A stretch of DNA of 64,000 nucleotides, taken from Gemmatimonas sp. Its GTDB lineage: Bacteria; Gemmatimonadota; Gemmatimonadetes; Gemmatimonadales; Gemmatimonadaceae. The position numbers and the translations under genes were made by a program. Within the stretch, counting starts at the first letter, position 1. The number at the start of each line of letters is the position of its first letter. Positions 1-64,000 of the stretch are shown in pieces. The notes below the pieces were generated by a model. The model had not been told where the DNA came from. It did not search any database and saw only the letters and a list, made by a program, of their open reading frames with translations. The DNA is taken from assembly GCA_965279375.1 (NCBI GenBank), contig OZ257156.1, positions 1,888,001-1,952,000 on the forward strand, given 5' to 3'.

Positions 1-105
1 GTTGCCTGCGGGTGCCGTGCGATCCGGATTCGTGCGAGCGGTGTCTGGCCGACCGACGCCGCCGAGTCCCGTGAGCAGCGGATTCGAAATGCCGTTGATG
101 GCCAT
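1..105 (-). CDS. fliE: Probable flagellar hook-basal body protein FliE, N-terminal part (runs off window)
   Basis: ATG at 105-103, 2 nt after the flgC stop; open to the window edge (MAINGISNPLLTGLGG...). Identity rests only on the canonical flgB-flgC-fliE order. Confidence 0.55.
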   Translation of the reverse strand, partial: MAINGISNPLLTGLGGVGRPDTARTNPDRTAPAGN

Positions 106-107
106 GA

Positions 108-719
108 TCAGATATCCAATGAGGCGCGAAGCATCGCCTTGGCGGTCTGGAAGACCGAGGCGTTGGCTTCGTAGATGCGCTTGGCATCCATGAGGTTCAC
201 GAGTTCCTGCGTCTTGTCGACGTTGGGCTTGCGCACGTAGCCGTTCGCGTTGGCGTCCGGATGGCCGGGCTCGTACACGAGCTGGCCTTCACCCTGATCT
301 TCCATGATGCCAGCGATGCGCACGCCGTACTCGCCATTGAGGCCCGGTCCGACGCCGCTGCTCTGCATCACCGGGACTTCCACCCACTGCGCGCTGTCCG
401 AGCTCGACGAGCCAGCGCTCCCTCGGCCGGTCACCGGCGAGCTTCCACCGCCGGTGGTCAGCGGATTCGGGCCCGGATAGAGCGTGTTCGCCGCGGTCGC
501 CGATTCCATGACGACATCGCGACGCTTGTACGGGTTGCCGTCGGGACCACGCGTGACGTCGGCGTTGGCGAGGTTCTGCGCAATCGTCTCCATGCGCTGC
601 CGCTGCGCCGACAAGCCGCTGGCGGCGATGCCGAGCGAGCGGAACATCGGGCGGACGACGGGCTCGGACTGATACGGTATGAGCGAGGCGCGACGAGTCG
701 GATCGATTCCGTTTGGCAT
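108..719 (-). CDS. flgC: Flagellar basal-body rod protein FlgC
   Basis: IAASGLSAQRQRMETIAQNLANAD, YEPGHPDAN..GYV..PNV and R.YEAN motifs; start overlaps the flgB stop (an alternative start is at MFRSL). Confidence 0.95.
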   Translation of the reverse strand: MPNGIDPTRRASLIPYQSEPVVRPMFRSLGIAASGLSAQRQRMETIAQNLANADVTRGPDGNPYKRRDVVMESATAANTLYPGPNPLTTGGGSSPVTGRGSAGSSSSDSAQWVEVPVMQSSGVGPGLNGEYGVRIAGIMEDQGEGQLVYEPGHPDANANGYVRKPNVDKTQELVNLMDAKRIYEANASVFQTAKAMLRASLDI

Positions 720-1021
720 CAGCCCTGACCCTTGATGGCGCCGCGAAGGCTGGCGTAGGTCTTCTCCAGCAGCTTGGCGGTGGCCATGAAGCGCAACTGC
801 TCATCCGAGAGGGCGACCATCTCGTCCTCGATGTTGACCGGATTCGCGTTGGCGACGGGCTGGGCCTGGCCGGTCTTGGCCTCCAGTGCAAAGCCGTCGC
901 CGTTCTGCAGCGACGCCTTCGACACACGGTCGGCGATTCCGCGCTGGCGCTCGATGCTGCGATCGAGCCCCGCGTTGAGGGATCCAGCTGATGTTGTGCG
1001 TTCGATGAGTCCGAAGAGCAT
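719..1021 (-). CDS. flgB: Flagellar basal-body rod protein FlgB (short, divergent)
   Basis: 100 aa directly upstream of flgC; C-terminal NPVNIEDEMVAL..EQLRF resembles the FlgB N.V..D.EM motif; the N-terminal NIAN motif is degenerate. Confidence 0.75.
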   Translation of the reverse strand: MLFGLIERTTSAGSLNAGLDRSIERQRGIADRVSKASLQNGDGFALEAKTGQAQPVANANPVNIEDEMVALSDEQLRFMATAKLLEKTYASLRGAIKGQG

Positions 1022-1066
1022 CGGCGAATTCCGGGTGAGTGGACGAGCGTTTCCACCACCGGAAAA

Positions 1067-1083
1067 AGCAATGCGCGGGCCAG
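1067..1083 (-). promoter_or_regulatory. sigma54 -24/-12 promoter of flgB-flgC-fliE
   Basis: Minus strand CTGGCCCGCGCATTGCT = GG-N10-GC with TTGC, ~45 bp upstream of flgB. Confidence 0.8.
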
Positions 1084-1238
1084 ACGCGCAGAACGCCGAC
1101 TTCCCGTGTCGGGCTGGTCGGCGTTCTATGGACTCAAGTCGTTCAATCGCAACGCATTAGGCGGAATAAATTCGCCCGGTTTCGACGCGGTTTTCGGCGT
1201 GGACGCGGCACTCGGCGGAGGGCGTTCGGCGTCCCAAG

Positions 1239-1277
1239 CGGAACTTTCTGCCGACCCTGAAGGGGCGCGACTTGCCG
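1239..1277. promoter_or_regulatory. Tandem putative enhancer (UAS) palindromes for the flgB promoter
   Basis: CGGAACTTTCTGCCG (1239-1253) and GGGCGCGACTTGCCG (1263-1277) match the CGGCA-N5-TGCCG motif found at the other sigma54 promoters. An IHF-like box AAGTCGTTCAATCGCAACGCATTA (~1136-1159) lies between them and the promoter. Confidence 0.6.
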
Positions 1278-1298
1278 CCTCCACCGCCAGATGCGCGG

Positions 1299-2768
1299 CT
1301 ACTCTTCCTCCGCCTCCGCCTCGCGACCCGGCCCGTTGAGCTTGTTCCGCAGCGTTCGCACGCTGATCCCCAACAGCTCTGCCGCCTTGGTTCGATTGTT
1401 ATCGGCAGCTGTCAGCGCATGCTGAATGAGCACGCGCTCGGCGTCTGCGACGTTCAGTGAATTCAGGCTGATCCCGTCGCCAGACCCGCCGGCAACTGCG
1501 GCCCCAACACCGCGTGGCGTCGGCGCCTTGATCGACGCAAAGCTCCCCGACGACCCCACCGACCGCGGACGCATGGACGGGGTGCCGAGCGAGTGCGCCA
1601 GCCCGAACCGCGTCCCCTCGAGACAGTGCGGCTGGATCATCGGGTCGGGCGTGAGGATCACCGCCCGCTCGATCACATGCTGCAGCTCACGGATATTGCC
1701 CGGCCACGGATACTGCTGCAGCGCATCGATGGCGTCGGGCGAGATCCCCTCGATCTTCTTGCCGATCTCGGCGGCGGTCCGCATCGCGAACCGAAGCGCC
1801 AGCACCGGGATATCCTCGGCGCGCTCGCGCAGCGGCGGGATCAGGACCGGAATCGTGGAGAGTCTATAGTAGAGGTCCTGACGGAAGGTCCCCTGGTCGG
1901 CTTCGGCGGCCAGATCGCGGTTGGTGGTAGCGACGATGCGCACGTCCACCTTGATCGGACTGGTGCCGCCCACCCGCTCGAACTCCTGCTCCTGTAGCAC
2001 GCGCAGCAGCTTGGCCTGCAGGTCGAGCCGCATCTCGGAGATTTCGTCCAGCAGCAGGGTGCCGCGGTTGGCTCGCTCGAACGCCCCCTCCACCCGCTTG
2101 ATCGCGCCGGTGAAAGCCCCCTTCTCGTGCCCAAAGAGCGCGCTCTCCACCAGCCCTTCCGGAAGCGCCGCGCAGTTGAGCTTGATGAACGGCTTGTCGC
2201 GGCGCTCCGACTGGTCGTGGATGGCACGGGCGAACAGCTCCTTACCCGTTCCCGACTCGCCCTGCAGCAGGACCGTCGCTCGAGTGGGCGCGGCCATCGC
2301 CACCGTCTGCAGAATGCGTCGAATCGCGGCCGAATCGCCGATGATCTGCCGCTCGTTGCGGAACTGCATGACCTCCTTGCGGAGGGACTCGTTCTCGCGG
2401 CGCAGGCGGACGAACTCGAGCGCCTGTTCGACGGCCAGCTCGAGCTGCTGGGGACGGACGGGCTTGGTGATGTAGTCGATGGCGCCCGCCTTGATGGACG
2501 CGACCGCGTGCTCGATGCTCGCATACCCCGTGAGCATGATGAGCGGGATGTCGTATCCCTCACGGGTCAGCAGCTGGATGAACTCGAGCCCGGTCAGCCC
2601 CGGCATGCGATAGTCGGAGATGATCAGGTCGATGCCACCGCGTTCCAGAATCTGCAAAGCCTCCGGTACGCTGCGCGCTCCCACGGGGACGTGCCCGGCA
2701 CCTTCGAGCGTGTCTTCCAGGATGAGGCCGACGCTGGGTTCGTCGTCTACGTACAGGATGGTGGCCAT
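1299..2768 (-). CDS. sigma54-dependent response regulator (REC-AAA+-HTH, NtrC/FlrC-type); likely flagellar regulator
   Basis: REC (YVDD...DYRMP), Walker A GESGTGKE, GAFTGA, LLLDEI, WPGNIREL, C-terminal NRTKAAELLGISVRTLRNKL; start set at MATIL (2768). Confidence 0.93.
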   Translation of the reverse strand: MATILYVDDEPSVGLILEDTLEGAGHVPVGARSVPEALQILERGGIDLIISDYRMPGLTGLEFIQLLTREGYDIPLIMLTGYASIEHAVASIKAGAIDYITKPVRPQQLELAVEQALEFVRLRRENESLRKEVMQFRNERQIIGDSAAIRRILQTVAMAAPTRATVLLQGESGTGKELFARAIHDQSERRDKPFIKLNCAALPEGLVESALFGHEKGAFTGAIKRVEGAFERANRGTLLLDEISEMRLDLQAKLLRVLQEQEFERVGGTSPIKVDVRIVATTNRDLAAEADQGTFRQDLYYRLSTIPVLIPPLRERAEDIPVLALRFAMRTAAEIGKKIEGISPDAIDALQQYPWPGNIRELQHVIERAVILTPDPMIQPHCLEGTRFGLAHSLGTPSMRPRSVGSSGSFASIKAPTPRGVGAAVAGGSGDGISLNSLNVADAERVLIQHALTAADNNRTKAAELLGISVRTLRNKLNGPGREAEAEEE

Positions 2769-2800
2769 CGGGTTGGTTGGAGGTGCCGAGTGACAGGCGC

Positions 2801-2817
2801 TGCAAGTGTGCGTCCAT
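2801..2817 (-). promoter_or_regulatory. Putative sigma54 promoter of the regulator gene
   Basis: Minus strand ATGGACGCACACTTGCA = GG-N10-GC; the palindrome CGGCAAAAATAGCCG (2843-2857) lies just upstream. Confidence 0.55.
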
Positions 2818-2858
2818 GAAGTATGGGGCAAAACATCCCACCCGGCAAAAATAGCCGC

Positions 2859-2886
2859 TAAAGCCGGACTGTGCCGCACCCGATAC
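2859..2886 (+). promoter_or_regulatory. sigma28 (FliA)-like promoter of flgL-fliW
   Basis: TAAA-N16-CCCGATAC, ~70 bp upstream of flgL. Confidence 0.65.
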
Positions 2887-2956
2887 TCCCCTCAGGGGTG
2901 CCAGCCACGTGTCGGTGGTGCGCGCCGTGTGACAGTGGACCGTAACCAGAGCCGCG

Positions 2957-3868
2957 ATGCGCATTTCAAATCAGATGATCCTGCGGTCGAGCCAAGTGCG
3001 GCTGCAGATGAGCCTGCAGGGCATCGACAAACTCCGCGAAGACGTCTCGTCAGGCATCCGCGTGCGCAAGATGTCGGACGATCCGACGTCGTCGAGCGAA
3101 GTGGTGCGCGTCGGCAGTTCGTTGCGCGCGATTACGCGCTTCCGGCAGAACAGCCAACAGGCCACGACGCGCGCGACCGCTGAAGAGACCGTGCTGGACA
3201 ACCTGACGAATGTGCTCGCTCGCGGCGCAGAGCTCGCGGTGGCGCAGGCGTCGAGTACGGCCAACCCGCAGTCGCGCACGATCGTGAAGGCAGAAATCGA
3301 TCAGCTCATCAGCTACGCGGTCGATCTCGGCAATACGCGCATCGGCGACGACTACATCTTCGGTGGCACGCGCGCCGGCGAACGTCCATTCGCGGTACCC
3401 AGCACGCCGACCGGTCCGTTCTCGCGTCTCGTCGACGCGTCGAACAATCCGGTGGACCCGAGCGGGTCGACCCCGATTGAAGTCGGCGATGGCAAGTTCG
3501 TCACGCCCAATCACAACGGCACCGACGTCTTTCTGACGACGGACGCGCTCGATTCGCTGCGCGCGCTCTCGACCGCGCTGGGCAGCAACAACGTGCCGGG
3601 CATTACCGCGGCGCTCGATCGCATCAACACCGCGACCAGCAACGTGCAAACGCTGATTGGCACGCAAGGTGCAAGATCGAACGAGCTCGACGCCGCGCGC
3701 ACGAATCTCGATTCGCTGGAAATCACGTTGACCACGTTTCGCGCCGACCTTCGCGACACCGAAGTGGACAAGGCGTTGGCGGAACTGGTGGGCAAGCAAA
3801 CGCTGTATCAAGCAGCGATGGGCGCAACCACTCGGATCCTCGGTCTCAGCTTGGCGAACTACCTGTAA
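2957..3868 (+). CDS. flgL: Flagellar hook-associated protein FlgL
   Basis: MRIS..M, VSSG.RV...SDDP, GNT..G..YIFGG and C-terminal YQAAM..T.RI..LSL.NYL, all typical of FlgL. Confidence 0.92.
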   Translation: MRISNQMILRSSQVRLQMSLQGIDKLREDVSSGIRVRKMSDDPTSSSEVVRVGSSLRAITRFRQNSQQATTRATAEETVLDNLTNVLARGAELAVAQASSTANPQSRTIVKAEIDQLISYAVDLGNTRIGDDYIFGGTRAGERPFAVPSTPTGPFSRLVDASNNPVDPSGSTPIEVGDGKFVTPNHNGTDVFLTTDALDSLRALSTALGSNNVPGITAALDRINTATSNVQTLIGTQGARSNELDAARTNLDSLEITLTTFRADLRDTEVDKALAELVGKQTLYQAAMGATTRILGLSLANYL

Positions 3869-3915
3869 GGCATTCATCACATCGCACGCTCGATCGACCT
3901 CGCCTCCTCCATTTA

Positions 3916-4443
3916 ATGCCCGCACGCACTGCGCTTCCGATGCCAGAACACACCGACGACTCGGTGACCAACACCGAGCGACTGCAGCTCTCTTCCGGCG
4001 CGCTCGGCGACATCGAAGTCGCGGCCACGTGGGTGATGCGCTTTCCGCTGCCGCTCGGTGGATTTCCGACGCACAGCGAGTTCGTGCTCATCCCCGCTGC
4101 ACGTGAAGGGCTCTGGTGGTTGCAAGCTCTCACCGATCCCGACCTGACGTTTCTTCTCGCCGATCCGTTCGTGGTCGACGCAGGCTACGGTTTCGATCTG
4201 GGCGACGTGGAGCGCGACATGCTCGGGATCGAGAACACGGCGGACGCGTTTGGTCTGGTCATGATCACGCTGCCCACCGCGGCCGGTGATGCGGCCACCG
4301 CGAATTTCCGTGCGCCGATCGTGTTCAACCTCACCAAGCAGCTGGGGCTCCAAGTGGTGAGCCGCGACGACGGACACCTCGTGCGTCGTCCGACCGATCT
4401 TTCGGCGTACAAGCCGCAGGCGATCGGCCTGCGGATGCAGTAG
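3916..4443 (+). CDS. fliW: Flagellar assembly factor FliW
   Basis: F...L.GF, LWWLQA..DPDL.F...DPF....Y, TANFRAPIVFN...G.QVV; follows flgL (alternative start 3940). Confidence 0.9.
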   Translation: MPARTALPMPEHTDDSVTNTERLQLSSGALGDIEVAATWVMRFPLPLGGFPTHSEFVLIPAAREGLWWLQALTDPDLTFLLADPFVVDAGYGFDLGDVERDMLGIENTADAFGLVMITLPTAAGDAATANFRAPIVFNLTKQLGLQVVSRDDGHLVRRPTDLSAYKPQAIGLRMQ

Positions 4444-4463
4444 CGCAGCGCGCCGCTGTCGCG

Positions 4464-5972
4464 ATGAGCGCTCGCACCAAGGCTGCGCAGGCGGACGAAC
4501 AGTTTCGCGCTGCGCTCGCCATCGCGCAGGCGGGTGATGCGCCGCGCGCCATGAAGCTGCTCGATCGCACACTCATGCTTGACGCACGCCATCGTGGTGT
4601 GCGTAACGCGCTTGGTGTGTTGCGTCTCGAATCGGGAGACGTTGCCGGCGCGATCTCGCTGCTCAAGCCACTCGCGCGTGATGTTCCCGATGCGGCCGGT
4701 GTGCAGCTCAATCTTGGCAATGCGCTCGTGGCCGCGGGTCGCGCCAATGAGGCTATTGCGCCGCTCAAGCGCGCTACTGCCCTCGATCCCAACTCGGCGC
4801 TCGCCTGGTACGGCTATGCGCGCGCACTGCAGACCGCAGGACGTGCGGCAGACGCAGTGCACGCCTATCGTGTCGTGCTGCAGCACGCGCCGGCTCATGT
4901 GGAATCGCGCGCGAGCATTGCCGCCGCGCACAATTTTCTTGACGAATACGTCGAGGCTGAACGCGAAGCGCGCGAAGCGATACGCCTGATGCCATCGCAC
5001 GCGGGGGCACACCTGAATCTCAGCGTCGCGCTGCTGGCGCAGCATCGCTGGGCTGAGGGATGGGCCGAGTACGAGTGGCGCGAGCGGACGGCGCTGTTGG
5101 ATGGACAGCGTCGCAGCTGGGCGCGACCTCGCTGGGATGGTGGCGCGGTCGCGGGACGCACCGTGCTGGTGCACGCCGAGCAGGGATACGGCGATACGCT
5201 GCAGTTCGTGCGGTATCTGCCGGCGCTCCGTGCGCTGGGTACGCGCGTGGTGCTCCAGTGTCCGGCGCCGCTCGTCGCGCTGCTCGAGCATGCCGTGCTG
5301 GCTGACGAAGTGATTGCCTTTGGCGACGAGCTACCCCCGCATGATGTGCAGCTCCCGCTCACTGGGTTGCCACTTCGTTTGTGCTGTGACTCCGACGCCG
5401 CGGTCTACCGACAAGATGGCCCGTATCTGTCGACCGTCCCGTCGCGCGCCACGTCGCTACCCGAGCGCACGTCGGCAACGGAGCTGCGCGTGGGACTCGT
5501 GTGGGCGGGCAGCGGCACGCATGTGAACGACATGCATCGGTCGTGCGGGCTCGATGCGTTGCGACCGCTGTGGGATATCGCCGGCGTGTCGTGGTTCAGC
5601 TTGCAGGCGGGGCCGCGCGCGTCCGATCTCAAGGCGCTGCCGAAAGGCATCGTGGTGCACGATCTCGCGCCGCAGCTGCACGACTTTGCGGATACCGCCG
5701 CCGCCATCGCCGCGCTCGACATGGTGATCTCGGTCGATAGCGCGGTCGCGCATCTGGCTGGCGCGCTGGGGCGCCCGTGCTTGATGCTGGCGCCGCGCGT
5801 GGGGCTCGACTGGCGCTGGGCGAACGCGCCGGCTGGCGGCGAGGCGGATGGCAGCGGGTGGTATCGCTCGCTCGTGGTGGTACGTCAGGCGGCGCCGTCC
5901 GACTGGAGCGGCGCGGTGGCCGAGCTCGGGGCGCGCCTCGCCCGGCTCGCGACGACTTCCGCACGAGTGTAG
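4464..5972 (+). CDS. TPR-repeat glycosyltransferase (C-terminal GT9-like domain)
   Basis: N-terminal TPR helices; W.EGW.EYEWR, EQGYGDTLQFVRY, VGLVWAG, DFADTAA, VDSAVAHLAGALG, DWRW. Confidence 0.88.
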   Translation: MSARTKAAQADEQFRAALAIAQAGDAPRAMKLLDRTLMLDARHRGVRNALGVLRLESGDVAGAISLLKPLARDVPDAAGVQLNLGNALVAAGRANEAIAPLKRATALDPNSALAWYGYARALQTAGRAADAVHAYRVVLQHAPAHVESRASIAAAHNFLDEYVEAEREAREAIRLMPSHAGAHLNLSVALLAQHRWAEGWAEYEWRERTALLDGQRRSWARPRWDGGAVAGRTVLVHAEQGYGDTLQFVRYLPALRALGTRVVLQCPAPLVALLEHAVLADEVIAFGDELPPHDVQLPLTGLPLRLCCDSDAAVYRQDGPYLSTVPSRATSLPERTSATELRVGLVWAGSGTHVNDMHRSCGLDALRPLWDIAGVSWFSLQAGPRASDLKALPKGIVVHDLAPQLHDFADTAAAIAALDMVISVDSAVAHLAGALGRPCLMLAPRVGLDWRWANAPAGGEADGSGWYRSLVVVRQAAPSDWSGAVAELGARLARLATTSARV

Positions 5973-5975
5973 GGG

Positions 5976-6011
5976 CGGCAGCTTCTGCCGGTTCCGGCGC
6001 GCTCTGTGCCG
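5976..6011. promoter_or_regulatory. Tandem putative enhancer palindromes
   Basis: Perfect CGGCAGCTTCTGCCG (5976-5990) and degenerate GCGCGCTCTGTGCCG (5997-6011), 21 bp apart; IHF-like box at ~6046-6070. Confidence 0.65.
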
Positions 6012-6074
6012 GGTGTGTATTGGTGCTGGCCGCGTTCAGAATGCGTAATACGTTGCTGTTGAACGCGTTACGTG

Positions 6075-6091
6075 GTGGCACTGATCGTGCT
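6075..6091 (+). promoter_or_regulatory. sigma54 -24/-12 promoter of the asnB-like/SDR/GT operon
   Basis: GTGGCACTGATCGTGCT = TGGCAC, GG-N10-GC; 55 bp upstream of ATG 6147. Confidence 0.8.
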
Positions 6092-6146
6092 ATCCCATGC
6101 AGGGTCCCCGGTCTTCGTGACGCTGACTTCTGCAGGATCTCCGCTG

Positions 6147-7880
6147 ATGTGCGGTATCGCTGGTCTCCTTGATTACTCGCGTGGTGGGCTCGGTGCACTC
6201 ATCGATGAGTTCACCGACGCGTTGGCGCATCGGGGACCTGATGGGCGCGGCGTGTACGTGGAGGGACCCGTGGCGCTGGGGCACCGGCGTCTTTCCATTC
6301 TGGATCCGTCCGACGCGGGCCGCTGCCCGATGGCCGTGGAGTGTCCTGATGGGACCACGCTCTACATCACGCTGAACGGCGAGATCTACAACTTCCTCGA
6401 GCTGCGCGAGACGCTGCGCCGGGATGGCTACTGCTTCCGCAGCGAGACCGACACGGAAGTCGTGGCCGCGGCCTTTCATCGCTGGGGCGAAGACTGTCAG
6501 CGCCGCTTCAACGGCATGTGGGCGTTCGCGATCTGGGCGCCGGCCACGCAGTCGCTGTTCCTCTCGCGAGATCGCTTCGGCGTCAAGCCGCTCTACGTGT
6601 CGGTGCAAGGCACACGTGTCGCGTTTGCGTCTGAGATCAAGGCGTTTCTTGCACTGCCAGACTTCAAGCCGCGACTCAGCGAAGAGGCCGCGCAGCTGTT
6701 CTTCGCCAATCCCACCTCGTACGACGGCGTCACGCTCAGTACGGCGCTGGAAGGTGTGCATCGCGTGCCGCCCGGACACTCGCTCACCGTCACGAGCGCG
6801 GGGAGCAAAGGCTTTCGCCGCTGGTGGGAAACGCGCGATCATCTGCCGTCGATTCCGTCGCGCTACGACGAGCAGGTGGAGCAGTTCCGCGCGCTCTTTC
6901 TGGATGCCGTGCGGCTGCGCATGCGCAGCGATGTGCGTATCGGCACCTCACTGTCGGGTGGGCTCGATTCGAGCGCCGTCGCCTCTGCGGTGGCCCACGT
7001 GGCGCGTAATGATGCGCACGCCGACCTCGCACGTTGCGCGACCGATTGGCAGCGCACCTTCATCGCGACATTCCCCGGGCATGCGGTGGACGAACGCGAG
7101 TACGCGGACATCGTTGTCGCGCACACGCACGCATCGCCGACGTACTGGAGCTTCAATCCCGACACGACGCTCGCCGACATTCCCGCGAGCGTGTGGGCGA
7201 TGGATGACCTGAGCGGCGCACCGGCGGTGCCCGTGTTCAACATCTATCGCACGATGCGTGAGCATGGCGTCGTTGTCACGCTCGACGGGCATGGCGGCGA
7301 CGAACTCCTCGCCGGCTATGGCTGGTACCGCGACTTACCGCCCAACGCGCTGAACGATGCGTTGTACGCGGACTTTCATCGCACGCATCTTCCCGCGATC
7401 CTGCGCAACTTCGATGGTTGCTCGATGGCCAATGGCGTGGAAATCCGGTCGCCGTTCCTCGACTGGCAATTGGTGACCTACGCATTCGCGCTGCCGGCTT
7501 CCACCAAGTACGACGGCAGCTTCAGCAAGCGCATCCTGCGCGACGCGCTCGCCGGCATCATGCCCGACGCGATTCGCACGCGTACGTCGAAACTCGGCTT
7601 CGAGTCCCCGCTCATCGCGTGGGCCAACGGATCGTTAGGACCCGCGCTGCTCGCGGCGTCACGCACCGAGGCATGGCAGCGTGCGCCCAAGACGGCACGT
7701 GCCGCCGAACTCGCGGCGATCGTGCAAGCGCGAACGCCGTCTCGTTCGTGGAGCAGCGCCGACAGCGTGGCGATTTCGCTCGCATGGCGCGTGTTCGTCT
7801 TCGTGCTCTGGCAGGAGCTCTACCTGGGAACCGGCACGAGCAGCGTGGCAACGCACCCAGTACTCGCTGCGGCATCGTAA
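6147..7880 (+). CDS. Asparagine synthase (glutamine-hydrolysing) family amidotransferase, probably sugar amidation
   Basis: MCGIAG Ntn N-terminus, HRGPD, NGEIYNF, RDRFGVKPLY, SLSGGLDSS, G.GGDELLAGY, E.RSPFLD. Confidence 0.9.
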   Translation: MCGIAGLLDYSRGGLGALIDEFTDALAHRGPDGRGVYVEGPVALGHRRLSILDPSDAGRCPMAVECPDGTTLYITLNGEIYNFLELRETLRRDGYCFRSETDTEVVAAAFHRWGEDCQRRFNGMWAFAIWAPATQSLFLSRDRFGVKPLYVSVQGTRVAFASEIKAFLALPDFKPRLSEEAAQLFFANPTSYDGVTLSTALEGVHRVPPGHSLTVTSAGSKGFRRWWETRDHLPSIPSRYDEQVEQFRALFLDAVRLRMRSDVRIGTSLSGGLDSSAVASAVAHVARNDAHADLARCATDWQRTFIATFPGHAVDEREYADIVVAHTHASPTYWSFNPDTTLADIPASVWAMDDLSGAPAVPVFNIYRTMREHGVVVTLDGHGGDELLAGYGWYRDLPPNALNDALYADFHRTHLPAILRNFDGCSMANGVEIRSPFLDWQLVTYAFALPASTKYDGSFSKRILRDALAGIMPDAIRTRTSKLGFESPLIAWANGSLGPALLAASRTEAWQRAPKTARAAELAAIVQARTPSRSWSSADSVAISLAWRVFVFVLWQELYLGTGTSSVATHPVLAAAS

Positions 7881-8762
7881 ATGACGGCAACCGTGCGACG
7901 TCCAGTTGTGGTGGTAACCGGTGCAGGCGGCCTCGTGGGCCGACACCTCGTGCCGATGCTCGCCGAGCACTGGGATGTCGTCGCAGTCGCGCGTGCAGAG
8001 GGCGACGCGCGATCCCACGTGCAGAACGTGGTACGTGATCTCGCGACTGACGGCTTTGCCGATGGCTTGCCCGCGAAGGTGGATGCGGTCGTGCATCTCG
8101 CGCAGTCGCGTCGTTTTCGCGAGTTCCCGGAAGGTGCGGCCGACGTACTGGCCGTGAATGTCGCGTCCACCGAGCGGCTGCTCGCGTACGCGGCGGCGGC
8201 GGGAGCGTCGCACTTTGTGTACGCGAGCTCGGGTGGCGTGTATGCGCCCTCCAGCGCTGCATACCATGAGGACGGTGCGGTCGCGTCGCCTGCGCAGGCA
8301 GGATGGTATCAGGCGTCCAAGCTGGCCGCTGAGGCGTTGGTGCATGGGTATCGCACGCGGCTGGTTCCCGTCGTGCTGCGTCCGTTCTTCATCTATGGCG
8401 CCGGACAGCGGCGCCACATGCTCATTCCGCGTCTGGCCGACACGCTCAAGCGCGGCGATGCCGTGCAACTGGCCGGACTCGATGGCATGCACATCTCGCC
8501 GACGCATGCGTCCGATGCGGCGCGCTGCATTGTGCGATCGCTGCAGTTGCGCGAACCCGCCACGATCAACGTGCGCGGCCCCGAGGTGCTTTCGCTGCGC
8601 ACGATCGGCGAGATGCTGGCTTCAGCAATGGACGTACCCGCACGCTTCGTCACCAACGACAACACCGGCCCTGACTACGTGGCCGACGATGCGCGTATGC
8701 GGGCACTGCTCGGCGATGCCGAGTGTCGCTTCGCTGAGCATCTCCATACCATCCTTCCGTGA
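7881..8762 (+). CDS. NAD-dependent epimerase/dehydratase (extended SDR)
   Basis: VTGAGGLVG, VVHLA, SSGGVY, YQASK (YxxxK). Confidence 0.88.
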   Translation: MTATVRRPVVVVTGAGGLVGRHLVPMLAEHWDVVAVARAEGDARSHVQNVVRDLATDGFADGLPAKVDAVVHLAQSRRFREFPEGAADVLAVNVASTERLLAYAAAAGASHFVYASSGGVYAPSSAAYHEDGAVASPAQAGWYQASKLAAEALVHGYRTRLVPVVLRPFFIYGAGQRRHMLIPRLADTLKRGDAVQLAGLDGMHISPTHASDAARCIVRSLQLREPATINVRGPEVLSLRTIGEMLASAMDVPARFVTNDNTGPDYVADDARMRALLGDAECRFAEHLHTILP

Positions 8763-11725
8763 GTTCGATGCGACTCGCCGGTCATCGCCCGCTCCCACGG
8801 CAGAAGCCGTTGCGCATTCTCATCGGTCCCAAGGAGATCGGTGGTCAGATCCCCGACTATGCGTCGGGCTTCCGCGCGCTCGGTCACGACGTCACAACGG
8901 TCATCCGGGACCCCAACCCGCTGTTCCCGGATCTGCCGTACGACGTCGATCTCTCGAAGAACCGCGATCCCGGGCTCATCGCAAAGCTCATCGAAGAGCA
9001 TGACGTGTTCGTCTTTCAGTATGGCGAAACGCTGGTGCCCGGTTCGGTCGATCTTCCGGTGATTCGTGCTGCGGGCAAGTCGATCATTGCGATCTGCAAT
9101 GGCGATGACATTCGACATTCGTCGGCGTACCACCAGGAGTTCGGCATTCCGCCTGAAGTGCACGGCGAGTTCTACGTGAAGGATCCGCTGCCGAGGTCGA
9201 TGCAGACGCTACGGCTCATGGAGCGATACGCGTCGCTGATGGTGTCCGTGCCGAATCAGTCCGGGCTGGCGCTCCGTCCGTACATGCACTTCGCGTACGT
9301 GCTGGATCAGTCGTTGTATACGGCGCACATCCCCGATCGCGAGGTACCGGTGGTGGTGCATGCGCCGTCGGATCGGGCGTGCAAGGGAACGCGCGAGATT
9401 CTCGCGTCGCTTGACCGACTCTCTGCGAAGGGAGTTCGTTTCGAGCTCAAGCTACTCGAGAAGGTGCCCAATGCCGTCGTGCGCGAGACGCTGCGCGATG
9501 CCGATGTGGCCATCGATCAGCTGTTCGTTTCGTACGGGAAGTTCGCCGCGGAGGCAATGGCCTCTGGCTGCGCCACGGCGTGCGTGACCTATCCCGACAT
9601 CGAGCCTGCCGCGCACATGCGGCCGCTGTGGCACATCGACGCGGAGGGGATCGACGCGCAGCTCGAGACGCTTCTCACTGATCGTGCGCTGCGTCGCTCG
9701 CTGGCCGAACAGGGACGGCCGCACGTCGAAGCCATCCATGATCGGCCAACGGTATGCAAGCGCCTGCTCGACGCGCTGGCCGCAGCCATCGACGGCACCC
9801 TTCGCTACGACTACTACCCGACGTTCTTCGCCGAACGGTATGTGCTCCCTGATCGCGTCGAGCTACCGCGCCATCAGCGTCAGCTCGCGAGTGAGGTGAT
9901 TGCCGAGCACGGTCTTGCCAAAGGCGTCGACGTGATTGCGCTGGCGCGTCGCGGACTGATCGACCCGGTGCTGCTCGCCGGCAGCGAACGTGTGCGTCTC
10001 TGGCGTGGGGACCACGGCCTGACCTCAGATGGTACGGAGCCGAGCGCGATGTCCGCGCGCTGGAAGGCGTTTCGACGTCCGTCCAATTCGGCCACAGAAC
10101 AGACCATCGACGCGCCCACGGCGGATCGCCACGTCGCACGTTTGCACGCGTTGACAGCGCTGACCGGAGAACTGCCGGGCAAGGCGCCGGTAGACGCAGC
10201 GCTCGTTGAGTACCTGCGCCTGGGAGTGCCTGCGCTCGCACTGCAAACCGTGTTGCCGCAGGCGATGTCGAGCCTCGCAGCGCGGCGTGCGGCCGGATTG
10301 CTGTTGCTCGGCTGTGGGCAGCTTGCTGACGCAGAGGAAATGCTTGGCACACTGCTGACGGGTGCCGACAGCGATCCGATCCTGGCGTACTACCACGCGG
10401 TCGCGCGTGTCTTGCAGGGCAAGAGCGACGGCACCGGTGAGGCATTGCAGGCAGCGGTGAAGCGGCTGCCGCGCGATCCGAGTGTGCACCTCTTCGGCAG
10501 CACGCCCATTCTGCACAACAGGTACTGGGCCGAGGCGCTGCGCGAAGGTGGCGTTGATGCGCGCACTTTCATGCTCGAGTACTACGGTGCGATCAATCGA
10601 CGTGAGGACTTCGATCACTACCTGATCGACTTCGTGCCGACCTGGACGGAGCCGCGATACGCGCGGTTGCTGGCACCGTATCACGCGTTTCTGTTCGCTG
10701 CACTCGCCGGGCAGGTGCTGCATACGTCCTTTGACGGTGGCGCGCTTCAGGATACGGCATGTGCCGCTATCGAGCCGGCGTTGCTGCAAGCCGCGGGAGT
10801 GAAGTCGGTGGTGATCACCTACGGCGGCGACGGTGCGATGTACTCACGCATTCGCGACCTGTCGGTGCGCCACGCGTTTCAGCTTTCGTATCCTGACGCG
10901 GCGCGCAAGGAACCGCAGGTGGAAGCGAAGGTGGCGCGCTGGACGCGCGACGCAGATTGCATCATCGGCAACGTGCACTCGCTCGACGGCCACGGTCGCT
11001 GGGACATTCTCCTCGGCAATTGCGCGCAGATCGATCTGACAGCATGTCAGCCGATCGAGCACTACAGCGATCGCGACGGACGCAATGGCGCCGTGCGTGT
11101 GCTGCACAGCCCCAATCATCGCGGGGTGAAGGGGACCGAGTTCCTTGTCGCGGCCGTGGAGCAGCTTCGCAACGAGGGGCTGCAGGTAGAGTTGGTATTG
11201 CTGGAGCGTGTGCAGAATCGCGAGGTGCTCGCGCGCATGCGCACCGTCGATATTCTCGCGGAGCAGTTCATTCTGCAGTTCTACGGCCTCAGCGGCATCG
11301 AAGGGCTGGCGATGGGACTGCCGGTGGTCTCCAATCTGACGATGGACGACTATCTCCAGGTGCTGCGTCGCTTCAGCTATCTCGACGAGTGTCCCGTCGT
11401 GGCCGCCGCACCTGAGACGCTGGTGGATGTCCTGCGAAAGCTCGTCGTGAACCCTGCACTCAGGGAAACACTCGGCCGCGCTGGCCGTCGCTATGCGGAG
11501 AAGTATCACTCCTACGCGACGACACGCTTCCTGTTCGGCGCCATTCACTCGCGCATCCTCCACGGAAGCGCCGTGGATCTCATGAATCTGTTTCATCCAC
11601 TCAAGTCCGACTACGTGCGGTCGAAACCGATCAGCCATCCGCTGTCATCCAGTCGCTTGGTCGACACGCCGGATGGGCTTCGGCTTGAAGCCCCCGCTCG
11701 CGTGCCGCGCTCCAGCGCAGCCTGA
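8759..11725 (+). CDS. Large two-module GT-B (GT4-like) glycosyltransferase with a helical/TPR-like linker
   Basis: Two homologous modules: HAPSDRACKGT...DQL...YG..AAEAMASG and HSPNHRGVKGT...EQF...YG.SGIEGLAMGLPV. Confidence 0.75.
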   Translation: MSSMRLAGHRPLPRQKPLRILIGPKEIGGQIPDYASGFRALGHDVTTVIRDPNPLFPDLPYDVDLSKNRDPGLIAKLIEEHDVFVFQYGETLVPGSVDLPVIRAAGKSIIAICNGDDIRHSSAYHQEFGIPPEVHGEFYVKDPLPRSMQTLRLMERYASLMVSVPNQSGLALRPYMHFAYVLDQSLYTAHIPDREVPVVVHAPSDRACKGTREILASLDRLSAKGVRFELKLLEKVPNAVVRETLRDADVAIDQLFVSYGKFAAEAMASGCATACVTYPDIEPAAHMRPLWHIDAEGIDAQLETLLTDRALRRSLAEQGRPHVEAIHDRPTVCKRLLDALAAAIDGTLRYDYYPTFFAERYVLPDRVELPRHQRQLASEVIAEHGLAKGVDVIALARRGLIDPVLLAGSERVRLWRGDHGLTSDGTEPSAMSARWKAFRRPSNSATEQTIDAPTADRHVARLHALTALTGELPGKAPVDAALVEYLRLGVPALALQTVLPQAMSSLAARRAAGLLLLGCGQLADAEEMLGTLLTGADSDPILAYYHAVARVLQGKSDGTGEALQAAVKRLPRDPSVHLFGSTPILHNRYWAEALREGGVDARTFMLEYYGAINRREDFDHYLIDFVPTWTEPRYARLLAPYHAFLFAALAGQVLHTSFDGGALQDTACAAIEPALLQAAGVKSVVITYGGDGAMYSRIRDLSVRHAFQLSYPDAARKEPQVEAKVARWTRDADCIIGNVHSLDGHGRWDILLGNCAQIDLTACQPIEHYSDRDGRNGAVRVLHSPNHRGVKGTEFLVAAVEQLRNEGLQVELVLLERVQNREVLARMRTVDILAEQFILQFYGLSGIEGLAMGLPVVSNLTMDDYLQVLRRFSYLDECPVVAAAPETLVDVLRKLVVNPALRETLGRAGRRYAEKYHSYATTRFLFGAIHSRILHGSAVDLMNLFHPLKSDYVRSKPISHPLSSSRLVDTPDGLRLEAPARVPRSSAA

Positions 11726-11729
11726 GGAA

Positions 11730-12395
11730 ATGATGGCAAAGCCTCTCGTAATCATCGGTACCGGACTCTTCGCCGAAGTCGCCACCGCGTACTTCGAAGC
11801 CTTCACCGACTACCGCGTCGCGGCCTTCTCGTGCCACGACCGATTTCGGCAGGCAGAGACTGTCTACGGTCGTCCGCTATTGGCCCTCGAGACCCTCGGG
11901 GATTCGTACGCAGCGTCTGACGTGGATGTGTTCGTCGCGATCGGCTACGGCAAAATGAATCGGATGCGTCAAGCCGTGTACGAGGAGATGCGTGAACGCG
12001 GCTATCACTGCACGTCGTTCGTGCATCCGAACGTCAGGATCTGGGAATCAACGAAGCTTGGCGACAATGTGTTCATCTTCGAAGACAATACCATCCAGCC
12101 ATTCACGCACATTGGCAACAATACGATTCTCTGGAGCGGCAATCACATCGGTCACCACAGCACGGTGGGAGATCACTGCTTCATCTCTTCGCACGTGGTC
12201 ATCTCCGGTTCGTGCACGCTAGGCAACAATCTCTTCATCGGTGTGAACGCCACCTTCCATGACGGGTTGACCATCGCCGACGACTGCCTGATTGGCGCGG
12301 GCGCGATCATCTCCAAGAGCACGAAACCCAAGGAAGTGTTTGTGCCAGCGTCCACCAAGCCGTTCCCCAAGAACTCCGACGAGATCGGGTTCTGA
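11730..12395 (+). CDS. Sugar O/N-acetyltransferase, NeuD/PglD hexapeptide-repeat family
   Basis: LVIIGTG N-terminus, VFVAIGY, left-handed beta-helix repeats with HIGHH; RBS GAGGA precedes ATG. Confidence 0.88.
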   Translation: MMAKPLVIIGTGLFAEVATAYFEAFTDYRVAAFSCHDRFRQAETVYGRPLLALETLGDSYAASDVDVFVAIGYGKMNRMRQAVYEEMRERGYHCTSFVHPNVRIWESTKLGDNVFIFEDNTIQPFTHIGNNTILWSGNHIGHHSTVGDHCFISSHVVISGSCTLGNNLFIGVNATFHDGLTIADDCLIGAGAIISKSTKPKEVFVPASTKPFPKNSDEIGF

Positions 12396-12419
12396 CGTGA
12401 GTCTCCGGACGAGTGACCG

Positions 12420-13058
12420 ATGAGCGTTTCACAGGAGCTGGACAAGGTCAAGGATCTCTATTCGACGAACCTGCGCGAAAAGGGAGCTGTTGCCGCTGCC
12501 GTGGGATGGCCGACGGTCGAGTCGCAGCAGCTGCGCTTCGAGAAGCTGACCGGCATCATCACCGATCGGTCGCAGCCCGTGAGCGTCAACGACTACGGAT
12601 GCGGCTACGGAGCGCATCTCACCTATCTTCTGCGCGACGCCGGAGTGCAGGTGGGCGAGTACAACGGCTACGACCTGAGCGAGTCGATGCTGGACGCGGC
12701 GCGGGCGGAGCACTCCAACTTTGCCGGCGCGCTCAATCTGCGTTGCTCATCGGAGCTGGACACCGTCGCCGACTACTCGTTCGTGTCGGGCACGTTCAAT
12801 GTGCGCTTTGCGTCCGATGAAGAGGCGTGGGCCGGCTTCATCAGAAGTACGCTCGATCGACTGGCCGCGTGCTCACGCAAGGGCTTCGCGTTCAACCTGC
12901 TGTCGACGTATGTGGATTGGCACGCGCCCAATCTCTACTATGCAGATCCTGGCTACTGGTTCGACCATTGCAAGCGCAACTACGCGCGCCGAGTGACCCT
13001 GCTGCACGACTATCCACTGTACGAGTGGACGATGCTCGTCACCAAGGACGCCTCGTGA
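12420..13058 (+). CDS. Class I SAM-dependent methyltransferase
   Basis: Q.LRF, DYGCGYG motif I, SGTFN, GFAFN, HDYPLYE. Confidence 0.85.
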   Translation: MSVSQELDKVKDLYSTNLREKGAVAAAVGWPTVESQQLRFEKLTGIITDRSQPVSVNDYGCGYGAHLTYLLRDAGVQVGEYNGYDLSESMLDAARAEHSNFAGALNLRCSSELDTVADYSFVSGTFNVRFASDEEAWAGFIRSTLDRLAACSRKGFAFNLLSTYVDWHAPNLYYADPGYWFDHCKRNYARRVTLLHDYPLYEWTMLVTKDAS

Positions 13059-13978
13059 CCTGGCGCAAGCTCGGCTTCGTCGAACTGCCGACGAATGGCC
13101 CCGCGTGGATGCACAGTCATGCGCAACTTCCCACGCCGATGGTCATCGGGCCGCGTAGCGTGCGAGTGTTCTATGCGTCGCGCACGGCTGAACAGCGCTC
13201 CCATATCGGCTTCACGGAGCTCGAGTTCTCCAGCGATCCCGATCAGTTCAGTATTGGTCGTATCGCGGATGTCCCGGTCCTGAGCCCCGGACCGCTCGGC
13301 TGCTTCGATGAGCATGGGGTCTTTCCGGCGTCAGTGATTGAGCACAACGGTCAGTGCTTCATGTACTACGTGGGCTGGAACCAGGGTGCGGAAGCGCCGA
13401 TGTTCTACGCGTCGATCGGACTGGCGGTCAGCACGGACGGACTTCAGTTCGAGCGCGTCTCGCCGGCGCCGATCATGTCTCGGAGCAAGCACGATCCGTG
13501 TCTCGTCACGTCGCCACACGTCTACCGCGACGGAGATCGTTGGCGCATGACTTATGTCTCAGGCACGGCGTGGTGGCGTACGCCGAGTGGCCGGCTGCAG
13601 TCCACCTATCACATCAAGAACGCGGCGTCGCACGACGGTCTGGAATGGGAGCGCGATGGCAGCATCGCGATCGACATCGCAGCCGACGAAACGAACGTCG
13701 CGCGGTCGGCCGTGCTCAAGGTGGCCGATGGCGACTATCGCATGTGGTACGGCAGGGTTCCCGCAACAACGCAGCGCTACCGCATCGGCTATGCGGAGTC
13801 GGTGGATGGCAGCGCGTGGGTGCGCAAGGACGCACTCGCGGGGATCGACCTCGACGATGGTCATGCCAGCGAGATGATCTGCTATCCGAGTCTGTTTTCG
13901 CTCGGCGGCGATACGTACATGCTTTACAACGGCAACGGGAATGGCCGTGCGGGCTTCGGCGTGGCGAGACTCGTCTAG
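13055..13978 (+). CDS. Five-bladed beta-propeller glycoside hydrolase-like protein (GH32/43/130 fold)
   Basis: GTG start overlapping the upstream stop; repeated blades MYYVG..IGLAVS.DG..F, AS.DG..W, YRIGYAES.DG..W, YP..F..YMLYNGN.G..GFG. Confidence 0.72.
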   Translation: MTWRKLGFVELPTNGPAWMHSHAQLPTPMVIGPRSVRVFYASRTAEQRSHIGFTELEFSSDPDQFSIGRIADVPVLSPGPLGCFDEHGVFPASVIEHNGQCFMYYVGWNQGAEAPMFYASIGLAVSTDGLQFERVSPAPIMSRSKHDPCLVTSPHVYRDGDRWRMTYVSGTAWWRTPSGRLQSTYHIKNAASHDGLEWERDGSIAIDIAADETNVARSAVLKVADGDYRMWYGRVPATTQRYRIGYAESVDGSAWVRKDALAGIDLDDGHASEMICYPSLFSLGGDTYMLYNGNGNGRAGFGVARLV

Positions 13979-14038
13979 CGGCGTTTGCTCGCTGCCGAGG
14001 TCCTGGCGTGAGCGAGCCTGTGCTGGCTGCTCAACGCC

Positions 14039-15160
14039 TCAGGCGACCGCGGCGACGCTATCCCGGTGCGCAGACAGCGCGCCAAACGGCACCACGAAGA
14101 AGTGCGGATACGTCTGCAGTAGCGCCTCTGGAGTCGCATCCAGCACGCGCGTGTCCAACACACTCGTGTAGTAGAAGTATCGACGCTCTTGCGTGCCCCA
14201 GCGACGTTTGAAGTCGTACACGCCGCCCTGCGTGAGCCAGGTGCCACCCCAGTTCCACATCCGGTACCCATCGGCCGCAGCATCCGCCATCGCGCGGAAG
14301 ATCAGAAGACTGAGCGGCTGCTCCGTGCGATGCGCTTCACTGGTGGCGGGGGTGAAGTACTCCACCGTGTCGTTGCCGTAGAAGAGCAACAGGGCCGCTA
14401 CCGCGACATCGTCGATGCGAGCCACGTACAGGCGACGCATCGAATCGGGGACGTCACGCACTGCGTGCAGAAAGAATTCCCAGTCTTTCGCGCGCCCGCC
14501 AATCGCACGGATGTTCTGCTCGTGCGTCTCGTACAGATATCGGTAGTCTGCGAGCTCCTGGCTGACACTCACCTGCACACCGGCCTTGATCGCTCGCCGG
14601 ATGTTGCGCGGCCTCGGCTCGTCGAACGAGGCCAGAAGGGCCGCTTCGATATCGGAGTCAGGCGCGGGCAATGGCGTCAACAATGCGATACGCTCGTCAC
14701 GGAGCGAGAAGCGATCGTCTTGCTCGTACAGCTCAAGGTCGTCTTCGTACGGCGAGGAGATGATCGTCGCTGTCACGCAACCTTGCTGTCGCGCGAGGTC
14801 GTGAAACGCGTCGAGCAGCGCTGCTCGCGCGCGCGCGACGCCAGTGTGCGCGAGAATGCCGCCGTTGCTTCCGTAGTAGGGCAGGGAGTTGAGCACGGGC
14901 GCGTCGCCGGCACTCTGCATGGCCGGAAGGACGCCGGCGATCTGGTCGTCGGCATCGAGTGCGACCAGATATCGCGGCGTACAGCGCAGATAGCCCGCCA
15001 GCAGATCACGGTACTCGAGCGACGCGTACAGCATGCCTGATTGGTGCTGCATCACGAACGCAGCATACGCGGCCTCGAGGTCGGGCGACAGAAGGCGCAC
15101 GCGATACTCGCCAGAGTCCGCGACTGACGGGATGATCGCCCCGCTCACTGCCTCAGGCAT
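14039..15160 (-). CDS. GNAT / FemAB-like acyltransferase
   Basis: SLPYYGSNGG, RNIRRA.K.GV, WNWGG, GVY.FK.RWG; start at MPEAV. Confidence 0.8.
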   Translation of the reverse strand: MPEAVSGAIIPSVADSGEYRVRLLSPDLEAAYAAFVMQHQSGMLYASLEYRDLLAGYLRCTPRYLVALDADDQIAGVLPAMQSAGDAPVLNSLPYYGSNGGILAHTGVARARAALLDAFHDLARQQGCVTATIISSPYEDDLELYEQDDRFSLRDERIALLTPLPAPDSDIEAALLASFDEPRPRNIRRAIKAGVQVSVSQELADYRYLYETHEQNIRAIGGRAKDWEFFLHAVRDVPDSMRRLYVARIDDVAVAALLLFYGNDTVEYFTPATSEAHRTEQPLSLLIFRAMADAAADGYRMWNWGGTWLTQGGVYDFKRRWGTQERRYFYYTSVLDTRVLDATPEALLQTYPHFFVVPFGALSAHRDSVAAVA

Positions 15161-15162
15161 CG

Positions 15163-16374
15163 TCAGACGTGCGCGACGACAGGCGTTGGCGACATCAGTG
15201 ACGGCGCTGCAATCGCCTCCTGCAGCGCGTTCACCACGACCGCGCACTCGTCCGCCGTCATCCCGGCATACATCGGCAGGGTGATCGACGCGTGCTCGGC
15301 GATGTAGGCGTTGGGGAAGTCTTCCCGCCGATAGCCGTACTTCTCGCGATAGTAGTGCAGGTGTGGCGGGGCGTGCGTACCCTGTCGCGTCACGATCCCC
15401 TGCTGCTCGAGCGCGTGCATGATGCGATTCCGGCGGTCGAAGAGCGCGTCGATGTTTGCGAGCGTGGGGACCTCGGGCTGAAACAGGCAGACGTACGACT
15501 GCTGCCCATGTCCGTAGTCGGCATGGCGAAAGGGCGTCTCGAGCCACTCGATGTCGGCGAGCAGTTCGTCGTACCAGCCGGCACAGGCCTTTCGGCCGGC
15601 TTGAATACGATCTGCCTTCCGCATCTGCGCGACGCCCAGGGCGCCCTGCAAATCGGTCATCCGATAGTTGAAGCCGAGGTGACGGTATTCGGCGAGCAGG
15701 AAGGAGTACTGCTGTTCGTGGCGCTCGAGGTCGGAGCGACTGGCGCCATGGTCGCGCAGCGTGCGCGACAACGAGGCGAGCGCTGCGTCACCAGTGGTGA
15801 TCATGCCGCCCTCACCCGTGGTGATGGCCTTGCGCGGGTGGAACGAGAAGGCGCCGATCTCGCCGAAGGTGCCGACGTGGCGCCCCTTGTACCACGTATC
15901 GAAACCGCAGGCCGCATCCTCCATCACCCAGAGGCCACGCTGCTTGGCGAGCGCCATCAGCGGGTCCATCTCGGCGGACAGGCCAAACAGGTGCACAGGG
16001 ATGATGCCGACCGTACGCTCTGTGATGGCGGCAGCAGCGGCGGCGACGTCGATGTTGAAGGTGCGCAAGTCTACGTCGACGAACACCGGCTTGGCACCAA
16101 GGTGTTCGACGATGTTGGCCGTAGAGATCCACGTGAACGCCGGCACGATGACTTCGTCACCAGGCTTGAGGCCAAGGGCTGACGCACCGATATGCAGCGC
16201 CGTCGTGCACGAGGATGTTGCAGCGGAGTGCGCGCTGCCAGTGAACGCGGAGAATCGATCCTCGAACTCCTTGACGTAGCGTCCCTGCACAACCCAGCCG
16301 CTGCGAAGCGGCTCCAGGATGAGTGCAAGATCGTCTTCGTCGAAGATCGCCTTGGTGATCGGGATGGAGTGCAT
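15163..16374 (-). CDS. DegT/DnrJ/EryC1/StrS PLP-dependent sugar aminotransferase
   Basis: SCTTALH, PVHLFG, EDAAC, SFHPRK.ITTGEGG, GFNYRMTDLQ. Confidence 0.95.
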   Translation of the reverse strand: MHSIPITKAIFDEDDLALILEPLRSGWVVQGRYVKEFEDRFSAFTGSAHSAATSSCTTALHIGASALGLKPGDEVIVPAFTWISTANIVEHLGAKPVFVDVDLRTFNIDVAAAAAAITERTVGIIPVHLFGLSAEMDPLMALAKQRGLWVMEDAACGFDTWYKGRHVGTFGEIGAFSFHPRKAITTGEGGMITTGDAALASLSRTLRDHGASRSDLERHEQQYSFLLAEYRHLGFNYRMTDLQGALGVAQMRKADRIQAGRKACAGWYDELLADIEWLETPFRHADYGHGQQSYVCLFQPEVPTLANIDALFDRRNRIMHALEQQGIVTRQGTHAPPHLHYYREKYGYRREDFPNAYIAEHASITLPMYAGMTADECAVVVNALQEAIAAPSLMSPTPVVAHV

Positions 16375-16386
16375 GGAGCGTCCTTG

Positions 16387-17304
16387 TTACTCCGCGCGGC
16401 GGCCGCGTACGGTGATGCCGTAGGGATCGAGATGGGTGTGCACGACGTCGAGCCCCGCTTCGGAGAACCACAACAGCACCTCCGGCAGTTCGTGGCGCGT
16501 CGCGTCCTGCGGGTGATACCAGTCGTAGTTGACGGCAACGTTGTCGCTGTCGCTCAGCATAGGATTCCAATAGCACTTCGCGAAGAAGTGATAGAGGAAG
16601 CGCTGCAGGTCGTAGGTGCCCGCTGGAATGCCCAGCACCGGAACGGCAGGAACCGTGAGCTCCACCGGCTCGCCATTCACACGCGTTTCAGACAAGGCAC
16701 GCCCCAGTGCGGTGATCTGCTCGGCGACAGCACTCGCCTCATCGTACGGCATCGCCGCGATGCGCTCGCGAACGAAATCATCGGTGAACTCGCGGATCGG
16801 CGCCTTCCGGCAATACACGTAAATCGCGATCTCTCCTTCCTCGGCCAGCAGCGCGGCGAGATTGAGGAAGGCCGCGCGCGGATTGCCCGTGTGGTGGAGC
16901 ACTTCCTGGCAGTAGATGAAATCGAACGCGCCAAGCGGCTTGAGGTCCTGCAGCAGGTTGGCCGGTTTGACCTGAATGCGCGGGTACGCGCGCAGATTCT
17001 CCGCAGCGATCTCCGCAGCAACCAGGTCAACGCCCATGATCTCGCACCAGATGGGCGAGAAGTCATGCAACAGCGCGGTTACGCGTCCGTTGCCGCAGCC
17101 GGCGTCGAGAATGCGCGTGCGGGTGGCCAGGTATGCGCGCAGCTCGTCGAGCGATGCGAACCCGTTGCGCGACAGAATCCATTGCTGAATCTCGGATCCC
17201 TCACGCAGCGTCTCTTCAAAGGCGAGCCGCGGGTTGTTGCTCCACTTGTCATCGAAGCTACGCGCGGTATTGGTCTCGCTGGCGTGCGCCGTTGCTGGTG
17301 TCAT
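16387..17304 (-). CDS. Class I SAM-dependent methyltransferase
   Basis: ILDAGCGNGR, FDFIYCQEVLHHT; start at MTPAT overlapping the upstream stop. Confidence 0.88.
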   Translation of the reverse strand: MTPATAHASETNTARSFDDKWSNNPRLAFEETLREGSEIQQWILSRNGFASLDELRAYLATRTRILDAGCGNGRVTALLHDFSPIWCEIMGVDLVAAEIAAENLRAYPRIQVKPANLLQDLKPLGAFDFIYCQEVLHHTGNPRAAFLNLAALLAEEGEIAIYVYCRKAPIREFTDDFVRERIAAMPYDEASAVAEQITALGRALSETRVNGEPVELTVPAVPVLGIPAGTYDLQRFLYHFFAKCYWNPMLSDSDNVAVNYDWYHPQDATRHELPEVLLWFSEAGLDVVHTHLDPYGITVRGRRAE

Positions 17305-18269
17305 GCTGCCCCCTGAGTCTTGCGATCGAGTGCCCGTGCGGGATTGCCAACGACGACGGCGTTGTCTGCGACGCTGCGGAGTACCACCGCGCCCATGCCG
17401 ACAATTGCATCTGTTCCGATCGACACGCCGCCATCCATGATCGAGGCGCTCGGCGCGATCCACGCGCGGGCACCGATGCGTGCGCTCCCTGCGACCATCG
17501 CATTCGCGGTCAGGACGGCGTCCGCGCCCACGATCACGTTGTGCGCGATGTGGACGAGGTTATCCATGCGCACGCCGGATTCGACGATCGTATCGGTGAG
17601 CGTTCCGCATGAGATGCAGCTGTTCGCGCCGATCTCCACATCGTCGCCGATCTGAACGCCGCCGAGCTGCGGGAATTTCTCGAGGCGACCATCGGCATTG
17701 CGCTCGTGGCCGAAGCCGTCGGCACCGATGATCACTCCTGCGTGCAGCGTGACGCGCGCGCCGATGCGGGAACCGGGATAGAGACAGACGTGCGCGTGCA
17801 GCACGGATCCCGAGCCAATCTCACAGTCGTCATCCACCACAACGTACGCGCCGAGGTAGACGTCGTCGGCGACACGCGCATTGGGATGCACCCAGGCGGT
17901 GGGATGGCGGCCGCGTCGTGGCGCAGGCGCGAAGAACTGCGTGAGGAGTCGCGAGAAGGAGAGCCGCGGCGTTGCGGTGATGAGCAGCGTGACGTCAGAG
18001 CGCGTAACGAGATCGGCGGCGCTCGACAGGCAGAGCACCACGCCGGCGTGGCTGGCGTCGATCAGCGCCGCGCCTCGTTCGGCGTCGCGTGTGCAGAAGG
18101 TGACGTCGGTGGAGGCGGCGCGGTCGATGGGAAGCGCGGCATCCACGGCGCGCATCGCATCACCACGGATTTCAGCAATACCGATCGAGCCGACGTCATG
18201 TATCGCGTGGGCGAGCAACGGGACCGTCAGGCGACCGACGGTCGACTGCAGCACTTCAGGCACCGACAT
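17301..18269 (-). CDS. LpxD-like hexapeptide-repeat N-acyltransferase
   Basis: PRL.F, IGADGFG, PQLGGV.IGDDVEIGAN, DNLVHIAHNV, VGNPAR; start at MSVPE. Confidence 0.82.
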   Translation of the reverse strand: MSVPEVLQSTVGRLTVPLLAHAIHDVGSIGIAEIRGDAMRAVDAALPIDRAASTDVTFCTRDAERGAALIDASHAGVVLCLSSAADLVTRSDVTLLITATPRLSFSRLLTQFFAPAPRRGRHPTAWVHPNARVADDVYLGAYVVVDDDCEIGSGSVLHAHVCLYPGSRIGARVTLHAGVIIGADGFGHERNADGRLEKFPQLGGVQIGDDVEIGANSCISCGTLTDTIVESGVRMDNLVHIAHNVIVGADAVLTANAMVAGSARIGARAWIAPSASIMDGGVSIGTDAIVGMGAVVLRSVADNAVVVGNPARALDRKTQGAA

Positions 18270-19008
18270 TGATCCGCCCTCCACGTTCCATGTCTTCGCG
18301 ATAGTACGTGCGCATCGAGTCAGCACGTCCGCTGATGCAGCGCTCGATACGCGCCGCAGGTGACATCGGCGACTCGGTCCACCACTCAGGATGCGTGAGT
18401 ACCTGCAGCGTGGAGTGCGTGCCCGTGCGCAGGACATCCTCGAGGCGGCGATGGCGCCAGTAGCCATTCGAGTCGGAGACATATCCGACGCGCTGCTGAA
18501 AGCGTGTCGCGTACGTGTTCACTCGACGGCCATAGGTTGCGCGCTCGCAGGAGAGGAGAAACGGCGTAGGCTGGTGGAAGGAGAAGGCCGTGACCGGCGT
18601 CCGCAGCACACGTTCGAGAATGGACGCTTCCCACGTCACCAGTTCGTCCAGCACGTCTTCTGTGCTCACCCCGTGAAAGTCGGTGTCCAGATGCAGGCCC
18701 ACCGCGTGTCCGAGCTGCACGATCTCTCGCGCGACTTCGGCAACAGGCTGCTCGAGCAGGTTGTACAGCTCACTGTGCAGGCGAAAGAAGTACGTCGAGC
18801 GGACTCCCTCTTCGGCCTCGATGCGCGCAAGCGCCCGCGCTGCGTGCACGGAGTAGTCCACATCGTGGCGCCACAGTACACTGCCGTCAGGGAGCTCGTC
18901 TTCGGAGAAGTCCGCGAACGCGTAGCGCTGCTGCGCGAGGCGCAGCAGCGCGCGATAGTTGTCGCGCGTGAAGTCGTTGAAGTGGTATCGCGAGGCGAGC
19001 TCCGTCAT
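18256..19008 (-). CDS. Polysaccharide deacetylase-like protein
   Basis: LWRHDVD, STYFF, GH.VGLH, SFHQP, YVSDS, LTHP.WW (NodB-like metal motifs). Confidence 0.75.
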   Translation of the reverse strand: MTELASRYHFNDFTRDNYRALLRLAQQRYAFADFSEDELPDGSVLWRHDVDYSVHAARALARIEAEEGVRSTYFFRLHSELYNLLEQPVAEVAREIVQLGHAVGLHLDTDFHGVSTEDVLDELVTWEASILERVLRTPVTAFSFHQPTPFLLSCERATYGRRVNTYATRFQQRVGYVSDSNGYWRHRRLEDVLRTGTHSTLQVLTHPEWWTESPMSPAARIERCISGRADSMRTYYREDMERGGRINVGA

Positions 19009-19017
19009 GGTTGCTCC

Positions 19018-20922
19018 TTACGCCGCGGCTTGATGCGCGACGCCTGCGTCGCGGAACTGACGCAGCCACCACTCGAAGTTGAGCAGCGACCAGATCAGCA
19101 GGCGATGGTTCACGCGCCCCTCCACGTGCTCGTCGAGGAGGGTGTGGACGGTGGCAGGCTCAATGAATTCGTACAGCCGCGCATCGCGGCTGGAGAGCAG
19201 GCGGCGGATGTAGTCGATGCTCTCGCCCTTGAACCAGCTGCCGTCGGGAGCGGAGAAGCCCTGCTTGCGCGCCTGCGCATAGCCTTGCGGCACGTAGCGC
19301 GAGAGTGCCTTGCGCAGAAGCAGCTTGCCGTCGCCGGTCTCGTTGAAATACTGCTGCTTCTTCGAGCCAGGCGTGTTCTCGTCCATGCGCACCAGCTTGT
19401 CCACGTGCTTCAGCTTGTACTTGATGGGCACCCGCAGGGCGAAGTCTACGAGATCGTTGTCGAGGAACGGCACGCGCGTCTCCAGGCCATGCGCCATGGA
19501 GAGCTTATCCTCGACGAGCAGCAATCCATTGAGGAACGTGGAGAGCTCGAAGTACAGCGAGGTGTTGATGTAGTCGTCCGGACGCATCGCCAGAAACGAC
19601 CGGCGACGGAGGACGTTGCGGAACGCTTCCTGTGGCCCATTCGCCGGCATTTGGCCGGCCATCGATGGACGGAAGAAGCCTGCGCGATGCGTGTCGGGGA
19701 CCAGACGCTGCCAGTACGCGTAGTACTTGTCGATGTACTGCGCGGCGTCGTCGTTCTTCACGGCGCGATAGTAGCGCCACGGATAGCCGGCGAAGATCTC
19801 GTCGCCGCCCGTACCCGCGAGCACGACTTTCACGAAGCGCGAGGCGAGGCGGGAGACGTAGTAGTTGGGATAGCTCTGTCCAACGCGCAGATCTTCGAGA
19901 TGCCAGACGAGCTTGGGGAGCACGCGCTCCATGTCGCCGGCCTTGAGCACCACCTGATAGTGCTCGGTCTTGTATGCGTTGCTCAGCTGTTCCGCGCGTG
20001 CTCGTTCGTCGAATGCGAGCTCCAGCCCAGATGCCGATGACAAATCGAAGCCCGCCGTGAAGCTCTTCACGTTGCGGAACTTGCGCGCGGTCAGGCAGGT
20101 CACGGCTCCCGAGTCGATGCCACCACTCAGATATGTGCCAACCTCCACGTCGGCTTCCACCTGGCGCGCGACCGCCTGCTGAAACAGGCGGTCCAGCTCT
20201 TCGAGATACTCACCTTCGGACACGCCCTTCTCGTCCTTGAAGGTGTAGTCCCACCACCGCTTGGTCAGCAGCGATTCCGGATCGCCCAAGGTCAGCGTGA
20301 GCATCGTCGCGCGCGGCATCAGCTTGATGCCGTCGAACAGCGTGCGATCGCTGAAGACGTTCTGAAAGGTGAAGTACTCGTTCAACGCCGAGGTGTCGAC
20401 GCGCACCTGCACCGACGGATGCGCGAGCAGCGACTTGATCTCCGAGCCGAAGAGCAGCGTCTGCCCATCCCAACGATAGTACAACGGCTTGATGCCATAG
20501 CGGTCCCGCGCAAGGAACAGCTTGGACTCACGGGCGTCCCAAATTGCAAACGCAAACATGCCATTGAACTTTTCGAGGCACTTGGGGCCCCATTCGCGGT
20601 ACGCCGCGAGAATCACTTCGGAGTCGCTTTGCGAACGGAAGACATGTCCCTTCCGCTCGAGCTGCTTGCGGAGCTCGCGCCAGTTGTAGATCTCGCCGTT
20701 GTACGTCAATACCAGCGACCCGTCGGCCGAGCGCATCGGCTGATGCCCCTGCTCCGACAGGTCTACGATGGCCAAACGACGATGGCCGAACCCGACGAAA
20801 CCGCCGGTCCAGAAGCCTTCGCCGTCGGGTCCGCGGTGCTTGACGATATCCGTCATCGCGCGCAGCACACCGATCGGAACCGGTGCGCCGTTCACGTTGA
20901 AGATGCCGGCGATGCCGCACAT
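19018..20922 (-). CDS. Asparagine synthase (glutamine-hydrolysing) family amidotransferase, second copy
   Basis: MCGIAG, HRGPD, RDRYGIKPLY, YLSGGIDS, GGDEIFAGY, EDKLSMAHGLETRVPFLD, KQGF. Confidence 0.93.
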   Translation of the reverse strand: MCGIAGIFNVNGAPVPIGVLRAMTDIVKHRGPDGEGFWTGGFVGFGHRRLAIVDLSEQGHQPMRSADGSLVLTYNGEIYNWRELRKQLERKGHVFRSQSDSEVILAAYREWGPKCLEKFNGMFAFAIWDARESKLFLARDRYGIKPLYYRWDGQTLLFGSEIKSLLAHPSVQVRVDTSALNEYFTFQNVFSDRTLFDGIKLMPRATMLTLTLGDPESLLTKRWWDYTFKDEKGVSEGEYLEELDRLFQQAVARQVEADVEVGTYLSGGIDSGAVTCLTARKFRNVKSFTAGFDLSSASGLELAFDERARAEQLSNAYKTEHYQVVLKAGDMERVLPKLVWHLEDLRVGQSYPNYYVSRLASRFVKVVLAGTGGDEIFAGYPWRYYRAVKNDDAAQYIDKYYAYWQRLVPDTHRAGFFRPSMAGQMPANGPQEAFRNVLRRRSFLAMRPDDYINTSLYFELSTFLNGLLLVEDKLSMAHGLETRVPFLDNDLVDFALRVPIKYKLKHVDKLVRMDENTPGSKKQQYFNETGDGKLLLRKALSRYVPQGYAQARKQGFSAPDGSWFKGESIDYIRRLLSSRDARLYEFIEPATVHTLLDEHVEGRVNHRLLIWSLLNFEWWLRQFRDAGVAHQAAA

Positions 20923-20952
20923 CAGCGCGTCACTCCAAATCGCATCGTGTGA

Positions 20953-21966
20953 CTACGCGGCGTTGACGAGCTGCAGCGGACGGCCAGCGGCCTGCGCGGC
21001 CACGCGTCCGAGATGTGCATCGCGCCACGCGATCAGGCGCGTCAGTCCATCACGCAGTTCGATCGTTGTGCGGAAGCCAAGATCGCGCGCCGCCTTCTCC
21101 GGGCAGCCCACGCGATTCGTCACGAACACTCGGCTCTCCGGCTCGTACTTGATCTGCTGCGAGGAGCCGCGGATCTCGAGAATCATTTCGGTCAGCTCGC
21201 GCAGCGAGGTGCGCGTGCCACTGCCGACGTTGTACGCTTCCTCGGTCACGTCGCTCTCGAGCGCGAGTACGTTGGCCCGCGCGCAGTCGCTCACGTAGAT
21301 GAAGTCGTACGCCGCCGAGCCGTCGCCGTGGAGGATGGGAGGCAGGCCGCGATCGAGGCGATCGAGGATCTTCATGATCACCGCGATGTACGTGCCCTTA
21401 TAGTCCTGGCGCGCACCGTACACGTTCATGTAGCGCAGCATCGCGACGGACAGGTTGTAGCGATCGGCATACGACTTCACCATCGCTTCGCCGGCGATCT
21501 TGGTGGCGCCGTAGAACGTCTTGTTGTTGAACGGGTGCGACTCGGTCATCGGCAGCTCCACCGCATCGCCGTACACGGAGGCGGAGGAGGAATAGACGAG
21601 GCGCTCGATGCCGTGCTGGCGGCACGCGTCGATCACGTTGAAGGTGCCGCGCACGTTCACGTCGAACGCGGCCTGCGGGAATTCATGGCACTGGAGCAGC
21701 CATAGCGCAGCCAGATGCACGACGCACTGACTCTCCTTCACCGCCGACGACAGAATGTCCGACTGCAGGATGTCGCCGCCCGTCTCGAAAATCCGGACGC
21801 GCGGATCGCGCAGTGCCTCGGAGAGATTGTCGACGGTGCCACGACAGAAATTGTCGTAGACGATGACCTGCTTCACGTCGCGCGTCAGCAACTCGTCTAC
21901 GACATGAGAGCCGATGAAGCCGGCGCCGCCGATGACACAGATCGTCTTGCCGCGAAGGTCACGCAT
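20953..21966 (-). CDS. NAD-dependent nucleotide-sugar epimerase/dehydratase
   Basis: GGAGFIGSH, HLAA, SSSASVYG, YGATK, RYMNVYG. Confidence 0.92.
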   Translation of the reverse strand: MRDLRGKTICVIGGAGFIGSHVVDELLTRDVKQVIVYDNFCRGTVDNLSEALRDPRVRIFETGGDILQSDILSSAVKESQCVVHLAALWLLQCHEFPQAAFDVNVRGTFNVIDACRQHGIERLVYSSSASVYGDAVELPMTESHPFNNKTFYGATKIAGEAMVKSYADRYNLSVAMLRYMNVYGARQDYKGTYIAVIMKILDRLDRGLPPILHGDGSAAYDFIYVSDCARANVLALESDVTEEAYNVGSGTRTSLRELTEMILEIRGSSQQIKYEPESRVFVTNRVGCPEKAARDLGFRTTIELRDGLTRLIAWRDAHLGRVAAQAAGRPLQLVNAA

Positions 21967-22035
21967 GGGAGTGTCGTGCTGGGAGGAGATAGTCTGAGCG
22001 CCGCGAACCGGACGCGGCCTATACTGTCACACTCA

Positions 22036-22052
22036 AGCACGATCCATGCCGA
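22036..22052 (-). promoter_or_regulatory. sigma54 -24/-12 promoter of the SDR-asnB-like-...-GNAT operon
   Basis: Minus strand TCGGCATGGATCGTGCT = GG-N10-GC, ~70 bp upstream of 21966; IHF-like AAAGCGTTTGATCGCAACACTTTA at ~22058-22081. Confidence 0.75.
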
Positions 22053-22114
22053 ATCGTAAAGCGTTTGATCGCAACACTTTAGGTCGAAAGCGCTCCTGAG
22101 AATCCCCGCTTGGC

Positions 22115-22150
22115 GGGCGACCATTGCCGTGACACCGGCAACTTCTGCCG
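22115..22150. promoter_or_regulatory. Tandem putative enhancer palindromes
   Basis: GGGCGACCATTGCCG (22115-22129) and perfect CGGCAACTTCTGCCG (22136-22150), 21 bp apart. Confidence 0.68.
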
Positions 22151-22177
22151 ACCGCAGGGACCTCCGGTCTGGCGCCG

Positions 22178-22789
22178 CTAGCGTTCCCCAATCAGCACGA
22201 ACGCCGCACGCGCGGACGTGTTCGTCGAAGCGTCCGGGGGAAGGAGTCCGCCAAACACCGGGTCGAGTCCGGATGCGTCGAGGAACGCATGGAGTTCGGG
22301 AAACGTCCACTCGCGCACATATCCCGCCTCGGCAGGCGGGCCGGGGTCGTCGCCCGCGACAGTCAGCTGTCGAACAGACGTGCCGAGTACCACGATCGCC
22401 GATTCGCGGGTGAGCAAGCGAAGTCGCGCCAACAGCGGCACAGGATCGGCGAGTCGCTGCAGGACGTCGTCGCAGACCACGACGAGATTCGGCGAGAGTC
22501 GGTGCTCGGTCAATGCAGTGTCCGGCCGCATCCAGTCGATGTCCGCCAGTATGCTGCTGCCAAGGGCGTTCGCTATGGCCGTCGCCAACGCCATCGTACC
22601 GCCATCGGCGGTGAGCGACGCGCTCGGAACCGCTGCCTCGGCGCGCGCAACGTATCCCGGACGGATGCAGTAGTTCGGCAGCGCGCCCAGCAAGAACGGT
22701 CGAAGTGGCGCCGCGTACGGCTGCAACAGCGACGGTGTGATCGCGGAAGCGATAGCGTCGAGCGTGGATGCAGAAGCGGCGCGGTTCAT
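22178..22789 (-). CDS. Hypothetical protein with a degenerate methyltransferase-like C-terminus
   Basis: VVCDDVLQRLADP..LL and GPP....YVREWT resemble class I MTase C-terminal motifs; there is no GxG SAM loop; coupled to the upstream stop. Confidence 0.55.
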   Translation of the reverse strand: MNRAASASTLDAIASAITPSLLQPYAAPLRPFLLGALPNYCIRPGYVARAEAAVPSASLTADGGTMALATAIANALGSSILADIDWMRPDTALTEHRLSPNLVVVCDDVLQRLADPVPLLARLRLLTRESAIVVLGTSVRQLTVAGDDPGPPAEAGYVREWTFPELHAFLDASGLDPVFGGLLPPDASTNTSARAAFVLIGER

Positions 22790-24726
22790 GTCGCCGGCGC
22801 TCCAGCCGTGTCGGTTGTGCTCACGATGAATAGATGTCCGGTGAGCTGCGGTCCGTCGGCGATCAACAGGTCCGGCGTTCGACGATCACGGTGCGCACGA
22901 TCGGTCGCGGCCAGCAGGCCGAGGTCGCTCATGGAGCCGTCGATGTCACCGTACGGCGTCAGTCCGCGCGCGGCGAGCCATCGCGGCACGCCATTGAGAC
23001 CATCGAGTGCGTGCGGTTGCGGCGGACCAGCGAGGCGGATCGGCGCACAGGAGAGGAGGAGACCGCCGGGCTTCACGCACGACGCGGCGAGCGAAAGCAT
23101 CGCCCCGATCTCCGTCGCGGCGAGGCTGTTGTCGAATGGCAGGACGACAGCCGCGTCGAACGGTTCCGGCGTGACGTCGCGTGTAAGCGCCTCGATTGCC
23201 ACCGCACGTACTCGGCCCGCGGGCGCAGCCTGTGTCGCGAAGCGCTCGGGCGCAGCAAGCCAGTCGGACCCGTCATGTCCCGAATAGCGATCGAGCACAT
23301 CGGCGACAACCACCTGTGCGACATGTCTCGCCAGCCCCCAGACCAGCGGAGCGCGCAGGTCGGAGACAATCAGCAGGCGCGCGTCGGAACGCAGCGCGCC
23401 GCAGGCTCGCAGTGTGAACGCCGCTTGCGTCGTACGCCAAGTGGCCAGCGTACGATCGTACCACTGCTGTTCGCCACGGCCATCGCCTGCAAACTCCACC
23501 GCCGTTGCGAACCACACGGGGTCGTCCCAGTCCTGCGCGTCAGCGAGCCGACTCAGCGTCGTTGAGCGCTCGCCGATGCGAACCGGCAGGCGCGACGTAC
23601 GCCGACGCGCGTCCAACAATGTCTGAATGGACTGCAGCAACCGAAGTTCGAGAGAGGAGGCGTGTCCAGACTCCACGCGTTGGTCGAGCATCGTCTTCGC
23701 CGGTGCACTGGCGTACCGCGCAGCGACCGCGATATCGCCATGCTCGCCAGCGGCATGCAGCAACAGCGCGATATCCGCACGCGCGCGATCGACTTCACTC
23801 TGTCGCAGCGGCCCGCGACGCTGCAGTCGATGTTGCAGGGCGACGGCGAGCGCGACGTCGCCGCGCTCGCGCCCGTAGGCGAGACGTCCGTCGGGCTGTA
23901 CAAGCCCTTGTGCGCGCCACTTCTCGACGAGATAGCGCTGCTTGTCGAGCGAGCCACCTTGCACCAGTGCCGGCAACGCCACGCCGGACTTGTGCCCGTG
24001 GTGAATCACGGGCGCTGTCGGCAGTGCATACACATCCCAGCCGGCGACCAACGCGCGAACGGAGATGTCGTCATCCTCGTGCCAGAACGGATTGAGCGCT
24101 TCATCGTAGCGACCGATGTCGCGAAACACCGCGGGGCGCACGAAGCACGCGAAGCCGCCGGATGCCACATCGACCTGGATCGCAGCGTGCCCGGGTAGTG
24201 AGAGCAGTTCGCGCCGATCGCCGTGCACTACGATCTCATGTCCGGAACAGGAGGCGATACCCGCGTTCGGCTGCCGCGCGAACAGTTCGAGAAACGGCGT
24301 GGCCCAGCCCGGATAGAACTCGAGATCATTGTCGATGAAGATGATCCATCCGTCGTCGGGGATTCGATCCAGCATCAACTCGAGCAGTCGATTCCGCCCG
24401 CCGGCGACGCCGAGGTTCGCGTCACCCAGTTCGGTGGACACGCGTGGATCATCCAGCGATGCGAGCCAATCACGCGTGCCGTCGGTCGACAAGTTGTCCA
24501 GAATGACAGCGCGCCAGGGCTCTGTCGTGTAGCGGTCAAGACTGGCGAGACAGCGCTTGGAATATGCCAACGCGTTGAACGTCAGGATCGCGAACCACAG
24601 CTTGGGTGGCGAGTCATAGGTCTCCGGCTCAGTCGATGGCGCGATCAGACGTAACCGACACGGATGCGTCGATGCCTCCACGCGCTTCCCCGCCGGCCGC
24701 GATTCTCGGTGTGAGATGACGCTCAT
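22786..24726 (-). CDS. GT2 glycosyltransferase fused to a degenerate methyltransferase-like domain
   Basis: ILTFN, LDNLSTDGT, NLGVAGGRN, FIDND (DxD), FWHEDDD; start at MSVIS (ATGA overlap). Confidence 0.85.
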   Translation of the reverse strand: MSVISHRESRPAGKRVEASTHPCRLRLIAPSTEPETYDSPPKLWFAILTFNALAYSKRCLASLDRYTTEPWRAVILDNLSTDGTRDWLASLDDPRVSTELGDANLGVAGGRNRLLELMLDRIPDDGWIIFIDNDLEFYPGWATPFLELFARQPNAGIASCSGHEIVVHGDRRELLSLPGHAAIQVDVASGGFACFVRPAVFRDIGRYDEALNPFWHEDDDISVRALVAGWDVYALPTAPVIHHGHKSGVALPALVQGGSLDKQRYLVEKWRAQGLVQPDGRLAYGRERGDVALAVALQHRLQRRGPLRQSEVDRARADIALLLHAAGEHGDIAVAARYASAPAKTMLDQRVESGHASSLELRLLQSIQTLLDARRRTSRLPVRIGERSTTLSRLADAQDWDDPVWFATAVEFAGDGRGEQQWYDRTLATWRTTQAAFTLRACGALRSDARLLIVSDLRAPLVWGLARHVAQVVVADVLDRYSGHDGSDWLAAPERFATQAAPAGRVRAVAIEALTRDVTPEPFDAAVVLPFDNSLAATEIGAMLSLAASCVKPGGLLLSCAPIRLAGPPQPHALDGLNGVPRWLAARGLTPYGDIDGSMSDLGLLAATDRAHRDRRTPDLLIADGPQLTGHLFIVSTTDTAGAPAT

Positions 24727-27056
24727 CGAGCACCTCCTCCCGCCATGGTCTGTCCATCGTGCAACGTGGGCATCGCGGCGATTCGCTCCGTCATTTCGCG
24801 CGCGACGGCGCCAAATGAGGGAAGACCTTCCGCATATCGTCGCGCCTGCCCACCGCGTCGCGCAACCTCCAGCGCATTCAGGAGCTCGCGTAGGCACGCC
24901 ATGAGATCGGCGCCCGCCATCATGCCGTGCGCTCCCTGACGCACGACCCAAGCGGCCTCTGCATCGCGCAACGGCTCGGCGTCCGCCGTATCCGGAACGA
25001 CGAGCGCACGGCCACACGCAAGCGTCGTGTGCCACACGGAGAGGTCGATGTCGCCCGGGACGATCACGACATCGGCGGCGCGCACATACGACGGCAGCGT
25101 TGCATCGTTAACCTCGGCGACCAGCACCTCCGCCGTAAGCCCGGGCGCCAATCGGCCGGTCAGCATGCGCGACGTGAGCTCCGCTCCCCACGCGACGAGC
25201 GCGTCCGAGGCATCGTTGGCCACCAGCAGCTGTAGCCGCGCCGGCGTAGACGGTGTGACCACGCGTTGCCACACACGCAGCACCAGCTCTGCGCCGGCAA
25301 TGTCGGCGGCGTCGAGCACAGGCAGCAGGATCATCGTGCGCACATCGCGCGGGCGCGGAAACTGGGTTGCGTCCGGCGTCACCCGATCCGCGATGCAACC
25401 GGAGGGCGCCATCCAGAGCCGATCCGCCTCAATACCGGCGGACAGGCACGCCGCATACGCCGCATGATGCGGCACCCACACCTCGTCAGCGTGCGCACGC
25501 ACGATCGCGGCGAGTTCGGTCGACAGATGCGCGCGGACTGCAGTACCTGTGTAGACAATCCAGCGGCCATGCGCGGGCACGTACTGCGGCAGCGGGTGCG
25601 CGATATCGAGCGCAGACAGCGTCGTATCGGCAGTCGCGTCCGCGTCTGCAGGCGTTGCGACCAGACATTCCCACAGCTTCTGCGCAGGCAGCGTACGCGG
25701 CGGGCGCTGCGCGGAGTCGGTCGTGAGCATGAGCCGCGGTGCCACGCTGAGTGTCTCGACCAGCGCGGTCAGGAGAGGCTCGGTGTGGATGGCCGACGAT
25801 GCAGCGAAAACGTTGGCGCGAATGTCGAGCGTTCCGGCGTCCGTCGTGTACGCCGCGCCGTCCGCCGCGTTTGCCCGCACGCCGACATGGGCATGTCTTC
25901 CTGGTGCGATCTCATGCAAGCGACCTGCGATGATCGTCGCCGCGCGTGACCATGGCCAGTGCGCCACCATGTCGGCGCGCGCGCGTGCGCCGAGTGCGCG
26001 CGCCTTGTCGGGTTGATCGTGAATCGCGCGCAGATGCGAGACGAGCGCGTCGAGCTGTGGTGCGGCCCAGCGATGCCCATCGTAGAGGCGCATGTCCGGA
26101 TCGTCCACGTCCACCAACGCGTCAGTCTCGATCAGCAGACTGTTCTCGTCGTTCATGTAGTCGAGATGCGCACTCCAACGGGTGGCGATCACCGGCACGC
26201 CCGTCGACATTGCCTCCATGAAGGGGCGTCCCCACCCTTCGCCGCGCGTCGGGGACACGAACGCGTGCGCGCTTCGATAGAGCGATGGCATTGCATCGGC
26301 TGGCAGATCTTCGGTGAGCACGACGATCGGCGCAACGTTGGCGAGCGATCGGCCGCACTCCTGCCGCAAAAACGCGTCGATGCGCCGCTCGATCTGCAGC
26401 GCTGGCGCGTCGGCCGGGAGATCGAGATTGGCGTGAATGCGTTTGGCGTGCGTGCGCAACACGAGCGTGACATCATCGCTGGCCGAGAAGGCATTGGCCC
26501 ACGCGCGCAGAAGGACGTCCCACGCTTTGCGTGCGCGCCACTCGAAGACGCTGAGATAGACCGTGCCACGGAGCCCCGGGATTTCACGCGGCGCGACGTC
26601 GGGCGAGAAGAGATCCGTGTCGATGCCCCCGGGCACCACGTGCATCGGCACCCGGACACCGGCGCGGCGAAAGGTCTCGACATTGAACGAACTCGGCACC
26701 CACAGTTCGTCCATCCGATTGCACTTGGCTACCCAGTTCGGTGGCAGCGAATCAGTCTCGAACATCGTGCGGCCCACATTGTAGGCCGCCGTCGGCGCTT
26801 CCACGAAGCCGTCGGCGACGTAGTGCTGCACCAGCACGAACGGATTGGCCAACGCGCGCGACTGCTGCCGCTCCAGCACTTCGCGCATAGGGGTGGGGAG
26901 GCCATGAGCGAAGTCGGCATCCAGCGCCGCCTTGGCGCGCAGCGCGATCGGAACCCCAGCTTGCTCCAACGCGAACAGCAGGCCCCGCCCTTCATCGGCG
27001 TAGCCTGTCGGTTCATAGATGGGGCCGATCCAGACGCAGTTGGAAATGTCGCTCAT
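24723..27056 (-). CDS. GT4 glycosyltransferase with a second degenerate GT-B module
   Basis: TGYA, TMFETD, DELWVPS.FN, RKAWDVLL, SPTRGEGWGRPFMEAM; C-terminal half repeats DEVWVP. Confidence 0.88.
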   Translation of the reverse strand: MSDISNCVWIGPIYEPTGYADEGRGLLFALEQAGVPIALRAKAALDADFAHGLPTPMREVLERQQSRALANPFVLVQHYVADGFVEAPTAAYNVGRTMFETDSLPPNWVAKCNRMDELWVPSSFNVETFRRAGVRVPMHVVPGGIDTDLFSPDVAPREIPGLRGTVYLSVFEWRARKAWDVLLRAWANAFSASDDVTLVLRTHAKRIHANLDLPADAPALQIERRIDAFLRQECGRSLANVAPIVVLTEDLPADAMPSLYRSAHAFVSPTRGEGWGRPFMEAMSTGVPVIATRWSAHLDYMNDENSLLIETDALVDVDDPDMRLYDGHRWAAPQLDALVSHLRAIHDQPDKARALGARARADMVAHWPWSRAATIIAGRLHEIAPGRHAHVGVRANAADGAAYTTDAGTLDIRANVFAASSAIHTEPLLTALVETLSVAPRLMLTTDSAQRPPRTLPAQKLWECLVATPADADATADTTLSALDIAHPLPQYVPAHGRWIVYTGTAVRAHLSTELAAIVRAHADEVWVPHHAAYAACLSAGIEADRLWMAPSGCIADRVTPDATQFPRPRDVRTMILLPVLDAADIAGAELVLRVWQRVVTPSTPARLQLLVANDASDALVAWGAELTSRMLTGRLAPGLTAEVLVAEVNDATLPSYVRAADVVIVPGDIDLSVWHTTLACGRALVVPDTADAEPLRDAEAAWVVRQGAHGMMAGADLMACLRELLNALEVARRGGQARRYAEGLPSFGAVAREMTERIAAMPTLHDGQTMAGGGAR

Positions 27057-27091
27057 GCTCCGTGGGATGGGTCGTCAGCAAGCTGGCTAAA

Positions 27092-27108
27092 GGCAACAGG
27101 CATGCCGC
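27092..27108 (-). promoter_or_regulatory. sigma54 promoter of the leftward GT4-GT2 operon
   Basis: Minus strand GCGGCATGCCTGTTGCC = GG-N10-GC with TTGC, 35 bp upstream of 27056. Confidence 0.72.
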
Positions 27109-27155
27109 GCTGAGAGATTCTCTAAGTGATTGCAATTAATGGCGTTGCGTTGAAC

Positions 27156-27254
27156 CGGCAGAATCGGTCCGTCACGCCATCGGCAATTGTCGCCGTCCGG
27201 CGCGGTCCCAAAATGCCCGGCAGTTCTTGCCGTTTGTCCGCGCGCTATCTGCCG
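27156..27254. promoter_or_regulatory. Cluster of putative enhancer palindromes shared by divergent promoters
   Basis: CGGCAATTGTCGCCG (27181-27195), perfect CGGCAGTTCTTGCCG (27218-27232), and half-matches at 27156 and 27240. Confidence 0.65.
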
Positions 27255-27316
27255 GATTTTGGCGAGGCGGACTCATTCCTCATCGCGTAACTGTATGCCC
27301 AACAGCGAGTTGCGGC

Positions 27317-27333
27317 GTGGCACGAATCGTGTA
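27317..27333 (+). promoter_or_regulatory. Putative sigma54 promoter of the rightward GT4-GT2-GT4 operon
   Basis: GTGGCACGAATCGTGTA: perfect -24 TGGCACG, but the -12 reads GT instead of GC; otherwise resembles 6075 and 22036. Confidence 0.55.
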
Positions 27334-27386
27334 CAGCACGGGTGCGGTGAAGACTGTCCCATCCATTCCCTGCGCGACCCGCCACC

Positions 27387-29363
27387 ATGACCAGCAGCTA
27401 CGCAATGAACCCCTCGCTTCCGGCAACGATTCCCAGCGCGCAGGTCAGCTCCGGCGGTGCGCCGCGCTTTCAGATCCCGGCGTTCCCGGATGATCCGGAG
27501 TGGGAGTTGGCAGCAGGCATCGAGGCGGCGGGGGGCGTATCGGCGGAGATCCGCGCATTCCTCGACGCACAGATGGAGACGGGCGACGTGCTGCTGGACC
27601 TCGCCCCCGGCTTCGGCTTTGTGGCACTCAGCGCGACCACCGCACCCGGTGGCCTGCCGACGGTGTTCGTGGGCGGGATCAATGAGGATCGCCTGCAGGT
27701 GCTGCAGGACGCGGCGGTAGACGTCGGTGGGTGGCTGGAGTCGGTTTCGCTGACGGATGGCTCGGATCTCGCCGAATTGCTGGACACGCGTCTGGATCTG
27801 CAGGGGCGAGTCTTCGTGCATGTCGCGGCCGAGGACGTCGCAGAACTGTGCTCGCGTCTGCGTCCGTTGCTCGCGCAGGAGCGAGTGCTGGCAATCTGCG
27901 TGACCAATGCGCATGCCAGCGACGCCTGGAATGAAGCGGCCGACGCGATGATTCTCGCGGGCATGACGCCCTGCGCGCTGGTCGAACAGGAAGGCGATGT
28001 GGTGATGATGCGCATTTCGGGCGCGCCCACTGCGCCGGTGATCGCACTGCCGTCCGCGCTGGCGGGTGACGCGATGATGGCACCTGAATTCGACGCGCTC
28101 AGTGCACTCCCCATGGAGCTGACCGAGGTGTTCGATGGAGACCATTCGGACGAGGTCTTTCCCGCGTCCTTCCCGTCGCAGGTGACGCCCGCCGCAACCT
28201 TGGAAGACGCCGACGTCGCGTCGGTGTCGTCATCTGTACCGCGCGCCACGTACGTCGAAGAGTTGCCGCGCTGGAACGCCATGCGCGATGGCCTGTCGCT
28301 CATCACGTCGCACACGCGTACCGGCTACGGGGTGACGGGGGCGCACCTGCTGCGCGCCCTGCAGCAGCGCGGTGCTCCAGTCACGCTCTTTCCGATCGGC
28401 CCGGTGGATTCGTCGCTGACGGATAACCCACAGTTGCAGCAGGCGCTCAATCTGCAGGATGCCTATCGGCCGGACGTGCCGAGTGTGCGCCTGGCCCAGC
28501 AGTTCGACCTGGCCATGCACGTCGGACGCGGTGCGCGAGTGGCGTTCACCATCTTCGAGCTCGACACCTTCACGCCGCGCGAGATGCATCACTTGCGCAG
28601 TCAGGACGCCATCTTCGTCTGCTCCGACTGGGCACGCGAAGCATGCTTGCAGAATGGGCTTGACGAGACGCCGATCCACATCGTGCCGCTTGGTGTGGAC
28701 CGCGCGATCTTCCATGAGAACGTACAGCCCAAGCGTAGCTGGTCCGAGACGGTGTTCATGCAGGTGGGCAAGCTCGAGCCGCGCAAAGGCCAGCTCGATC
28801 TCCTGCGCGCCTTCGAGGCCGCGTTCACGCCCAAGGACTCCGTGCGGCTCGTGCTCTCCTGCGGCAATCCGTTCATCTCGCAGGCCGATCTCGACACACT
28901 GCTCCGGCCGTTCCGGAAATCGCCGTTGGCGTCAAAGATCTCGCTGCTCACCAACGAGTTGCCGAACTTGCGCAGCGTTGCCGAGCTGATGGCTGCGGCA
29001 GATTGCGGCGTCTTCGCCGCCCGCGCTGAGGGGTGGAATCTCGAAGCGCTGGAGATGTTGTCGATGGGCAAGCAGGTCATCGCCACCGATTACTCCGCGC
29101 ATACGGAGTTCTTGAACAGTGAGAATGCGCGCTTGATCGACATCGATGCGCGCGAGTACGCGCATCCGGGTCGGCACCCTGGACAGTGGGCGGCGTGGGG
29201 CAATGCGCAGCATGAGCAGCTCGTGGCACACCTGCGTGACGTGCATGCGGCCAAGCAGGCCGTCGCACTGCCGTTGAATACGGCCGGCATCGCCACCGCG
29301 CATACCTTCAGCTGGGAAGGCTCCGCTGACGCGCTGATCCGCTCGCTCTACGCCATCGCATGA
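27387..29363 (+). CDS. GT4 glycosyltransferase with an N-terminal degenerate FkbM-like methyltransferase domain
   Basis: N-terminal GDVLLDLAPGFG; C-terminal TGYG, TIFELD, VPLGVD, EPRKG, AEGWNLEALEM. Confidence 0.82.
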   Translation: MTSSYAMNPSLPATIPSAQVSSGGAPRFQIPAFPDDPEWELAAGIEAAGGVSAEIRAFLDAQMETGDVLLDLAPGFGFVALSATTAPGGLPTVFVGGINEDRLQVLQDAAVDVGGWLESVSLTDGSDLAELLDTRLDLQGRVFVHVAAEDVAELCSRLRPLLAQERVLAICVTNAHASDAWNEAADAMILAGMTPCALVEQEGDVVMMRISGAPTAPVIALPSALAGDAMMAPEFDALSALPMELTEVFDGDHSDEVFPASFPSQVTPAATLEDADVASVSSSVPRATYVEELPRWNAMRDGLSLITSHTRTGYGVTGAHLLRALQQRGAPVTLFPIGPVDSSLTDNPQLQQALNLQDAYRPDVPSVRLAQQFDLAMHVGRGARVAFTIFELDTFTPREMHHLRSQDAIFVCSDWAREACLQNGLDETPIHIVPLGVDRAIFHENVQPKRSWSETVFMQVGKLEPRKGQLDLLRAFEAAFTPKDSVRLVLSCGNPFISQADLDTLLRPFRKSPLASKISLLTNELPNLRSVAELMAAADCGVFAARAEGWNLEALEMLSMGKQVIATDYSAHTEFLNSENARLIDIDAREYAHPGRHPGQWAAWGNAQHEQLVAHLRDVHAAKQAVALPLNTAGIATAHTFSWEGSADALIRSLYAIA

Positions 29364-31156
29364 CCGCAGGTGTGGCGTCGGTGATTCGCATCGGCATCCT
29401 GACGCACAACGCGTTGCACCACACGAAACGGTGCATCGCTTCGCTCCAGGCGCACACGAGCGTGCCGTGGCAGGCGGTTATTCTCGATAACGCCTCAAGC
29501 GACGACACCCGCGCTTGGCTCGCGTCGCTGAACGATCCGCGCATCGAGGTGGAGCTGCACGCCGAGAACCTCGGCGTCGGTGGTGGACGCAACTGGCTAT
29601 TCGGCCGGCTGTTGCCGCACATGCGCGACGATGAGCTGCTCGTTTTTCTCGACAACGACATCGAGGTCGGAGCGGGGTGGGCAGAGCCGTTCGTTGACGC
29701 CTTTGCCGCGATGCCGCGACTGGGTGTGGCCGGCCGATGGGCGTTCTCGATGCACGTCCACGAGACGTGGCGCGATATCCTCTCGGAACACGCCGGCGCT
29801 CCCGGCCCGGTGGACACCGTGCAAGGGTGCTGCTTCTGGGTGCGAGGGGCCGCCGCGCGCGCGCTCGGAGGCTTCGATGAGGCGCTCGGACGCTTCTGGC
29901 ACGAAGACGACGACTACTGCATTCGCGCACTCCACGCCGGCTGGGAAGTGCAACGCGTGCGTAATGCAGCGATCACGCACCACGAGCACGGCTCGGGCGT
30001 CGCGCTCAAGCCCGAGCGTATCGCTGGCTCGTGCGCCAATCAGGCGTACCTGATCGACAAGTGGCGCGCGCTGGGCGCGATCGATGCGTACGGAGTGCCA
30101 AAGCGCCCGACACCCGAAGTGACGGCGCCGTTGCGCGAAGCACTCGCCACGCGACTCGGCCGCACACAGCCCTTGCTGCGCACGGAGATGCAAGGTGTGA
30201 TTGCCGATGCTTCCGCGCTGCTACGCGGAGACATTGCCGATGATCGCGCCGCAGTGCTGGCGACACCTGCGGTGAGGCGGATGCTGTCGGATGCTGCGAC
30301 GCGGGAGAGCGGGGAGACGCAGCGCCGCGCGCAGCTCGCGCTCGAGCGCATTGCGCGCATCCTGGCAGAGCGCCGGGCCGAAGTCGACGACACAGAGACT
30401 ATCGAGCGCGCGCGTAGCGGTGGTCGCGCGTTCAGCACACTCTGCGATCCATCCGCGTGGGATGATGCCCGATGGATGGAGAGCTATCAGCGGCACTTCC
30501 GCGACGGCGCCGGCGCCGACTACTACGCGCGGTCCGAGATCGCGTGGCGCGACGGACAACTACTGCACGTCGCACGTGCGACGGGTGCCCTGCGCGCTGG
30601 CATGCGTGTGTTGGTGTTGGGCCACGCGAGCGAGCGCGTGATCGCGCCATTGACGCATGTGGCCGCCGAGGTCGCGGTACTCGATCATGAGATGCAGACG
30701 ATGGAGGTCATTGCGGGCAGTGCGACGCGCACGCTTGGCGATGCAACGCTCATGACTGGGCGCTGGTCTGAGGCGCAATCGCTCAGGGCCACGCCATTCG
30801 ATCTGGTGCTCTGCCCGAATGCCGCGCGCTACGCACCGCCGGCCGACTATGGCGCGGTGCTCTCGGCGCTGGCGCAACTCACGCGCACCGGTGGCCATGT
30901 GGGCCTCGGTGCCAGCGTGCGACTGACTGGGCCGCGCAATGGTCGATGGCTCGAGCGCGACGCGCTCACCGACGATGCCGCGCTCGCACGGCATGGTGTC
31001 CGTCGCCTTGGGAAATTCGACGACCGCATTTGCGACGAAACACTCTTGGCCGCCATTCCGCCCGAAGGACAGGCCAGTTGGCGCCCGCAGCTAGCGCGCG
31101 CCGTTGGTCCGCATCGTGTCACACTGGCCACGCTCTTTTGCCGACGCACCGAATAG
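29360..31156 (+). CDS. GT2 glycosyltransferase fused to a degenerate methyltransferase-like domain (paralog of 22786-24726)
   Basis: ILTHN, LDNASSDDT, NLGVGGGRN, FLDND, FWHEDDD. Confidence 0.85.
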   Translation: MTAGVASVIRIGILTHNALHHTKRCIASLQAHTSVPWQAVILDNASSDDTRAWLASLNDPRIEVELHAENLGVGGGRNWLFGRLLPHMRDDELLVFLDNDIEVGAGWAEPFVDAFAAMPRLGVAGRWAFSMHVHETWRDILSEHAGAPGPVDTVQGCCFWVRGAAARALGGFDEALGRFWHEDDDYCIRALHAGWEVQRVRNAAITHHEHGSGVALKPERIAGSCANQAYLIDKWRALGAIDAYGVPKRPTPEVTAPLREALATRLGRTQPLLRTEMQGVIADASALLRGDIADDRAAVLATPAVRRMLSDAATRESGETQRRAQLALERIARILAERRAEVDDTETIERARSGGRAFSTLCDPSAWDDARWMESYQRHFRDGAGADYYARSEIAWRDGQLLHVARATGALRAGMRVLVLGHASERVIAPLTHVAAEVAVLDHEMQTMEVIAGSATRTLGDATLMTGRWSEAQSLRATPFDLVLCPNAARYAPPADYGAVLSALAQLTRTGGHVGLGASVRLTGPRNGRWLERDALTDDAALARHGVRRLGKFDDRICDETLLAAIPPEGQASWRPQLARAVGPHRVTLATLFCRRTE

Positions 31157-31174
31157 GACCACACAGGACCACTC

Positions 31175-32308
31175 GTGAAGATTCTGCAGATCGCTTTTGC
31201 CGCGACCGACCAAAGCGGCGTGCACCGGAAGCTCGCCGAACAGGTGACGGCGTTGCGCGCGTGCGGCCAAGAGGTGGAGTCGCTGGTGTTTGCCGACACG
31301 CGCATTGCGCCGGCGCCCTCCAACGCACCCTATCGCCTCGTCGACATACAGGGTGGCGGCTTTGGTCTGGCCAGTCGCTCGGTGGCGTTTCATGCGTGCT
31401 GGGAGGCGGTGGACCAGCTGCGTCCTGACGTGGTGTACATGCGCTATCCCATCTACGATGGGCACGTGCTGCGTTTCGTGCAGGAAGCACCGCCGGTCGT
31501 GTTCGAACTGCAGACCATCTTCAAGAACGAGGCGCCTCCGCAGGTGGCCGCATTCGAGGAGAGTTGGGCTGCACGGGTACTGCCGCATACGTCGGGGCTG
31601 GTGGCGGTAACGAACGAGATACTCGAGTACGAGACCGATCGCGCCAAGTGGGCTATTCCGGGGCACGTGATGCCGAACGGTGCTGATCCTGCAACCATTC
31701 CCTTCACCACGCCGGCGTTGGCCAGCGATCGCGTGGATCTGTTGTGCGTCGCGTCGTACTACCCGTGGCACGGCATCGATCGTTTGCTGCTGGGCATGGC
31801 GGCCGAGCCTGATGTGCAGGACGTGCATCTGCATCTCGTGGGTGAGGGCCCGACCATCGCGGATCTCCGGGCGATGGTGCAGGACGCCGGGCTGCAGTCG
31901 CGCGTGCACTTTCACGGACACGTCCCTGTGAAGGAGCTAGGGAAGTGGTATCCCAAGGCGCATGTGGCCATTGGCTCGCTGGCGCCGCACCGTGTTGGCC
32001 TTCGTGAACTCGCGGCGCTCAAGCATCGGGAATACGCGCTGCGTGGCATTCCCATCGTCCTCGCTGGTGGCGATGCCGATTTCCCCAGCACATTGCCGTG
32101 GCTGCGTCAGATTCCGGCCGACGATTCACCCGTGTCGCCGCGCATGCTGCGTGCCCTCGCGCACGGCTGGACCAACGAGGTGCGCCGTCGTCAGATCCGC
32201 ATGTGGGCGGAGTCGCATCTGTCGTGGAACGTCAAGGCGCCGCAACTCGTGGAATTCCTGCAGCGATGCGCCAGCCAGTCGAACGCGCGCACGGGAGCGG
32301 CCGCGTAA
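31175..32308 (+). CDS. GT4 glycosyltransferase
   Basis: MKIL, SGV..K, PNG, PWHGIDRL, VGEGP, LK.REY..RGIP. Confidence 0.85.
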   Translation: MKILQIAFAATDQSGVHRKLAEQVTALRACGQEVESLVFADTRIAPAPSNAPYRLVDIQGGGFGLASRSVAFHACWEAVDQLRPDVVYMRYPIYDGHVLRFVQEAPPVVFELQTIFKNEAPPQVAAFEESWAARVLPHTSGLVAVTNEILEYETDRAKWAIPGHVMPNGADPATIPFTTPALASDRVDLLCVASYYPWHGIDRLLLGMAAEPDVQDVHLHLVGEGPTIADLRAMVQDAGLQSRVHFHGHVPVKELGKWYPKAHVAIGSLAPHRVGLRELAALKHREYALRGIPIVLAGGDADFPSTLPWLRQIPADDSPVSPRMLRALAHGWTNEVRRRQIRMWAESHLSWNVKAPQLVEFLQRCASQSNARTGAAA

Positions 32309-32354
32309 GCGGTGCCTGCGGCGCACAGTTAAACAGCGCGGAGGCCCGCGATGC

Positions 32355-33806
32355 CTACGGCGTGGTTGGTGCGGTGGAGTGCGTGGTGCTGGCGATGGAA
32401 GCGGCGATCGCGTCACGGAGCTGACGGACAACATCGGGCCAGTCGCGCGGTCGGGCAGGTCTGAGCAGCCGCAGGGATGGGTACCACGGCGTGGTGTTCT
32501 CGCGGAGCCCCCAACGCCAGTCAGGGACATGCTGCAGCATGACCCAGGTACGCACGCCAAGCGCACCGGCGAGATGCGCGATGCCGGTGTCGGTGGTGAC
32601 GAGTCCATCGAGCTGCGTGAGAATCGCCGCTGTCTCCGCCCAACTGCCCAGAGCGGGGAGCTGGTGGAGCGCCGGCAGTGATGGCGCGCCGGCCTCACCC
32701 TGCTGCAGGGCGATCCAGGTGACATCGGGAATGGCGAGCAGCTCTGGCAGCAGCGCAGGATCGAGATCGCGGGTGACACGCCCCGGAAACGCCGGGTTAC
32801 CCGCCCACACGAGCCCAAGGCGCAGCGTGCCCGGTCGTGCCGGTGGAAGTGCGACCCTTCCGCTGGGCGCCGGTGCACGCAGGTACGGCACGCGCTCGCC
32901 ACGCACATTGGTGTCGAGTCCCAATACGTGCGGCAACGACAGCAGCGGCACATGCCAGTCTGTCTCCGGAGCCTGACCACGAGCGACCACCTCGATGCCG
33001 TTCTGCGCGAGGAGTGAGACGGCGTCCGCGTGGCATTCAACGACGACGCGAGCGGGTAGTCTCAGGGCGAGGTCGGCGAGGAATCGCAAAAACTGGAACT
33101 GGTCGCCAACGCCTTGCTCCGCGGTGACGAGCACGGACGCACCCTTTATAGATGCCGTGCCGTCCCATCGCACGGCCGCGGTGTGGGGCGTTGGCAAGGG
33201 GCGCGCCTCGAACTGACGCCAGCCTTCGGCGCTGGATGCGCCAAGCAGCGTGGTGTACGCGCGCTGCACGCGGGTGGGTCCGTGATTTGGCCGCGCGCGG
33301 TCCGCCTGATCGAGCCAGCGCAGTGCCCCACGCAGATCGCCCAGGTCGTGGCGGATTTGCGCGGCGGTGAGAAGAAAGGCCGGGTGTGTGGGCGCGAGGG
33401 TAAGCGCGCGCTGGATGAGCGGCCACGCCTCGCCGGGCGCGCCCGTGGTGCGTTTGGCACCGGCCAGCGCACCCAGTGCCGCCGGATCGCGGGGCAACAC
33501 GCGGAGCACGCGCTCGAAGCAGACCACGGCTTCGGTCGGGGCACCGGCGTCCAGCAGCTCGGCGCCGAGCGCGTGGAGTTCGGTGACGTCGTCCGGGAGG
33601 GTGGCGAATGCGACGAGCAGCGTACGGCGCGCCGCGGCCATGTCGCCAGCGAGTCGATGCGCATTGGCGAGCAGCCGGGTGACGCCCGACTGCTCGGGCG
33701 CGGCGGCGTGAGCACGGCGGAAGCAGGCGATCGCTGCGGCGAAATCACCGCGTTCGATGGCGTCCTGACCGGCGACCAGGTCGGCAACGACGGCGTCAGT
33801 CAGCAC
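32355..33806 (-). CDS. TPR-repeat glycosyltransferase (GT9-like), paralog of 4464-5972
   Basis: TPR helices; EQGVGDQFQFLRF, LGLVWAGNP, DTGIAHLAGALG, PDWRW, PWYPSLRL; divergent from fliC. Confidence 0.88.
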   Translation of the reverse strand: MLTDAVVADLVAGQDAIERGDFAAAIACFRRAHAAAPEQSGVTRLLANAHRLAGDMAAARRTLLVAFATLPDDVTELHALGAELLDAGAPTEAVVCFERVLRVLPRDPAALGALAGAKRTTGAPGEAWPLIQRALTLAPTHPAFLLTAAQIRHDLGDLRGALRWLDQADRARPNHGPTRVQRAYTTLLGASSAEGWRQFEARPLPTPHTAAVRWDGTASIKGASVLVTAEQGVGDQFQFLRFLADLALRLPARVVVECHADAVSLLAQNGIEVVARGQAPETDWHVPLLSLPHVLGLDTNVRGERVPYLRAPAPSGRVALPPARPGTLRLGLVWAGNPAFPGRVTRDLDPALLPELLAIPDVTWIALQQGEAGAPSLPALHQLPALGSWAETAAILTQLDGLVTTDTGIAHLAGALGVRTWVMLQHVPDWRWGLRENTTPWYPSLRLLRPARPRDWPDVVRQLRDAIAASIASTTHSTAPTTP

Positions 33807-33908
33807 GCCGATGCGGGGAAAAATCGTGCGTTTTGCGAGGGAACGACAGCGCTGGTAACGGCCGGTGCCAGCGGTGTGAGAGCGCGAAAAAAGTTCAAGA
33901 AAAAACGC

Positions 33909-33935
33909 TCAAGTTCTGTTTGGCTGAGACGAGAC
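33909..33935 (+). promoter_or_regulatory. Possible sigma28 promoter of fliC with an A-tract UP element
   Basis: TCAA-N15-GACGAGAC preceded by A-tracts; weak -10 match. Confidence 0.45.
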
Positions 33936-33971
33936 TGTTGTCTGACCGCGACCCGGACCCCGGGGGCGGGC

Positions 33972-34005
33972 GAGGCACGGATGCCTCATCTCAACATCAT
34001 GGAGG
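33972..34005 (+). promoter_or_regulatory. CsrA-type sites in the fliC 5' leader
   Basis: Hairpin GAGGCA-CGGA-TGCCTC (33972-33987) with GGA in the loop, plus CATGGAGG overlapping the RBS; fliW is in the locus. Confidence 0.65.
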
Positions 34006-34015
34006 ATTGTCCCAC

Positions 34016-34783
34016 ATGCGTATTAACACGAACGTCGGCGCGCTCACCGCTACCCGCAGCATCTTCGTCAACAACATGGCGACAGAGAACAGCATGCGGA
34101 AGTTGAGCTCGGGTCTCAAGATCAGCCGCGCGGCTGACGACGCGGCCGGCTTGTCCATCTCGAACAAGCTCCGCACGCAGAGCCGCTCGCTGACGCAGGC
34201 GGCCTCGAACGCCGAGCAGGGCAACGCGATGTTGCAGATCGCTGAAGGCGCGGCCTCCACGATCCAGCGCATCATCGAACGTCAGAAGGAACTGATCACG
34301 CAGCGCGAGTCGACGGGTAACAACAGCACGGTGACCCAGACGCTCGGTACGGAAGTCGCGACGCTCCAGACCGAATCGGCTCGTATCCTCGCCGACGCGG
34401 ACTTCCAGGGCGCCTCGGTGTTCGCCTCGCTCACGTTCCAGATCTCCGACTCCTCGACGAACGGCACGGTGACGGTCAACTCGTCGCTGACGCTCACGAC
34501 GCTGACGGCGACGTCCACGCTGGCCAACGCTGACACCGCGCTCGACACGGTCAACTCCGTGCTGGCGACGATCGGTGCCGGTCAGAACGTGCTCGACTAC
34601 ACGGTGCAGAACTTGAAGTCGTCGGTCGTCAACGTCCGCGCGGCTGAGTCCACGATCCGTGACGTCGACATGGCGGACGAAATGGCCAACTTCACGAAGA
34701 ACAACATCCTGAAGCAGGCGGCCGAAGCAATGCTGTCGCAGGCGAATCAGGGTAGCCAGAGCGTGTTGCAGCTCCTGCGCTAA
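34016..34783 (+). CDS. fliC: Flagellin (255 aa, D0/D1 only)
   Basis: MRINTN..AL, KLSSGLKISRAADDAAGLSIS, AES.IRDVDMA.EM..FTKNNIL.QA..AML.QAN....VLQLLR; RBS GGAGG. Confidence 0.97.
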   Translation: MRINTNVGALTATRSIFVNNMATENSMRKLSSGLKISRAADDAAGLSISNKLRTQSRSLTQAASNAEQGNAMLQIAEGAASTIQRIIERQKELITQRESTGNNSTVTQTLGTEVATLQTESARILADADFQGASVFASLTFQISDSSTNGTVTVNSSLTLTTLTATSTLANADTALDTVNSVLATIGAGQNVLDYTVQNLKSSVVNVRAAESTIRDVDMADEMANFTKNNILKQAAEAMLSQANQGSQSVLQLLR

Positions 34784-34808
34784 TCGTAAGCGGCTACGAG
34801 TACGCGTA

Positions 34809-34841
34809 GCCCCGGGGTCGGCATTTCGCCGGCTCCGGGGC
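34809..34841 (+). terminator. Stem-loop after fliC (terminator or mRNA-stabilising)
   Basis: GCCCCGGGGTCGGC-ATTTC-GCCGGCTCCGGGGC; no strong U-tract. Confidence 0.6.
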
Positions 34842-34872
34842 CGTGTCCTAGGCAGTAACGGAGGAACGGGTC

Positions 34873-36957
34873 ATGGCGACCACCAGCAGTACCGGCACCA
34901 GCACCAGCAACATCGGTGGCATCAGCAGCGGCATTCAATGGAACGACCTCATCGACGCAACGATGGAGGCCGAGTCTTCGCGTTATGTGAAGCCGCTGAC
35001 CGACGAAATCACCAAGCGGGCCGCGCAAAAGGACGCGTGGAAGAAGCTCACGACGCTCGTGGAAACGCTGAGCGACACGGCGCGCGTTGTTCGTCGCGCC
35101 GGCTTGGGCGGCTACACTGCCACTGTCCCTCCGAGCCCGACGACGTCGCGCACTTTGTTCACGGCGCAGACCACGTTGGCAGCCTCGCCGGGACGCTATC
35201 GCGTCGAAGTGCTGCAGCTCGCGGACACCGCCAAGATTGGCGGCAAGTCCGTGTCCAATACGAACACCGCACTCGGACTCACCGGTGATCTGACGATCAA
35301 TGGTGCGTCCATTTCCGTGGCGGCGACCGACACGCTCAACGACGTACGGACCAAGATCAACAGCGCCAACACCGGCAGCACGCCGACCGGTGTGACCGCA
35401 ACCATCTTGACCGAAGGGACCACCGGCGGCCGACTCGTCCTCACGAAGGACTCGAGCGGTTCGTCCGGCATCAACATCGTGGATGGCACCGGCGGCATGG
35501 CGCGCGAACTGGGTTTCCAGGACTCGCGCTCCAAGCCCATCTCGTCCGCCGTGCAAGCCGCGGCGATGGCGATGGGACTTTCGGTCACGCCGCAACCTGC
35601 GACGATCCGCGTGGGATCGCAGGTGATCAGCGCAGACCTCTCCGTCGAATCCATCTCCGCGATCGCAGCAAAGATCAACGCTGCCGGCGGCTCGGCGTCC
35701 GTCGAGCCGGAAACGTACGGCAATCAGACGCGCTACCGCCTGGTGACAGACGGCAACGTATCTGCGGTCGTCGGCGATCCGAACAGTCAGGCCGTCATCA
35801 CCGCGCTCGGCTTCGCCGCCGGCAGCAGCGGTGACGTGCGACAGACCATCGCCTCGGGTGCGTTCACCGATAGCGCCGACGCGGTGGCCACGTCGAGCAC
35901 GCTGCTCGCCGGGATCAAGCTGGATGGTGCGTCCGCCAATCTGGCGGCGGGCGATGCCATCAACATCCGCGGCATGCGTGGCGACGGCACGGCGGTCACC
36001 ATCGGCCTGGTGATCGGCGCCGGCGATACGATGCAGACTCTCGTGGACAGGATCAACGATGCGACCAGCGGCTTCGGCTCTGGCGCACGTACCGCGTCGG
36101 CGTCGCTGGGTGCGGACGGCGTGATTCGCATGGTGGACGGCGCGGGTGGCGCATCGCGGCTGTCGCTCTCGATGAGCACGACGCGCTCCGACGGCACCAC
36201 GGGTTCGCTCGGCGCCTCGTCGGTCACGACGGTCGGGCGTTCGCGTGAGTTGCAGCAGGGACGCGATGCGATCGTCCGCGTGGACGGCAATCAGTACACG
36301 CGCAGCACCAACAACATCAGCGATGCCATCACCGGCGTGAACCTGACGTTGAGTGCAGCGGAGGCGGGCACCACGATTGATCTCACGGTCGATCGCGATG
36401 CGCAGGCGTCGGTCGATGCGGTGTCGAAGTTCAAGGACGCGTACAACGCCATTCGCACGTTCTTTGACGAACAGCGTGTGGTCAGCGCACCGCTGTATGC
36501 GAACACCGCGTTGCGCAGCGTCACGATGAATTTCAACACCGCGCTTCGGACCAACGTCGCCACCAACACGACATACTCGTCGCTGGCGGTGACGGGCCTG
36601 GCGCTCGATCGCAATGGCTACCTGCAGCTCGATCAGACCACGTTCAAGACCGCGTTGAGCAGCAAGCCGTCGGAAGTCGAGTCGCTCTTCGGCTTCACCG
36701 GCGTCGGCGGCGCGTTCGTCGCCGCGACGGACGATGTCACGCGGTTCGGCGTCGGCGCGATCAGCGCGCAGACGCAGTCCATCGACGAGGCGACGACGCG
36801 GCTCAAGCGGCGTGAGCTCGATGCGCAGAAGCGCATCGACTATCGCCGCGAGCAGTTGGTGCTGCGCTACACGGCGATGGAAACGGCGCTGGCGCGATTG
36901 CAGCAGCAGGGTTCGACGCTCACCAGTTCGGTCAAGGCTCTTAACGGATCGGCGTGA
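34873..36957 (+). CDS. fliD: Flagellar filament cap protein FliD
   Basis: GISSGI.W..LI, G.Y.VEV.QLA, GRDA...VDG...TR.TN.I.D.I.GV.L.L, C-terminal L..RY.AME.AL. Confidence 0.93.
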   Translation: MATTSSTGTSTSNIGGISSGIQWNDLIDATMEAESSRYVKPLTDEITKRAAQKDAWKKLTTLVETLSDTARVVRRAGLGGYTATVPPSPTTSRTLFTAQTTLAASPGRYRVEVLQLADTAKIGGKSVSNTNTALGLTGDLTINGASISVAATDTLNDVRTKINSANTGSTPTGVTATILTEGTTGGRLVLTKDSSGSSGINIVDGTGGMARELGFQDSRSKPISSAVQAAAMAMGLSVTPQPATIRVGSQVISADLSVESISAIAAKINAAGGSASVEPETYGNQTRYRLVTDGNVSAVVGDPNSQAVITALGFAAGSSGDVRQTIASGAFTDSADAVATSSTLLAGIKLDGASANLAAGDAINIRGMRGDGTAVTIGLVIGAGDTMQTLVDRINDATSGFGSGARTASASLGADGVIRMVDGAGGASRLSLSMSTTRSDGTTGSLGASSVTTVGRSRELQQGRDAIVRVDGNQYTRSTNNISDAITGVNLTLSAAEAGTTIDLTVDRDAQASVDAVSKFKDAYNAIRTFFDEQRVVSAPLYANTALRSVTMNFNTALRTNVATNTTYSSLAVTGLALDRNGYLQLDQTTFKTALSSKPSEVESLFGFTGVGGAFVAATDDVTRFGVGAISAQTQSIDEATTRLKRRELDAQKRIDYRREQLVLRYTAMETALARLQQQGSTLTSSVKALNGSA

Positions 36958-36969
36958 TCGTGCCGATAC
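36942..36969 (+). promoter_or_regulatory. sigma28-like internal promoter of fliS
   Basis: TAAC-N16-GCCGATAC overlapping the fliD stop, 50 bp upstream of ATG 37020. Confidence 0.55.
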
Positions 36970-37019
36970 TCTCAGTCAGCAACGCAACTCCTTCCGACAA
37001 GACCCCAGCCAACGCCCCG

Positions 37020-37415
37020 ATGTCCTACCCAAGTCAGACCTCGAGCTACCGGGAGATGGAAATCCTCTCCTCGTCGCGCGAGCGGCTCGTCGTCTTCGTG
37101 TTCGAACAGCTGGTCATCAATCTCGAGCGTGCGCGCATTGCCATGGAGCGCAACGACATCGCCATGCGCGTCACGGCGCTGCGCCGCGCGCGCGGTCTGG
37201 TGGGCGAGCTGCTGGCCACGCTCGATTTCGAGGCGGGCGGTGCGCTCGCGAACCAGCTGGCCGACCTGTACCAGTTCATGCTGGTGGAGTTGGTCGATGT
37301 GGGTCAGCGCGGCGACTTGCGCGTGATTCGGAAGCTCGTCTCCATCGCGACGCATCTGCGCGACGGCTTCGCCGGTGCAGCCGAGCAGTCGCTGCAACTG
37401 CAGAAGTCAGCCTGA
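37020..37415 (+). CDS. fliS: Flagellin export chaperone FliS
   Basis: Y....ILS.S.E.LV, EL..TLD.E.GG.LA.QL..LY.FM, LRDGF. Confidence 0.92.
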   Translation: MSYPSQTSSYREMEILSSSRERLVVFVFEQLVINLERARIAMERNDIAMRVTALRRARGLVGELLATLDFEAGGALANQLADLYQFMLVELVDVGQRGDLRVIRKLVSIATHLRDGFAGAAEQSLQLQKSA

Positions 37416-37418
37416 GTC

Positions 37419-37892
37419 ATGAACGTACTCTCGTCGTTCCGTCTGCCGGGTTTCGGTCGTAACGCCTCTCCTGCGCGTGCACAGGCGGCGCGTGAAGCGT
37501 TGGCGTTGTGTGCGTCGGCGGATGCCGCTGCGCGCGAGGCCACGGAGTCGGTTGGGGTGGATGACGATCGGTTGTTCAGCCTCCTGGAGCAGCGTGAGCA
37601 GATGTTGGCGGATCTCGCCGAGCATGTGGTGGCGCTCCGACTGGAGCGTCCGACGGCTGACAGCCCGCTCTTTGCTGCCACCGAGAAGGTGGTGGACGAC
37701 GCCGATGCACTGATCACCGAAGTATGCGACGCGCTCACCAGCTCCCATCGCACGACGATGGCGTTGGCGGCGCGGGTAGCGGAACGGACGCAGATGCTCC
37801 GCGACGAGTTGGCCGCGGTGCAGCGTGCGGGGAGCGCCGGCGTAGGCTATGGCCTGCACCAGACGCCCCACCAGATCGATCGCTTTCGCTAG
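37419..37892 (+). CDS. Helical flagellar chaperone-like protein (FliT/FlgN-like)
   Basis: Follows fliS; amphipathic helices with LLEQREQML; C-terminal GYG...ID. Family assignment is positional. Confidence 0.5.
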   Translation: MNVLSSFRLPGFGRNASPARAQAAREALALCASADAAAREATESVGVDDDRLFSLLEQREQMLADLAEHVVALRLERPTADSPLFAATEKVVDDADALITEVCDALTSSHRTTMALAARVAERTQMLRDELAAVQRAGSAGVGYGLHQTPHQIDRFR

Positions 37893-37902
37893 GGACGTCA
37901 CG

Positions 37903-38151
37903 ATGACCCTGCGACCGTCCGACACCTTCGGAGCGTTGCTCAGCGAGAAGCTCGCCGAGCTGGACGCCGCCGATGGGATGGCGTTGGAGCTGGTGCAGGA
38001 GACCGCGGTGGATCGGCTTCGGCTCGATGCGCAGCGGTCGGTGATGGCGATCGAGGGAGGACCGCTGCCCCGACAAGGGCATCGGGCCTATTGGACCCCG
38101 GCGGAAACGTCGGTGGAACCGGGACAACGGCACCTGAACATCCTGTCATAA
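37903..38151 (+). CDS. Hypothetical protein (82 aa)
   Basis: Fills the gap between the fliT-like gene and the flgM promoter; GGGA precedes ATG. Confidence 0.5.
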   Translation: MTLRPSDTFGALLSEKLAELDAADGMALELVQETAVDRLRLDAQRSVMAIEGGPLPRQGHRAYWTPAETSVEPGQRHLNILS

Positions 38152-38182
38152 TCGGCAGGCGCGTTCGTTTTCCAGAGATTGC

Positions 38183-38210
38183 TCAAGTCGAAGGCTCTGG
38201 GTGCCGATAG
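38183..38210 (+). promoter_or_regulatory. sigma28 promoter of flgM-cheY-cheZ
   Basis: TCAA-N16-GCCGATAG, 22 bp upstream of the flgM ATG. Confidence 0.75.
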
Positions 38211-38232
38211 TTCCATCAAGAGGAGGAGTCTC

Positions 38233-38541
38233 ATGCGCATCAACGGCAGCATTTTCGATCCACTGCGTCCCAAGAGCGTGACCCCGGCGGCCAACCCCGC
38301 CGTCACGCGCCCCACGGACCCGGCAGTACAGAACAGCGGCTCTCAGCCGACACGATCCGATTCCGTCCAGATCTCGGATGCGGGTCGGTCGATGGCAGGT
38401 CGGATCGAGCAGGACGCAAAGAGCACATTCGACCCCGAGCGGGTCGCGGAACTGCGGACGAAGGTCCTGACGGGAGCGTACAACACGCTCGACGTCGTGG
38501 ATCAGGTCGCGCGCCGCATCATCTCGCGCGGCGATCTCTGA
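38233..38541 (+). CDS. flgM: Anti-sigma28 factor FlgM
   Basis: DSVQISDAGR, ERVAELR..V..G.Y, VA.RI; RBS AGGAGG. Confidence 0.85.
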   Translation: MRINGSIFDPLRPKSVTPAANPAVTRPTDPAVQNSGSQPTRSDSVQISDAGRSMAGRIEQDAKSTFDPERVAELRTKVLTGAYNTLDVVDQVARRIISRGDL

Positions 38542-38598
38542 TCACTCAGAGCACGTAGCGCACTACCGATCGACCGGCAGAATCAGGAGACAGGTGTC

Positions 38599-38970
38599 AT
38601 GAAGTTTCTCGTGGTGGACGATTCCGCGACCATGCGGCGTATCGTGATCAATTCGCTTCAGCGGATCGGCTTCAGCGACACTGTCGAGGCCGGCGACGGT
38701 CAGGAAGCGCTGGCCAAGTTTGACAGCTCGATCAAGTTCGTCATTACCGACTGGAACATGCCGAATATGAGCGGCACCGAATTCACGAAGGTGCTGCGCT
38801 CACGCGAAGACGGTCGACACGTGCCGGTGCTGATGGTGACGGCCCGCTCGGTCAAGGAAGACATCCTCACCGCCATGGAGGCGGGCGTGAACAACTACAT
38901 CGTGAAGCCGTTCACCCCGGCCGTGCTCAAGGAGAAGATCGATGCACTTCTCCCGGCCGCAGCGGCGTGA
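38599..38970 (+). CDS. cheY: Chemotaxis response regulator CheY
   Basis: LVVDD.ATMRRI, DWNMPNM, VLMVT, YIVKPFT. Confidence 0.9.
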   Translation: MKFLVVDDSATMRRIVINSLQRIGFSDTVEAGDGQEALAKFDSSIKFVITDWNMPNMSGTEFTKVLRSREDGRHVPVLMVTARSVKEDILTAMEAGVNNYIVKPFTPAVLKEKIDALLPAAAA

Positions 38971-38981
38971 GGACGCAGAAA

Positions 38982-39656
38982 ATGACCAGTCCCCGAGCAC
39001 ACGAAGTGCTGTATGAATCCGAGGCCACGCTGCGGCTCGTGGATCACGAGTTGAGCGAGCTGCGGCATCAGCATACGCCGATTCGCCAGCCTGGCTTGGC
39101 CGATCTGCCGGGCATCCTCGAGCGCGCCAATTCGCAGATCCTGAACGTCCTCACGCGTCTTCGTGAGACGCGTCTTGCCCTGCAGTCGTCCGCGATCGAC
39201 AAGATCCAGGCGACGCACGACAAGATCAAGGAAGTGACCTCGGCTACCGAGGACGCCGCGATCAACATCATGGACGCGTGCGATCGCGCGTCGCAGATGG
39301 TGGATGAACTCGACGCGATCGATGCCGCATCCGAGCCGGACAAGGCGAAGGCGGGCGAGATTCGTGGCACGCTGCGCGACGAAATCTTCCTGATGATGGG
39401 CGCGTTGCAGTTCCAGGACATCACGACGCAGCAGCTGAATCACGCCTCCGCGGTGCTGGTCGAAATGGAGCAGCGACTCGCCGATGTCGCCGCGCTGTTC
39501 GATTCGAACATCGATGCGGGAACCATCGACGGCCGCTCACATGGAGTGGCTCCGGACCGGCTGACGTACGATCCGAACGCGACGGTGCAGAACGCCGAAG
39601 GGCGTCAGGCACTGGCCGACGAGATTTTCACGCCGATCAAAGCGCCTGCCGCGTAA
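38982..39656 (+). CDS. cheZ: CheZ-like phosphatase
   Basis: V..ATEDAA..IMD, ALQFQDITTQ (DxxxQ), C-terminal Q.LADEIF; follows cheY. Confidence 0.75.
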   Translation: MTSPRAHEVLYESEATLRLVDHELSELRHQHTPIRQPGLADLPGILERANSQILNVLTRLRETRLALQSSAIDKIQATHDKIKEVTSATEDAAINIMDACDRASQMVDELDAIDAASEPDKAKAGEIRGTLRDEIFLMMGALQFQDITTQQLNHASAVLVEMEQRLADVAALFDSNIDAGTIDGRSHGVAPDRLTYDPNATVQNAEGRQALADEIFTPIKAPAA

Positions 39657-39681
39657 GCTCCCCCCCGGGCGAACGCGGTAA

Positions 39682-39715
39682 CGAACGGCTCGTGCCATAC
39701 GGCGCGAGCCGTTCG
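39682..39715 (+). terminator. Stem-loop after cheZ
   Basis: CGAACGGCTCGTGCC-ATAC-GGCGCGAGCCGTTCG followed by ccgTTTT. Confidence 0.65.
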
Positions 39716-39735
39716 CCGTTTCTGCAACTCCGTAG

Positions 39736-39763
39736 TAAACCTCGCGTCATCTGCGACCGATAC
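39736..39763 (+). promoter_or_regulatory. sigma28-like promoter of the cheA operon
   Basis: TAAA-N16-ACCGATAC directly after the terminator, ~70 bp upstream of cheA. Confidence 0.7.
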
Positions 39764-39831
39764 TCTGCCATACGCAGCGCTCCGACGACGGGTGCGCCCT
39801 CAGAATTTCTCCATCCGCCCCGCGCCTCACC

Positions 39832-42117
39832 GTGTCCCCACTGACGCTTGACGATGCTGCCACGCTGCTGCTGCAGCTGGAAGCCTCCGACACTGCGGAT
39901 CTCAGCAAGCTGCGTGAAGCGCTGACCGATCTCGCCTTCGAGAATCGGGTGCCCCTGCGCGCGCAGCCCTTCGTCGCCCGCGCCGCCCGCGTCCTCGGCA
40001 CGATCATCGCCGGCACCGCCGCCGACACGGCCGTCGCCTTCACCGAGGTCAGTGAAGCGATCGAGGAAGCGATGCGGATCGATGACGCCGCGCCAAGCGG
40101 TGCGCAGATGGCCGCCGAGGTGAACGACGCGCGCCCGGACGAACCGATCGATTTCCCCGACGACGAGGACGAAGCGCCCGCACTGCCACCTGTGCGCGAG
40201 ACGCCGATGGCCAAGCCCGTCGCACCGCCCGTGACTGCGCCCGTGGTCGCGTCGGTGGCCGCGTCCGTCGCCGCGGCGCCTGTGCGCTCTCAGCAGCATG
40301 ATGCGGGCAGCGATCGCTTGCCGGACGATGCCGATCGGGACCTCATCCCGGACTTCATCACCGAAAGCCACGAGTGCGTCTCCAACTCCGAGGCCGCACT
40401 ACTGAGCCTCGAAGAGAATCCGACCGACGAAGAAGCGGTCAACACGGTCTTCCGCGCATTCCACACGGTCAAGGGAACCTCTGCGTTCCTCGGCCTCTCG
40501 CGCATCGCGGCCTTCGCGCATGAAGCGGAGTCGCTGCTGAGTCGTGTGCGCGACAAGGAAATCTCGTATACGCAGGGATGCGCGGACCTCTCGCTGCGCT
40601 CGGTGGACATGCTCAGCGCGCTGCTCGCGGCCGTGGTGACGGCGCTGGCAGGCGACGGACGTATTCCGCTGCCGCCGGGCTACCACGAGCTCCTCGACGC
40701 GCTCGCCTCGTACGATCCGGCATTGCATGCGAACGGTGTCGTGCTTGCCACGGTGTCCAGCGACGAAGCCGCGGCGGCTCCGCGTCCGGATATCGCTCCG
40801 GCGAACTACGCCGCATCGGGTTCCGCTGCCGCATCGTCGGCTGCGGCAACCGCTGCGACCGCGGCATCTGCAGCACGGCAGGCGCGTGGTGAGCCCAATA
40901 CCGACGCGACGATTCGCGTGCGCACCGATCGCCTCGATCGACTCATCGACATGGTTGGCGAGTTGGTGATCGCGCAGTCGATGATCGCTGGCGACGAATC
41001 GTTCGGCACGGGCAAGGCGCATGAGCTGCTGCGCAAGGTCACGCACTCCGGCAAGATCGTTCGCGAGCTGCAGGACCTGAGCATGTCGATGCGCATGGTG
41101 CCGCTGCGCGGCACCTTCCAGAAGCTGGCGCGCGTCGTTCGCGATACTGCGGTCAAGGCTGGCAAGCAGGTGCAGTTCGTGACCGAGGGCGAAGACGTCG
41201 AAATCGATCGTACGCTGGTGGACATCCTGGGCGATCCGCTGGTGCACATGGTGCGCAACGCGGTGGACCATGGTGTCGAGCCGCCGGAAGGTCGCGTCGC
41301 CGCTGGCAAGGCCACGACGGGCACGGTGCGCCTGTGCGCCTACCATGCGTCGGGCAACGTGGTTGTCGAGCTGATCGACGACGGTCGCGGACTCTATCGC
41401 GAGAAGCTGGTCGCCAAGGCCATCGAGAAGGGACTCATCGAATCCGACAAGGGGATGAGCGACAGCGATGTCTTCTCACTGATCTTCGCGCCGGGCTTCT
41501 CCACGGCCGAGAAGGTGACGGACATCTCCGGGCGTGGCGTGGGCATGGACGTTGTGCGACGCAACCTCGAGTCGATTCGCGGTCGCATCGACATCACGTC
41601 AGTCCCGGCCAAGGGTACCACGTTTGCGATCCGTCTCCCGCTCACGCTCGCCGTCACCGACGGCATGCTCGTGCGAGTTGGCCAGGAGCGCTTCATCGTG
41701 CCGCTCACGCACATTCATATGAGCTTCCGCCCCGAGCCGTCGATGCTCTCCACGGTCGTGGGACATGGCGAAGTGGTGCTGCTGCGCGGCGAGCTGATGC
41801 CGATCGTGCGTCTGCATCGCCTGTTCGATGTGCCGAACGCCGTCCAGAGTCCGCTCGAAGGGCTGCTCATGATCGTGGGCGACGGTAACCGCCGCACCGC
41901 ACTCCTCGTGGATGAACTCCTCGGGCAGCAGCAGGTCGTGGCCAAGACGCTTGGCGCAGCGCTCGGCAAGGTGCCGGGTGTCAGCGGCGGCGCGATCCTC
42001 GGCGATGGCCGTGTCGGGCTCATTCTCGATGTCAACGAAACCGTCGCGCTGTCGCAGAGCGACGAAGTCATACCGCTGCAACGCGATCGGGATCGCGGAC
42101 AGGACGTCGCCGCGTAG
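39832..42117 (+). CDS. cheA: Chemotaxis histidine kinase CheA
   Basis: HPt FRAFHTVKG, IRV..DRLD.L..MVGELVI, DPLVHMVRNAVDHG, DDGRG, GFSTA..VTDISGRGVGMDVV, C-terminal CheW-like domain. Confidence 0.96.
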   Translation: MSPLTLDDAATLLLQLEASDTADLSKLREALTDLAFENRVPLRAQPFVARAARVLGTIIAGTAADTAVAFTEVSEAIEEAMRIDDAAPSGAQMAAEVNDARPDEPIDFPDDEDEAPALPPVRETPMAKPVAPPVTAPVVASVAASVAAAPVRSQQHDAGSDRLPDDADRDLIPDFITESHECVSNSEAALLSLEENPTDEEAVNTVFRAFHTVKGTSAFLGLSRIAAFAHEAESLLSRVRDKEISYTQGCADLSLRSVDMLSALLAAVVTALAGDGRIPLPPGYHELLDALASYDPALHANGVVLATVSSDEAAAAPRPDIAPANYAASGSAAASSAAATAATAASAARQARGEPNTDATIRVRTDRLDRLIDMVGELVIAQSMIAGDESFGTGKAHELLRKVTHSGKIVRELQDLSMSMRMVPLRGTFQKLARVVRDTAVKAGKQVQFVTEGEDVEIDRTLVDILGDPLVHMVRNAVDHGVEPPEGRVAAGKATTGTVRLCAYHASGNVVVELIDDGRGLYREKLVAKAIEKGLIESDKGMSDSDVFSLIFAPGFSTAEKVTDISGRGVGMDVVRRNLESIRGRIDITSVPAKGTTFAIRLPLTLAVTDGMLVRVGQERFIVPLTHIHMSFRPEPSMLSTVVGHGEVVLLRGELMPIVRLHRLFDVPNAVQSPLEGLLMIVGDGNRRTALLVDELLGQQQVVAKTLGAALGKVPGVSGGAILGDGRVGLILDVNETVALSQSDEVIPLQRDRDRGQDVAA

Positions 42118-42215
42118 CGCCGTCGCCGCCAACGCTCCGATGACGGAGCTACCCAGCAACACGTCGATGGGACCGCGAGGTCCCTCGTTCCAAACACATT
42201 TTTGCCGAGCGAGCC

Positions 42216-42719
42216 ATGAGCACGCATTCCGACAGTAGCTCCGCCACCGCCACGTCTTCCCGGGCGGGCAAGTATCTCACGTTCTTCCTTGCAGGCGAAG
42301 AGTACGGGCTTGAAATCCTGAAGGTCAGCGAGATCATCGGCATGCAGCCGATCACGCGCGTGCCCCGCATGCCGGAGTTCGTGCGCGGCGTGATCAACCT
42401 GCGCGGCAAGGTCATCCCCATCACCGACCTTCGCAAGAAGTTCGGCATGGAGCAGGATGCCAACGAAGACAGCTGCATCATCGTGGTGCAGATGAAGGGG
42501 ATCCAGACCGGCATCGTCGTCGATCGCGTGAGCGAAGTCGTCGCCATCGCGGAAGGGGATATCGAAGATGCGCCGAGCTTCGGCGCCGGCATTCACACCG
42601 AATTCCTGCTCGGCATCGGCAAGCAGAACGGTCGCGTGAAGCTGCTGCTCGATATCGACAAGGTGCTGGTCACGAGCGAGTTGGAAGCGCTTGAAGCCGC
42701 CCAGTCGAACGCCGCCTGA
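42216..42719 (+). CDS. cheW: Chemotaxis coupling protein CheW
   Basis: YLTF.L..EEYG, ITRVP..P.FV.GVINLRGKVIP, GIVVDRVSEV. Confidence 0.95.
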   Translation: MSTHSDSSSATATSSRAGKYLTFFLAGEEYGLEILKVSEIIGMQPITRVPRMPEFVRGVINLRGKVIPITDLRKKFGMEQDANEDSCIIVVQMKGIQTGIVVDRVSEVVAIAEGDIEDAPSFGAGIHTEFLLGIGKQNGRVKLLLDIDKVLVTSELEALEAAQSNAA

Positions 42720-42733
42720 TCAACGGTTACCGA

Positions 42734-43573
42734 ATGCCCCCGAGCCCCATAGCGGGTGGAGCGTTCGCCGAGTGCGAGCTGACGTCAGCGCAGTTCACGC
42801 GCATCACTGAGTTGCTCTACGATCATGCGGGCATCCGCATGCGCGAGGGCAAGGAAGGGTTGGTGCGTGCGCGCCTGGCCAAGCGGCTGCGGAAGCTGGG
42901 TCTGCCCGATTTCGATGCGTATCTGACGTTCGTGATGAACGAGAAGAGCCGTACGGAATTCGCGGAGATGATCGACGCGCTCACGACGAACAAGACGAGC
43001 TTTCTGCGCGAGGTGTCGCACTTCGACTACCTGCGCGATCATGTGTTTCCCGAACTCAAGGGGCCGGTCCGCATCTGGAGCGCCGGCTGTTCCTCGGGCG
43101 AAGAGCCGTACACGCTGGCGATGCTCGCCAACGAATCGTTTGGTGCGGAAACGTCGCGTCGCGTCAAGATTCTCGCGACCGACATCAGTCATCGCGTGCT
43201 GGCGCAAGCCAAGGCCGGACAGTATCCGGCGGACACGATGTCGGATGTGCCGAGCGCGTGGATGCAGAAGTACTGGACCAAGAAGCAGGACGACGCAGGG
43301 CGTCCCGTCTCCGAAGCCGGACCGGCGCTCCGATCGCTGGTGCAATTCGCCAAGCTGAATCTGATGGAGAAGTGGCCGATGCAGGGGCCCTTCGACGCCA
43401 TCCTCTGTCGCAATGTGATGATCTATTTCGAAAAGGGCACGCAGCAGCAGTTGGTGGAGCGGTATTGGGCGTTGCTCCGCCCCGGCGGTCACCTGTTTGT
43501 TGGCCACAGTGAAAGTCTCACCGGGCTCACGCACCGTTTTCGGTACGTGCAGCCAGCCGTCTACGTGAAGTAG
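42734..43573 (+). CDS. cheR: Chemotaxis methyltransferase CheR
   Basis: TTN.T.F.RE..HF, IWSAGCSSGEEPY, ATDIS, CRNVMIYF, GHSESL. Confidence 0.96.
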   Translation: MPPSPIAGGAFAECELTSAQFTRITELLYDHAGIRMREGKEGLVRARLAKRLRKLGLPDFDAYLTFVMNEKSRTEFAEMIDALTTNKTSFLREVSHFDYLRDHVFPELKGPVRIWSAGCSSGEEPYTLAMLANESFGAETSRRVKILATDISHRVLAQAKAGQYPADTMSDVPSAWMQKYWTKKQDDAGRPVSEAGPALRSLVQFAKLNLMEKWPMQGPFDAILCRNVMIYFEKGTQQQLVERYWALLRPGGHLFVGHSESLTGLTHRFRYVQPAVYVK

Positions 43574-43574
43574 C

Positions 43575-44087
43575 ATGGGTACCACCGTCCTCAGCCGTCC
43601 GACGGAACGCGTCGTCGGCGTCGCTGATCTGAAGGTCTCGGCGGTCGCCGGCGAGCGCATCATCACGTATGCGTTGGGCAGCTGCCTGGGCATCGTGGTC
43701 TACGATCCGGTCGTGAGCGTCGCGGGCATGCTGCACGTCATGCTGCCGACGGGCACCATCGATGCGGCCAAGATGGCGGAGAAGCCGGCGATGTTCGTGG
43801 ATAGCGGCATCCCGATTCTCTTCAAGGAGTGCTACAAGCTGGGTGCGAAGAAGGAGCGCATGATCGTGAAGGTCGCGGGTGGTGCACACGCGGGCGCGTC
43901 CGAAGAGGCAGATCGATTCCAGATCGGCAAGCGCAACATGATTGCGCTGCGCAAGCTGCTCTGGAAGAACGGCGTGCTGGTGCACGCACACGATACAGGC
44001 GGGATTCAGACCTCCCGCACGATGTGGGTGGACGTCGCAACCGGCGATGTCACGCTCAAGATCAACGGCGCGGAAAGCAAGCTCTAA
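43575..44087 (+). CDS. cheD: Chemoreceptor deamidase CheD
   Basis: ALGSC, GMLHVMLP, K.AGGA, IG.RN, DTGG..SRT. Confidence 0.93.
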   Translation: MGTTVLSRPTERVVGVADLKVSAVAGERIITYALGSCLGIVVYDPVVSVAGMLHVMLPTGTIDAAKMAEKPAMFVDSGIPILFKECYKLGAKKERMIVKVAGGAHAGASEEADRFQIGKRNMIALRKLLWKNGVLVHAHDTGGIQTSRTMWVDVATGDVTLKINGAESKL

Positions 44088-44484
44088 CCGCTGCACACGG
44101 ACACTAACATGGCCTTCAACGTTCTCGTGGTGGATGACAGCGCTGTCATGCGACAGATGGTCGTCCGCACTCTCAAGATGAGCGGCCTTCCGCTGGGCAC
44201 GGTCCTCGAGGCCGCCAACGGCGAAGAGGGACTCTCGGTACTTCAGGAGCAGTGGGTGGACCTGTTGCTGCTCGACATCAACATGCCGGTGATGAACGGC
44301 GAGGAGATGTTGCGCCGACTGCGTGCGTCGCCGGAAACGGAAGCACTGCCCGTCATCGTCGTATCGACGGAAGGAAGTGAAACGCGCCTCGCAGCGCTGC
44401 ATGAGCTGGGTGCGTCGATCGTCCGCAAGCCCTTCGCGCCGGAGACCCTGCGCGACACCATCATTCGCATGACTGGAGTCTCTG

Positions 44485-46067
<1,583 letters not shown>

Positions 46068-46079
46068 GCGCTGCCTGCG

Positions 46080-46796
46080 CTAGGACGCGGGCAGCCAGAG
46101 TGACACGATGGTGCGCCCATCCGCACGCTCGCGGGTGAGTGTGCCACCACTCGCGCGCGCGAAAGCCCGTGCGATGCTCAGTCCAAATCCTGCGCCGCGC
46201 ACCCCGTCCTTGGTCGTCACGAACGGCTCTTCCGCGTTCGCCTGCACCGATTCGGCAAAGCCTGGCCCATCGTCCGCGACTGACACCACGAGCCAGCGCC
46301 TCGCTGCCCGCTCACCGTCGGCATGCGGGAGAGGCTCTGTCAGGATGCATTCCGCACGGGACAGCGTGATGATGCTCGAGGCCGGTGCCGCGTCGCGCGC
46401 ATTGATGAGCAACTCACGGATGGCGTCGGCCATCCACGATGCATCCGTCTCTATCGATGCCACACCCTCGCCGCTCGTCGCGTCGAAGTGCACCGTCGCG
46501 CGCTCACTGCTCGCGGGCTGCGTGGCGACGACATCGCGCAGAATGAGGTCCGGATCGGTCGGGCGAAGTCGCATGGTCCCTGCCCGCGCGAAACGCGCCG
46601 TGCGCTGCACATAGCTCACCATCGCGTCGGCAGCGCGATGGATTTCCATCACGTCCGCGTGCGCCGGGCTGTCGGCCGGAAGATCTCCGAGCAGCAACTC
46701 GCTGTAGGTGCGAATGACCGTCGCGAAGTTGTTCAGGTCATGCGCGATTTTGCGCGCGAACAGATCGGTGGTCGTGGCGGGGTCCATAGGTGCCAT
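46080..46796 (-). CDS. Sensorless histidine kinase (HisKA + HATPase only)
   Basis: IAHDLNN at residue ~17, ELLINARDA, DDGPG, EPFVTTK, GAGFGL. Confidence 0.85.
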   Translation of the reverse strand: MAPMDPATTTDLFARKIAHDLNNFATVIRTYSELLLGDLPADSPAHADVMEIHRAADAMVSYVQRTARFARAGTMRLRPTDPDLILRDVVATQPASSERATVHFDATSGEGVASIETDASWMADAIRELLINARDAAPASSIITLSRAECILTEPLPHADGERAARRWLVVSVADDGPGFAESVQANAEEPFVTTKDGVRGAGFGLSIARAFARASGGTLTRERADGRTIVSLWLPAS

Positions 46797-46885
46797 TGAA
46801 GAAAGGAGACATTGCGTCGATTGACAACCATCATTCTATGCGATGGTATACAGCATCTGCCCGTCTCCCGCCAATCGAGGTCGCC

Positions 46886-47482
46886 ATGTCGTTCGTGCCC
46901 GTCCGCCTCTCGCTGCTTGCTGCCCTTACCATTGCTCCACTCGCGCTCGCCGGCGCGCAGACGATTCCGCCCGTGGACATCCAGATCGCCTCAGCGGTCA
47001 TCGCGCTCCCCAAGGAAATGCGCGATGGCGCTGGCGTCATGGGCTATCGCACCGCCGGCAAGCTCGAGTTGGTGCGTCCATCCAAGAACGGCATGCTCTG
47101 CCTCGCCGATGATCCCGCGGAGAAGCAATTCCATGTCTCGTGCTATCACGACTCGATGGAACCGTTCATGGCGCGTGGTCGCGCATTGCGCGCCTCTGGC
47201 GTCACTGGCGCACAGGTGGACACCGCACGCTTTGCCGAAGTGAAGTCGGGAAAGATCAAGATGCCGACCGCGCCCGCGTCGCTGTATCAGATCTTCGGCC
47301 CCAAGAAGGATTTCAACCCGGCCACCGGTACCGTGTCCGAGCCGCGCTCGCTGTTCGTGGTCTACATCCCCTTCGCGACGGCACTCTCCACCGGACTGAC
47401 GACCACGCCGACCGACAAGGGACCATGGCTGATGCTGCCGGGCACACCCAAGGCGCACATCATGTTCAGCACGAGCATGTAG
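46886..47482 (+). CDS. Exported hypothetical protein
   Basis: GAGG RBS; signal peptide (..LALAGAQ); CLAD/CYH and PWLM.PGTP.AHIM motifs. Confidence 0.65.
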   Translation: MSFVPVRLSLLAALTIAPLALAGAQTIPPVDIQIASAVIALPKEMRDGAGVMGYRTAGKLELVRPSKNGMLCLADDPAEKQFHVSCYHDSMEPFMARGRALRASGVTGAQVDTARFAEVKSGKIKMPTAPASLYQIFGPKKDFNPATGTVSEPRSLFVVYIPFATALSTGLTTTPTDKGPWLMLPGTPKAHIMFSTSM

Positions 47483-47492
47483 GAGTCCTCAG

Positions 47493-48137
47493 GTGACGGA
47501 GTTGACTGACGCACGGGCTCGGCGCGCGGTCGCCGAGCTCTCGGCGAATGACCCGAAGATGGCGCTGGCCATCGAGCGCGTGGGGCCGTGCACGCTCCGT
47601 CCGCGCACCGACGGCACGCACTTCGATCATCTCGCACGCGCTATCGTCTTCCAGCAGCTTTCCGGCTCGGCGGCAAGCACGATCTATGGGCGCTTCGTGG
47701 CGCAGTGCGGCGATGGCGCGGCGCCTACACCAGCCCAGATCCTCGCACACGACGACACGGTGCTGCGCGGCTGTGGTCTATCGACCGCGAAGACCGCTGC
47801 CATTCGCGATCTCGCCCGTCACGTGGAGGACGGGCGGCTCCCGCTCGATCGGGTGCACACGATGGACGACGAAGCGGTCATCGAGGCGCTGGTGCCAGTG
47901 CGCGGCGTGGGGCGCTGGACGGCGCAGATGTTTCTCATGTTCCGCCTCGGACGCCCCGACGTGCTCCCCGTACTCGACCTCGGTGTGCGGAAAGGCGCGC
48001 AGCAGATCTATCGCATGCGAAAACTCCCCGAGATCGATCGGCTGGAGAAAGTGGCGAAGAAGTGGCGACCGTGGGCATCGGTGGCGAGCTGGTATTGCTG
48101 GCGGGTGCTGGACCTGGAAGACGCCGGCGGCTGGTAG
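47493..48137 (+). CDS. alkA: DNA-3-methyladenine glycosylase, AlkA/HhH-GPD family
   Basis: L.RAI..QQLS..AA.TI, GLS..K, HhH V.GVG.WTAQM, DVLP..DLG, WRPW.S. Confidence 0.9.
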   Translation: MTELTDARARRAVAELSANDPKMALAIERVGPCTLRPRTDGTHFDHLARAIVFQQLSGSAASTIYGRFVAQCGDGAAPTPAQILAHDDTVLRGCGLSTAKTAAIRDLARHVEDGRLPLDRVHTMDDEAVIEALVPVRGVGRWTAQMFLMFRLGRPDVLPVLDLGVRKGAQQIYRMRKLPEIDRLEKVAKKWRPWASVASWYCWRVLDLEDAGGW

Positions 48138-48168
48138 CGCTCGCTGGTAGCGCTCGCCTGCAGCGCTC
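48130..48168. repeat. 13-bp tandem repeat x3
   Basis: GCTGGTAGCGCTC / GCTGGTAGCGCTC / GCCTGCAGCGCTC spanning the alkA stop. Confidence 0.75.
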
Positions 48169-48207
48169 GCTCGTGAACCAGTAGCGCCATTCTCCCGTTC
48201 AGCTGGT

Positions 48208-49587
48208 ATGAGCCAAACTGTCTTCACCAAGTCGTTGCGCGTTCCCGTGCCGGTCGAAACGCTCTTTGCCTGGCACGAGCGCGCGGGCGCGTTTCAACGG
48301 CTGTCTCCGCCGTGGGATCGTCCGCGCATCATCGAGCAGACCGGCGGCATTCGCGACGGCGCCAAGGTCGTACTGGAGGTGCATGCCGGGCCGATCGCGA
48401 CGACGTGGCGGCTGCGACATCAGGATTACATCGCCAACCAGCAGTTCCGTGATGTCCTGGAAAGCGGCCCGTTCTCCGAGTGGGTGCATACGCACCGCTT
48501 TGCGGCGGAGGGGGCGCAGGCCAGCGTGCTCACCGACGAGATCGCGTACGCGCTGCCCATGGGTGCTATTGGCGACATGGTCGGCGGCGGTTACGCGTCG
48601 CGGACGCTCGAGCGCGTCTTCGCCTATCGGCACGCGCTGTTGGCCGGCGATCTCGAGCGGCATGCGCAGTTTGCCGACCGGCCTCGGATGCGCGTGGCGA
48701 TCACGGGCGCGAGTGGACTGATCGGCACGCAGCTGGCGGCGTTTCTCTCCACCGGCGGCCACGAGGTGGTGCGCATCGGCCGCGGTGCCGTGCGGCCCGG
48801 TGTGGTGGACATCAGTTGGGATCCCGATCGTGGCACGCTTGACCCGCGCGCGCTGGAAGGCGTGGACGCCGTGGTGCATCTGGCCGGCGCGCCCATCGCG
48901 GATCGTTGGACCACGGCGCACCGCGCGGCGATCAAGACGAGCCGCGCGGAAGGGACGTCGCTGTTGGCGCACACGCTGGCGCAGCTCTCGCGGAAGCCGG
49001 CCGTGCTGCTGAGCGGATCGGCGATCGGCATCTATGGCAGCCGTGGCGACGAGCTGCTGGACGAGTCGAGCGCGCTGGGAAGCGGCTACCTGGCGGAGGT
49101 CGGCCGAGCGTGGGAGGGCGCGACCGCGCCGGCCGAGAAGGCGGGCATCCGGGTGGTGCACGTGCGGACTGGCATCGTGCAGGGCGCGGCCGGCGGGGCG
49201 CTGGGGAAGCAAGCGCCACTCTTCTCGCTCGGACTCGGCGCTCGGCTTGGCGACGGGAAGCAGTGGATCAGCCCGATCGCGCTGGACGACGAGATCGGCG
49301 CGCTGCACTTCTGCCTGATGCGGCCGGACATCCGGGGAGCGGTCAACTTCGTGGCCCCGACTGCCATGACCAACGCCGACTACTCGCGGGTGCTCGCCGA
49401 CGTGATGCACCGTCCGCTGCTGGCCTCGGCGCCGGCCTTTGTGCTACGCGGGCTGCTGGGGGGGGAGATGGCGGACGAAACGGTGCTGGCGAGCCAGCGG
49501 GTCGCGCCGACCGTGCTGCAGCGTGCAGGTTTCCCGTTCCGGCTTCCCAATCTCGCCGACATGCTGCGATTCGAGTTGGGGGACTGA
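48208..49587 (+). CDS. TIGR01777 (YfcH-like) oxidoreductase with an N-terminal SRPBCC domain
   Basis: F.WHER.GAF.RL.PPW, GPF..W.H.H.F; ITGASGLIG, HLAG..I..RWT, SGSAIG.YG, GDGKQW.S.I. Confidence 0.9.
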   Translation: MSQTVFTKSLRVPVPVETLFAWHERAGAFQRLSPPWDRPRIIEQTGGIRDGAKVVLEVHAGPIATTWRLRHQDYIANQQFRDVLESGPFSEWVHTHRFAAEGAQASVLTDEIAYALPMGAIGDMVGGGYASRTLERVFAYRHALLAGDLERHAQFADRPRMRVAITGASGLIGTQLAAFLSTGGHEVVRIGRGAVRPGVVDISWDPDRGTLDPRALEGVDAVVHLAGAPIADRWTTAHRAAIKTSRAEGTSLLAHTLAQLSRKPAVLLSGSAIGIYGSRGDELLDESSALGSGYLAEVGRAWEGATAPAEKAGIRVVHVRTGIVQGAAGGALGKQAPLFSLGLGARLGDGKQWISPIALDDEIGALHFCLMRPDIRGAVNFVAPTAMTNADYSRVLADVMHRPLLASAPAFVLRGLLGGEMADETVLASQRVAPTVLQRAGFPFRLPNLADMLRFELGD

Positions 49588-49650
49588 ATCGTCCGTATTT
49601 GGGACGACTGACACCAAAACCGGGCGAGGCCCGTACGCTTCTGCAAACAT

Positions 49651-49911
49651 ATGAACGCCATCCTGATCGAAAGCGTCCTCTTCATCGCCCTCTTGGCGGT
49701 GGTGGGCGCTTTTGTACTGACGGCCCTTGGCTTCACGCCGTTCGGCACGCGGATCAAGCAGACCGCAAACCGCCGTCGTCTCGACAAGGTCGCCGATCTC
49801 ACCTGTCCGATTCATGGTCTCCAGCGCGAGCAGGATCTGGTGCGCTTGACCACGGGTGAACCCTTGTGTCCACACTGTTATCGGGAAGCCATAGATGGCC
49901 ACGTCGATTGA
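49651..49911 (+). CDS. Small membrane protein with a CxxH...CxxC zinc-ribbon-like motif
   Basis: Hydrophobic N-terminus, CPIHG...LCPHCY; overlaps the SPFH gene start. Confidence 0.65.
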   Translation: MNAILIESVLFIALLAVVGAFVLTALGFTPFGTRIKQTANRRRLDKVADLTCPIHGLQREQDLVRLTTGEPLCPHCYREAIDGHVD

Positions 49912-50869
49912 TGCTACGCTCGAAGGTCTTCGTAACTCCATGCGAAACAACATGACAAGTTCTGGTGGTGGTGCGGGTGGTGGTGGCCGCGGCGGCACGC
50001 TGCTCAAGCTTGCAGCGGCTGCTGCGGTGCTGCTGGTGGGCGTGAGCCTCGCCAAAAGCACGGTGGCCTACATCGAACCCGGACACGTCGGCATCGTGAT
50101 TCATCGCGGCGGTGGAGGTGTGGACCCGCAACCTCTGGGACCCGGCTTCCACGTGCGCAATCCGTTGATGACGCAGATCAACGAGTACCCGACGTTCATG
50201 CAGACGCTTGTGCTGACGCAGGCGAGCACCGAAGGCTCGCCCAACAACGACGAGATCAACGTCAACTCGGTGGAAGGCCAGCCGCTATCGCTCGATATCT
50301 CCATGTCGTTCGAGCTGCGTCCGGACAAGGTGCCAGCGCTGTATCAGACATTCCGCACGGATGTGAAGACGATCCAACACGGCTTCATCAAGCAGGCGAT
50401 CCGCCAGTCGCTGCAGGAAGTGGTGGGTAACGAGGAGATTGCGCAGATCCTTGGTCCAAAGAAGGCAGAGGTCGTGACGCGCACGCAGACCTTGCTGCAG
50501 AAGCGGTTGGATCCCTACGGCATCGAAGTGAAGCAGTTCACGCTCAACGAGTTCCGCGCACCCAAGGCGGTGATGGACGCCATCTCCCTCAAGAACGTCA
50601 TGCAGCAGCAGGCACTGACGGCGCAGAACGAATTGCAGAAGAACACCTTCCAGGCGCAGGGTGACAGCATCAAGGCGGCCGGTCGCGCGAAGGCGATTCT
50701 GACCGAAGCCGAGGCGCAGGCCAAGGCCAACGAGTTGCTCTCGCGCAGCATCACGGGCTCGCTCGTGCAGTACGAGATGGCCAAGCGTTGGAATGGACAG
50801 ATGCCGCAGGTGACCGGCGGTGCGATGCCGATGCTGCAGCTGCCGGGTGCCGGCAAGCCGGAGCAATAG
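49895..50869 (+). CDS. SPFH/prohibitin (band 7) family protein
   Basis: TM helix, IEPGHVGIV, GPGFH..NP, Ala-rich coiled coil EAEAQAKAN, RWNG.MP.V.GG. Confidence 0.88.
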   Translation: MATSIDATLEGLRNSMRNNMTSSGGGAGGGGRGGTLLKLAAAAAVLLVGVSLAKSTVAYIEPGHVGIVIHRGGGGVDPQPLGPGFHVRNPLMTQINEYPTFMQTLVLTQASTEGSPNNDEINVNSVEGQPLSLDISMSFELRPDKVPALYQTFRTDVKTIQHGFIKQAIRQSLQEVVGNEEIAQILGPKKAEVVTRTQTLLQKRLDPYGIEVKQFTLNEFRAPKAVMDAISLKNVMQQQALTAQNELQKNTFQAQGDSIKAAGRAKAILTEAEAQAKANELLSRSITGSLVQYEMAKRWNGQMPQVTGGAMPMLQLPGAGKPEQ

Positions 50870-50870
50870 G

Positions 50871-51362
50871 GTGCCGATGGTGGAGTTCGACGCGCTGCCC
50901 GACGCGGCGCGCGTGTGGGTGTTCGGCGCGGCCGCGCCGGTGGAAGGCGCGGCCCGCGAAGTGTTGTTGCAGGCGGTGGATGCTCACCTGAGCCAGTGGC
51001 GCGCGCACGGTGCGCCGCTGGTGTGCGCACGTACGTTGCGCGACGATCGTTTTCTCGCGGTTGCAGTGGACGAAGCCGCGACGGGTGCGACGGGCTGCTC
51101 GATCGACGGCATGTTTCGCGTGCTGACCTCGATCGAGCGGGAGATCAACACCACGCTCGTTGGTGGTGGCACGGTGTTCTGGCGTGCGGCCGATGGAGCA
51201 GTACAGGCAGCGCCGCGCAGTGCATTCGTGGCGGCAGCGCAGTCGGGTCAGCTGACGCCGGAGACGTCGGTGTTCGATACAACGGTGAGTACCGTGGGCG
51301 ACTGGCGCGCGCGCTTCGAGCGGCGTGCTGCCGACTCGTGGCACGGGAAGCTGATCAAGTAG
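50871..51362 (+). CDS. Conserved hypothetical protein (ARVWVF...W.AHG...GCSID)
   Basis: Protein-like ORF 1 nt after the SPFH stop; alternative ATG at 50877. Confidence 0.7.
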   Translation: MPMVEFDALPDAARVWVFGAAAPVEGAAREVLLQAVDAHLSQWRAHGAPLVCARTLRDDRFLAVAVDEAATGATGCSIDGMFRVLTSIEREINTTLVGGGTVFWRAADGAVQAAPRSAFVAAAQSGQLTPETSVFDTTVSTVGDWRARFERRAADSWHGKLIK

Positions 51363-51401
51363 CGATCACGCGATACGCGATACGCGATACGCGATCACGC
51401 G
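51362..51401. repeat. Heptamer tandem repeat GCGAT(C)AC x5 between convergent genes
   Basis: GCGATCAC GCGATAC GCGATAC GCGATAC GCGATCAC GCG. Confidence 0.8.
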
Positions 51402-51412
51402 GTGCAATCGCG

Positions 51413-52489
51413 CTATCGCAGCCAGTCGTCGAGATGCGCCTGCACGAACGCGTTATCGTGCAGGTCGGGGAAACGGTCGATGACGCGCGTGAGCGCATCG
51501 CTCTGCCCCGGTGACAGCAGCTCGTGCGTGTCGAAGGTCCACGAGCCTTTCACCAGCCCCTGCCGACGCAACACGTCGAGAATGCCGGGGAGGCAACCGG
51601 TGTAGCCGTTGGCCGCGTCGAAGATCAGCGCGTTGGCCATCGTGAGGGCTGCACCGCGCGTGAGCCATTCGCAGGGCACGTTGGCATCCCCGCGTGCGTG
51701 CCATGCGCGAATATCGTTGAGCCACTGCACTGCGCTGTGCGTCCACACCGCCCACTGCCCCAGCAGTCCGCCCACGAAGTGGCGCGTGCCGGTACGGCCG
51801 CCCGTTTGCACGGGAATGCGCGTGACGAGATCGGGGATGATCGCGTCGTCGTTGCCGGTGTACAGCGCGATGTCGTCTCGGCCGGCGTCGGCAATGGCGC
51901 GCACCACATCGAGCGTCGCATAGCGATCGAACGGCGCCACCTTGATCGCCACGACATTCGCGATCTCGGCGAACTCGCGCCAAAAGCTGTACGACAAGCG
52001 GCGCCCGCCGACCGCCGGCTGCAAGTAGAAGCCGAAGAGCGGAATGACATCGGCCACGTGTTTGCAGTGTGCGAGAATCGCCGCGTCGTCCGCATCGCGC
52101 CACGCGCCCAGCGACAGCAGACCGCAGTGGTAACCAAGCGCACGTGCGATGCCGGCTTCCTTGATGGCGTTGGCGGTATCACCAACGAGGCCGGCCACGC
52201 GCACGAAATCGCGCGGTGCGACGGCGAGCGATTCACTCGCCGTTTCGGCGGCGAGCTCCAACACCGGGCGATAGAGCCCGATCTTCGCGTCGTGAATGGG
52301 GAAGCCGGTCGTGTGCACACCAACGGCCATGCCGCCGGCGCCAGCAGCCAGGTAGTAGCGCGTGAGGGCGCGCTGATGGCGTTCGTCGACCGTGCGGCTG
52401 GGCGTGAGCGCGAGCGGATGCGCGGGGATGACGTGCCCGTGCGCGAGATGTTGTCGAACGTTAAACAGCGCGAGGTCAGAACTTGCCAT
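51413..52489 (-). CDS. Dihydrodipicolinate synthase (class I aldolase) family protein
   Basis: VIPAHPLAL, AVGVHTT, GFYLQ, VAIKVAPF.RY, LYTGNDD; start at MASSD. Confidence 0.85.
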   Translation of the reverse strand: MASSDLALFNVRQHLAHGHVIPAHPLALTPSRTVDERHQRALTRYYLAAGAGGMAVGVHTTGFPIHDAKIGLYRPVLELAAETASESLAVAPRDFVRVAGLVGDTANAIKEAGIARALGYHCGLLSLGAWRDADDAAILAHCKHVADVIPLFGFYLQPAVGGRRLSYSFWREFAEIANVVAIKVAPFDRYATLDVVRAIADAGRDDIALYTGNDDAIIPDLVTRIPVQTGGRTGTRHFVGGLLGQWAVWTHSAVQWLNDIRAWHARGDANVPCEWLTRGAALTMANALIFDAANGYTGCLPGILDVLRRQGLVKGSWTFDTHELLSPGQSDALTRVIDRFPDLHDNAFVQAHLDDWLR

Positions 52490-53501
52490 CGCGTACCTCG
52501 AAGCTGGTGGGCTTGTTGAGCAGTCGTCCGTTGCTCTGGATCCACTCCACGGCCCACGCACACAGCCGCTCCAATGGCAACGCGTCGTACGGCAGCGTGG
52601 CGCTCAGCGCGTCAGTGTTGGCCAGCAGCGCATCGGGCGCATCCTCCCCCACAAACGTCGGCGACACACCAGCGAGCTTGCCCACCCGCTCGGCGATTTC
52701 CACCACCGGCACGATCGGTCCAGTCACGTTGAGTGCAACCGCCGGCGACGAGGCGGCACCCAGTGCACGCAAGGCGAGTCGATTGGCGTCGCCCTGCCAG
52801 ATCACGTTCACGTGACTCATCGCGCGCGCGATCGGGATACCATGCAGCACCTTGAGCGCGATGTCGGTGACCACGCCGTAGCGCAGATCGCAGGCGTAGA
52901 ACAGGCGATAGAGCAACAGCGGTGAGTTTGTGCGACGGGCGACGGAGCTGAAGACGCGCTCGCGCCCCACGCACGATGCCGCGTAATCACCGTCGGGTGC
53001 CAACGTATCCGTCTCGCGAGAACCGCCCGCGACGAGCGGCGTGCGCGCATACACGTTGCCTGTGGAGAAGCAGACGATGCGGGCGCCCTGATACCGCTCC
53101 GCGGCATGCACCGATGTCACGACGTTCTGCGTCCACGTGCCGACGGGATCACCCGTCGTGCCGAACTTCTGTCCGGCCATCCACAGCACGTTGGGCGCGA
53201 ATGGCAACGAAGCGACCTGCGCGGGATCGGACAGATCGGCTCGCACGATGGTGATGCCCTCGGCCGAGAGCTGCTGCGCAACGGCCTCATTGCTGAAGCG
53301 AGAGACGGCGATGACGCGACGCGACGTGTGCGCGAGCGCGCGGCGCGCCATGCGTGCGACTGTGGGGCCCATCTTCCCACCGGCGCCCAAGACGATCACG
53401 TCGCCGTCGAGTGCGGCGAGCGCAGCGACGGTCGCCTCGTCCGGAGCGGAGAGGCGATCGTCGAGCGCGGATTCGTCAGCTGGCGCTGCTGACGACGCCA
53501 T
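52476..53501 (-). CDS. NAD-dependent epimerase/dehydratase family protein
   Basis: LGAGGKMG, G.KFGT, FSTGNVY, YA.SC.GRER, VNVIWQGDA; start at MASSA. Confidence 0.82.
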   Translation of the reverse strand: MASSAAPADESALDDRLSAPDEATVAALAALDGDVIVLGAGGKMGPTVARMARRALAHTSRRVIAVSRFSNEAVAQQLSAEGITIVRADLSDPAQVASLPFAPNVLWMAGQKFGTTGDPVGTWTQNVVTSVHAAERYQGARIVCFSTGNVYARTPLVAGGSRETDTLAPDGDYAASCVGRERVFSSVARRTNSPLLLYRLFYACDLRYGVVTDIALKVLHGIPIARAMSHVNVIWQGDANRLALRALGAASSPAVALNVTGPIVPVVEIAERVGKLAGVSPTFVGEDAPDALLANTDALSATLPYDALPLERLCAWAVEWIQSNGRLLNKPTSFEVRDGKF

Positions 53502-54246
53502 CGGGGAGAATGCCCAACTCGGCAGCGAGTGCGCGTCGTCCTTCCTCGATGCGATCACGCACACGCTGCTTGAGTGCCTGCAGGTCGGCGAGCGTGAGGT
53601 CTTTCGTTTCGATCGGCTCGAGCGCCTGGGCGAGCGCGCGCGCCGGCTGGAACTGGAACGTGCCCTTGGCCATCGCGCTGCGCGTGCCGGCAACGGCGAT
53701 GGGGAGAATCGGGGCGCCGGCTTCGATGGCCAGACGGAACGCGCCGTCCTTGAACGGCAGCATTTCCCAGTCGCGCGAACGCGTGCCTTCCGGGAAGATC
53801 ATGATCGAGACCTTCTTGGATAGCCGATCGCGACACTGCTTGATCGCGTCGATCGCCGATTCACGCTTGCCGCGAATGAGCTTGATGTCGCCGGCCATGT
53901 GCATCATCCAGCCCATGCACGGGATCTTGAACATCGTGTCCTTGCTCAGCCACTTCATCTCCCACGGGAAGCAGCTGATGAGGAAGATGTCGGCGTACGA
54001 CTCGTGGTTGGCGACCACGACGTACGGGCGGCGCGGATCGGCGAGGGTGCCCCGCGTGCGGAACCGCCACAGGCCGTTGAGGCGCATCGCCGTCACCCCG
54101 ACGATGCGAAACGCGCGCCCTGCGGCGTAGCGTCCCGGATCGAAGGGGGCGGTGAAGGCATAGATGGCCGCGACGATGGGCGTGCCGATGATGACCACCA
54201 GCACCGTCTCCGTCCACGCCCACGCGTTCAGCAGCCAGCGGAACAT
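53476..54246 (-). CDS. plsC: 1-acyl-sn-glycerol-3-phosphate acyltransferase (PlsC family)
   Basis: NHESYAD (HxxxxD), FPEGTRS, FK.GAF..A. Confidence 0.9.
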   Translation of the reverse strand: MFRWLLNAWAWTETVLVVIIGTPIVAAIYAFTAPFDPGRYAAGRAFRIVGVTAMRLNGLWRFRTRGTLADPRRPYVVVANHESYADIFLISCFPWEMKWLSKDTMFKIPCMGWMMHMAGDIKLIRGKRESAIDAIKQCRDRLSKKVSIMIFPEGTRSRDWEMLPFKDGAFRLAIEAGAPILPIAVAGTRSAMAKGTFQFQPARALAQALEPIETKDLTLADLQALKQRVRDRIEEGRRALAAELGILPDGVVSSAS

Positions 54247-54488
54247 CAGACGACCGGCGCGTCCGCGGGGGCAGCCGGCTCCACGGGATCGATGAAGCCC
54301 GCGGCCTTGTGCGAACCATCGCAGAACGGCTTGACGGCCGAATGGCCGCAGCGGCAGAGCGACATCGGACGCCCTTCGGCGCGCGGCGGGATGACGGCAC
54401 CGGTGTGGTCGAGAAGCTGAATCTGCGCGGCGTCTTCGGCGGAAATCCCGAGCGAACCGTTCTTGCGGACTGTGATCGTAATGGGCAT
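54246..54488 (-). CDS. CDGSH iron-sulfur domain protein
   Basis: CRCGHS..KPFCDGSH. Confidence 0.92.
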   Translation of the reverse strand: MPITITVRKNGSLGISAEDAAQIQLLDHTGAVIPPRAEGRPMSLCRCGHSAVKPFCDGSHKAAGFIDPVEPAAPADAPVV

Positions 54489-54531
54489 GCAGGAATTCTT
54501 GTAGAAAGGGGGAGAGACCGACGCGGTCGCG

Positions 54532-54984
54532 TCAGCTCTCGATATGACTGGCGAATTGGCGGAGCCGTGCGACCATGGCGGCCAACCCGGCCTCCCGTGC
54601 GCCCAGCCCGATGTCCTGCATGAGCGTGCGCACGAAGTCCGACGGGAGGGCCAGCGTCACTGCGGGCGGTTGGTCGTTGACCGCAGCAAAGGTAATGGCC
54701 AGCACGGCCGCGACCGTCGGGGACTGCCGGGCATTCACGTCGGCGTAGAAGTGGAGCGTCCCGTCGGGATTCCGATCCGGGAACAGATCCACCCGGGTCT
54801 GGCACTCCGGGACGGTGAAAGCGGCACGATCGAGCGCGGCGAAGCGCTCGGGGAGGGGCTCGAGCTTTTTTGACCAGGCCAGCAGCGCCTGCATCTTGTC
54901 CTCGCGGCCCAGCATCCGGAATTGGCGCAGGGTGCGCGCCAGCGTCGGGGGCAGTTCTGTGTCCGGGGCGGAAGGATCAGGCAT
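54532..54984 (-). CDS. sufE: SufE family sulfur-transfer protein
   Basis: L....KKL.PLP, V.ECQT.V, F.AD, R..GL.AM; start at MPDPS. Confidence 0.8.
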   Translation of the reverse strand: MPDPSAPDTELPPTLARTLRQFRMLGREDKMQALLAWSKKLEPLPERFAALDRAAFTVPECQTRVDLFPDRNPDGTLHFYADVNARQSPTVAAVLAITFAAVNDQPPAVTLALPSDFVRTLMQDIGLGAREAGLAAMVARLRQFASHIES

Positions 54985-55084
54985 GGGCGAAGAGAACGCG
55001 GCGCGCGGCGGTGGGTCAAGCGCACTGATTGACGCGTCGGGGTCCTTTCGGGAGCTTTCGGCTTCCCCACTTCCTGACGCTCCG

Positions 55085-56059
55085 ATGCGACGTACTACCG
55101 AACGGGTGCTGCTCTCTGTGCTGCCAACGTCGGCTTGGCTGCTCTGTTCTGCCTGTGGTGCGCGCGAGGTGCCCGACCGAGCGGTGGGTACGCTCGAGAT
55201 GGTCGAACTAGACATCGGACCGTTGCAGCCCGCCCGTGCGCTTCGTGTGCTGGTGCGCGAAGGCGACGCGGTGCAGGCGGGGGACACGCTGGCGGTGTTC
55301 GTGGTGCCCAATCTCGCCGCGACGGAGCAGCAGGCCGACGCGCGTGTCGTGGCAGCACAGCAGTCCGCGCGCGAACTGTCGAGCGGTGCACGAGCGCCGG
55401 AGCTGGCGCGGGCGGAAGCGGAGCTGCGCGCCGCGGAGTCAGACGCCACGCGCGCCGCTGTGGACCTGTCTCGCATCGAGCCGTTGGCCGCAAACGGTGA
55501 CGTGAGTAAGGCGACGCTGGACGCCGCAGTCGCAACGGCGCGCTCCACTGCGGCTCGGCGCGATGCAGCACGGGCCAACGCGGCGCTGGTCCGCGAAGGC
55601 GCGAGAGTCGAGCGCCGGCAAGTGGCGGCCGCCGACGTGCGCGGCGCGCAGGCAGCGAGTGCGGCGCTTCGGGCCACGGCCAACGATCTCGTGCTGCTGG
55701 CACCAACGGCCGGTGTGGTGGTCAGTCGCAACGCCGAACCGGGTGAAGTTCTGGCGGCCGGGCAGAGCGCGATCACGCTCGCGCAGCCGGACCGTCCGTG
55801 GGCCCGTATCTACGTCTCGCAGTTCGCGCTGCAGGGCATCAAGGTCGGCGACACACTGTCGGCCACGCTCGATCGCGACTCCACCGTCTTTCGCGGTCGC
55901 GTGGTGGCCGTGGCGAGCAAGGCCGAGTTCACACCGCGTGTCGCGCTCACCGATCAGGAGCGCGAGGATCTGCTCTTTGGGGTGAAGCTCGAGTTCGTTG
56001 GTGCTGACAGCCGATTGAAGGCGGGGCTGCCGATCACGGTGATGCTGCCACGCAAGTGA
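55085..56059 (+). CDS. HlyD-family membrane fusion/adaptor lipoprotein
   Basis: Lipobox-like CSAC, VREGD.VQAGD, long coiled coil, AEFTPR, GLP.TV. Confidence 0.85.
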   Translation: MRRTTERVLLSVLPTSAWLLCSACGAREVPDRAVGTLEMVELDIGPLQPARALRVLVREGDAVQAGDTLAVFVVPNLAATEQQADARVVAAQQSARELSSGARAPELARAEAELRAAESDATRAAVDLSRIEPLAANGDVSKATLDAAVATARSTAARRDAARANAALVREGARVERRQVAAADVRGAQAASAALRATANDLVLLAPTAGVVVSRNAEPGEVLAAGQSAITLAQPDRPWARIYVSQFALQGIKVGDTLSATLDRDSTVFRGRVVAVASKAEFTPRVALTDQEREDLLFGVKLEFVGADSRLKAGLPITVMLPRK

Positions 56060-56817
56060 TGGCAAGAGTGATGTCGCCGCCGGTGGTGCACACCGTTGCG
56101 CTGCGCAAAGAGTTCGGCGCGTTGGTGGCAGTAGACGGTCTCGACCTCGACATCGAGCGCGGCGAAGTCTTTGGATTGCTCGGCCCCAACGGCTCGGGCA
56201 AGACGACCTGCATTCGCATGCTGTGCGGGCTGGTCGAGCCAACGAGTGGCATGGCGACGGTGGCCGGATTCGACGTGCATACGCAAACGGAGCAGGTGCG
56301 ACGACGCATCGGCTACATGTCGCAGCGATACGGCTTGTACGACGAGCTGACTGTCGCCGAGAACCTGCGGTTTTATGCGTCGGTGTACGGGCTGGTGGGC
56401 GCGGAGCGCGATGCGCGTCTCAAGGAGCACGTTGCGGACCTCGGCTTGGGCGAGCGTCTCGGGCAGGTAGCCGGAACGCTGAGCGGTGGCTGGAAGCAGC
56501 GGCTCGCGTTGGCGTGCGCCACGGCGCATCGCCCAGATCTGGTGTTTCTCGATGAGCCGACGGCGGGCGTCGATCCCGCTGCGCGGCGCACGTTCTGGGA
56601 AACGATTTACGCGTTGGCCAAACGCGGCACCACGATTCTGGTGACGACGCACTACATGGACGAGGCGGAACGATGTCAGCGGCTCGCGTTTCTTTCACGC
56701 GGCCATCTCATCGCGCTCGGAACACCCGTCGAGATCGTGCAGCAGTTTGGCGCGACGAGTGTGGAGGACGTCTTCATCCAGCTGCAACAGCGCGATGAGG
56801 CGGCGGCGCGCGCATGA
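56056..56817 (+). CDS. ABC-2 exporter ATP-binding protein
   Basis: GPNGSGKT, LSGGWKQR, FLDEPT, TTHYMDEA. Confidence 0.95.
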   Translation: MMARVMSPPVVHTVALRKEFGALVAVDGLDLDIERGEVFGLLGPNGSGKTTCIRMLCGLVEPTSGMATVAGFDVHTQTEQVRRRIGYMSQRYGLYDELTVAENLRFYASVYGLVGAERDARLKEHVADLGLGERLGQVAGTLSGGWKQRLALACATAHRPDLVFLDEPTAGVDPAARRTFWETIYALAKRGTTILVTTHYMDEAERCQRLAFLSRGHLIALGTPVEIVQQFGATSVEDVFIQLQQRDEAAARA

Positions 56818-57986
56818 ACGCGTCGCGCGTTGACGCGCCGAACGATCGCTCTGCAACGGGGCTGATGCAGCGGCTGCGCTTGTGGACCGTCTGGCCGATG
56901 CTCTGGAAAGAGTTCATCACGCTCAGACGCGATCGACTGACGTTTGCGCTGATGACCGGATTGCCAGCGATCCAGCTGCTGCTGTTTGGTTACGCGATCC
57001 AGACTGATGTACGACGACTGCCAACGGTCGTGCTCGACGAGTCGCGCACGGCCGAGAGTCGTGCGCTGATACAGGTGGTCCAGAACACCGACAACTTTCG
57101 CATCATCGCATCGGTGAACGATCGTGCAAGCGCGAAACGGTGGATCGAACGCGGGGCCGCGCGCGTGGCCCTGGTCATCCCACCCGACTATCAGCGCGAT
57201 ATCAAGCGAGGGCGTACCGGAGAGGCGCAGCTGCTGATCGATGCGGCCGACCCGCAGTCTTCTGGTGCGGCGATTGCTGGCGCCCAGCTCGCCGCTCAGG
57301 CGCGTGGTGCGCAGCTGCTTGCCACACGCACCGCGCTGGCCGTGCCGGTGACCATTCGCGTGCGCCCGTGGTACAACGCGTCGCAGAAGAGCGCGACGTT
57401 CATCGTGCCGGGAATCGTCGGAATTCTGCTGACCATCACGATGACACTGATCACGAGCACCGCGATCGTGCGTGAACGCGAGCGCGGCACACTCGAACAG
57501 CTGATCGTCACGCCGATCGGCAAGACCTCACTCATGCTCGGCAAGCTCGTGCCGTTCATTCTGGTGGGCTATGTGCAGATGTCTGTCGTGCTGGCGCTCG
57601 GCCGCATCTTCTTTCAGATCCCGATCGAAGGCAGCCTCGTTCTGTTGTATTCACTGGCGATGGTGTTCATCATCGCCAGTCTCGGGGTGGGGCTGCTGAT
57701 CTCCACCGTCGCGCGCAGTCAGGTGCAGGCGATGCAGCTGAGCTTCTTCTTCATGCTGCCCAACATTCTGCTGTCGGGCTACATCTTTCCGCGTGCGGCG
57801 ATGCCGGTGCCGGCGCAGTACATGGGCGCGTTGTTGCCGCTCACGTGGTTTCTCGAAATCCTGCGCGGTGTGCTGCTCAAGGGCGTCGGTATCGGTGACC
57901 TCTGGGCGGAGCTTGGTGCACTGATGCTCTTCGCGGTGCTGCTGCTGGCCTTCAGCGTGCGACGGTTCAGCAAGACGTTGGATTGA
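56814..57986 (+). CDS. ABC-2 exporter permease (YbhR/S-like)
   Basis: KEF....RD, QLLLFGYA, RERERGTLEQL.VTP, multiple TM helices. Confidence 0.93.
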   Translation: MNASRVDAPNDRSATGLMQRLRLWTVWPMLWKEFITLRRDRLTFALMTGLPAIQLLLFGYAIQTDVRRLPTVVLDESRTAESRALIQVVQNTDNFRIIASVNDRASAKRWIERGAARVALVIPPDYQRDIKRGRTGEAQLLIDAADPQSSGAAIAGAQLAAQARGAQLLATRTALAVPVTIRVRPWYNASQKSATFIVPGIVGILLTITMTLITSTAIVRERERGTLEQLIVTPIGKTSLMLGKLVPFILVGYVQMSVVLALGRIFFQIPIEGSLVLLYSLAMVFIIASLGVGLLISTVARSQVQAMQLSFFFMLPNILLSGYIFPRAAMPVPAQYMGALLPLTWFLEILRGVLLKGVGIGDLWAELGALMLFAVLLLAFSVRRFSKTLD

Positions 57987-57990
57987 GAAT

Positions 57991-59082
57991 TCAGGGTGCG
58001 ACCAGCTCCGCGCTGAGCTCGGGGTAGTCCGTATAGCCCTTCGCACCCGGTGTGTAGAACGTGGTCATGTCCGGCGTATTCATCGGTGCATCGCTCTCCA
58101 TGCGCGCGACGAAATCCGGGTTGGCGATGACGGGCCGGCCGAACGCGACCAGGTCGGCCTCTCGGTTTGCCAATAGCGCTTCGGCTGATCCGTGATTGAG
58201 GCCTCCCGACGCGATGAACACACCGCCGAACGCGGCGCGCAACGCGTGCGTGAAGGGAACGGGAACCGTCGGCGCTCCCATCGAGGAGTGATCCACGAGA
58301 TGCAAGTACGACAGCCCCATCGCGCCGAGTGACGCGGCGAGTGCCATGTATTGCGCTTCCATGTCGGTGAAGGCGCCGGTCGCGTTGAAGACGCCAAATG
58401 GAGATAGACGAATGCCGACACGGTCCCCGCCGATGGCCGCCACCGTCGCGCGCGCCACTTCGAGCGCAAAGCGATTGCGGTGCTCGATCGAACCGCCGTA
58501 CCCGTCGCTCCGTGTGTTCACATTCGCGTTGAGAAACTGCTCGATCAAATAACCGTTCGCGGCATGCAGCTCGATGCCATCAAACCCCGCCTCCCTGGCG
58601 GACTTGGCGGCGTGAACGAACTCGGCGACAACCACAGCGATCTCGTCTTCCGAAAGGGCATGCGGAACGGTCGCGGGCTGGAGTCCGGCGGTGTCCGTGT
58701 AGATCGGATCCGGCAGCGGCGTGGCCGTGGGGCCGACCACGCGCGCACCGGCGGGCAGGTTGTCTACATGTGAAGCACGGCCGCAGTGCATGAACTGCAC
58801 GAAGATCGCGCCACCCTTGGCGTGTACCGCATCGGTCGTCAGGCGCCATGCCGCGATCTGGTCGGCGCTGTAGAGGCCGGGGATGCGCGCGTAGCCCAAG
58901 CCATCGGCGGAGGGCGAGGTGCCTTCGGTGATGATCAGCCCCATGGAGGCGCGCTGGGCGTAATACTCGGCCATCAGCGCGTTGGGGGTATGGTCGGCGT
59001 TTGCGCGATTGCGGGTCATGGGGGCCATGACGACACGATTGCGCAACGTGATTCCATGCAGGTCGAACGGCTCGAACAACAT
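57991..59082 (-). CDS. nemA: Alkene reductase, Old Yellow Enzyme (NemA-like)
   Basis: NRVVMAPMTR.RA, GFDGIELHAANGYL..QF, N.R.D.YGGS, FY...A.GYTDYP. Confidence 0.92.
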   Translation of the reverse strand: MLFEPFDLHGITLRNRVVMAPMTRNRANADHTPNALMAEYYAQRASMGLIITEGTSPSADGLGYARIPGLYSADQIAAWRLTTDAVHAKGGAIFVQFMHCGRASHVDNLPAGARVVGPTATPLPDPIYTDTAGLQPATVPHALSEDEIAVVVAEFVHAAKSAREAGFDGIELHAANGYLIEQFLNANVNTRSDGYGGSIEHRNRFALEVARATVAAIGGDRVGIRLSPFGVFNATGAFTDMEAQYMALAASLGAMGLSYLHLVDHSSMGAPTVPVPFTHALRAAFGGVFIASGGLNHGSAEALLANREADLVAFGRPVIANPDFVARMESDAPMNTPDMTTFYTPGAKGYTDYPELSAELVAP

Positions 59083-59216
59083 TGACGGACACTCCGGACG
59101 GATGAGATGACTCCACCGGCGGAGTCCGCCGAATGGCGGGAGTCCACGTGCTGCACAGCGGATACCTGCAGCTGTGCAAGTCGCGATCCGCAGCCGATGT
59201 GATAGCCGGTCGCGCG

Positions 59217-59276
59217 ATGCAAGGCGCTATGCAAGGCGCTATGCAAGGCGCGATGCAAGGCGCTATGCAGAGCGCG
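59217..59276. repeat. 12-bp tandem repeat ATGCAAGGCGC(T/G) x4 plus one degenerate unit
   Basis: Units start at 59217, 59229, 59241, 59253 and (degenerate) 59265. Confidence 0.9.
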
Positions 59277-59303
59277 TCTCGCACGGCAGCGCGCCGACCG
59301 CGT

Positions 59304-60623
59304 ATGTTCAGCCGTATGCGGTCATCGACGAAGCGCCCGCAGGGTGCGCGGGCAGCGGTCGGTTGGCCGCTGCTCATCTGTATCTCTTCATTGTGGCTCT
59401 TGCTGCTGGCGATGGGTTGCCAGACGGAGCGGGCGGTTACCGCGCCGGAAACCGCCGTCGCGATCAGCCTGAGCCCCCTGTCGTCCACCATTCCCACCGG
59501 CGGCGCGGTGCAGCTCAATGCGTACGCGGTCGACAAGGCCGGTGCGCGTGTCTCCTCATCGCCGCTAACCTACCGTAGCAGCGACACGTCCATTGCGGTG
59601 GTGTCCGCTTCGGGATTGGTCACGGGCCGGCGACCCGGTTCCGTGCGCGTGTCGGCGGCGTCCGACGCAGGGCTCGACGCCTCGGTGTCGGTGTTCGTTA
59701 CGGCGGTACCGGCGCCGATCCGTGTGCGTCTCGGCGGTCCCGATGTGCAGGCAACGCGTACCGGCCCGGTGTATCTGCTGCATGGCAGTGGCCCGCCGGT
59801 GCCAGCTGCATTCACGGCGGCGGCGAGACAGCTGGGCGGAGCCCGCATCGACGTGGTGGTGCTTGCGGCGTCGCTTCCCACCAGCGGGAGTACGACGCCG
59901 GAGTGCGATGCCATCATGGATGTAGCGCTGGTGAACTCGTGCGAGACCATCACGATCAGCGATCGCACCGGCGCGGATGATCCGCTGGTACGGTTAGCCA
60001 TCGATGCGGCTGAGCTGGTGTACTTCGCCGGCGGCGACCAATGCCGCTACATGGCCTGGGCGGGCAGCGCATTGATCGTTGGCGTGCGAAACGTGGTTGC
60101 CCGTGGCGGCGCCGTCGGCGGCGGCAGCGCCGGCCTGGCCATTCAGGGAGAGTTTGTCCATGACGGGTGCAACGGCAGCCCGACGTCGGCGACCGCACTG
60201 CGCGATCCGTTCTCCGCCTCGATCGGACTGACTGGCGGTCTCTTTGCCTGGGCGCCGCTCGCCGGCGTCATCACCGATTCGCACTTCGTCGCACGCGATC
60301 GCATGGGTCGGCTGATGTCCTTCGTCTCTCGGATCGCCGCCGAGCGCTCGCTGGCCACCGTGTGGGGGCTGGGTGTGGAAGAGGGGGCGGCCGTGGTCAT
60401 CGATCGTGCTGGCGACGCGACGGTTTTTGGCGGGCCGGCCTATGTCGTTCGCTCGGCGACGAGCGCGGTGGCGAAGCCCGGACAGCCGTTGGACGCGATC
60501 GGCTTTCGCGTGAGTCGCTTCGCTCCCGGTGACCACTGGTCGTTCGAGGCGCGGTCGCTCACCGGGTTCTGGTCACGCGACGTGAAGCGGGGGCTCCTCG
60601 ACGGGAATGCGTATTCGCCGTAA
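59304..60623 (+). CDS. Lipoprotein: bacterial Ig-like (Big_2) domain + cyanophycinase-like peptidase S51 domain
   Basis: LLLLAMGC lipobox; SSD.SIA.VS.SGLVTG...G (Ig); FAGGDQ, GGSAG, DSHF..RDRMGRL, GVEE. Start uncertain (59304/59316; ORF open from 59133). Confidence 0.78.
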   Translation: MFSRMRSSTKRPQGARAAVGWPLLICISSLWLLLLAMGCQTERAVTAPETAVAISLSPLSSTIPTGGAVQLNAYAVDKAGARVSSSPLTYRSSDTSIAVVSASGLVTGRRPGSVRVSAASDAGLDASVSVFVTAVPAPIRVRLGGPDVQATRTGPVYLLHGSGPPVPAAFTAAARQLGGARIDVVVLAASLPTSGSTTPECDAIMDVALVNSCETITISDRTGADDPLVRLAIDAAELVYFAGGDQCRYMAWAGSALIVGVRNVVARGGAVGGGSAGLAIQGEFVHDGCNGSPTSATALRDPFSASIGLTGGLFAWAPLAGVITDSHFVARDRMGRLMSFVSRIAAERSLATVWGLGVEEGAAVVIDRAGDATVFGGPAYVVRSATSAVAKPGQPLDAIGFRVSRFAPGDHWSFEARSLTGFWSRDVKRGLLDGNAYSP

Positions 60624-60661
60624 GGCGCATTCGTGAAGTTCGGCGAGGTCGTCTTTGGTGA

Positions 60662-60723
60662 CCGGTTACGCCGTTCGCTGTTCGGTAACCGGCTGAACCG
60701 GATGGAGCGAACGGCGTCACCGG
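60662..60723. repeat. 18-bp inverted repeat (1 mismatch) upstream of msrP
   Basis: CCGGTTACGCCGTTCGCT (60662-60679) / AGCGAACGGCGTCACCGG (60706-60723). Confidence 0.75.
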
Positions 60724-60805
60724 ATGCATCCCAGCACCGAACCATCCGGCGTTCTCGGACGTATACTCAATGCCGTGCCTTGGCCCGACCCTCACCCGCC
60801 AGACC

Positions 60806-61723
60806 ATGCTCATTCGCCGTCCCGACGACATTCCGTCCTCGCAGATCACGCCGGAGTCCGTGTACCTGAACCGGCGCTCCTTCATGGGTGCCGCCGGCAC
60901 GCTCGCCCTCGGTGCTGCGCTGACGCCGAGCGCCTTGCAGGCGCTCTCGGCGACCGGCATGGGGCAGCAGCTCAAGGTGACAGACGAAGAAGACGCCACC
61001 AGCTACAACAACTACTACGAGTTCGGCACTGGTAAGGAGGAGCCGAAGGAGCAGGCGGCCAACTTCCGGACCAAGCCGTGGACGGTGGCGATCGAAGGGC
61101 TGGTGAAGGCGCCCAAGACGTTCGCGCTCGACGATCTGCTCAAGGGGCTGCCTCTGCAGGACAAGATCTATCGCCACCGCTGCGTGGAAGCGTGGTCGAT
61201 GGTCATTCCGTGGCAGGGTGTTCAGCTCAAGGACATCATCGCCAAGTGCGAGCCGCTGCCCAGCGCCAAGTTCATCGAGATGACGACGCTGCTGGACCCG
61301 AGCCGGATGCCGGGGCAGACGCGCGGAGTGCTGCCGTGGCCGTACAAGGAAGCGATCCGGCTGGACGAGGCGATGAACCCGCTCGCGATGCTGGCGACGG
61401 GCATGTATGGCAAGTCGCTGCCGCCGCAGAATGGCGCGCCGCTTCGCCTCGTGGTTCCGTGGAAGTACGGCTTCAAGGGCGTCAAGTCGATCGTCAAGAT
61501 CCGCTTCACCGACAAGCAGCCCAACACCACGTGGAATGACGTCCGCGCGAGCGAGTACGGCTTCTACGCCAACGTCAATCCGACCGTAGACCACCCGCGC
61601 TGGAGCCAGGCCAAGGAGCGCCCCATCGGCGCGTTCCTCAAGCAGCCGACGCTGATGTTCAACGGCTATGCCGAACAGGTGGCGTCCCTCTACACGGGCA
61701 TGGACCTGAGGAAGTTCTATTGA
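60806..61723 (+). CDS. msrP: Protein-methionine-sulfoxide reductase catalytic subunit MsrP (YedY)
   Basis: ITPESVY.NRR.F Tat motif, YNNYYEFG..K, YR.RCVEAWSMVIPW, QNGAP.RLVVPWKYGFK, EYGFYANVNP.VDHPRWSQA.ER. Confidence 0.96.
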   Translation: MLIRRPDDIPSSQITPESVYLNRRSFMGAAGTLALGAALTPSALQALSATGMGQQLKVTDEEDATSYNNYYEFGTGKEEPKEQAANFRTKPWTVAIEGLVKAPKTFALDDLLKGLPLQDKIYRHRCVEAWSMVIPWQGVQLKDIIAKCEPLPSAKFIEMTTLLDPSRMPGQTRGVLPWPYKEAIRLDEAMNPLAMLATGMYGKSLPPQNGAPLRLVVPWKYGFKGVKSIVKIRFTDKQPNTTWNDVRASEYGFYANVNPTVDHPRWSQAKERPIGAFLKQPTLMFNGYAEQVASLYTGMDLRKFY

Positions 61724-62385
61724 CGTGGGCGGCTGTCGACGGGTGGCTCCAGCCGAAGCTCAAGCCAGCTGAGCCGCTCGTCCGCCGGTGGATTCACCCG
61801 GCGATGTGGGCGCTGGTGACGGTGCCGGTGGTGGCGATGATCGCGATGTACCCGCTGGGCATGCTGGGCGCGAACCCGATCCGGGAGCTGGAGCACTTCT
61901 CGGGCGAGTGGGCGCTGCGTCTGTTGGCCTGCTCGCTCGCCGTCACGCCGTTGATCAAGCTGACGCGCTGGGGCTTCCTCATTCCAGAACGCAGGTTTCT
62001 CGGGCTGGCGACGTTCTACTGGGCCGCGCTGCATCTGAGCATCTACATCGGGCTGGACATGTTCTTCGACGTGAGTGACATCGTCGAGGATGTCCTCAAG
62101 CACCTGTACATCACCGTCGGGATGCTGTCGTTCCTGCTGATGGTGCCGCTGGCCATCACCTCCACCAAGGGGTGGATCAAGCGGTTGGGCGGCAAGAAGT
62201 GGAATGCGTTGCACCGCTTGGTCTATGTCTCGGCCGTGGCGGGATGCGTGCATTACATCTGGGGAGTCAAGAAAGACGTCGAGGAGCCGATCATGTATGC
62301 ATCGGTATTCGTCGTGCTCTTCGCTTTTCGCCTCCTCTGGAAACGGGGCAGCACGGGAACGCGGGCCACCGCCCGCCCTGCGTAG
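61720..62385 (+). CDS. msrQ: Heme-binding membrane subunit MsrQ (YedZ)
   Basis: LGANP...L.H..G.WAL, RR.LGL..F..A.LH, PLAITS, W..LHRLVY; overlaps the msrP stop. Confidence 0.93.
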   Translation: MTWAAVDGWLQPKLKPAEPLVRRWIHPAMWALVTVPVVAMIAMYPLGMLGANPIRELEHFSGEWALRLLACSLAVTPLIKLTRWGFLIPERRFLGLATFYWAALHLSIYIGLDMFFDVSDIVEDVLKHLYITVGMLSFLLMVPLAITSTKGWIKRLGGKKWNALHRLVYVSAVAGCVHYIWGVKKDVEEPIMYASVFVVLFAFRLLWKRGSTGTRATARPA

Positions 62386-62412
62386 GGCCGATCGTCCCCT
62401 TTCCCCGGTCCC

Positions 62413-64000
62413 ATGCCCCAACCCGTCGACGTGAGCGTTCGTCGTTCGGGCCACAATCCGACCTTGGGTGCCGGACTCTCCGCGGTTGGGGGACCGGTCG
62501 TTCCGATCCATCGCCTCCTGCGACCTCGCGAGCAGGCGCTGCTCATCGGCTTGGTCGGATATGCGGCCCTGATGGCAGCGTGGCTCGCCACAGGTGCTCA
62601 GATCGGGGCAACCGCAGCCAGCTTTCGACTGCTGGCCGTTCAGGCGATCACGATCGCAGCGGTAGTGCTGGCGCTGCGCATTTCGCAGGAACGCGCGCTC
62701 GACCACGGGGCCCGTCGGTTCTGGACGGCGATCGGTGTGTCGCAAGCGTTCGCGCTGGTCTTCTCGCTGGCAGATCACGTGGCGCTCGCAGGACGTGGGC
62801 CGGTGGCGGCCGCGGCGCCGCTGCTCGTGCACGGTGTGCTGCTCTACGGAGTGTTGCAGCTGCCAAGTGCCCCGCGCACCTCACTCGACCGGGTGAAGCT
62901 CGCGCTTGATTGCGCCACGGTCGCGGTTGGCGGGCTGCTCGTTCTCTGGTTTGACTACTTCGCCGTCCTCGCGCCCTCGGCGAGTGGATTGGCGCTGCCG
63001 TTCGTCATGGCGCATGTGGAGGCGCTGGCCGAACTCGTCTTGATTCTCGTGGCGTCGCAGGTATGGCGTCGCACCGCGCTGCAGCATCGCGCGAATGTCG
63101 TCGTGATCATCGCCGTGGCGCTGCTGGTGCACTTCCTGTCGCATGTCGCGACCGTTGTGGAATTGACGCGCGGACATCAGCTGCACGACTGGAGCGCGCT
63201 CGGCACGCCGATCAGCACGGGTCTGCTCGTCGCCGCGGCGATGATCAAGCTGTGGACCATGTCGCAACGTCAGGTTCGTCCGAGCGCGCTGGCCGCAGAG
63301 CGTACGGAAAGCACCAGTCTGATTCCGTATGCCGCGGTGCTCCCCGGCTTCTGCCTGCTGCTCAAGGCGGCGACCGAGCATGGCGCGCAACCGCTGCTCG
63401 GATTGGCAATCGGCTCGGTGGTGTTGGCGGCGCTTGCGTTTGCGCGACAGGCGGCCTCCACGCGCGAGACGATTCGCGTGATGACCGAATCGACGGCACG
63501 CATCAGCGAAGCGCGCTTCAGCGCGCTGGTGCAGCACTCGAGCGATGTCATCACGATTCTCGATCCCGACGGCACGATTCGCTACGCGAGTCCGTCGATG
63601 GCTGCCGTGCTCGGACACGATCCGGCGCGACTGGCGAATACGTCCATCGTGGCGCTGCTGCACCCTGAAGATGCGCCGGGCGCTCTGCAGTTTCTGGCGG
63701 AGCTCGCGCGCAGCACGCGTGCGCGCACGGGTCCGCGCGCAGGATTCGGCACGGGCACGCTCAAGCGCGAGTGGCGTTTGGCACACGCCAACGGTGATTG
63801 GATGACCATGGACAACGTGGGCACCAATCTGCTCGCCGAGCCGGTCATCAATGGCCTGGTGCTCAATACGCGCGACGTGACCGAGCAGAGCGTCATCAAG
63901 GCGCAGTACATGCACCAGGCGTTCCACGATCCGCTCACCGATCTCGCGAATCGCTCGCTGTTCCTGTATCAGGTGGGGCATGCACTCGCGCGGGCGTCGC
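62413..64000 (+). CDS. Membrane sensor-PAS-GGDEF(-EAL?) protein, truncated by window edge
   Basis: Not in the ORF track; open frame from ATG 62413 with many TM segments, PAS (RFSALVQHSSDVI..LD.DG.IRY.SPS...LHPED...RDVT) and AFHDPLTDLANR at the GGDEF entry. Confidence 0.85.
   Translation, partial: MPQPVDVSVRRSGHNPTLGAGLSAVGGPVVPIHRLLRPREQALLIGLVGYAALMAAWLATGAQIGATAASFRLLAVQAITIAAVVLALRISQERALDHGARRFWTAIGVSQAFALVFSLADHVALAGRGPVAAAAPLLVHGVLLYGVLQLPSAPRTSLDRVKLALDCATVAVGGLLVLWFDYFAVLAPSASGLALPFVMAHVEALAELVLILVASQVWRRTALQHRANVVVIIAVALLVHFLSHVATVVELTRGHQLHDWSALGTPISTGLLVAAAMIKLWTMSQRQVRPSALAAERTESTSLIPYAAVLPGFCLLLKAATEHGAQPLLGLAIGSVVLAALAFARQAASTRETIRVMTESTARISEARFSALVQHSSDVITILDPDGTIRYASPSMAAVLGHDPARLANTSIVALLHPEDAPGALQFLAELARSTRARTGPRAGFGTGTLKREWRLAHANGDWMTMDNVGTNLLAEPVINGLVLNTRDVTEQSVIKAQYMHQAFHDPLTDLANRSLFLYQVGHALARAS

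Follow-up and report, generated by a model that had tools for sequence, protein, structure and literature searches.

A palindromic enhancer module likely shared by basal-body and glycan-island operons in a Gemmatimonas flagellar cluster

Does one activator switch on both the flagellar basal-body genes and the neighboring glycan island in Gemmatimonas sp.? In a 64,000-nt stretch of this genome (the window) and in its surroundings, a palindrome is situated upstream of sigma54-type sequences at four basal-body and four glycan-island operons, and is likely the enhancer through which the adjacent FlbD-type activator (REG) would switch all eight on together. The first-pass annotation had assigned flgB and the four island operons, above a sigma28-like tier, to this one REC-AAA+-HTH protein, which, going by the shared module and an FlbD-type helix, is still the most likely regulator.

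The palindrome and its promoter module

The predicted module features in the window are as follows.

719..1021, minus strand: flgB, named by position (no Pfam or NCBIfam match), heading the flgB-flgC-fliE-fliF-fliG...flgE unit
1067..1082, minus strand: flgB sigma54 -24/-12 element by matrix score, TGGCCCGCGCATTGCT
1135..1147, minus strand: flgB IHF-like box, 2 mismatches to the general consensus
1239..1253: putative flgB enhancer site, 171 nt upstream of the -24 element
1263..1277: weaker flgB partner site, 24 nt farther upstream
5976..5990: putative enhancer site of island operon 1, 100 nt upstream of the -24, with a half-site partner at 5997-6011
6076..6091, plus strand: sigma54 element of island operon 1, by matrix score
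22036..22051, minus strand: sigma54 element of island operon 2, with IHF-like boxes at 22058-22081
22136..22150: putative enhancer site of island operon 2, 99 nt upstream, partner at 22115-22129
27092..27107, minus strand: sigma54 element of island operon 3, with an IHF-like box at 27123-27135
27181..27195: putative enhancer site of island operon 3, 88 nt upstream of 27107, partner at 27156-27170
27218..27232: putative enhancer site of island operon 4, 100 nt upstream of 27318, partner at 27240-27254
27318..27333, plus strand: sigma54 element of island operon 4, with GT replacing GC at -12

All six 15-mers listed in the first-pass annotation (1239, 2843, 5976, 22136, 27181 and 27218) were found at these positions with exactly the letters given, three as perfect palindromes (5976, 22136 and 27218) and three with one mismatch each. 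Perfect copies of CGGCA-N5-TGCCG number three in the window, against 0.49 expected, and one out of 100 shuffles also gave three. Genome-wide there are 23 perfect and 779 one-mismatch copies, other spacers being as frequent, which speaks for chance palindromes in a 65% GC genome rich in CGGC and GCCG. The bare palindrome is common, and its non-random property is its placement. A genome-wide motif scan, as the annotation had proposed, confirmed that intergenic sites with at most one mismatch are enriched in the flagellar cluster, where nine occur in 4,001 bases (0.48 expected; six of the nine had been chosen by the annotation), as compared to 59 in 494,463 outside it. Three sites (0.19 expected) remain when only the held-out part of the cluster is counted. 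Only the 5-base spacer is affected, as spacers N2-N4 and N6-N9 yield zero to two intergenic cluster sites each, CGGCA-N4-TGCCG yielding none. With one spacer singled out, held-out sites recovered, and site and promoter conserved throughout the phylum, there is virtually no chance that the sites are random. The outer CC/GG flanks vary across the promoter set. Partner sites 17-26 nt away were found at 41 of 92 promoters, the control offsets of 30-39 giving 21 of 92; for the weaker partners reported at 21-24 bp, "usually" was too strong a word.

Five of the six -24/-12 elements claimed in the window stand (1067, 6076, 22036, 27092 and 27318), with scores of 12.1-14.4 on a matrix that, like the IHF box, was built on general consensus sequences; the sixth, 2801(-), fails (see below). 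The order is site, AT-rich IHF-like box and -24/-12 element, 88-171 nt apart, with site-to-promoter distances phased at about 11.75 nt, not 10.5. The IHF-like boxes hold up as an enrichment over the promoter set (at most one mismatch at 22 of 57 core promoters and at 12 of 35 in the island; 4% of shuffles and 3 of 48 control promoters), those within the window having two to three mismatches each. The genome contains rpoN and one IHF-like gene, the latter scoring below family cut-offs.

When a matrix trained on the window alone was run over the 5.3 Mb genome, the fliL site ranked 2nd and the fliQ sites 6th and 18th, and the three basal-body promoters beyond the window (fliL, fliQ and flgF) were recovered, each with a -24/-12 element 110-165 nt downstream of the site. 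The predicted regulon is consequently larger than first described. Its module-headed operons hold fliF, fliG, fliM, fliN, fliP-R, flhB, flhA and fliA, the last of these ending the fliQ operon. Both thresholds (sigma54 9, site 9.5), fixed only after the first results had been seen, are also passed by three gene heads of this genome that are not flagellar. Gene calls were corrected by hand at fliL/fliM, beside fliQ and over motA, where wrong-strand ORFs had been called; similar miscalls are possible in the relatives G223, G137 and G018.

The proposed conservation check showed the module recurring, in counts where kin are not independent, at 53 of 54 flgB, fliL, fliQ and flgF promoters of close relatives (n = 22) and at 28 of 32 core promoters of distant families and another class (17 of 18 genomes). 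In the close relatives it is also present at 31 of 52 island gene heads, at none of 17 fliC heads and at one of 107 other gene heads, that of flhA; in the distant genomes it was found at three of 135 other heads, all of them TPR-type genes between fliW and fliC. Island operons differing in gene content from genome to genome are still headed by the module. Eleven of the 21 island misses in close relatives are the TPR gene beside fliC, and no module match was found at the island heads of the island-bearing G005, G035 and G051.

The activator and its own promoter region

REG and the adjoining intergenic region contain the following.

1299..2768, minus strand: REG, REC-AAA+-HTH activator
2790..2814: conserved, unexplained dyad GACGC-N15-GTCAC (read on the minus strand), overlapping the -24/-12 element claimed at 2801-2816
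2820..2848, minus strand: possible sigma70-type REG promoter TTGCCG-N17-CATACT, its -35 within the 2843 site
2843..2857: site between REG and flgL, likely an autoregulatory operator, kept in 21 of 22 loci
2859..2886, plus strand: sigma28-like promoter of flgL-fliW-TPR gene, by sequence pattern

The REG receiver is canonical (D8, D9, D52, T80 and K102), its AAA+ domain carries GAFTGA, and its Fis-type HTH, at about residues 436-482, has an FlbD-type recognition helix, as assigned against an Azospirillum activator in the FlbD gene position (between fliN/motA and flhA), not against Caulobacter FlbD itself. The two agree at 22 of 35 HTH positions and, within the recognition helix, at 10 of 11; the best REG paralogue reaches 17 and 7, respectively. 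A tree of AAA+HTH groups REG with the Azospirillum protein (support 97/97), while an AAA-only tree does not settle the link to FlbD. On the NCBIfam FlbD model NF050807, REG scores 361 bits (cut-off 750), less than on the AtoC and NtrC models. A search for the FliX family gave no match here, the same search matching in Caulobacter as a positive control.

Could a true sigma54 enhancer be read by another of the ten enhancer-binding proteins in the genome? Six of the nine REG paralogues have a GAFTGA or GSFTGA loop (script search), and binding by REG is itself predicted. Yet only the adjacent REG has the FlbD-type helix, the site lies within REG's own promoter region, and site and REG are still together where structural genes have been lost, making another reader very improbable.

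The -24/-12 element that the annotation placed at 2801(-) would have REG activate its own expression as well, through sigma54. GG-N10-GC does stand at 2801-2816, 41 nt from the 2843 site, but it scores 5.8 against 11.8-14.4 at the eight other promoters, and no IHF-like box fits. GG-N10-GC is in register in two of the 14 loci retaining the GACGC anchor, a score of at least 9 occurs at the equivalent position in one of 22 loci, and the module is found at 0 of 21 and 0 of 16 REG promoters in two sets of relatives. Self-activation of this kind is hence hardly credible. As 2801(-) is no conserved sigma54 promoter, the 2843 site is likely an autoregulatory operator through which REG would repress or tune its own non-sigma54 promoter. 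The sigma70-type pattern was found in only 5 of 22 loci, and a site upstream of REG in only four of the distant loci. The dyad was rejected as a promoter, having no strand bias.

The glycan island

The island and its edges, annotated from family matches, comprise the following.

4464..5972, plus strand: TPR protein with a weak GT9 match (E 1.9e-5), last gene of the flgL unit
6147..13978, plus strand: island operon 1, six genes (amidotransferase, epimerase/reductase, large glycosyltransferase-like, NeuD-type acetyltransferase, methyltransferase, glycosidase/phosphorylase-like)
14039..21966, minus strand: island operon 2, seven genes (epimerase, amidotransferase, unknown, hexapeptide acyltransferase, methyltransferase, DegT-type aminotransferase, FemAB/GNAT)
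22178..27056, minus strand: island operon 3, three genes (GT4-type, GT2, unknown)
27387..32308, plus strand: island operon 4, three glycosyltransferases (GT4, GT2, GT4)
32355..33806, minus strand: TPR protein divergent from flagellin, TPR clear
34016..34783, plus strand: flagellin, with a degenerate sigma28-like element upstream

Neither an enhancer site nor a sigma54 element was found upstream of flagellin, and both TPR genes at the island edges are without a module in this genome. The module would support the earlier claim that the island is flagellar as far as regulon membership goes; that flagellin is the substrate does not follow, and flagellin is proposed here only as the likely target. 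Alternatively, the island belongs to the flagellar regulon and its glycan decorates another surface structure (LPS, capsule, a sheath or proteins other than flagellin). Exopolysaccharide systems are another setting in which several of the island's families are named, and relatives exist with no island (G001) or with a single gene. The two module-less TPR genes are moreover the best flagellin-transferase candidates, and the one beside fliC gave no GT match and, for its C-terminal half, no family or solved-structure match. On the other hand, the island lies between fliW and fliC wherever relatives show both genes, the G013 island is a single TPR-type gene with a module, and module-led TPR-type genes also occur in G002, G026, G030, G079, G089 and G163. 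TPR plus GT-B is furthermore the layout of FlmG (PMC7591256), which has an N-terminal TPR and a C-terminal GT-B part and lies beside flagellin genes; here TPR is clear in both edge genes, with the weak GT9 match in one of them. On balance we consider a target other than flagellin unlikely, though by no means negligible.

Glycosylation genes in Caulobacter are under CtrA (PMC7591256), whereas the island operons here are module-led. RpoN-dependent genes in Helicobacter and Campylobacter include flagellin glycosylation enzymes, as described in PMC3930126, and sigma54 control of such genes therefore has precedent in that account. The FlgSR system of these bacteria has the cytoplasmic kinase FlgS as partner and early genes preceding the RpoN tier; unlike there, each island operon here is marked by a palindromic enhancer.

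The 38 module-led genes come from eight unrelated families, with spacers near background identity. Recent copying of one island promoter cassette is unsupported (identity 0.32 against 0.25-0.27 shuffled, 18 modules). The module may be used as a sequence tag, placing highly variable glycan operons in the flagellar regulon without homology.

The proposed hierarchy and genomes without flagella

In the hierarchy that we propose, REG, probably phosphorylated on D52, would bind the site, together with its weaker partner if there is one, and loop to sigma54 polymerase with help from an IHF-like protein. Since its operons cover the MS ring, C ring, export gate, rod, hook, rings and fliA, REG would head the hierarchy. 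Transcription of flgL-fliW, flagellin and flgM would follow, driven by FliA from sigma28-like promoters, and the island sugars and transferases would be ready ahead of flagellin synthesis. The candidate phospho-donor, predicted to pass phosphate to REG, presumably from H23, is a HisKA-like protein without a sensor that lies beside motA. A short kinase (46080-46787) was set aside in this role because clear matches were found in just 9 of 13 genus genomes, those elsewhere being weak and generic. A phylum with almost no mapped regulation would thereby gain a testable hierarchy of activator, operator, eight promoters and candidate phospho-donor.

FleQ and FlrA head the sigma54-then-sigma28 cascade of polar flagella. 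The REG regulon would likewise top such a cascade, including fliA, flhF and fleN, with a canonical receiver, an FlbD-type helix and a conserved promoter site that differs from the GTCA-N6-TGAC type given for FleQ/FlrA in PMC4641369. The palindrome holds up as the candidate operator put forward by the annotation, the motif itself being already known, so that no new operator is involved: the FlbD site is quoted in PMC3333781 as CCCGGCAxxxxxTGCCGGG, and the core of this Caulobacter FlbD/ftr site equals the palindrome here. Like REG, Caulobacter FlbD is a REC-AAA+-HTH activator of sigma54 flagellar promoters, and it is described as also repressing, at ftr4 upstream of its own fliF operon (PMC3930126). 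The FlbD-position protein of Azospirillum has nearly the REG recognition helix, and tandem sites upstream of its fliF. Caulobacter FlbD, however, has an atypical receiver under FliX control, and its regulon differs from the one here, in which early genes and fliA carry the module and flagellin does not. The FlbD-like sigma54 activator DVU1063 of Desulfovibrio vulgaris, with 12 flagellar operons and a GGCA...TGCC motif according to PMC3333781 and PMC4641369, is given there an atypical receiver and a motif printed with a 4-base inner spacer, in contrast to the canonical receiver and the 5-base spacer here. What appears to be new is an activator with FlbD-type specificity that heads the whole hierarchy while keeping a canonical receiver; FlbD's DNA specificity can apparently serve at the top of a cascade running from sigma54 to sigma28, and no such wiring turned up in the literature searched. 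That search, with subscription journals and bioRxiv supplements outside its scope, found no account of this regulon in Gemmatimonadota. RNA-seq of G. phototrophica (PMC9862903 supplement), with small, mixed changes among about 26 rows, was given little weight.

Lastly, the module extends to genomes without a flagellum. At the threshold used, the HTH went unmatched in 14 of 73 flhA-positive genomes, and flhA is missing from 16 of 75 genomes that have an HTH match. Of 14 loci examined, 12 have REG next to fliA without intervening structural genes, and a site lies between the two in all 12; 11 of the 12 genomes with this adjacency gave no flhA match. This raises the question of what REG and FliA target after flagellum loss. 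Five genomes without flagella, searched for the sigma28 pattern, yielded 11 matches (reversed control 3) and no clear target set. Tentatively, and with somewhat more doubt than confidence, we propose that a sensor-less phosphotransferase feeds a single FlbD-type activator, which acts as master switch for the flagellum of the Gemmatimonadota, that its module was rebuilt, not simply copied, before incoming glycan operons, and that the donor-activator-sigma54 promoter-FliA-FlgM circuit has persisted in at least seven genera after loss of the flagellum, where it now drives a non-flagellar programme. In the 11 genomes without flhA, REG, site, promoter and fliA are kept as a compact cassette, which mostly adjoins a sensor-less HisKA-like protein.

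The enhancer-promoter module in the flagellar cluster

The flagellar cluster extends from the window, which is G000:C1:1888001-1952000, to its left, where gene names rest on Pfam families and position; flgB was likewise assigned by position, family searches having given no match.

Window: flgC, flgB, a REC-AAA+-HTH activator (1299..2768, -; hereafter REG), flgL, fliW, a 21-gene glycan island, flagellin, fliD, fliS, flgM and chemotaxis genes
33 kb left of the window: fliF, fliG, fliI, flgE, fliL, fliM, fliN, fliO-P, fliQ, fliR, flhB, flhA, flhF, fleN, flgF, flgG, flgH, flgI, flgK, csrA, motA and motB
Also within these 33 kb: a sigma factor in the fliA position
L004:4861-6588 (-): a single 575-residue ORF with FliO and FliP domains and a long low-complexity linker between them

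All six palindromes (CGGCA-N5-TGCCG) reported in the first-pass annotation have exactly the positions and letters given there. Perfect copies number 23 genome-wide, which is unremarkable; intergenic sites with at most one mismatch number nine in the flagellar cluster against 0.48 expected, an enrichment found only for the 5-base spacer. When all positions of the 5.3 Mb were ranked by a matrix from the six named sites, the unseen fliL site came 2nd and the fliQ pair 6th and 18th. A sigma54 -24/-12 element follows the site at fliL (165 nt, with a perfect IHF consensus in between), fliQ (110 nt) and flgF (114 nt). Among gene heads that score at least 11 for sigma54, ten of 73 have a site scoring at least 12, compared with 23 of 2,159 other heads; seven of these ten are in the cluster, five of which had served in training. 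General consensus sequences for sigma54, sigma28 and IHF were used for scoring.

Conservation was analyzed in the clusters of 22 relatives, chosen with a preference for long contigs out of 40 genomes in which REG had a match, together with one paralogue locus. Homologues of REG with 94-96% identity in the HTH belong to Gemmatimonas sp. or Gemmatimonadaceae, and the host is accordingly regarded as Gemmatimonas-like. A module was defined as a site (score 9.5) 60-210 nt upstream of a -24/-12 element (score 9), with thresholds fixed after a first look at the data. In the 22 relatives, modules were found at 53 of 54 core heads, namely flgB, fliL, fliQ and flgF, and at 31 of 52 island heads, spread over 16 of 19 genomes, as against none of 17 fliC heads, none of 21 REG heads, one of 21 flgL heads and one of 107 others. 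In the 21 distant loci, which represent other genera, other families and a further class, 28 of 32 core heads had modules; so did 3 of 135 other heads, each of them a TPR-type gene between fliW and fliC. No p-value is claimed, because kin are not independent. IHF-like boxes (at most one mismatch) mark 22 of 57 core promoters and 12 of 35 from the island; the rate in shuffled sequences was 4%, and 3 of 48 control promoters had such a box. Partner sites occur in 41 of 92 promoters. Site-promoter distances show a periodicity of about 11.75 nt (R 0.41 for 64 gene-distance pairs, as high in 2 of 5,000 random sets), which is not fully explained. At the level of sequence, a real regulon built on a known element is well supported.

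The genome carries rpoN, one HU-like gene and one IHF-like gene (L062, L063), despite the enriched IHF-type boxes, which suggests a single-subunit IHF. Far from the cluster, the 400 nt upstream of a PAS-GGDEF gene (L064:466-1746, -) contain a strong site and, 208 nt downstream of it, a sigma54 element; the gene is possibly an outlying regulon member linking to c-di-GMP. Two further genes reach both thresholds, for site and for sigma54, at close to chance level: a pilin-like gene (G000:C1:4784166-4784543, -) and an unknown gene (4309500-4310294, +).

The glycan island

Four module-led operons account for 19 of the 21 island genes in the window. The promoters had been put forward as independent evidence that the island is flagellar; the module does show co-regulation with the basal body, but it does not show the substrate. 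Island content and orientation vary among genomes, the 214 genes in 25 genomes falling into 69 families. Module-led island genes number 38, in 20 genomes, and come from 8 families (22 at an identity of at least 45%), the distance often being 97-102 nt. In 18 island modules, spacer identity is 0.32, against 0.25-0.27 after shuffling, and these modules therefore do not stem from recent copying of a single cassette; an old duplication with later drift could still account for them.

Both TPR genes at the island edges lie outside the module-led operons, one as the last gene of the flgL unit, downstream of a sigma28-like promoter, and the other divergent from flagellin. The Caulobacter flagellin transferase FlmG has a TPR plus GT-B layout (PMC7591256), but a GT match was obtained for only one of the two edge genes, and a weak one.

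2859-2886 (+): sigma28-like promoter for flgL
38183-38210 (+): sigma28-like promoter for flgM
Flagellin: sigma28-like promoter, degenerate at -10

Expression after 24 h in 20 mg calcium versus 0 h in G. phototrophica (PMC9862903, about 26 rows of the supplement) gave log2 changes of -1.05 for the gene in the flgB position, -0.62 for fliQ and -0.59 for fliL, with slight rises for the activator (+0.33) and flagellin (+0.39). Three island genes went down (-0.44, -0.70, -0.48), unlike three others (-0.20, -0.08, +0.22). In these rows, the evidence on the regulon is weak and mixed.

The activator, its own promoter and a candidate phospho-donor

Ten enhancer-binding proteins are encoded in the genome. 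The best matches to the REG HTH in the plasmid collection were Azospirillum activators, and the one examined is X in a fliF-fliH-fliN-motA-X-flhA operon, which we take to be the position of FlbD, the Caulobacter sigma54 flagellar activator. At this locus two sites, 21 nt apart, lie upstream of fliF; their position is notable, not their number (six matches versus 6.9 expected). REG and this activator have 10 of 11 recognition helix residues in common, the best paralogue 7 of 11, and were joined at 97/97 in an AAA+HTH tree (18 rows), while an AAA-only tree (29 rows, one paralogue absent) left the grouping without resolution. Since REG would work like FlbD at the DNA level but differs from it in hierarchy, in its receiver (canonical in REG) and with regard to FliX, which was searched for and not found, we consider the system a probable variant of the FlbD type. 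No account of this regulon in Gemmatimonadota was found among the papers searched.

The sigma54 promoter proposed at 2801 did not hold up, as a score of at least 9 follows the 2843 site in only one of 22 loci, and GG-N10-GC is in register in two of 14 with the GACGC anchor. The site itself is conserved in 21 of 22 loci, at anything from 1 to 104 nt from the sigma28-like flgL promoter. A dyad on the REG side, GACGC-N15-GTCAC, by contrast lies 17-19 or 25-28 nt from it, in 13 of 22 loci. In five of 22, the right half of the site is also the -35 of a sigma70-like promoter. Most likely, the site would regulate REG itself, by analogy with FlbD, which represses at ftr4 (PMC3930126), although a site upstream of REG in only four distant loci counts against generality. 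The dyad (window 2790-2814, in the REG promoter region), conserved in 13 of 22 loci, is present eight times in intergenic DNA of the genome, in either orientation, and is perhaps the site of an upstream regulator.

L003:9137-9793 (+): sensor-less HisKA-like ORF of 218 residues, about 30 kb left of the window, between motA and csrA and divergent from motA
Window 46080-46787 (-): short histidine kinase, likewise sensor-less, that converges with cheB and has clear matches in 9 of 13 genomes of the genus

The 218-residue ORF has a sub-threshold HisKA match, HisKA-like neighbours by features, and a histidine invariant in 14 of 14 aligned rows. Matches to it were found in 48 genomes, 43 of which have the REG-type HTH; within the family, the HTH is present in all 40 genomes with a match, and a match in none of the 24 without the HTH. 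The ORF is a candidate phospho-donor for REG.

Compact cassettes and loci beyond the phylum

In a sample of 301 genomes drawn from the phylum, flhA and a REG-type HTH occur together in 59, flhA alone in 14, the HTH alone in 16 and neither in 212; these tallies count one unpublished genome, G196, which is not used for any claim. Fourteen loci were examined, of which 13 belong to the 16 HTH-only genomes and one is a second copy in the flagellated genome G067. REG adjoins fliA in 12 of these, directly or across one inserted gene, and is found without fliA nearby in G206 and G279.

L134, L135, L256-L264, L267: compact cassette of REG, site, sigma54 promoter and fliA, often with flgM and the HisKA-like gene

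A site lies between REG and fliA in all 12 cassettes, followed by GG-N10-GC in nine and GG-N10-GA in three, with a score of at least 9 in six. A flgM-like gene is retained in seven of the 12, and the HisKA-like ORF lies within 5 kb of REG in ten. Besides the copy in G067, the cassette occurs in 11 genomes without flhA, from seven genera and two families; flagellin was not found in the nine searched of these 11 (95-100% complete). Most simply, the flgB promoter would have been fused to fliA upon loss of the structural genes, and site and REG would have been retained together because one binds the other. The alternative is an origin as a separate duplicated cassette, as in G067.

In the genome collection, a pattern of the site and TGGCAC-N5-TTGC 75-105 nt downstream matched at least 120 stretches, with DNA for 80. 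In this single-pattern scan, 36 of 79 downstream ORFs were flagellar, 11 belonged to other families and 32 to none. Among the matches listed, most were from Alphaproteobacteria, and four Opitutaceae loci and one Sulfuricellaceae locus were flagellar.

L157, L169, L192, L203, L170: site and sigma54 element before flagellar genes, in Opitutaceae or a Sulfuricellaceae genome
L163, L178: this module upstream of glycosyltransferase genes, from two bacteria that are unclassified

Follow-up and report, generated by a model that had tools for sequence, protein, structure and literature searches.

A predicted strain-variable flagellin O-glycosylation cassette, with relatives of FlmG as putative priming enzymes, between fliW and fliC of a Gemmatimonas genome

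The window analysed here, a stretch of 64,000 nucleotides of a Gemmatimonas sp. genome (assembly GCA_965279375.1, contig OZ257156.1, positions 1,888,001 to 1,952,000), contains between fliW and the flagellin gene fliC a gene island of about 29 kb, which probably constitutes a flagellin O-glycosylation cassette whose enzymes would act one after another in the cytoplasm and need no lipid carrier. The glycan is predicted to vary between strains, and the enzymes predicted to begin it are related to FlmG of Caulobacter but would draw on another sugar donor. A sequence-only reading of the window had proposed a pathway coupled to the flagellum and independent of lipid carriers, in which TPR-glycosyltransferases (TPR-GTs) recognise the protein; the support now added is inferential and comes from synteny in 18/19 intervals, co-occurrence with flagellin, flagellar promoter elements and homology to FlmG.

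Gene content and genomic setting

A codon-model gene caller combined with Pfam and NCBIfam scans places exactly 21 genes between fliW (end 4443) and fliC, the number given previously for the stretch from flgL-fliW to fliC, and the family typing agrees with the classes listed then. The products are soluble glycosyltransferases and sugar-tailoring enzymes, namely two TPR-GTs (A and B), four GT4-type and two GT2 transferases, two AsnB-type amidotransferases, two SDRs, a DegT aminotransferase, two hexapeptide acyltransferases, a GNAT/FemAB-like protein, two methyltransferases with SAM motifs and, on weak matches, a GH32/GH130-like propeller. The island adjoins the gene for the single flagellin of the genome within the flagellar cluster, and the start of fliC, formerly set at 33833, is corrected to near 34016, which gives a protein of 255 aa. 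The features of the locus are the following.

1299 to 2768, minus strand: NtrC-type sigma54 activator adjoining the locus (Pfam)
2859 to 2885, plus strand: sigma28-like promoter ahead of flgL-fliW-TPR-GT A (pattern scan)
2957 to 3868, plus strand: flgL, left flank
3940 to 4443, plus strand: fliW, left flank (PF02623)
4464 to 5972, plus strand: TPR-GT A, FlmG homologue of the D..H subfamily, accessory clade
5976 to 6090, plus strand: palindrome (5976) and sigma54-like box (6076) ahead of asnB1
6147 to 7880, plus strand: AsnB-type glutamine amidotransferase 1 (asnB1), N-terminal Cys
7881 to 8762, plus strand: extended SDR 1, epimerase or reductase
8768 to 11725, plus strand: 985-aa glycosyltransferase with two related GT4-like modules
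11673 to 12395, plus strand: NeuD/PglD/VioB-type sugar acetyltransferase (TIGR03570, 172 bits against a cut-off of 160.8), true start probably near 11730
12420 to 13058, plus strand: SAM methyltransferase 1
13055 to 13978, plus strand: GH130/GH32-like beta-propeller (weak matches)
14039 to 15160, minus strand: GNAT/FemAB-like acyl or aminoacyl transferase
15163 to 16374, minus strand: DegT/DnrJ sugar aminotransferase
16387 to 17304, minus strand: SAM methyltransferase 2
17301 to 18269, minus strand: LpxD-like N-acyltransferase
18256 to 19008, minus strand: polysaccharide-deacetylase-like protein (weak)
19018 to 20922, minus strand: AsnB-type glutamine amidotransferase 2 (asnB2)
20953 to 21966, minus strand: extended SDR 2, NDP-sugar 4-epimerase or dehydratase family
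22037 to 22150, minus strand: sigma54-like box (22051) and palindrome (22136) ahead of SDR 2
22178 to 22789, minus strand: methyltransferase-like protein without clear SAM motif
22786 to 24726, minus strand: GT2a, GT2 domain and C-terminal domain; start uncertain, 24681-24726
24723 to 27056, minus strand: GT4a, GT4 domain and second domain
27093 to 27332: divergent promoter region with sigma54-like boxes at 27107 (minus) and 27318 (plus) and palindromes at 27181 and 27218
27387 to 29363, plus strand: GT4b (658 aa), N-terminal SAM-methyltransferase fold and GT4
29360 to 31156, plus strand: GT2b, GT2 and weak methyltransferase-like C-terminal domain
31175 to 32308, plus strand: GT4c
32355 to 33806, minus strand: TPR-GT B, TPR (1-189) and GT9-like fold, conserved core gene divergent from fliC
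33900 to 34015, plus strand: sigma28-like fliC promoter and conserved 5' leader with GGA hairpin
34016 to 34783, plus strand: fliC, 255-aa flagellin

Two of the earlier assignments stand in part. The deacetylase-like protein has no Pfam match of its own, but a homologue of 72% identity weakly matches Polysacc_deac_1 (E 0.01), and the methyltransferase-like protein matches no Pfam family and lacks the DxGxGxG motif. Among the other products, the aminotransferase has perosamine synthetase as its best solved relative, GT2a and GT2b are 36% identical, and the LpxD-like gene is a paralogue of a separate lpxD-like gene at 3.73 Mb. The description of the island as inserted is not borne out, as its GC content of 0.60-0.68 resembles that of the flanks and mobile-element genes were not seen; recent foreign insertion is supported neither by GC nor by repeats, and the island is a resident variable locus.

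The absence from the island of a flippase, polymerase, ABC exporter and priming transferase, noted before, is seen both in Pfam scans and in a hydrophobicity count: no island product is a multi-pass membrane protein, each of the 21 having at most one hydrophobic 19-mer (6-7 in each of the genome's own Wzx proteins), and only 1/476 proteins in the loci of relatives is multi-pass. The two wzx genes and the sole priming transferase gene of the genome are located outside the island, at 2.43-2.55 Mb, together with AsnB and SDR paralogues of their own, and two canonical GT9 genes also lie elsewhere. That no maf, pseI or neuB had been recognised agrees with scans of the complete genome, which give no match to the Maf domain (PF01973); two weak NeuB matches are DAHP synthases and were rejected. 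The only CMP-sugar synthetase is KdsB, and a CMP-pseudaminate or CMP-legionaminate pathway was not found in the genome. The priming donor here can be neither CMP-Pse nor CMP-Leg.

Variation across the genus and phylum

Among 19 complete fliW-fliC intervals of the genus (L095 of G128 was left out of the comparison), ranging from 0.3 to 29.6 kb, a TPR-GT divergent from fliC is kept in 18, and the middle holds anything between 0 and about 20 genes. The swapped modules in relatives include pseudaminate (PseB/C/G/I), Lux/acyl-carrier and other sets and carry their own GT2/GT4 transferases, and in G013 and G051 the TPR-GT is the sole gene of the interval. The term non-nonulosonate, used before for the glycan, consequently holds for this genome but not for relatives with PseB/C/G/I in the same slot. 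GT4b is a core companion of the TPR-GT and in G075 and G132 is joined to it, as a whole, in one chain.

The synteny extends to the phylum. Of 161 genomes 18 carry the enzyme. In the 16 of these with a flagellin, at least one copy always lies in the flgL-fliC interval or next to the flagellin gene; among genomes lacking flagellin, 2/120 have the enzyme. On the other hand, the enzyme is dispensable, as it is absent from 25/41 flagellated genomes of the phylum and from G001 (90% complete), where fliW adjoins fliC. In five loci viewed outside the phylum, a homologue is found once beside flgK, once in a pseG/pseI cluster, once beside a giant Ig-like protein and twice in unrelated surroundings. Azospirillum, Ralstonia and Burkholderia are further groups in which the TPR-GT9 family is common.

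The FliC middle is rich in Ser/Thr (19/45 residues), and FliC is the likely acceptor. The alternative that another flagellar protein (FlgL, FlgK, FliD or hook) is modified, at least by TPR-GT A behind flgL-fliW, draws on the separation of clade A, which follows fliW, from clade B, and on an Azospirillum homologue that precedes the hook and flgK genes; it is very improbable, as core gene B shares its intergenic region with fliC in 18/19 intervals, the Ser/Thr-rich segment lies in FliC and the known FlmG substrates are flagellins. The minimal flagellin of the earlier description is a genus trait which is not tied to the island. The idea that the glycan stands in for outer domains absent from the flagellin was rejected, as flagellins outside the genus are equally long with the enzyme (271-393 aa, 10 genomes) and without it (272-392 aa, 15 genomes), and as G001 possesses the same short flagellin but no island. 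Ser/Thr residues make up 0.30 of the flagellin middle in genomes with the enzyme and 0.25 in those without it (p 0.004), a difference given little weight because 5/10 carriers belong to one genus.

Promoters and regulation

Four internal operons of the island are preceded by sigma54-like boxes and a palindrome that is common to core flagellar operons. With patterns defined after viewing the promoters of the island and six relatives, the sigma54 box is present in 32/96 operon-start gaps of relatives, which as kin are not independent, versus 2/55 control gaps. Of 26 strict intergenic palindromes, 8 lie within the 80 kb of the flagellar region, where 0.3 would be expected, and five of the eight are outside the island. 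The neighbouring NtrC-type activator is likely to bind the palindrome CGGCA-N5-TGCCG, and the GGA hairpin of the fliC leader may be a CsrA-type site.

These elements bear on the possibility that only the core (TPR-GT B and GT4b) modifies flagellin, with the variable modules mainly supplying O-antigen or EPS assembly elsewhere with nucleotide sugars, or serving both. Genes common to LPS and flagellin glycan synthesis, reported in Aeromonas caviae and Burkholderia (PMC3958885), provide a precedent, and the island, which encodes no uronic-acid dehydrogenase, already depends on outside pools. Such a division is nevertheless improbable, as swapped modules of very different content have the sigma54 box and the flagellar palindrome in common, bring their own GT2/GT4 transferases and coexist with a Wzx locus equipped with its own AsnB and SDR paralogues.

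The TPR-glycosyltransferases

Both TPR-GTs are full-length homologues of Caulobacter FlmG with N-terminal TPRs and a C-terminal GT-B domain. A profile of the C-terminal domain matches residues 279-593 of C. vibrioides FlmG with 96 bits over 277/282 profile positions, and blastp aligns TPR-GT A with FlmG at 26% identity over 480 aa (E 4e-20). The window enzymes do not group with FlmG in the tree (AU p 1e-15, with a long fully supported branch; the tested group was named after earlier trees were seen) and are a sister subfamily rather than FlmG orthologues; the substrate of FlmG therefore carries over by analogy only. In a quick tree A and B fall into separate clades, and B stays in the same clade whatever donor module the island holds.

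The fold is closest to the GT9 heptosyltransferases and TibC (Z 16-17). The Pfam Glyco_transf_9 model matches 48 residues of A (24.5 bits, cut-off 22) and none of B, a PDB sequence search with B returns TPRs only, the profile reaches WaaF weakly (E 0.04), and whole-chain Foldseek places SPY and OGT at the top with a poor match (TM about 0.3). A and B possess the D(T/S)(G/A)xxH signature of heptosyltransferases (PMC3559599), in place of which FlmG has S..N. As D..H enzymes also occur in Pse-containing islands, the donor cannot be read from the signature.

TPR-GT B is predicted to be the priming transferase. That it is instead a non-catalytic flagellin-binding scaffold, with GT2/GT4 enzymes priming, would suit its constant clade irrespective of the donor module, yet is hardly credible given that A, B and most homologues retain the Asp that acts as catalytic base and the Asp/His pair of the donor site (D..H in 62/75 domains) and that a TPR-GT is the only interval gene in G013 and G051.

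A locus that remodels the core or O-unit of LPS in step with flagellation, its GT9- and LpxD-like enzymes acting on lipid A-core, would be in line with the GT9 fold, the heptosyltransferase signature, an LpxD-subfamily match above the cut-off and the fact that LPS core transferases are likewise soluble. In addition, AsnB-type amidotransferases of Bordetella are candidates for O-antigen uronamide synthesis (PMC2615507). This reading is quite improbable in view of the TPR fusion and full-length FlmG homology, the location elsewhere of both canonical GT9 genes, an lpxD-like gene, Wzx and the priming transferase, and the finding of the enzyme in just 2/120 genomes that lack flagellin, all genomes being expected to have LPS.

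Proposed pathway

In the favoured flagellin glycosylation model, TPR-GT A, which starts 20 nt past fliW, would be co-transcribed with flgL-fliW, while sigma54 and the adjacent flagellar activator would drive the four internal operons. TPR-GT B would bind unassembled FliC via its TPRs and place the first sugar on Ser/Thr in the Ser/Thr-rich middle; GT4b would add the next sugar and perhaps methylate it through its methyltransferase-fold domain, and GT4a, GT4c, GT2a, GT2b and the double glycosyltransferase would extend or cap the chain. The SDRs, DegT, the NeuD- and LpxD-like acyltransferases, GNAT, both AsnB proteins and the methyltransferases would build one or more strain-specific outer sugars with amino, N-acyl, uronamide and O-methyl groups, the uronamide likely being the product of asnB1. 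The enzyme families thus point to an amidated, N-acylated and methylated glycan, and the six further transferases alongside the TPR-GTs suggest an oligosaccharide rather than one nonulosonate. Once glycosylated, FliC would be exported and assembled, and a swap of the middle module would alter the surface type of the filament.

The donor of the first sugar is likely a nucleotide-diphosphate sugar made genome-wide. Within this stepwise model ADP-heptose is the leading candidate, put forward tentatively; HldE- and GmhA-like genes are present with scores slightly below the family cut-offs, and HldE is found in 51/55 genomes tested with or without the island and therefore does not discriminate. A broader and rather doubtful proposal is that the D..H sister subfamily represents an undescribed class of TPR-guided protein O-heptosyltransferases, with a heptose primer, swappable outer glycans, an optional pseudaminate cap and a flagellar sigma54 regulon. 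Heptose of the LPS pathway would then serve on flagellin as a universal primer for serotype-like outer glycans from the cassette, which, if true, would give a function to the large unannotated TPR-GT9 family.

Comparison with known systems

The literature search found no prior report of flagellin glycosylation in Gemmatimonadota, in agreement with the earlier statement that no characterised example was known in the lineage, and the locus would, if the model is true, be the first such system of the phylum. Its layout resembles that of the islands for flagellin glycosylation in Pseudomonas, Aeromonas and Campylobacter (reviewed in PMC3958885). Shared with those islands are variable transferase and tailoring genes beside flagellin without flippase or polymerase; distinct are the predicted priming enzyme, which is neither Maf, absent here, nor an FgtA-type GT2, the fliW-fliC slot and the new phylum.

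With WaaC and WaaF the TPR-GTs share the fold (Z 17.0 and 16.3, rmsd 3.0-3.4), the Asp13-equivalent and the D261/H266 signature, but identity is only 13-14%, the window enzymes are fused to TPRs and canonical GT9 genes are located elsewhere in the genome. TibC/BAHT autotransporter O-heptosyltransferases have a GT9-like fold as well (Z 16.8), and the reported transfer of heptose to proteins by TibC (PMC4358343) is a precedent for the ADP-heptose idea. The locus differs from theirs in having a TPR module and no autotransporter. OGT/SPINDLY (GT41) and Listeria GmaR, a GT2 enzyme, resemble the TPR-GTs in combining TPRs with a glycosyltransferase; in contrast to OGT/SPINDLY, the catalytic domain here is GT9-like rather than GT41, and the whole-chain TM is low.

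The closest known system is FlmG of Caulobacter crescentus and Brevundimonas subvibrioides (PMC7591256; bioRxiv 2022.03.25.485807), with the same domain order, shared motifs in an alignment of about 480 aa that shows homology, a position beside flagellin genes and solubility. In Caulobacter, FlmG is both required and enough for flagellins to be glycosylated, and its TPRs bind flagellin (PMC7591256); the FlmG enzymes described in the literature consulted all transfer pseudaminate or legionaminate. The window enzymes, on the other hand, form a separate clade with D(T/S)(G/A)xxH instead of S..N in a genome without a Pse/Leg pathway. The locus thus points to a sister subfamily of FlmG that would work without these nonulosonates and prime a longer, variable glycan, so that reconstituting two genes in E. 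coli would be a way to probe the donor range of the FlmG family. Intervals with 0 to 21 genes form a natural series that offers an order in which the pathway could be built, and glycoengineering may profit from a soluble transferase directed by TPRs.

Gene content of the island

The 21 genes between fliW (ending at 4443) and fliC (34016-34783, 255 aa) lie in a genome of 5.31 Mb on a single contig, in which fliC is the sole flagellin gene, the second flagellin-family match being flgL. Three of them recur in the argument below:
4464..5972, + strand, TPR-GT A, directly after fliW
27387..29363, + strand, GT4b, a methyltransferase-fold domain joined to a GT4
32355..33806, - strand, TPR-GT B, divergent from fliC

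Gene calls and domain scans confirm the number and classes of genes listed by the sequence-only reading. Close homologues of the window's proteins come from sources labelled Gemmatimonadota or Gemmatimonadaceae. Its statement that the island lacks Wzx and a priming transferase also holds, as both are encoded about 0.5 Mb away; none of the proteins encoded in the island contains more than a single hydrophobic 19-mer, while the Wzx proteins of the same genome score 6-7 by the same count. Equally, no maf, pseI or neuB had been recognised, and Maf is absent from the genome, the NeuB matches were rejected as nonulosonate synthases and identified as DAHP synthases, and the only CMP-sugar synthetase is KdsB. 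The description of the island as inserted found no support, the GC content being close to that of the flanks and the search for repeats having turned up none that are telling. The tailoring enzymes retain their catalytic motifs where checked (AsnB N-terminal Cys, SDR YxxxK, DegT lysine, two SAM motifs), and the AsnB-type enzymes may form a uronamide by analogy with Bordetella wbmC/I/Z, candidates for this reaction in the available text of PMC2615507.

A fixed core with a swappable middle

Among 36 other genomes of the genus, FliW is found in 35, a flagellin in 33 and the TPR-GT catalytic domain in 33, as against 2, 2 and 1 of 24 genomes from other families. The misses in the genus comprise G008, an 80% complete genome matching neither FliW nor flagellin, G004, where the TPR-GT gene is truncated at a contig end beside fliC, and G001, where fliW immediately adjoins fliC. 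The last locus (L001), with a 257-aa flagellin directly beside fliW, represents a natural loss of the whole cassette. Flagellin length is not linked to the presence of the island, which counts against the reading of stepwise cytoplasmic flagellin O-glycosylation, and the 'minimal flagellin' of the sequence-only reading is a feature of the whole genus, independent of the island.

The 19 intervals whole on one contig (17 plus those of G107 and G172) range from 0.3 to 29.6 kb, that of the window being the largest. A TPR-GT is divergent from fliC in 18 of the 19 and belongs to clade B in 17 of those 18, a clade with SH-aLRT support of 100 in a quick tree without G107 and G172, of which the former was placed by a later analysis of 75 domains and the latter by best blast match. 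The locus consists of this fixed core and a swappable middle, which is filled by pseudaminate-type genes and a NeuB-family synthase in G005, G009 and the broken intervals of G020 and G015, by a LuxC/LuxE/acyl-carrier module with GT41 in G011, G107 and G193, by rml genes in G024, by CDP-glycerol-type genes in G007 and G021, and by formyltransferases and WbqC in further intervals. NeuB matches with E < 1e-28 occur in 8 of 38 genomes. Wzx and Wzy gave no match among 108 representatives drawn from 145 unassigned proteins (117 clusters) of the relatives' loci, and only 1 of 476 proteins of these loci has at least three hydrophobic segments.

Several individual loci deserve mention. Among the intervals examined, a multi-pass membrane protein occurs only once (L084:8408-10150, G172; 580 aa, about six segments); it has no Pfam match, and its gene sits behind a sigma54 box. 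The slots of G011, G107 and G193 (L006:1468-13541, L083, L110) encode LuxC, LuxE, an acyl-carrier-sized protein, an AMP ligase, a reductase, a WlbA-like oxidoreductase, DegT and the GT41 protein. In G004, the gene after fliW (L056:1784-3409) combines a match to GT29, a sialyltransferase family (E 3e-12), with methyltransferase domains, and this draft has no full-length NeuB match. G033 (L034) carries two fliW genes in tandem and several flagellins, and G002 (L002) a tandem flagellin array preceded by three TPR-GTs.

Linkage to flagella in the phylum

Of 161 genomes drawn evenly from the phylum, the catalytic-domain profile matches 18, the flagellin family 41 and both match 16, counts in which related genomes are not independent and only the top candidates per genome are scored. 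The sequence-only reading had proposed a synteny search across Gemmatimonadota and had regarded unlinked homologues in non-flagellated relatives as evidence against its interpretation. Linkage was found in all 16 genomes with both genes, each having a TPR-GT copy between flgL and fliC or beside a flagellin gene; unlinked copies do occur in 2 of the 120 genomes without flagellin (L086 in G148 and L087 in G167), in unrelated surroundings. As the enzyme is in addition missing from 25 of the 41 flagellated genomes, the TPR-GT system is tied to flagella yet optional, and this dispensability counts against the glycosylation reading. In the 13 enzyme-free flagellated loci read, fliW adjoins fliC.

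Catalytic domains, GT4b and the sugar donor

In the structure predicted by AlphaFold for TPR-GT B (pLDDT 96), TPR helices extend as far as residue 189, and the catalytic domain has GT9 proteins and TibC as its closest structural matches (Z 16.3-17.2). The fljK primer sequence of PMC7591256 retrieved the Caulobacter vibrioides flagellin cluster, in which a 596-aa gene matches at both ends the flmG primers given in the accessible part of that paper. The window-family profile of the C-terminal domain scores 96 bits against this FlmG, covering 277 of its 282 profile positions. TPR-GT A is 26% identical to the same FlmG over 480 aa, with common motifs throughout.

Nevertheless, 75 catalytic domains fall into two groups, a split fully supported in a 23-row tree, in which a grouping of TPR-GT B with FlmG is rejected. 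The companions of FlmG are seven proteins of the genus g55, each beside a flagellin, and a PseI-like cluster is nearby in the two g55 loci long enough to show one. The donor-site Asp and His are missing from 9 of 9 FlmG-group domains and present in 62 of the 75, including both window proteins, which match the signature D(T/S)(G/A)xxH (D..H); the corresponding residues touch ADP-heptose in WaaC, according to PMC3559599.

The second core part is GT4b, whose N-terminal domain is folded like a class I SAM-methyltransferase, has a changed glycine motif and recurs across the genus, standalone or fused. As TPRs, a FlmG-like domain and a whole GT4b form one chain in G075 and G132, TPR-GT and GT4b probably catalyse consecutive steps.

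With HldE- and GmhA-like genes present in the genome just below cut-offs, ADP-heptose leads among the donor candidates, and heptose priming, if true, would raise the interest of the locus. ADP-heptose is a leading candidate only, because HldE is near-universal (51 of 55 genomes tested), D..H enzymes are present in pseudaminate islands too, and in Azospirillum a homologue whose Asp is replaced by Cys is located in a pseG/pseI cluster. In the pseudaminate islands with D..H enzymes, pseudaminate could instead be added by a GT2 that carries a fused Capsule_synth-like domain (weak match).

Regulation

Sigma28-like sites lie upstream of flgL, flgM and cheA, a related conserved element precedes fliC, and TPR-GT A starts 20 nt past fliW. 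All four internal operon starts have a sigma54-like box, found by chance in about 1% of shuffled gaps, with a CGGCA-N5-TGCCG palindrome close by; no sigma54 box precedes TPR-GT B. Across the genome, the palindrome accompanies 7 of 61 intergenic boxes, four of these 7 being in the island, and 8 of 26 strict intergenic palindromes fall inside the 80-kb flagellar region versus 0.3 expected. In relatives, the box occurs in 32 of 96 operon-start gaps (27 with palindrome), among them gaps of modules unlike those of the window, versus 2 of 55 gaps read toward the gene end, counts that are partly circular as the patterns were written after viewing this island and six relatives. The least circular evidence is that five of the eight flagellar-region palindromes lie beyond the island, where they precede core flagellar genes, among them those of the basal-body operon and the gene for the NtrC-type activator.

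CGGCA-N5-TGCCG palindromes before flagellar operons
Window: 1239, 2843, 5976, 22136, 27181, 27218
Same genome, contig C1: 1872126, 1872150, 1876834

The flagellar NtrC-type sigma54 activator encoded at 1299-2768 may bind this palindrome. Two hairpin-like elements in the fliC 5' leader (33940-34015), one with a GGA loop, are kept in 15 members of the genus, and together with csrA in the flagellar cluster the GGA hairpin suggests the known FliW-CsrA-flagellin switch. Conserved repeats of GTGA(C/G) in the stretch that separates TPR-GT B from the fliC promoter (33840-33900) are a possible regulator site.

Comparison with known systems

Among the titles searched, none concerned non-nonulosonate FlmG homologues or flagellin heptosylation, and a search for flagellin glycosylation in this lineage, with most subscription papers outside its reach, found nothing relevant; PMC10581226 mentions flagellar genes and contains no word beginning 'glycosyl'. 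In other phyla the TPR-GT family has mixed gene contexts, which counts against the glycosylation reading. On plasmid p1 of Azospirillum sp. TSH100 (L117), five clustered TPR proteins, of which four have the GT motif, accompany a GT2, a GT4 and an FkbM methyltransferase and adjoin the gene for a very large Ig-like protein; this cluster may be a system of the kind described here, directed at an adhesin. Three Gemmatimonadota genomes (G163, G183, G184; L080, L081, L082, L112) each contain as many as five genes of the FlmG clade together with a PseI-like cluster. These adjoin a divergent flagellin of 271 aa, which is encoded on the other strand from flgL, and make up what looks like a canonical FlmG system.

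The proposed flagellin glycosylation, argued from genes, synteny, motifs and homology, would be a variant of a well-known kind of system, stepwise cytoplasmic modification from linked gene clusters (PMC7591256, PMC12645811, PMC3958885, in the portions available). As the window TPR-GTs share architecture and descent with FlmG but differ in clade, donor-site residues and donor pathway, the described FlmG donors being Pse and Leg, they would work like FlmG without being members of its class. What this analysis adds is the split into sister subfamilies with a donor signature, the combination of a fixed core with a middle that is swapped, the evidence from fused genes and the motif of the regulon.
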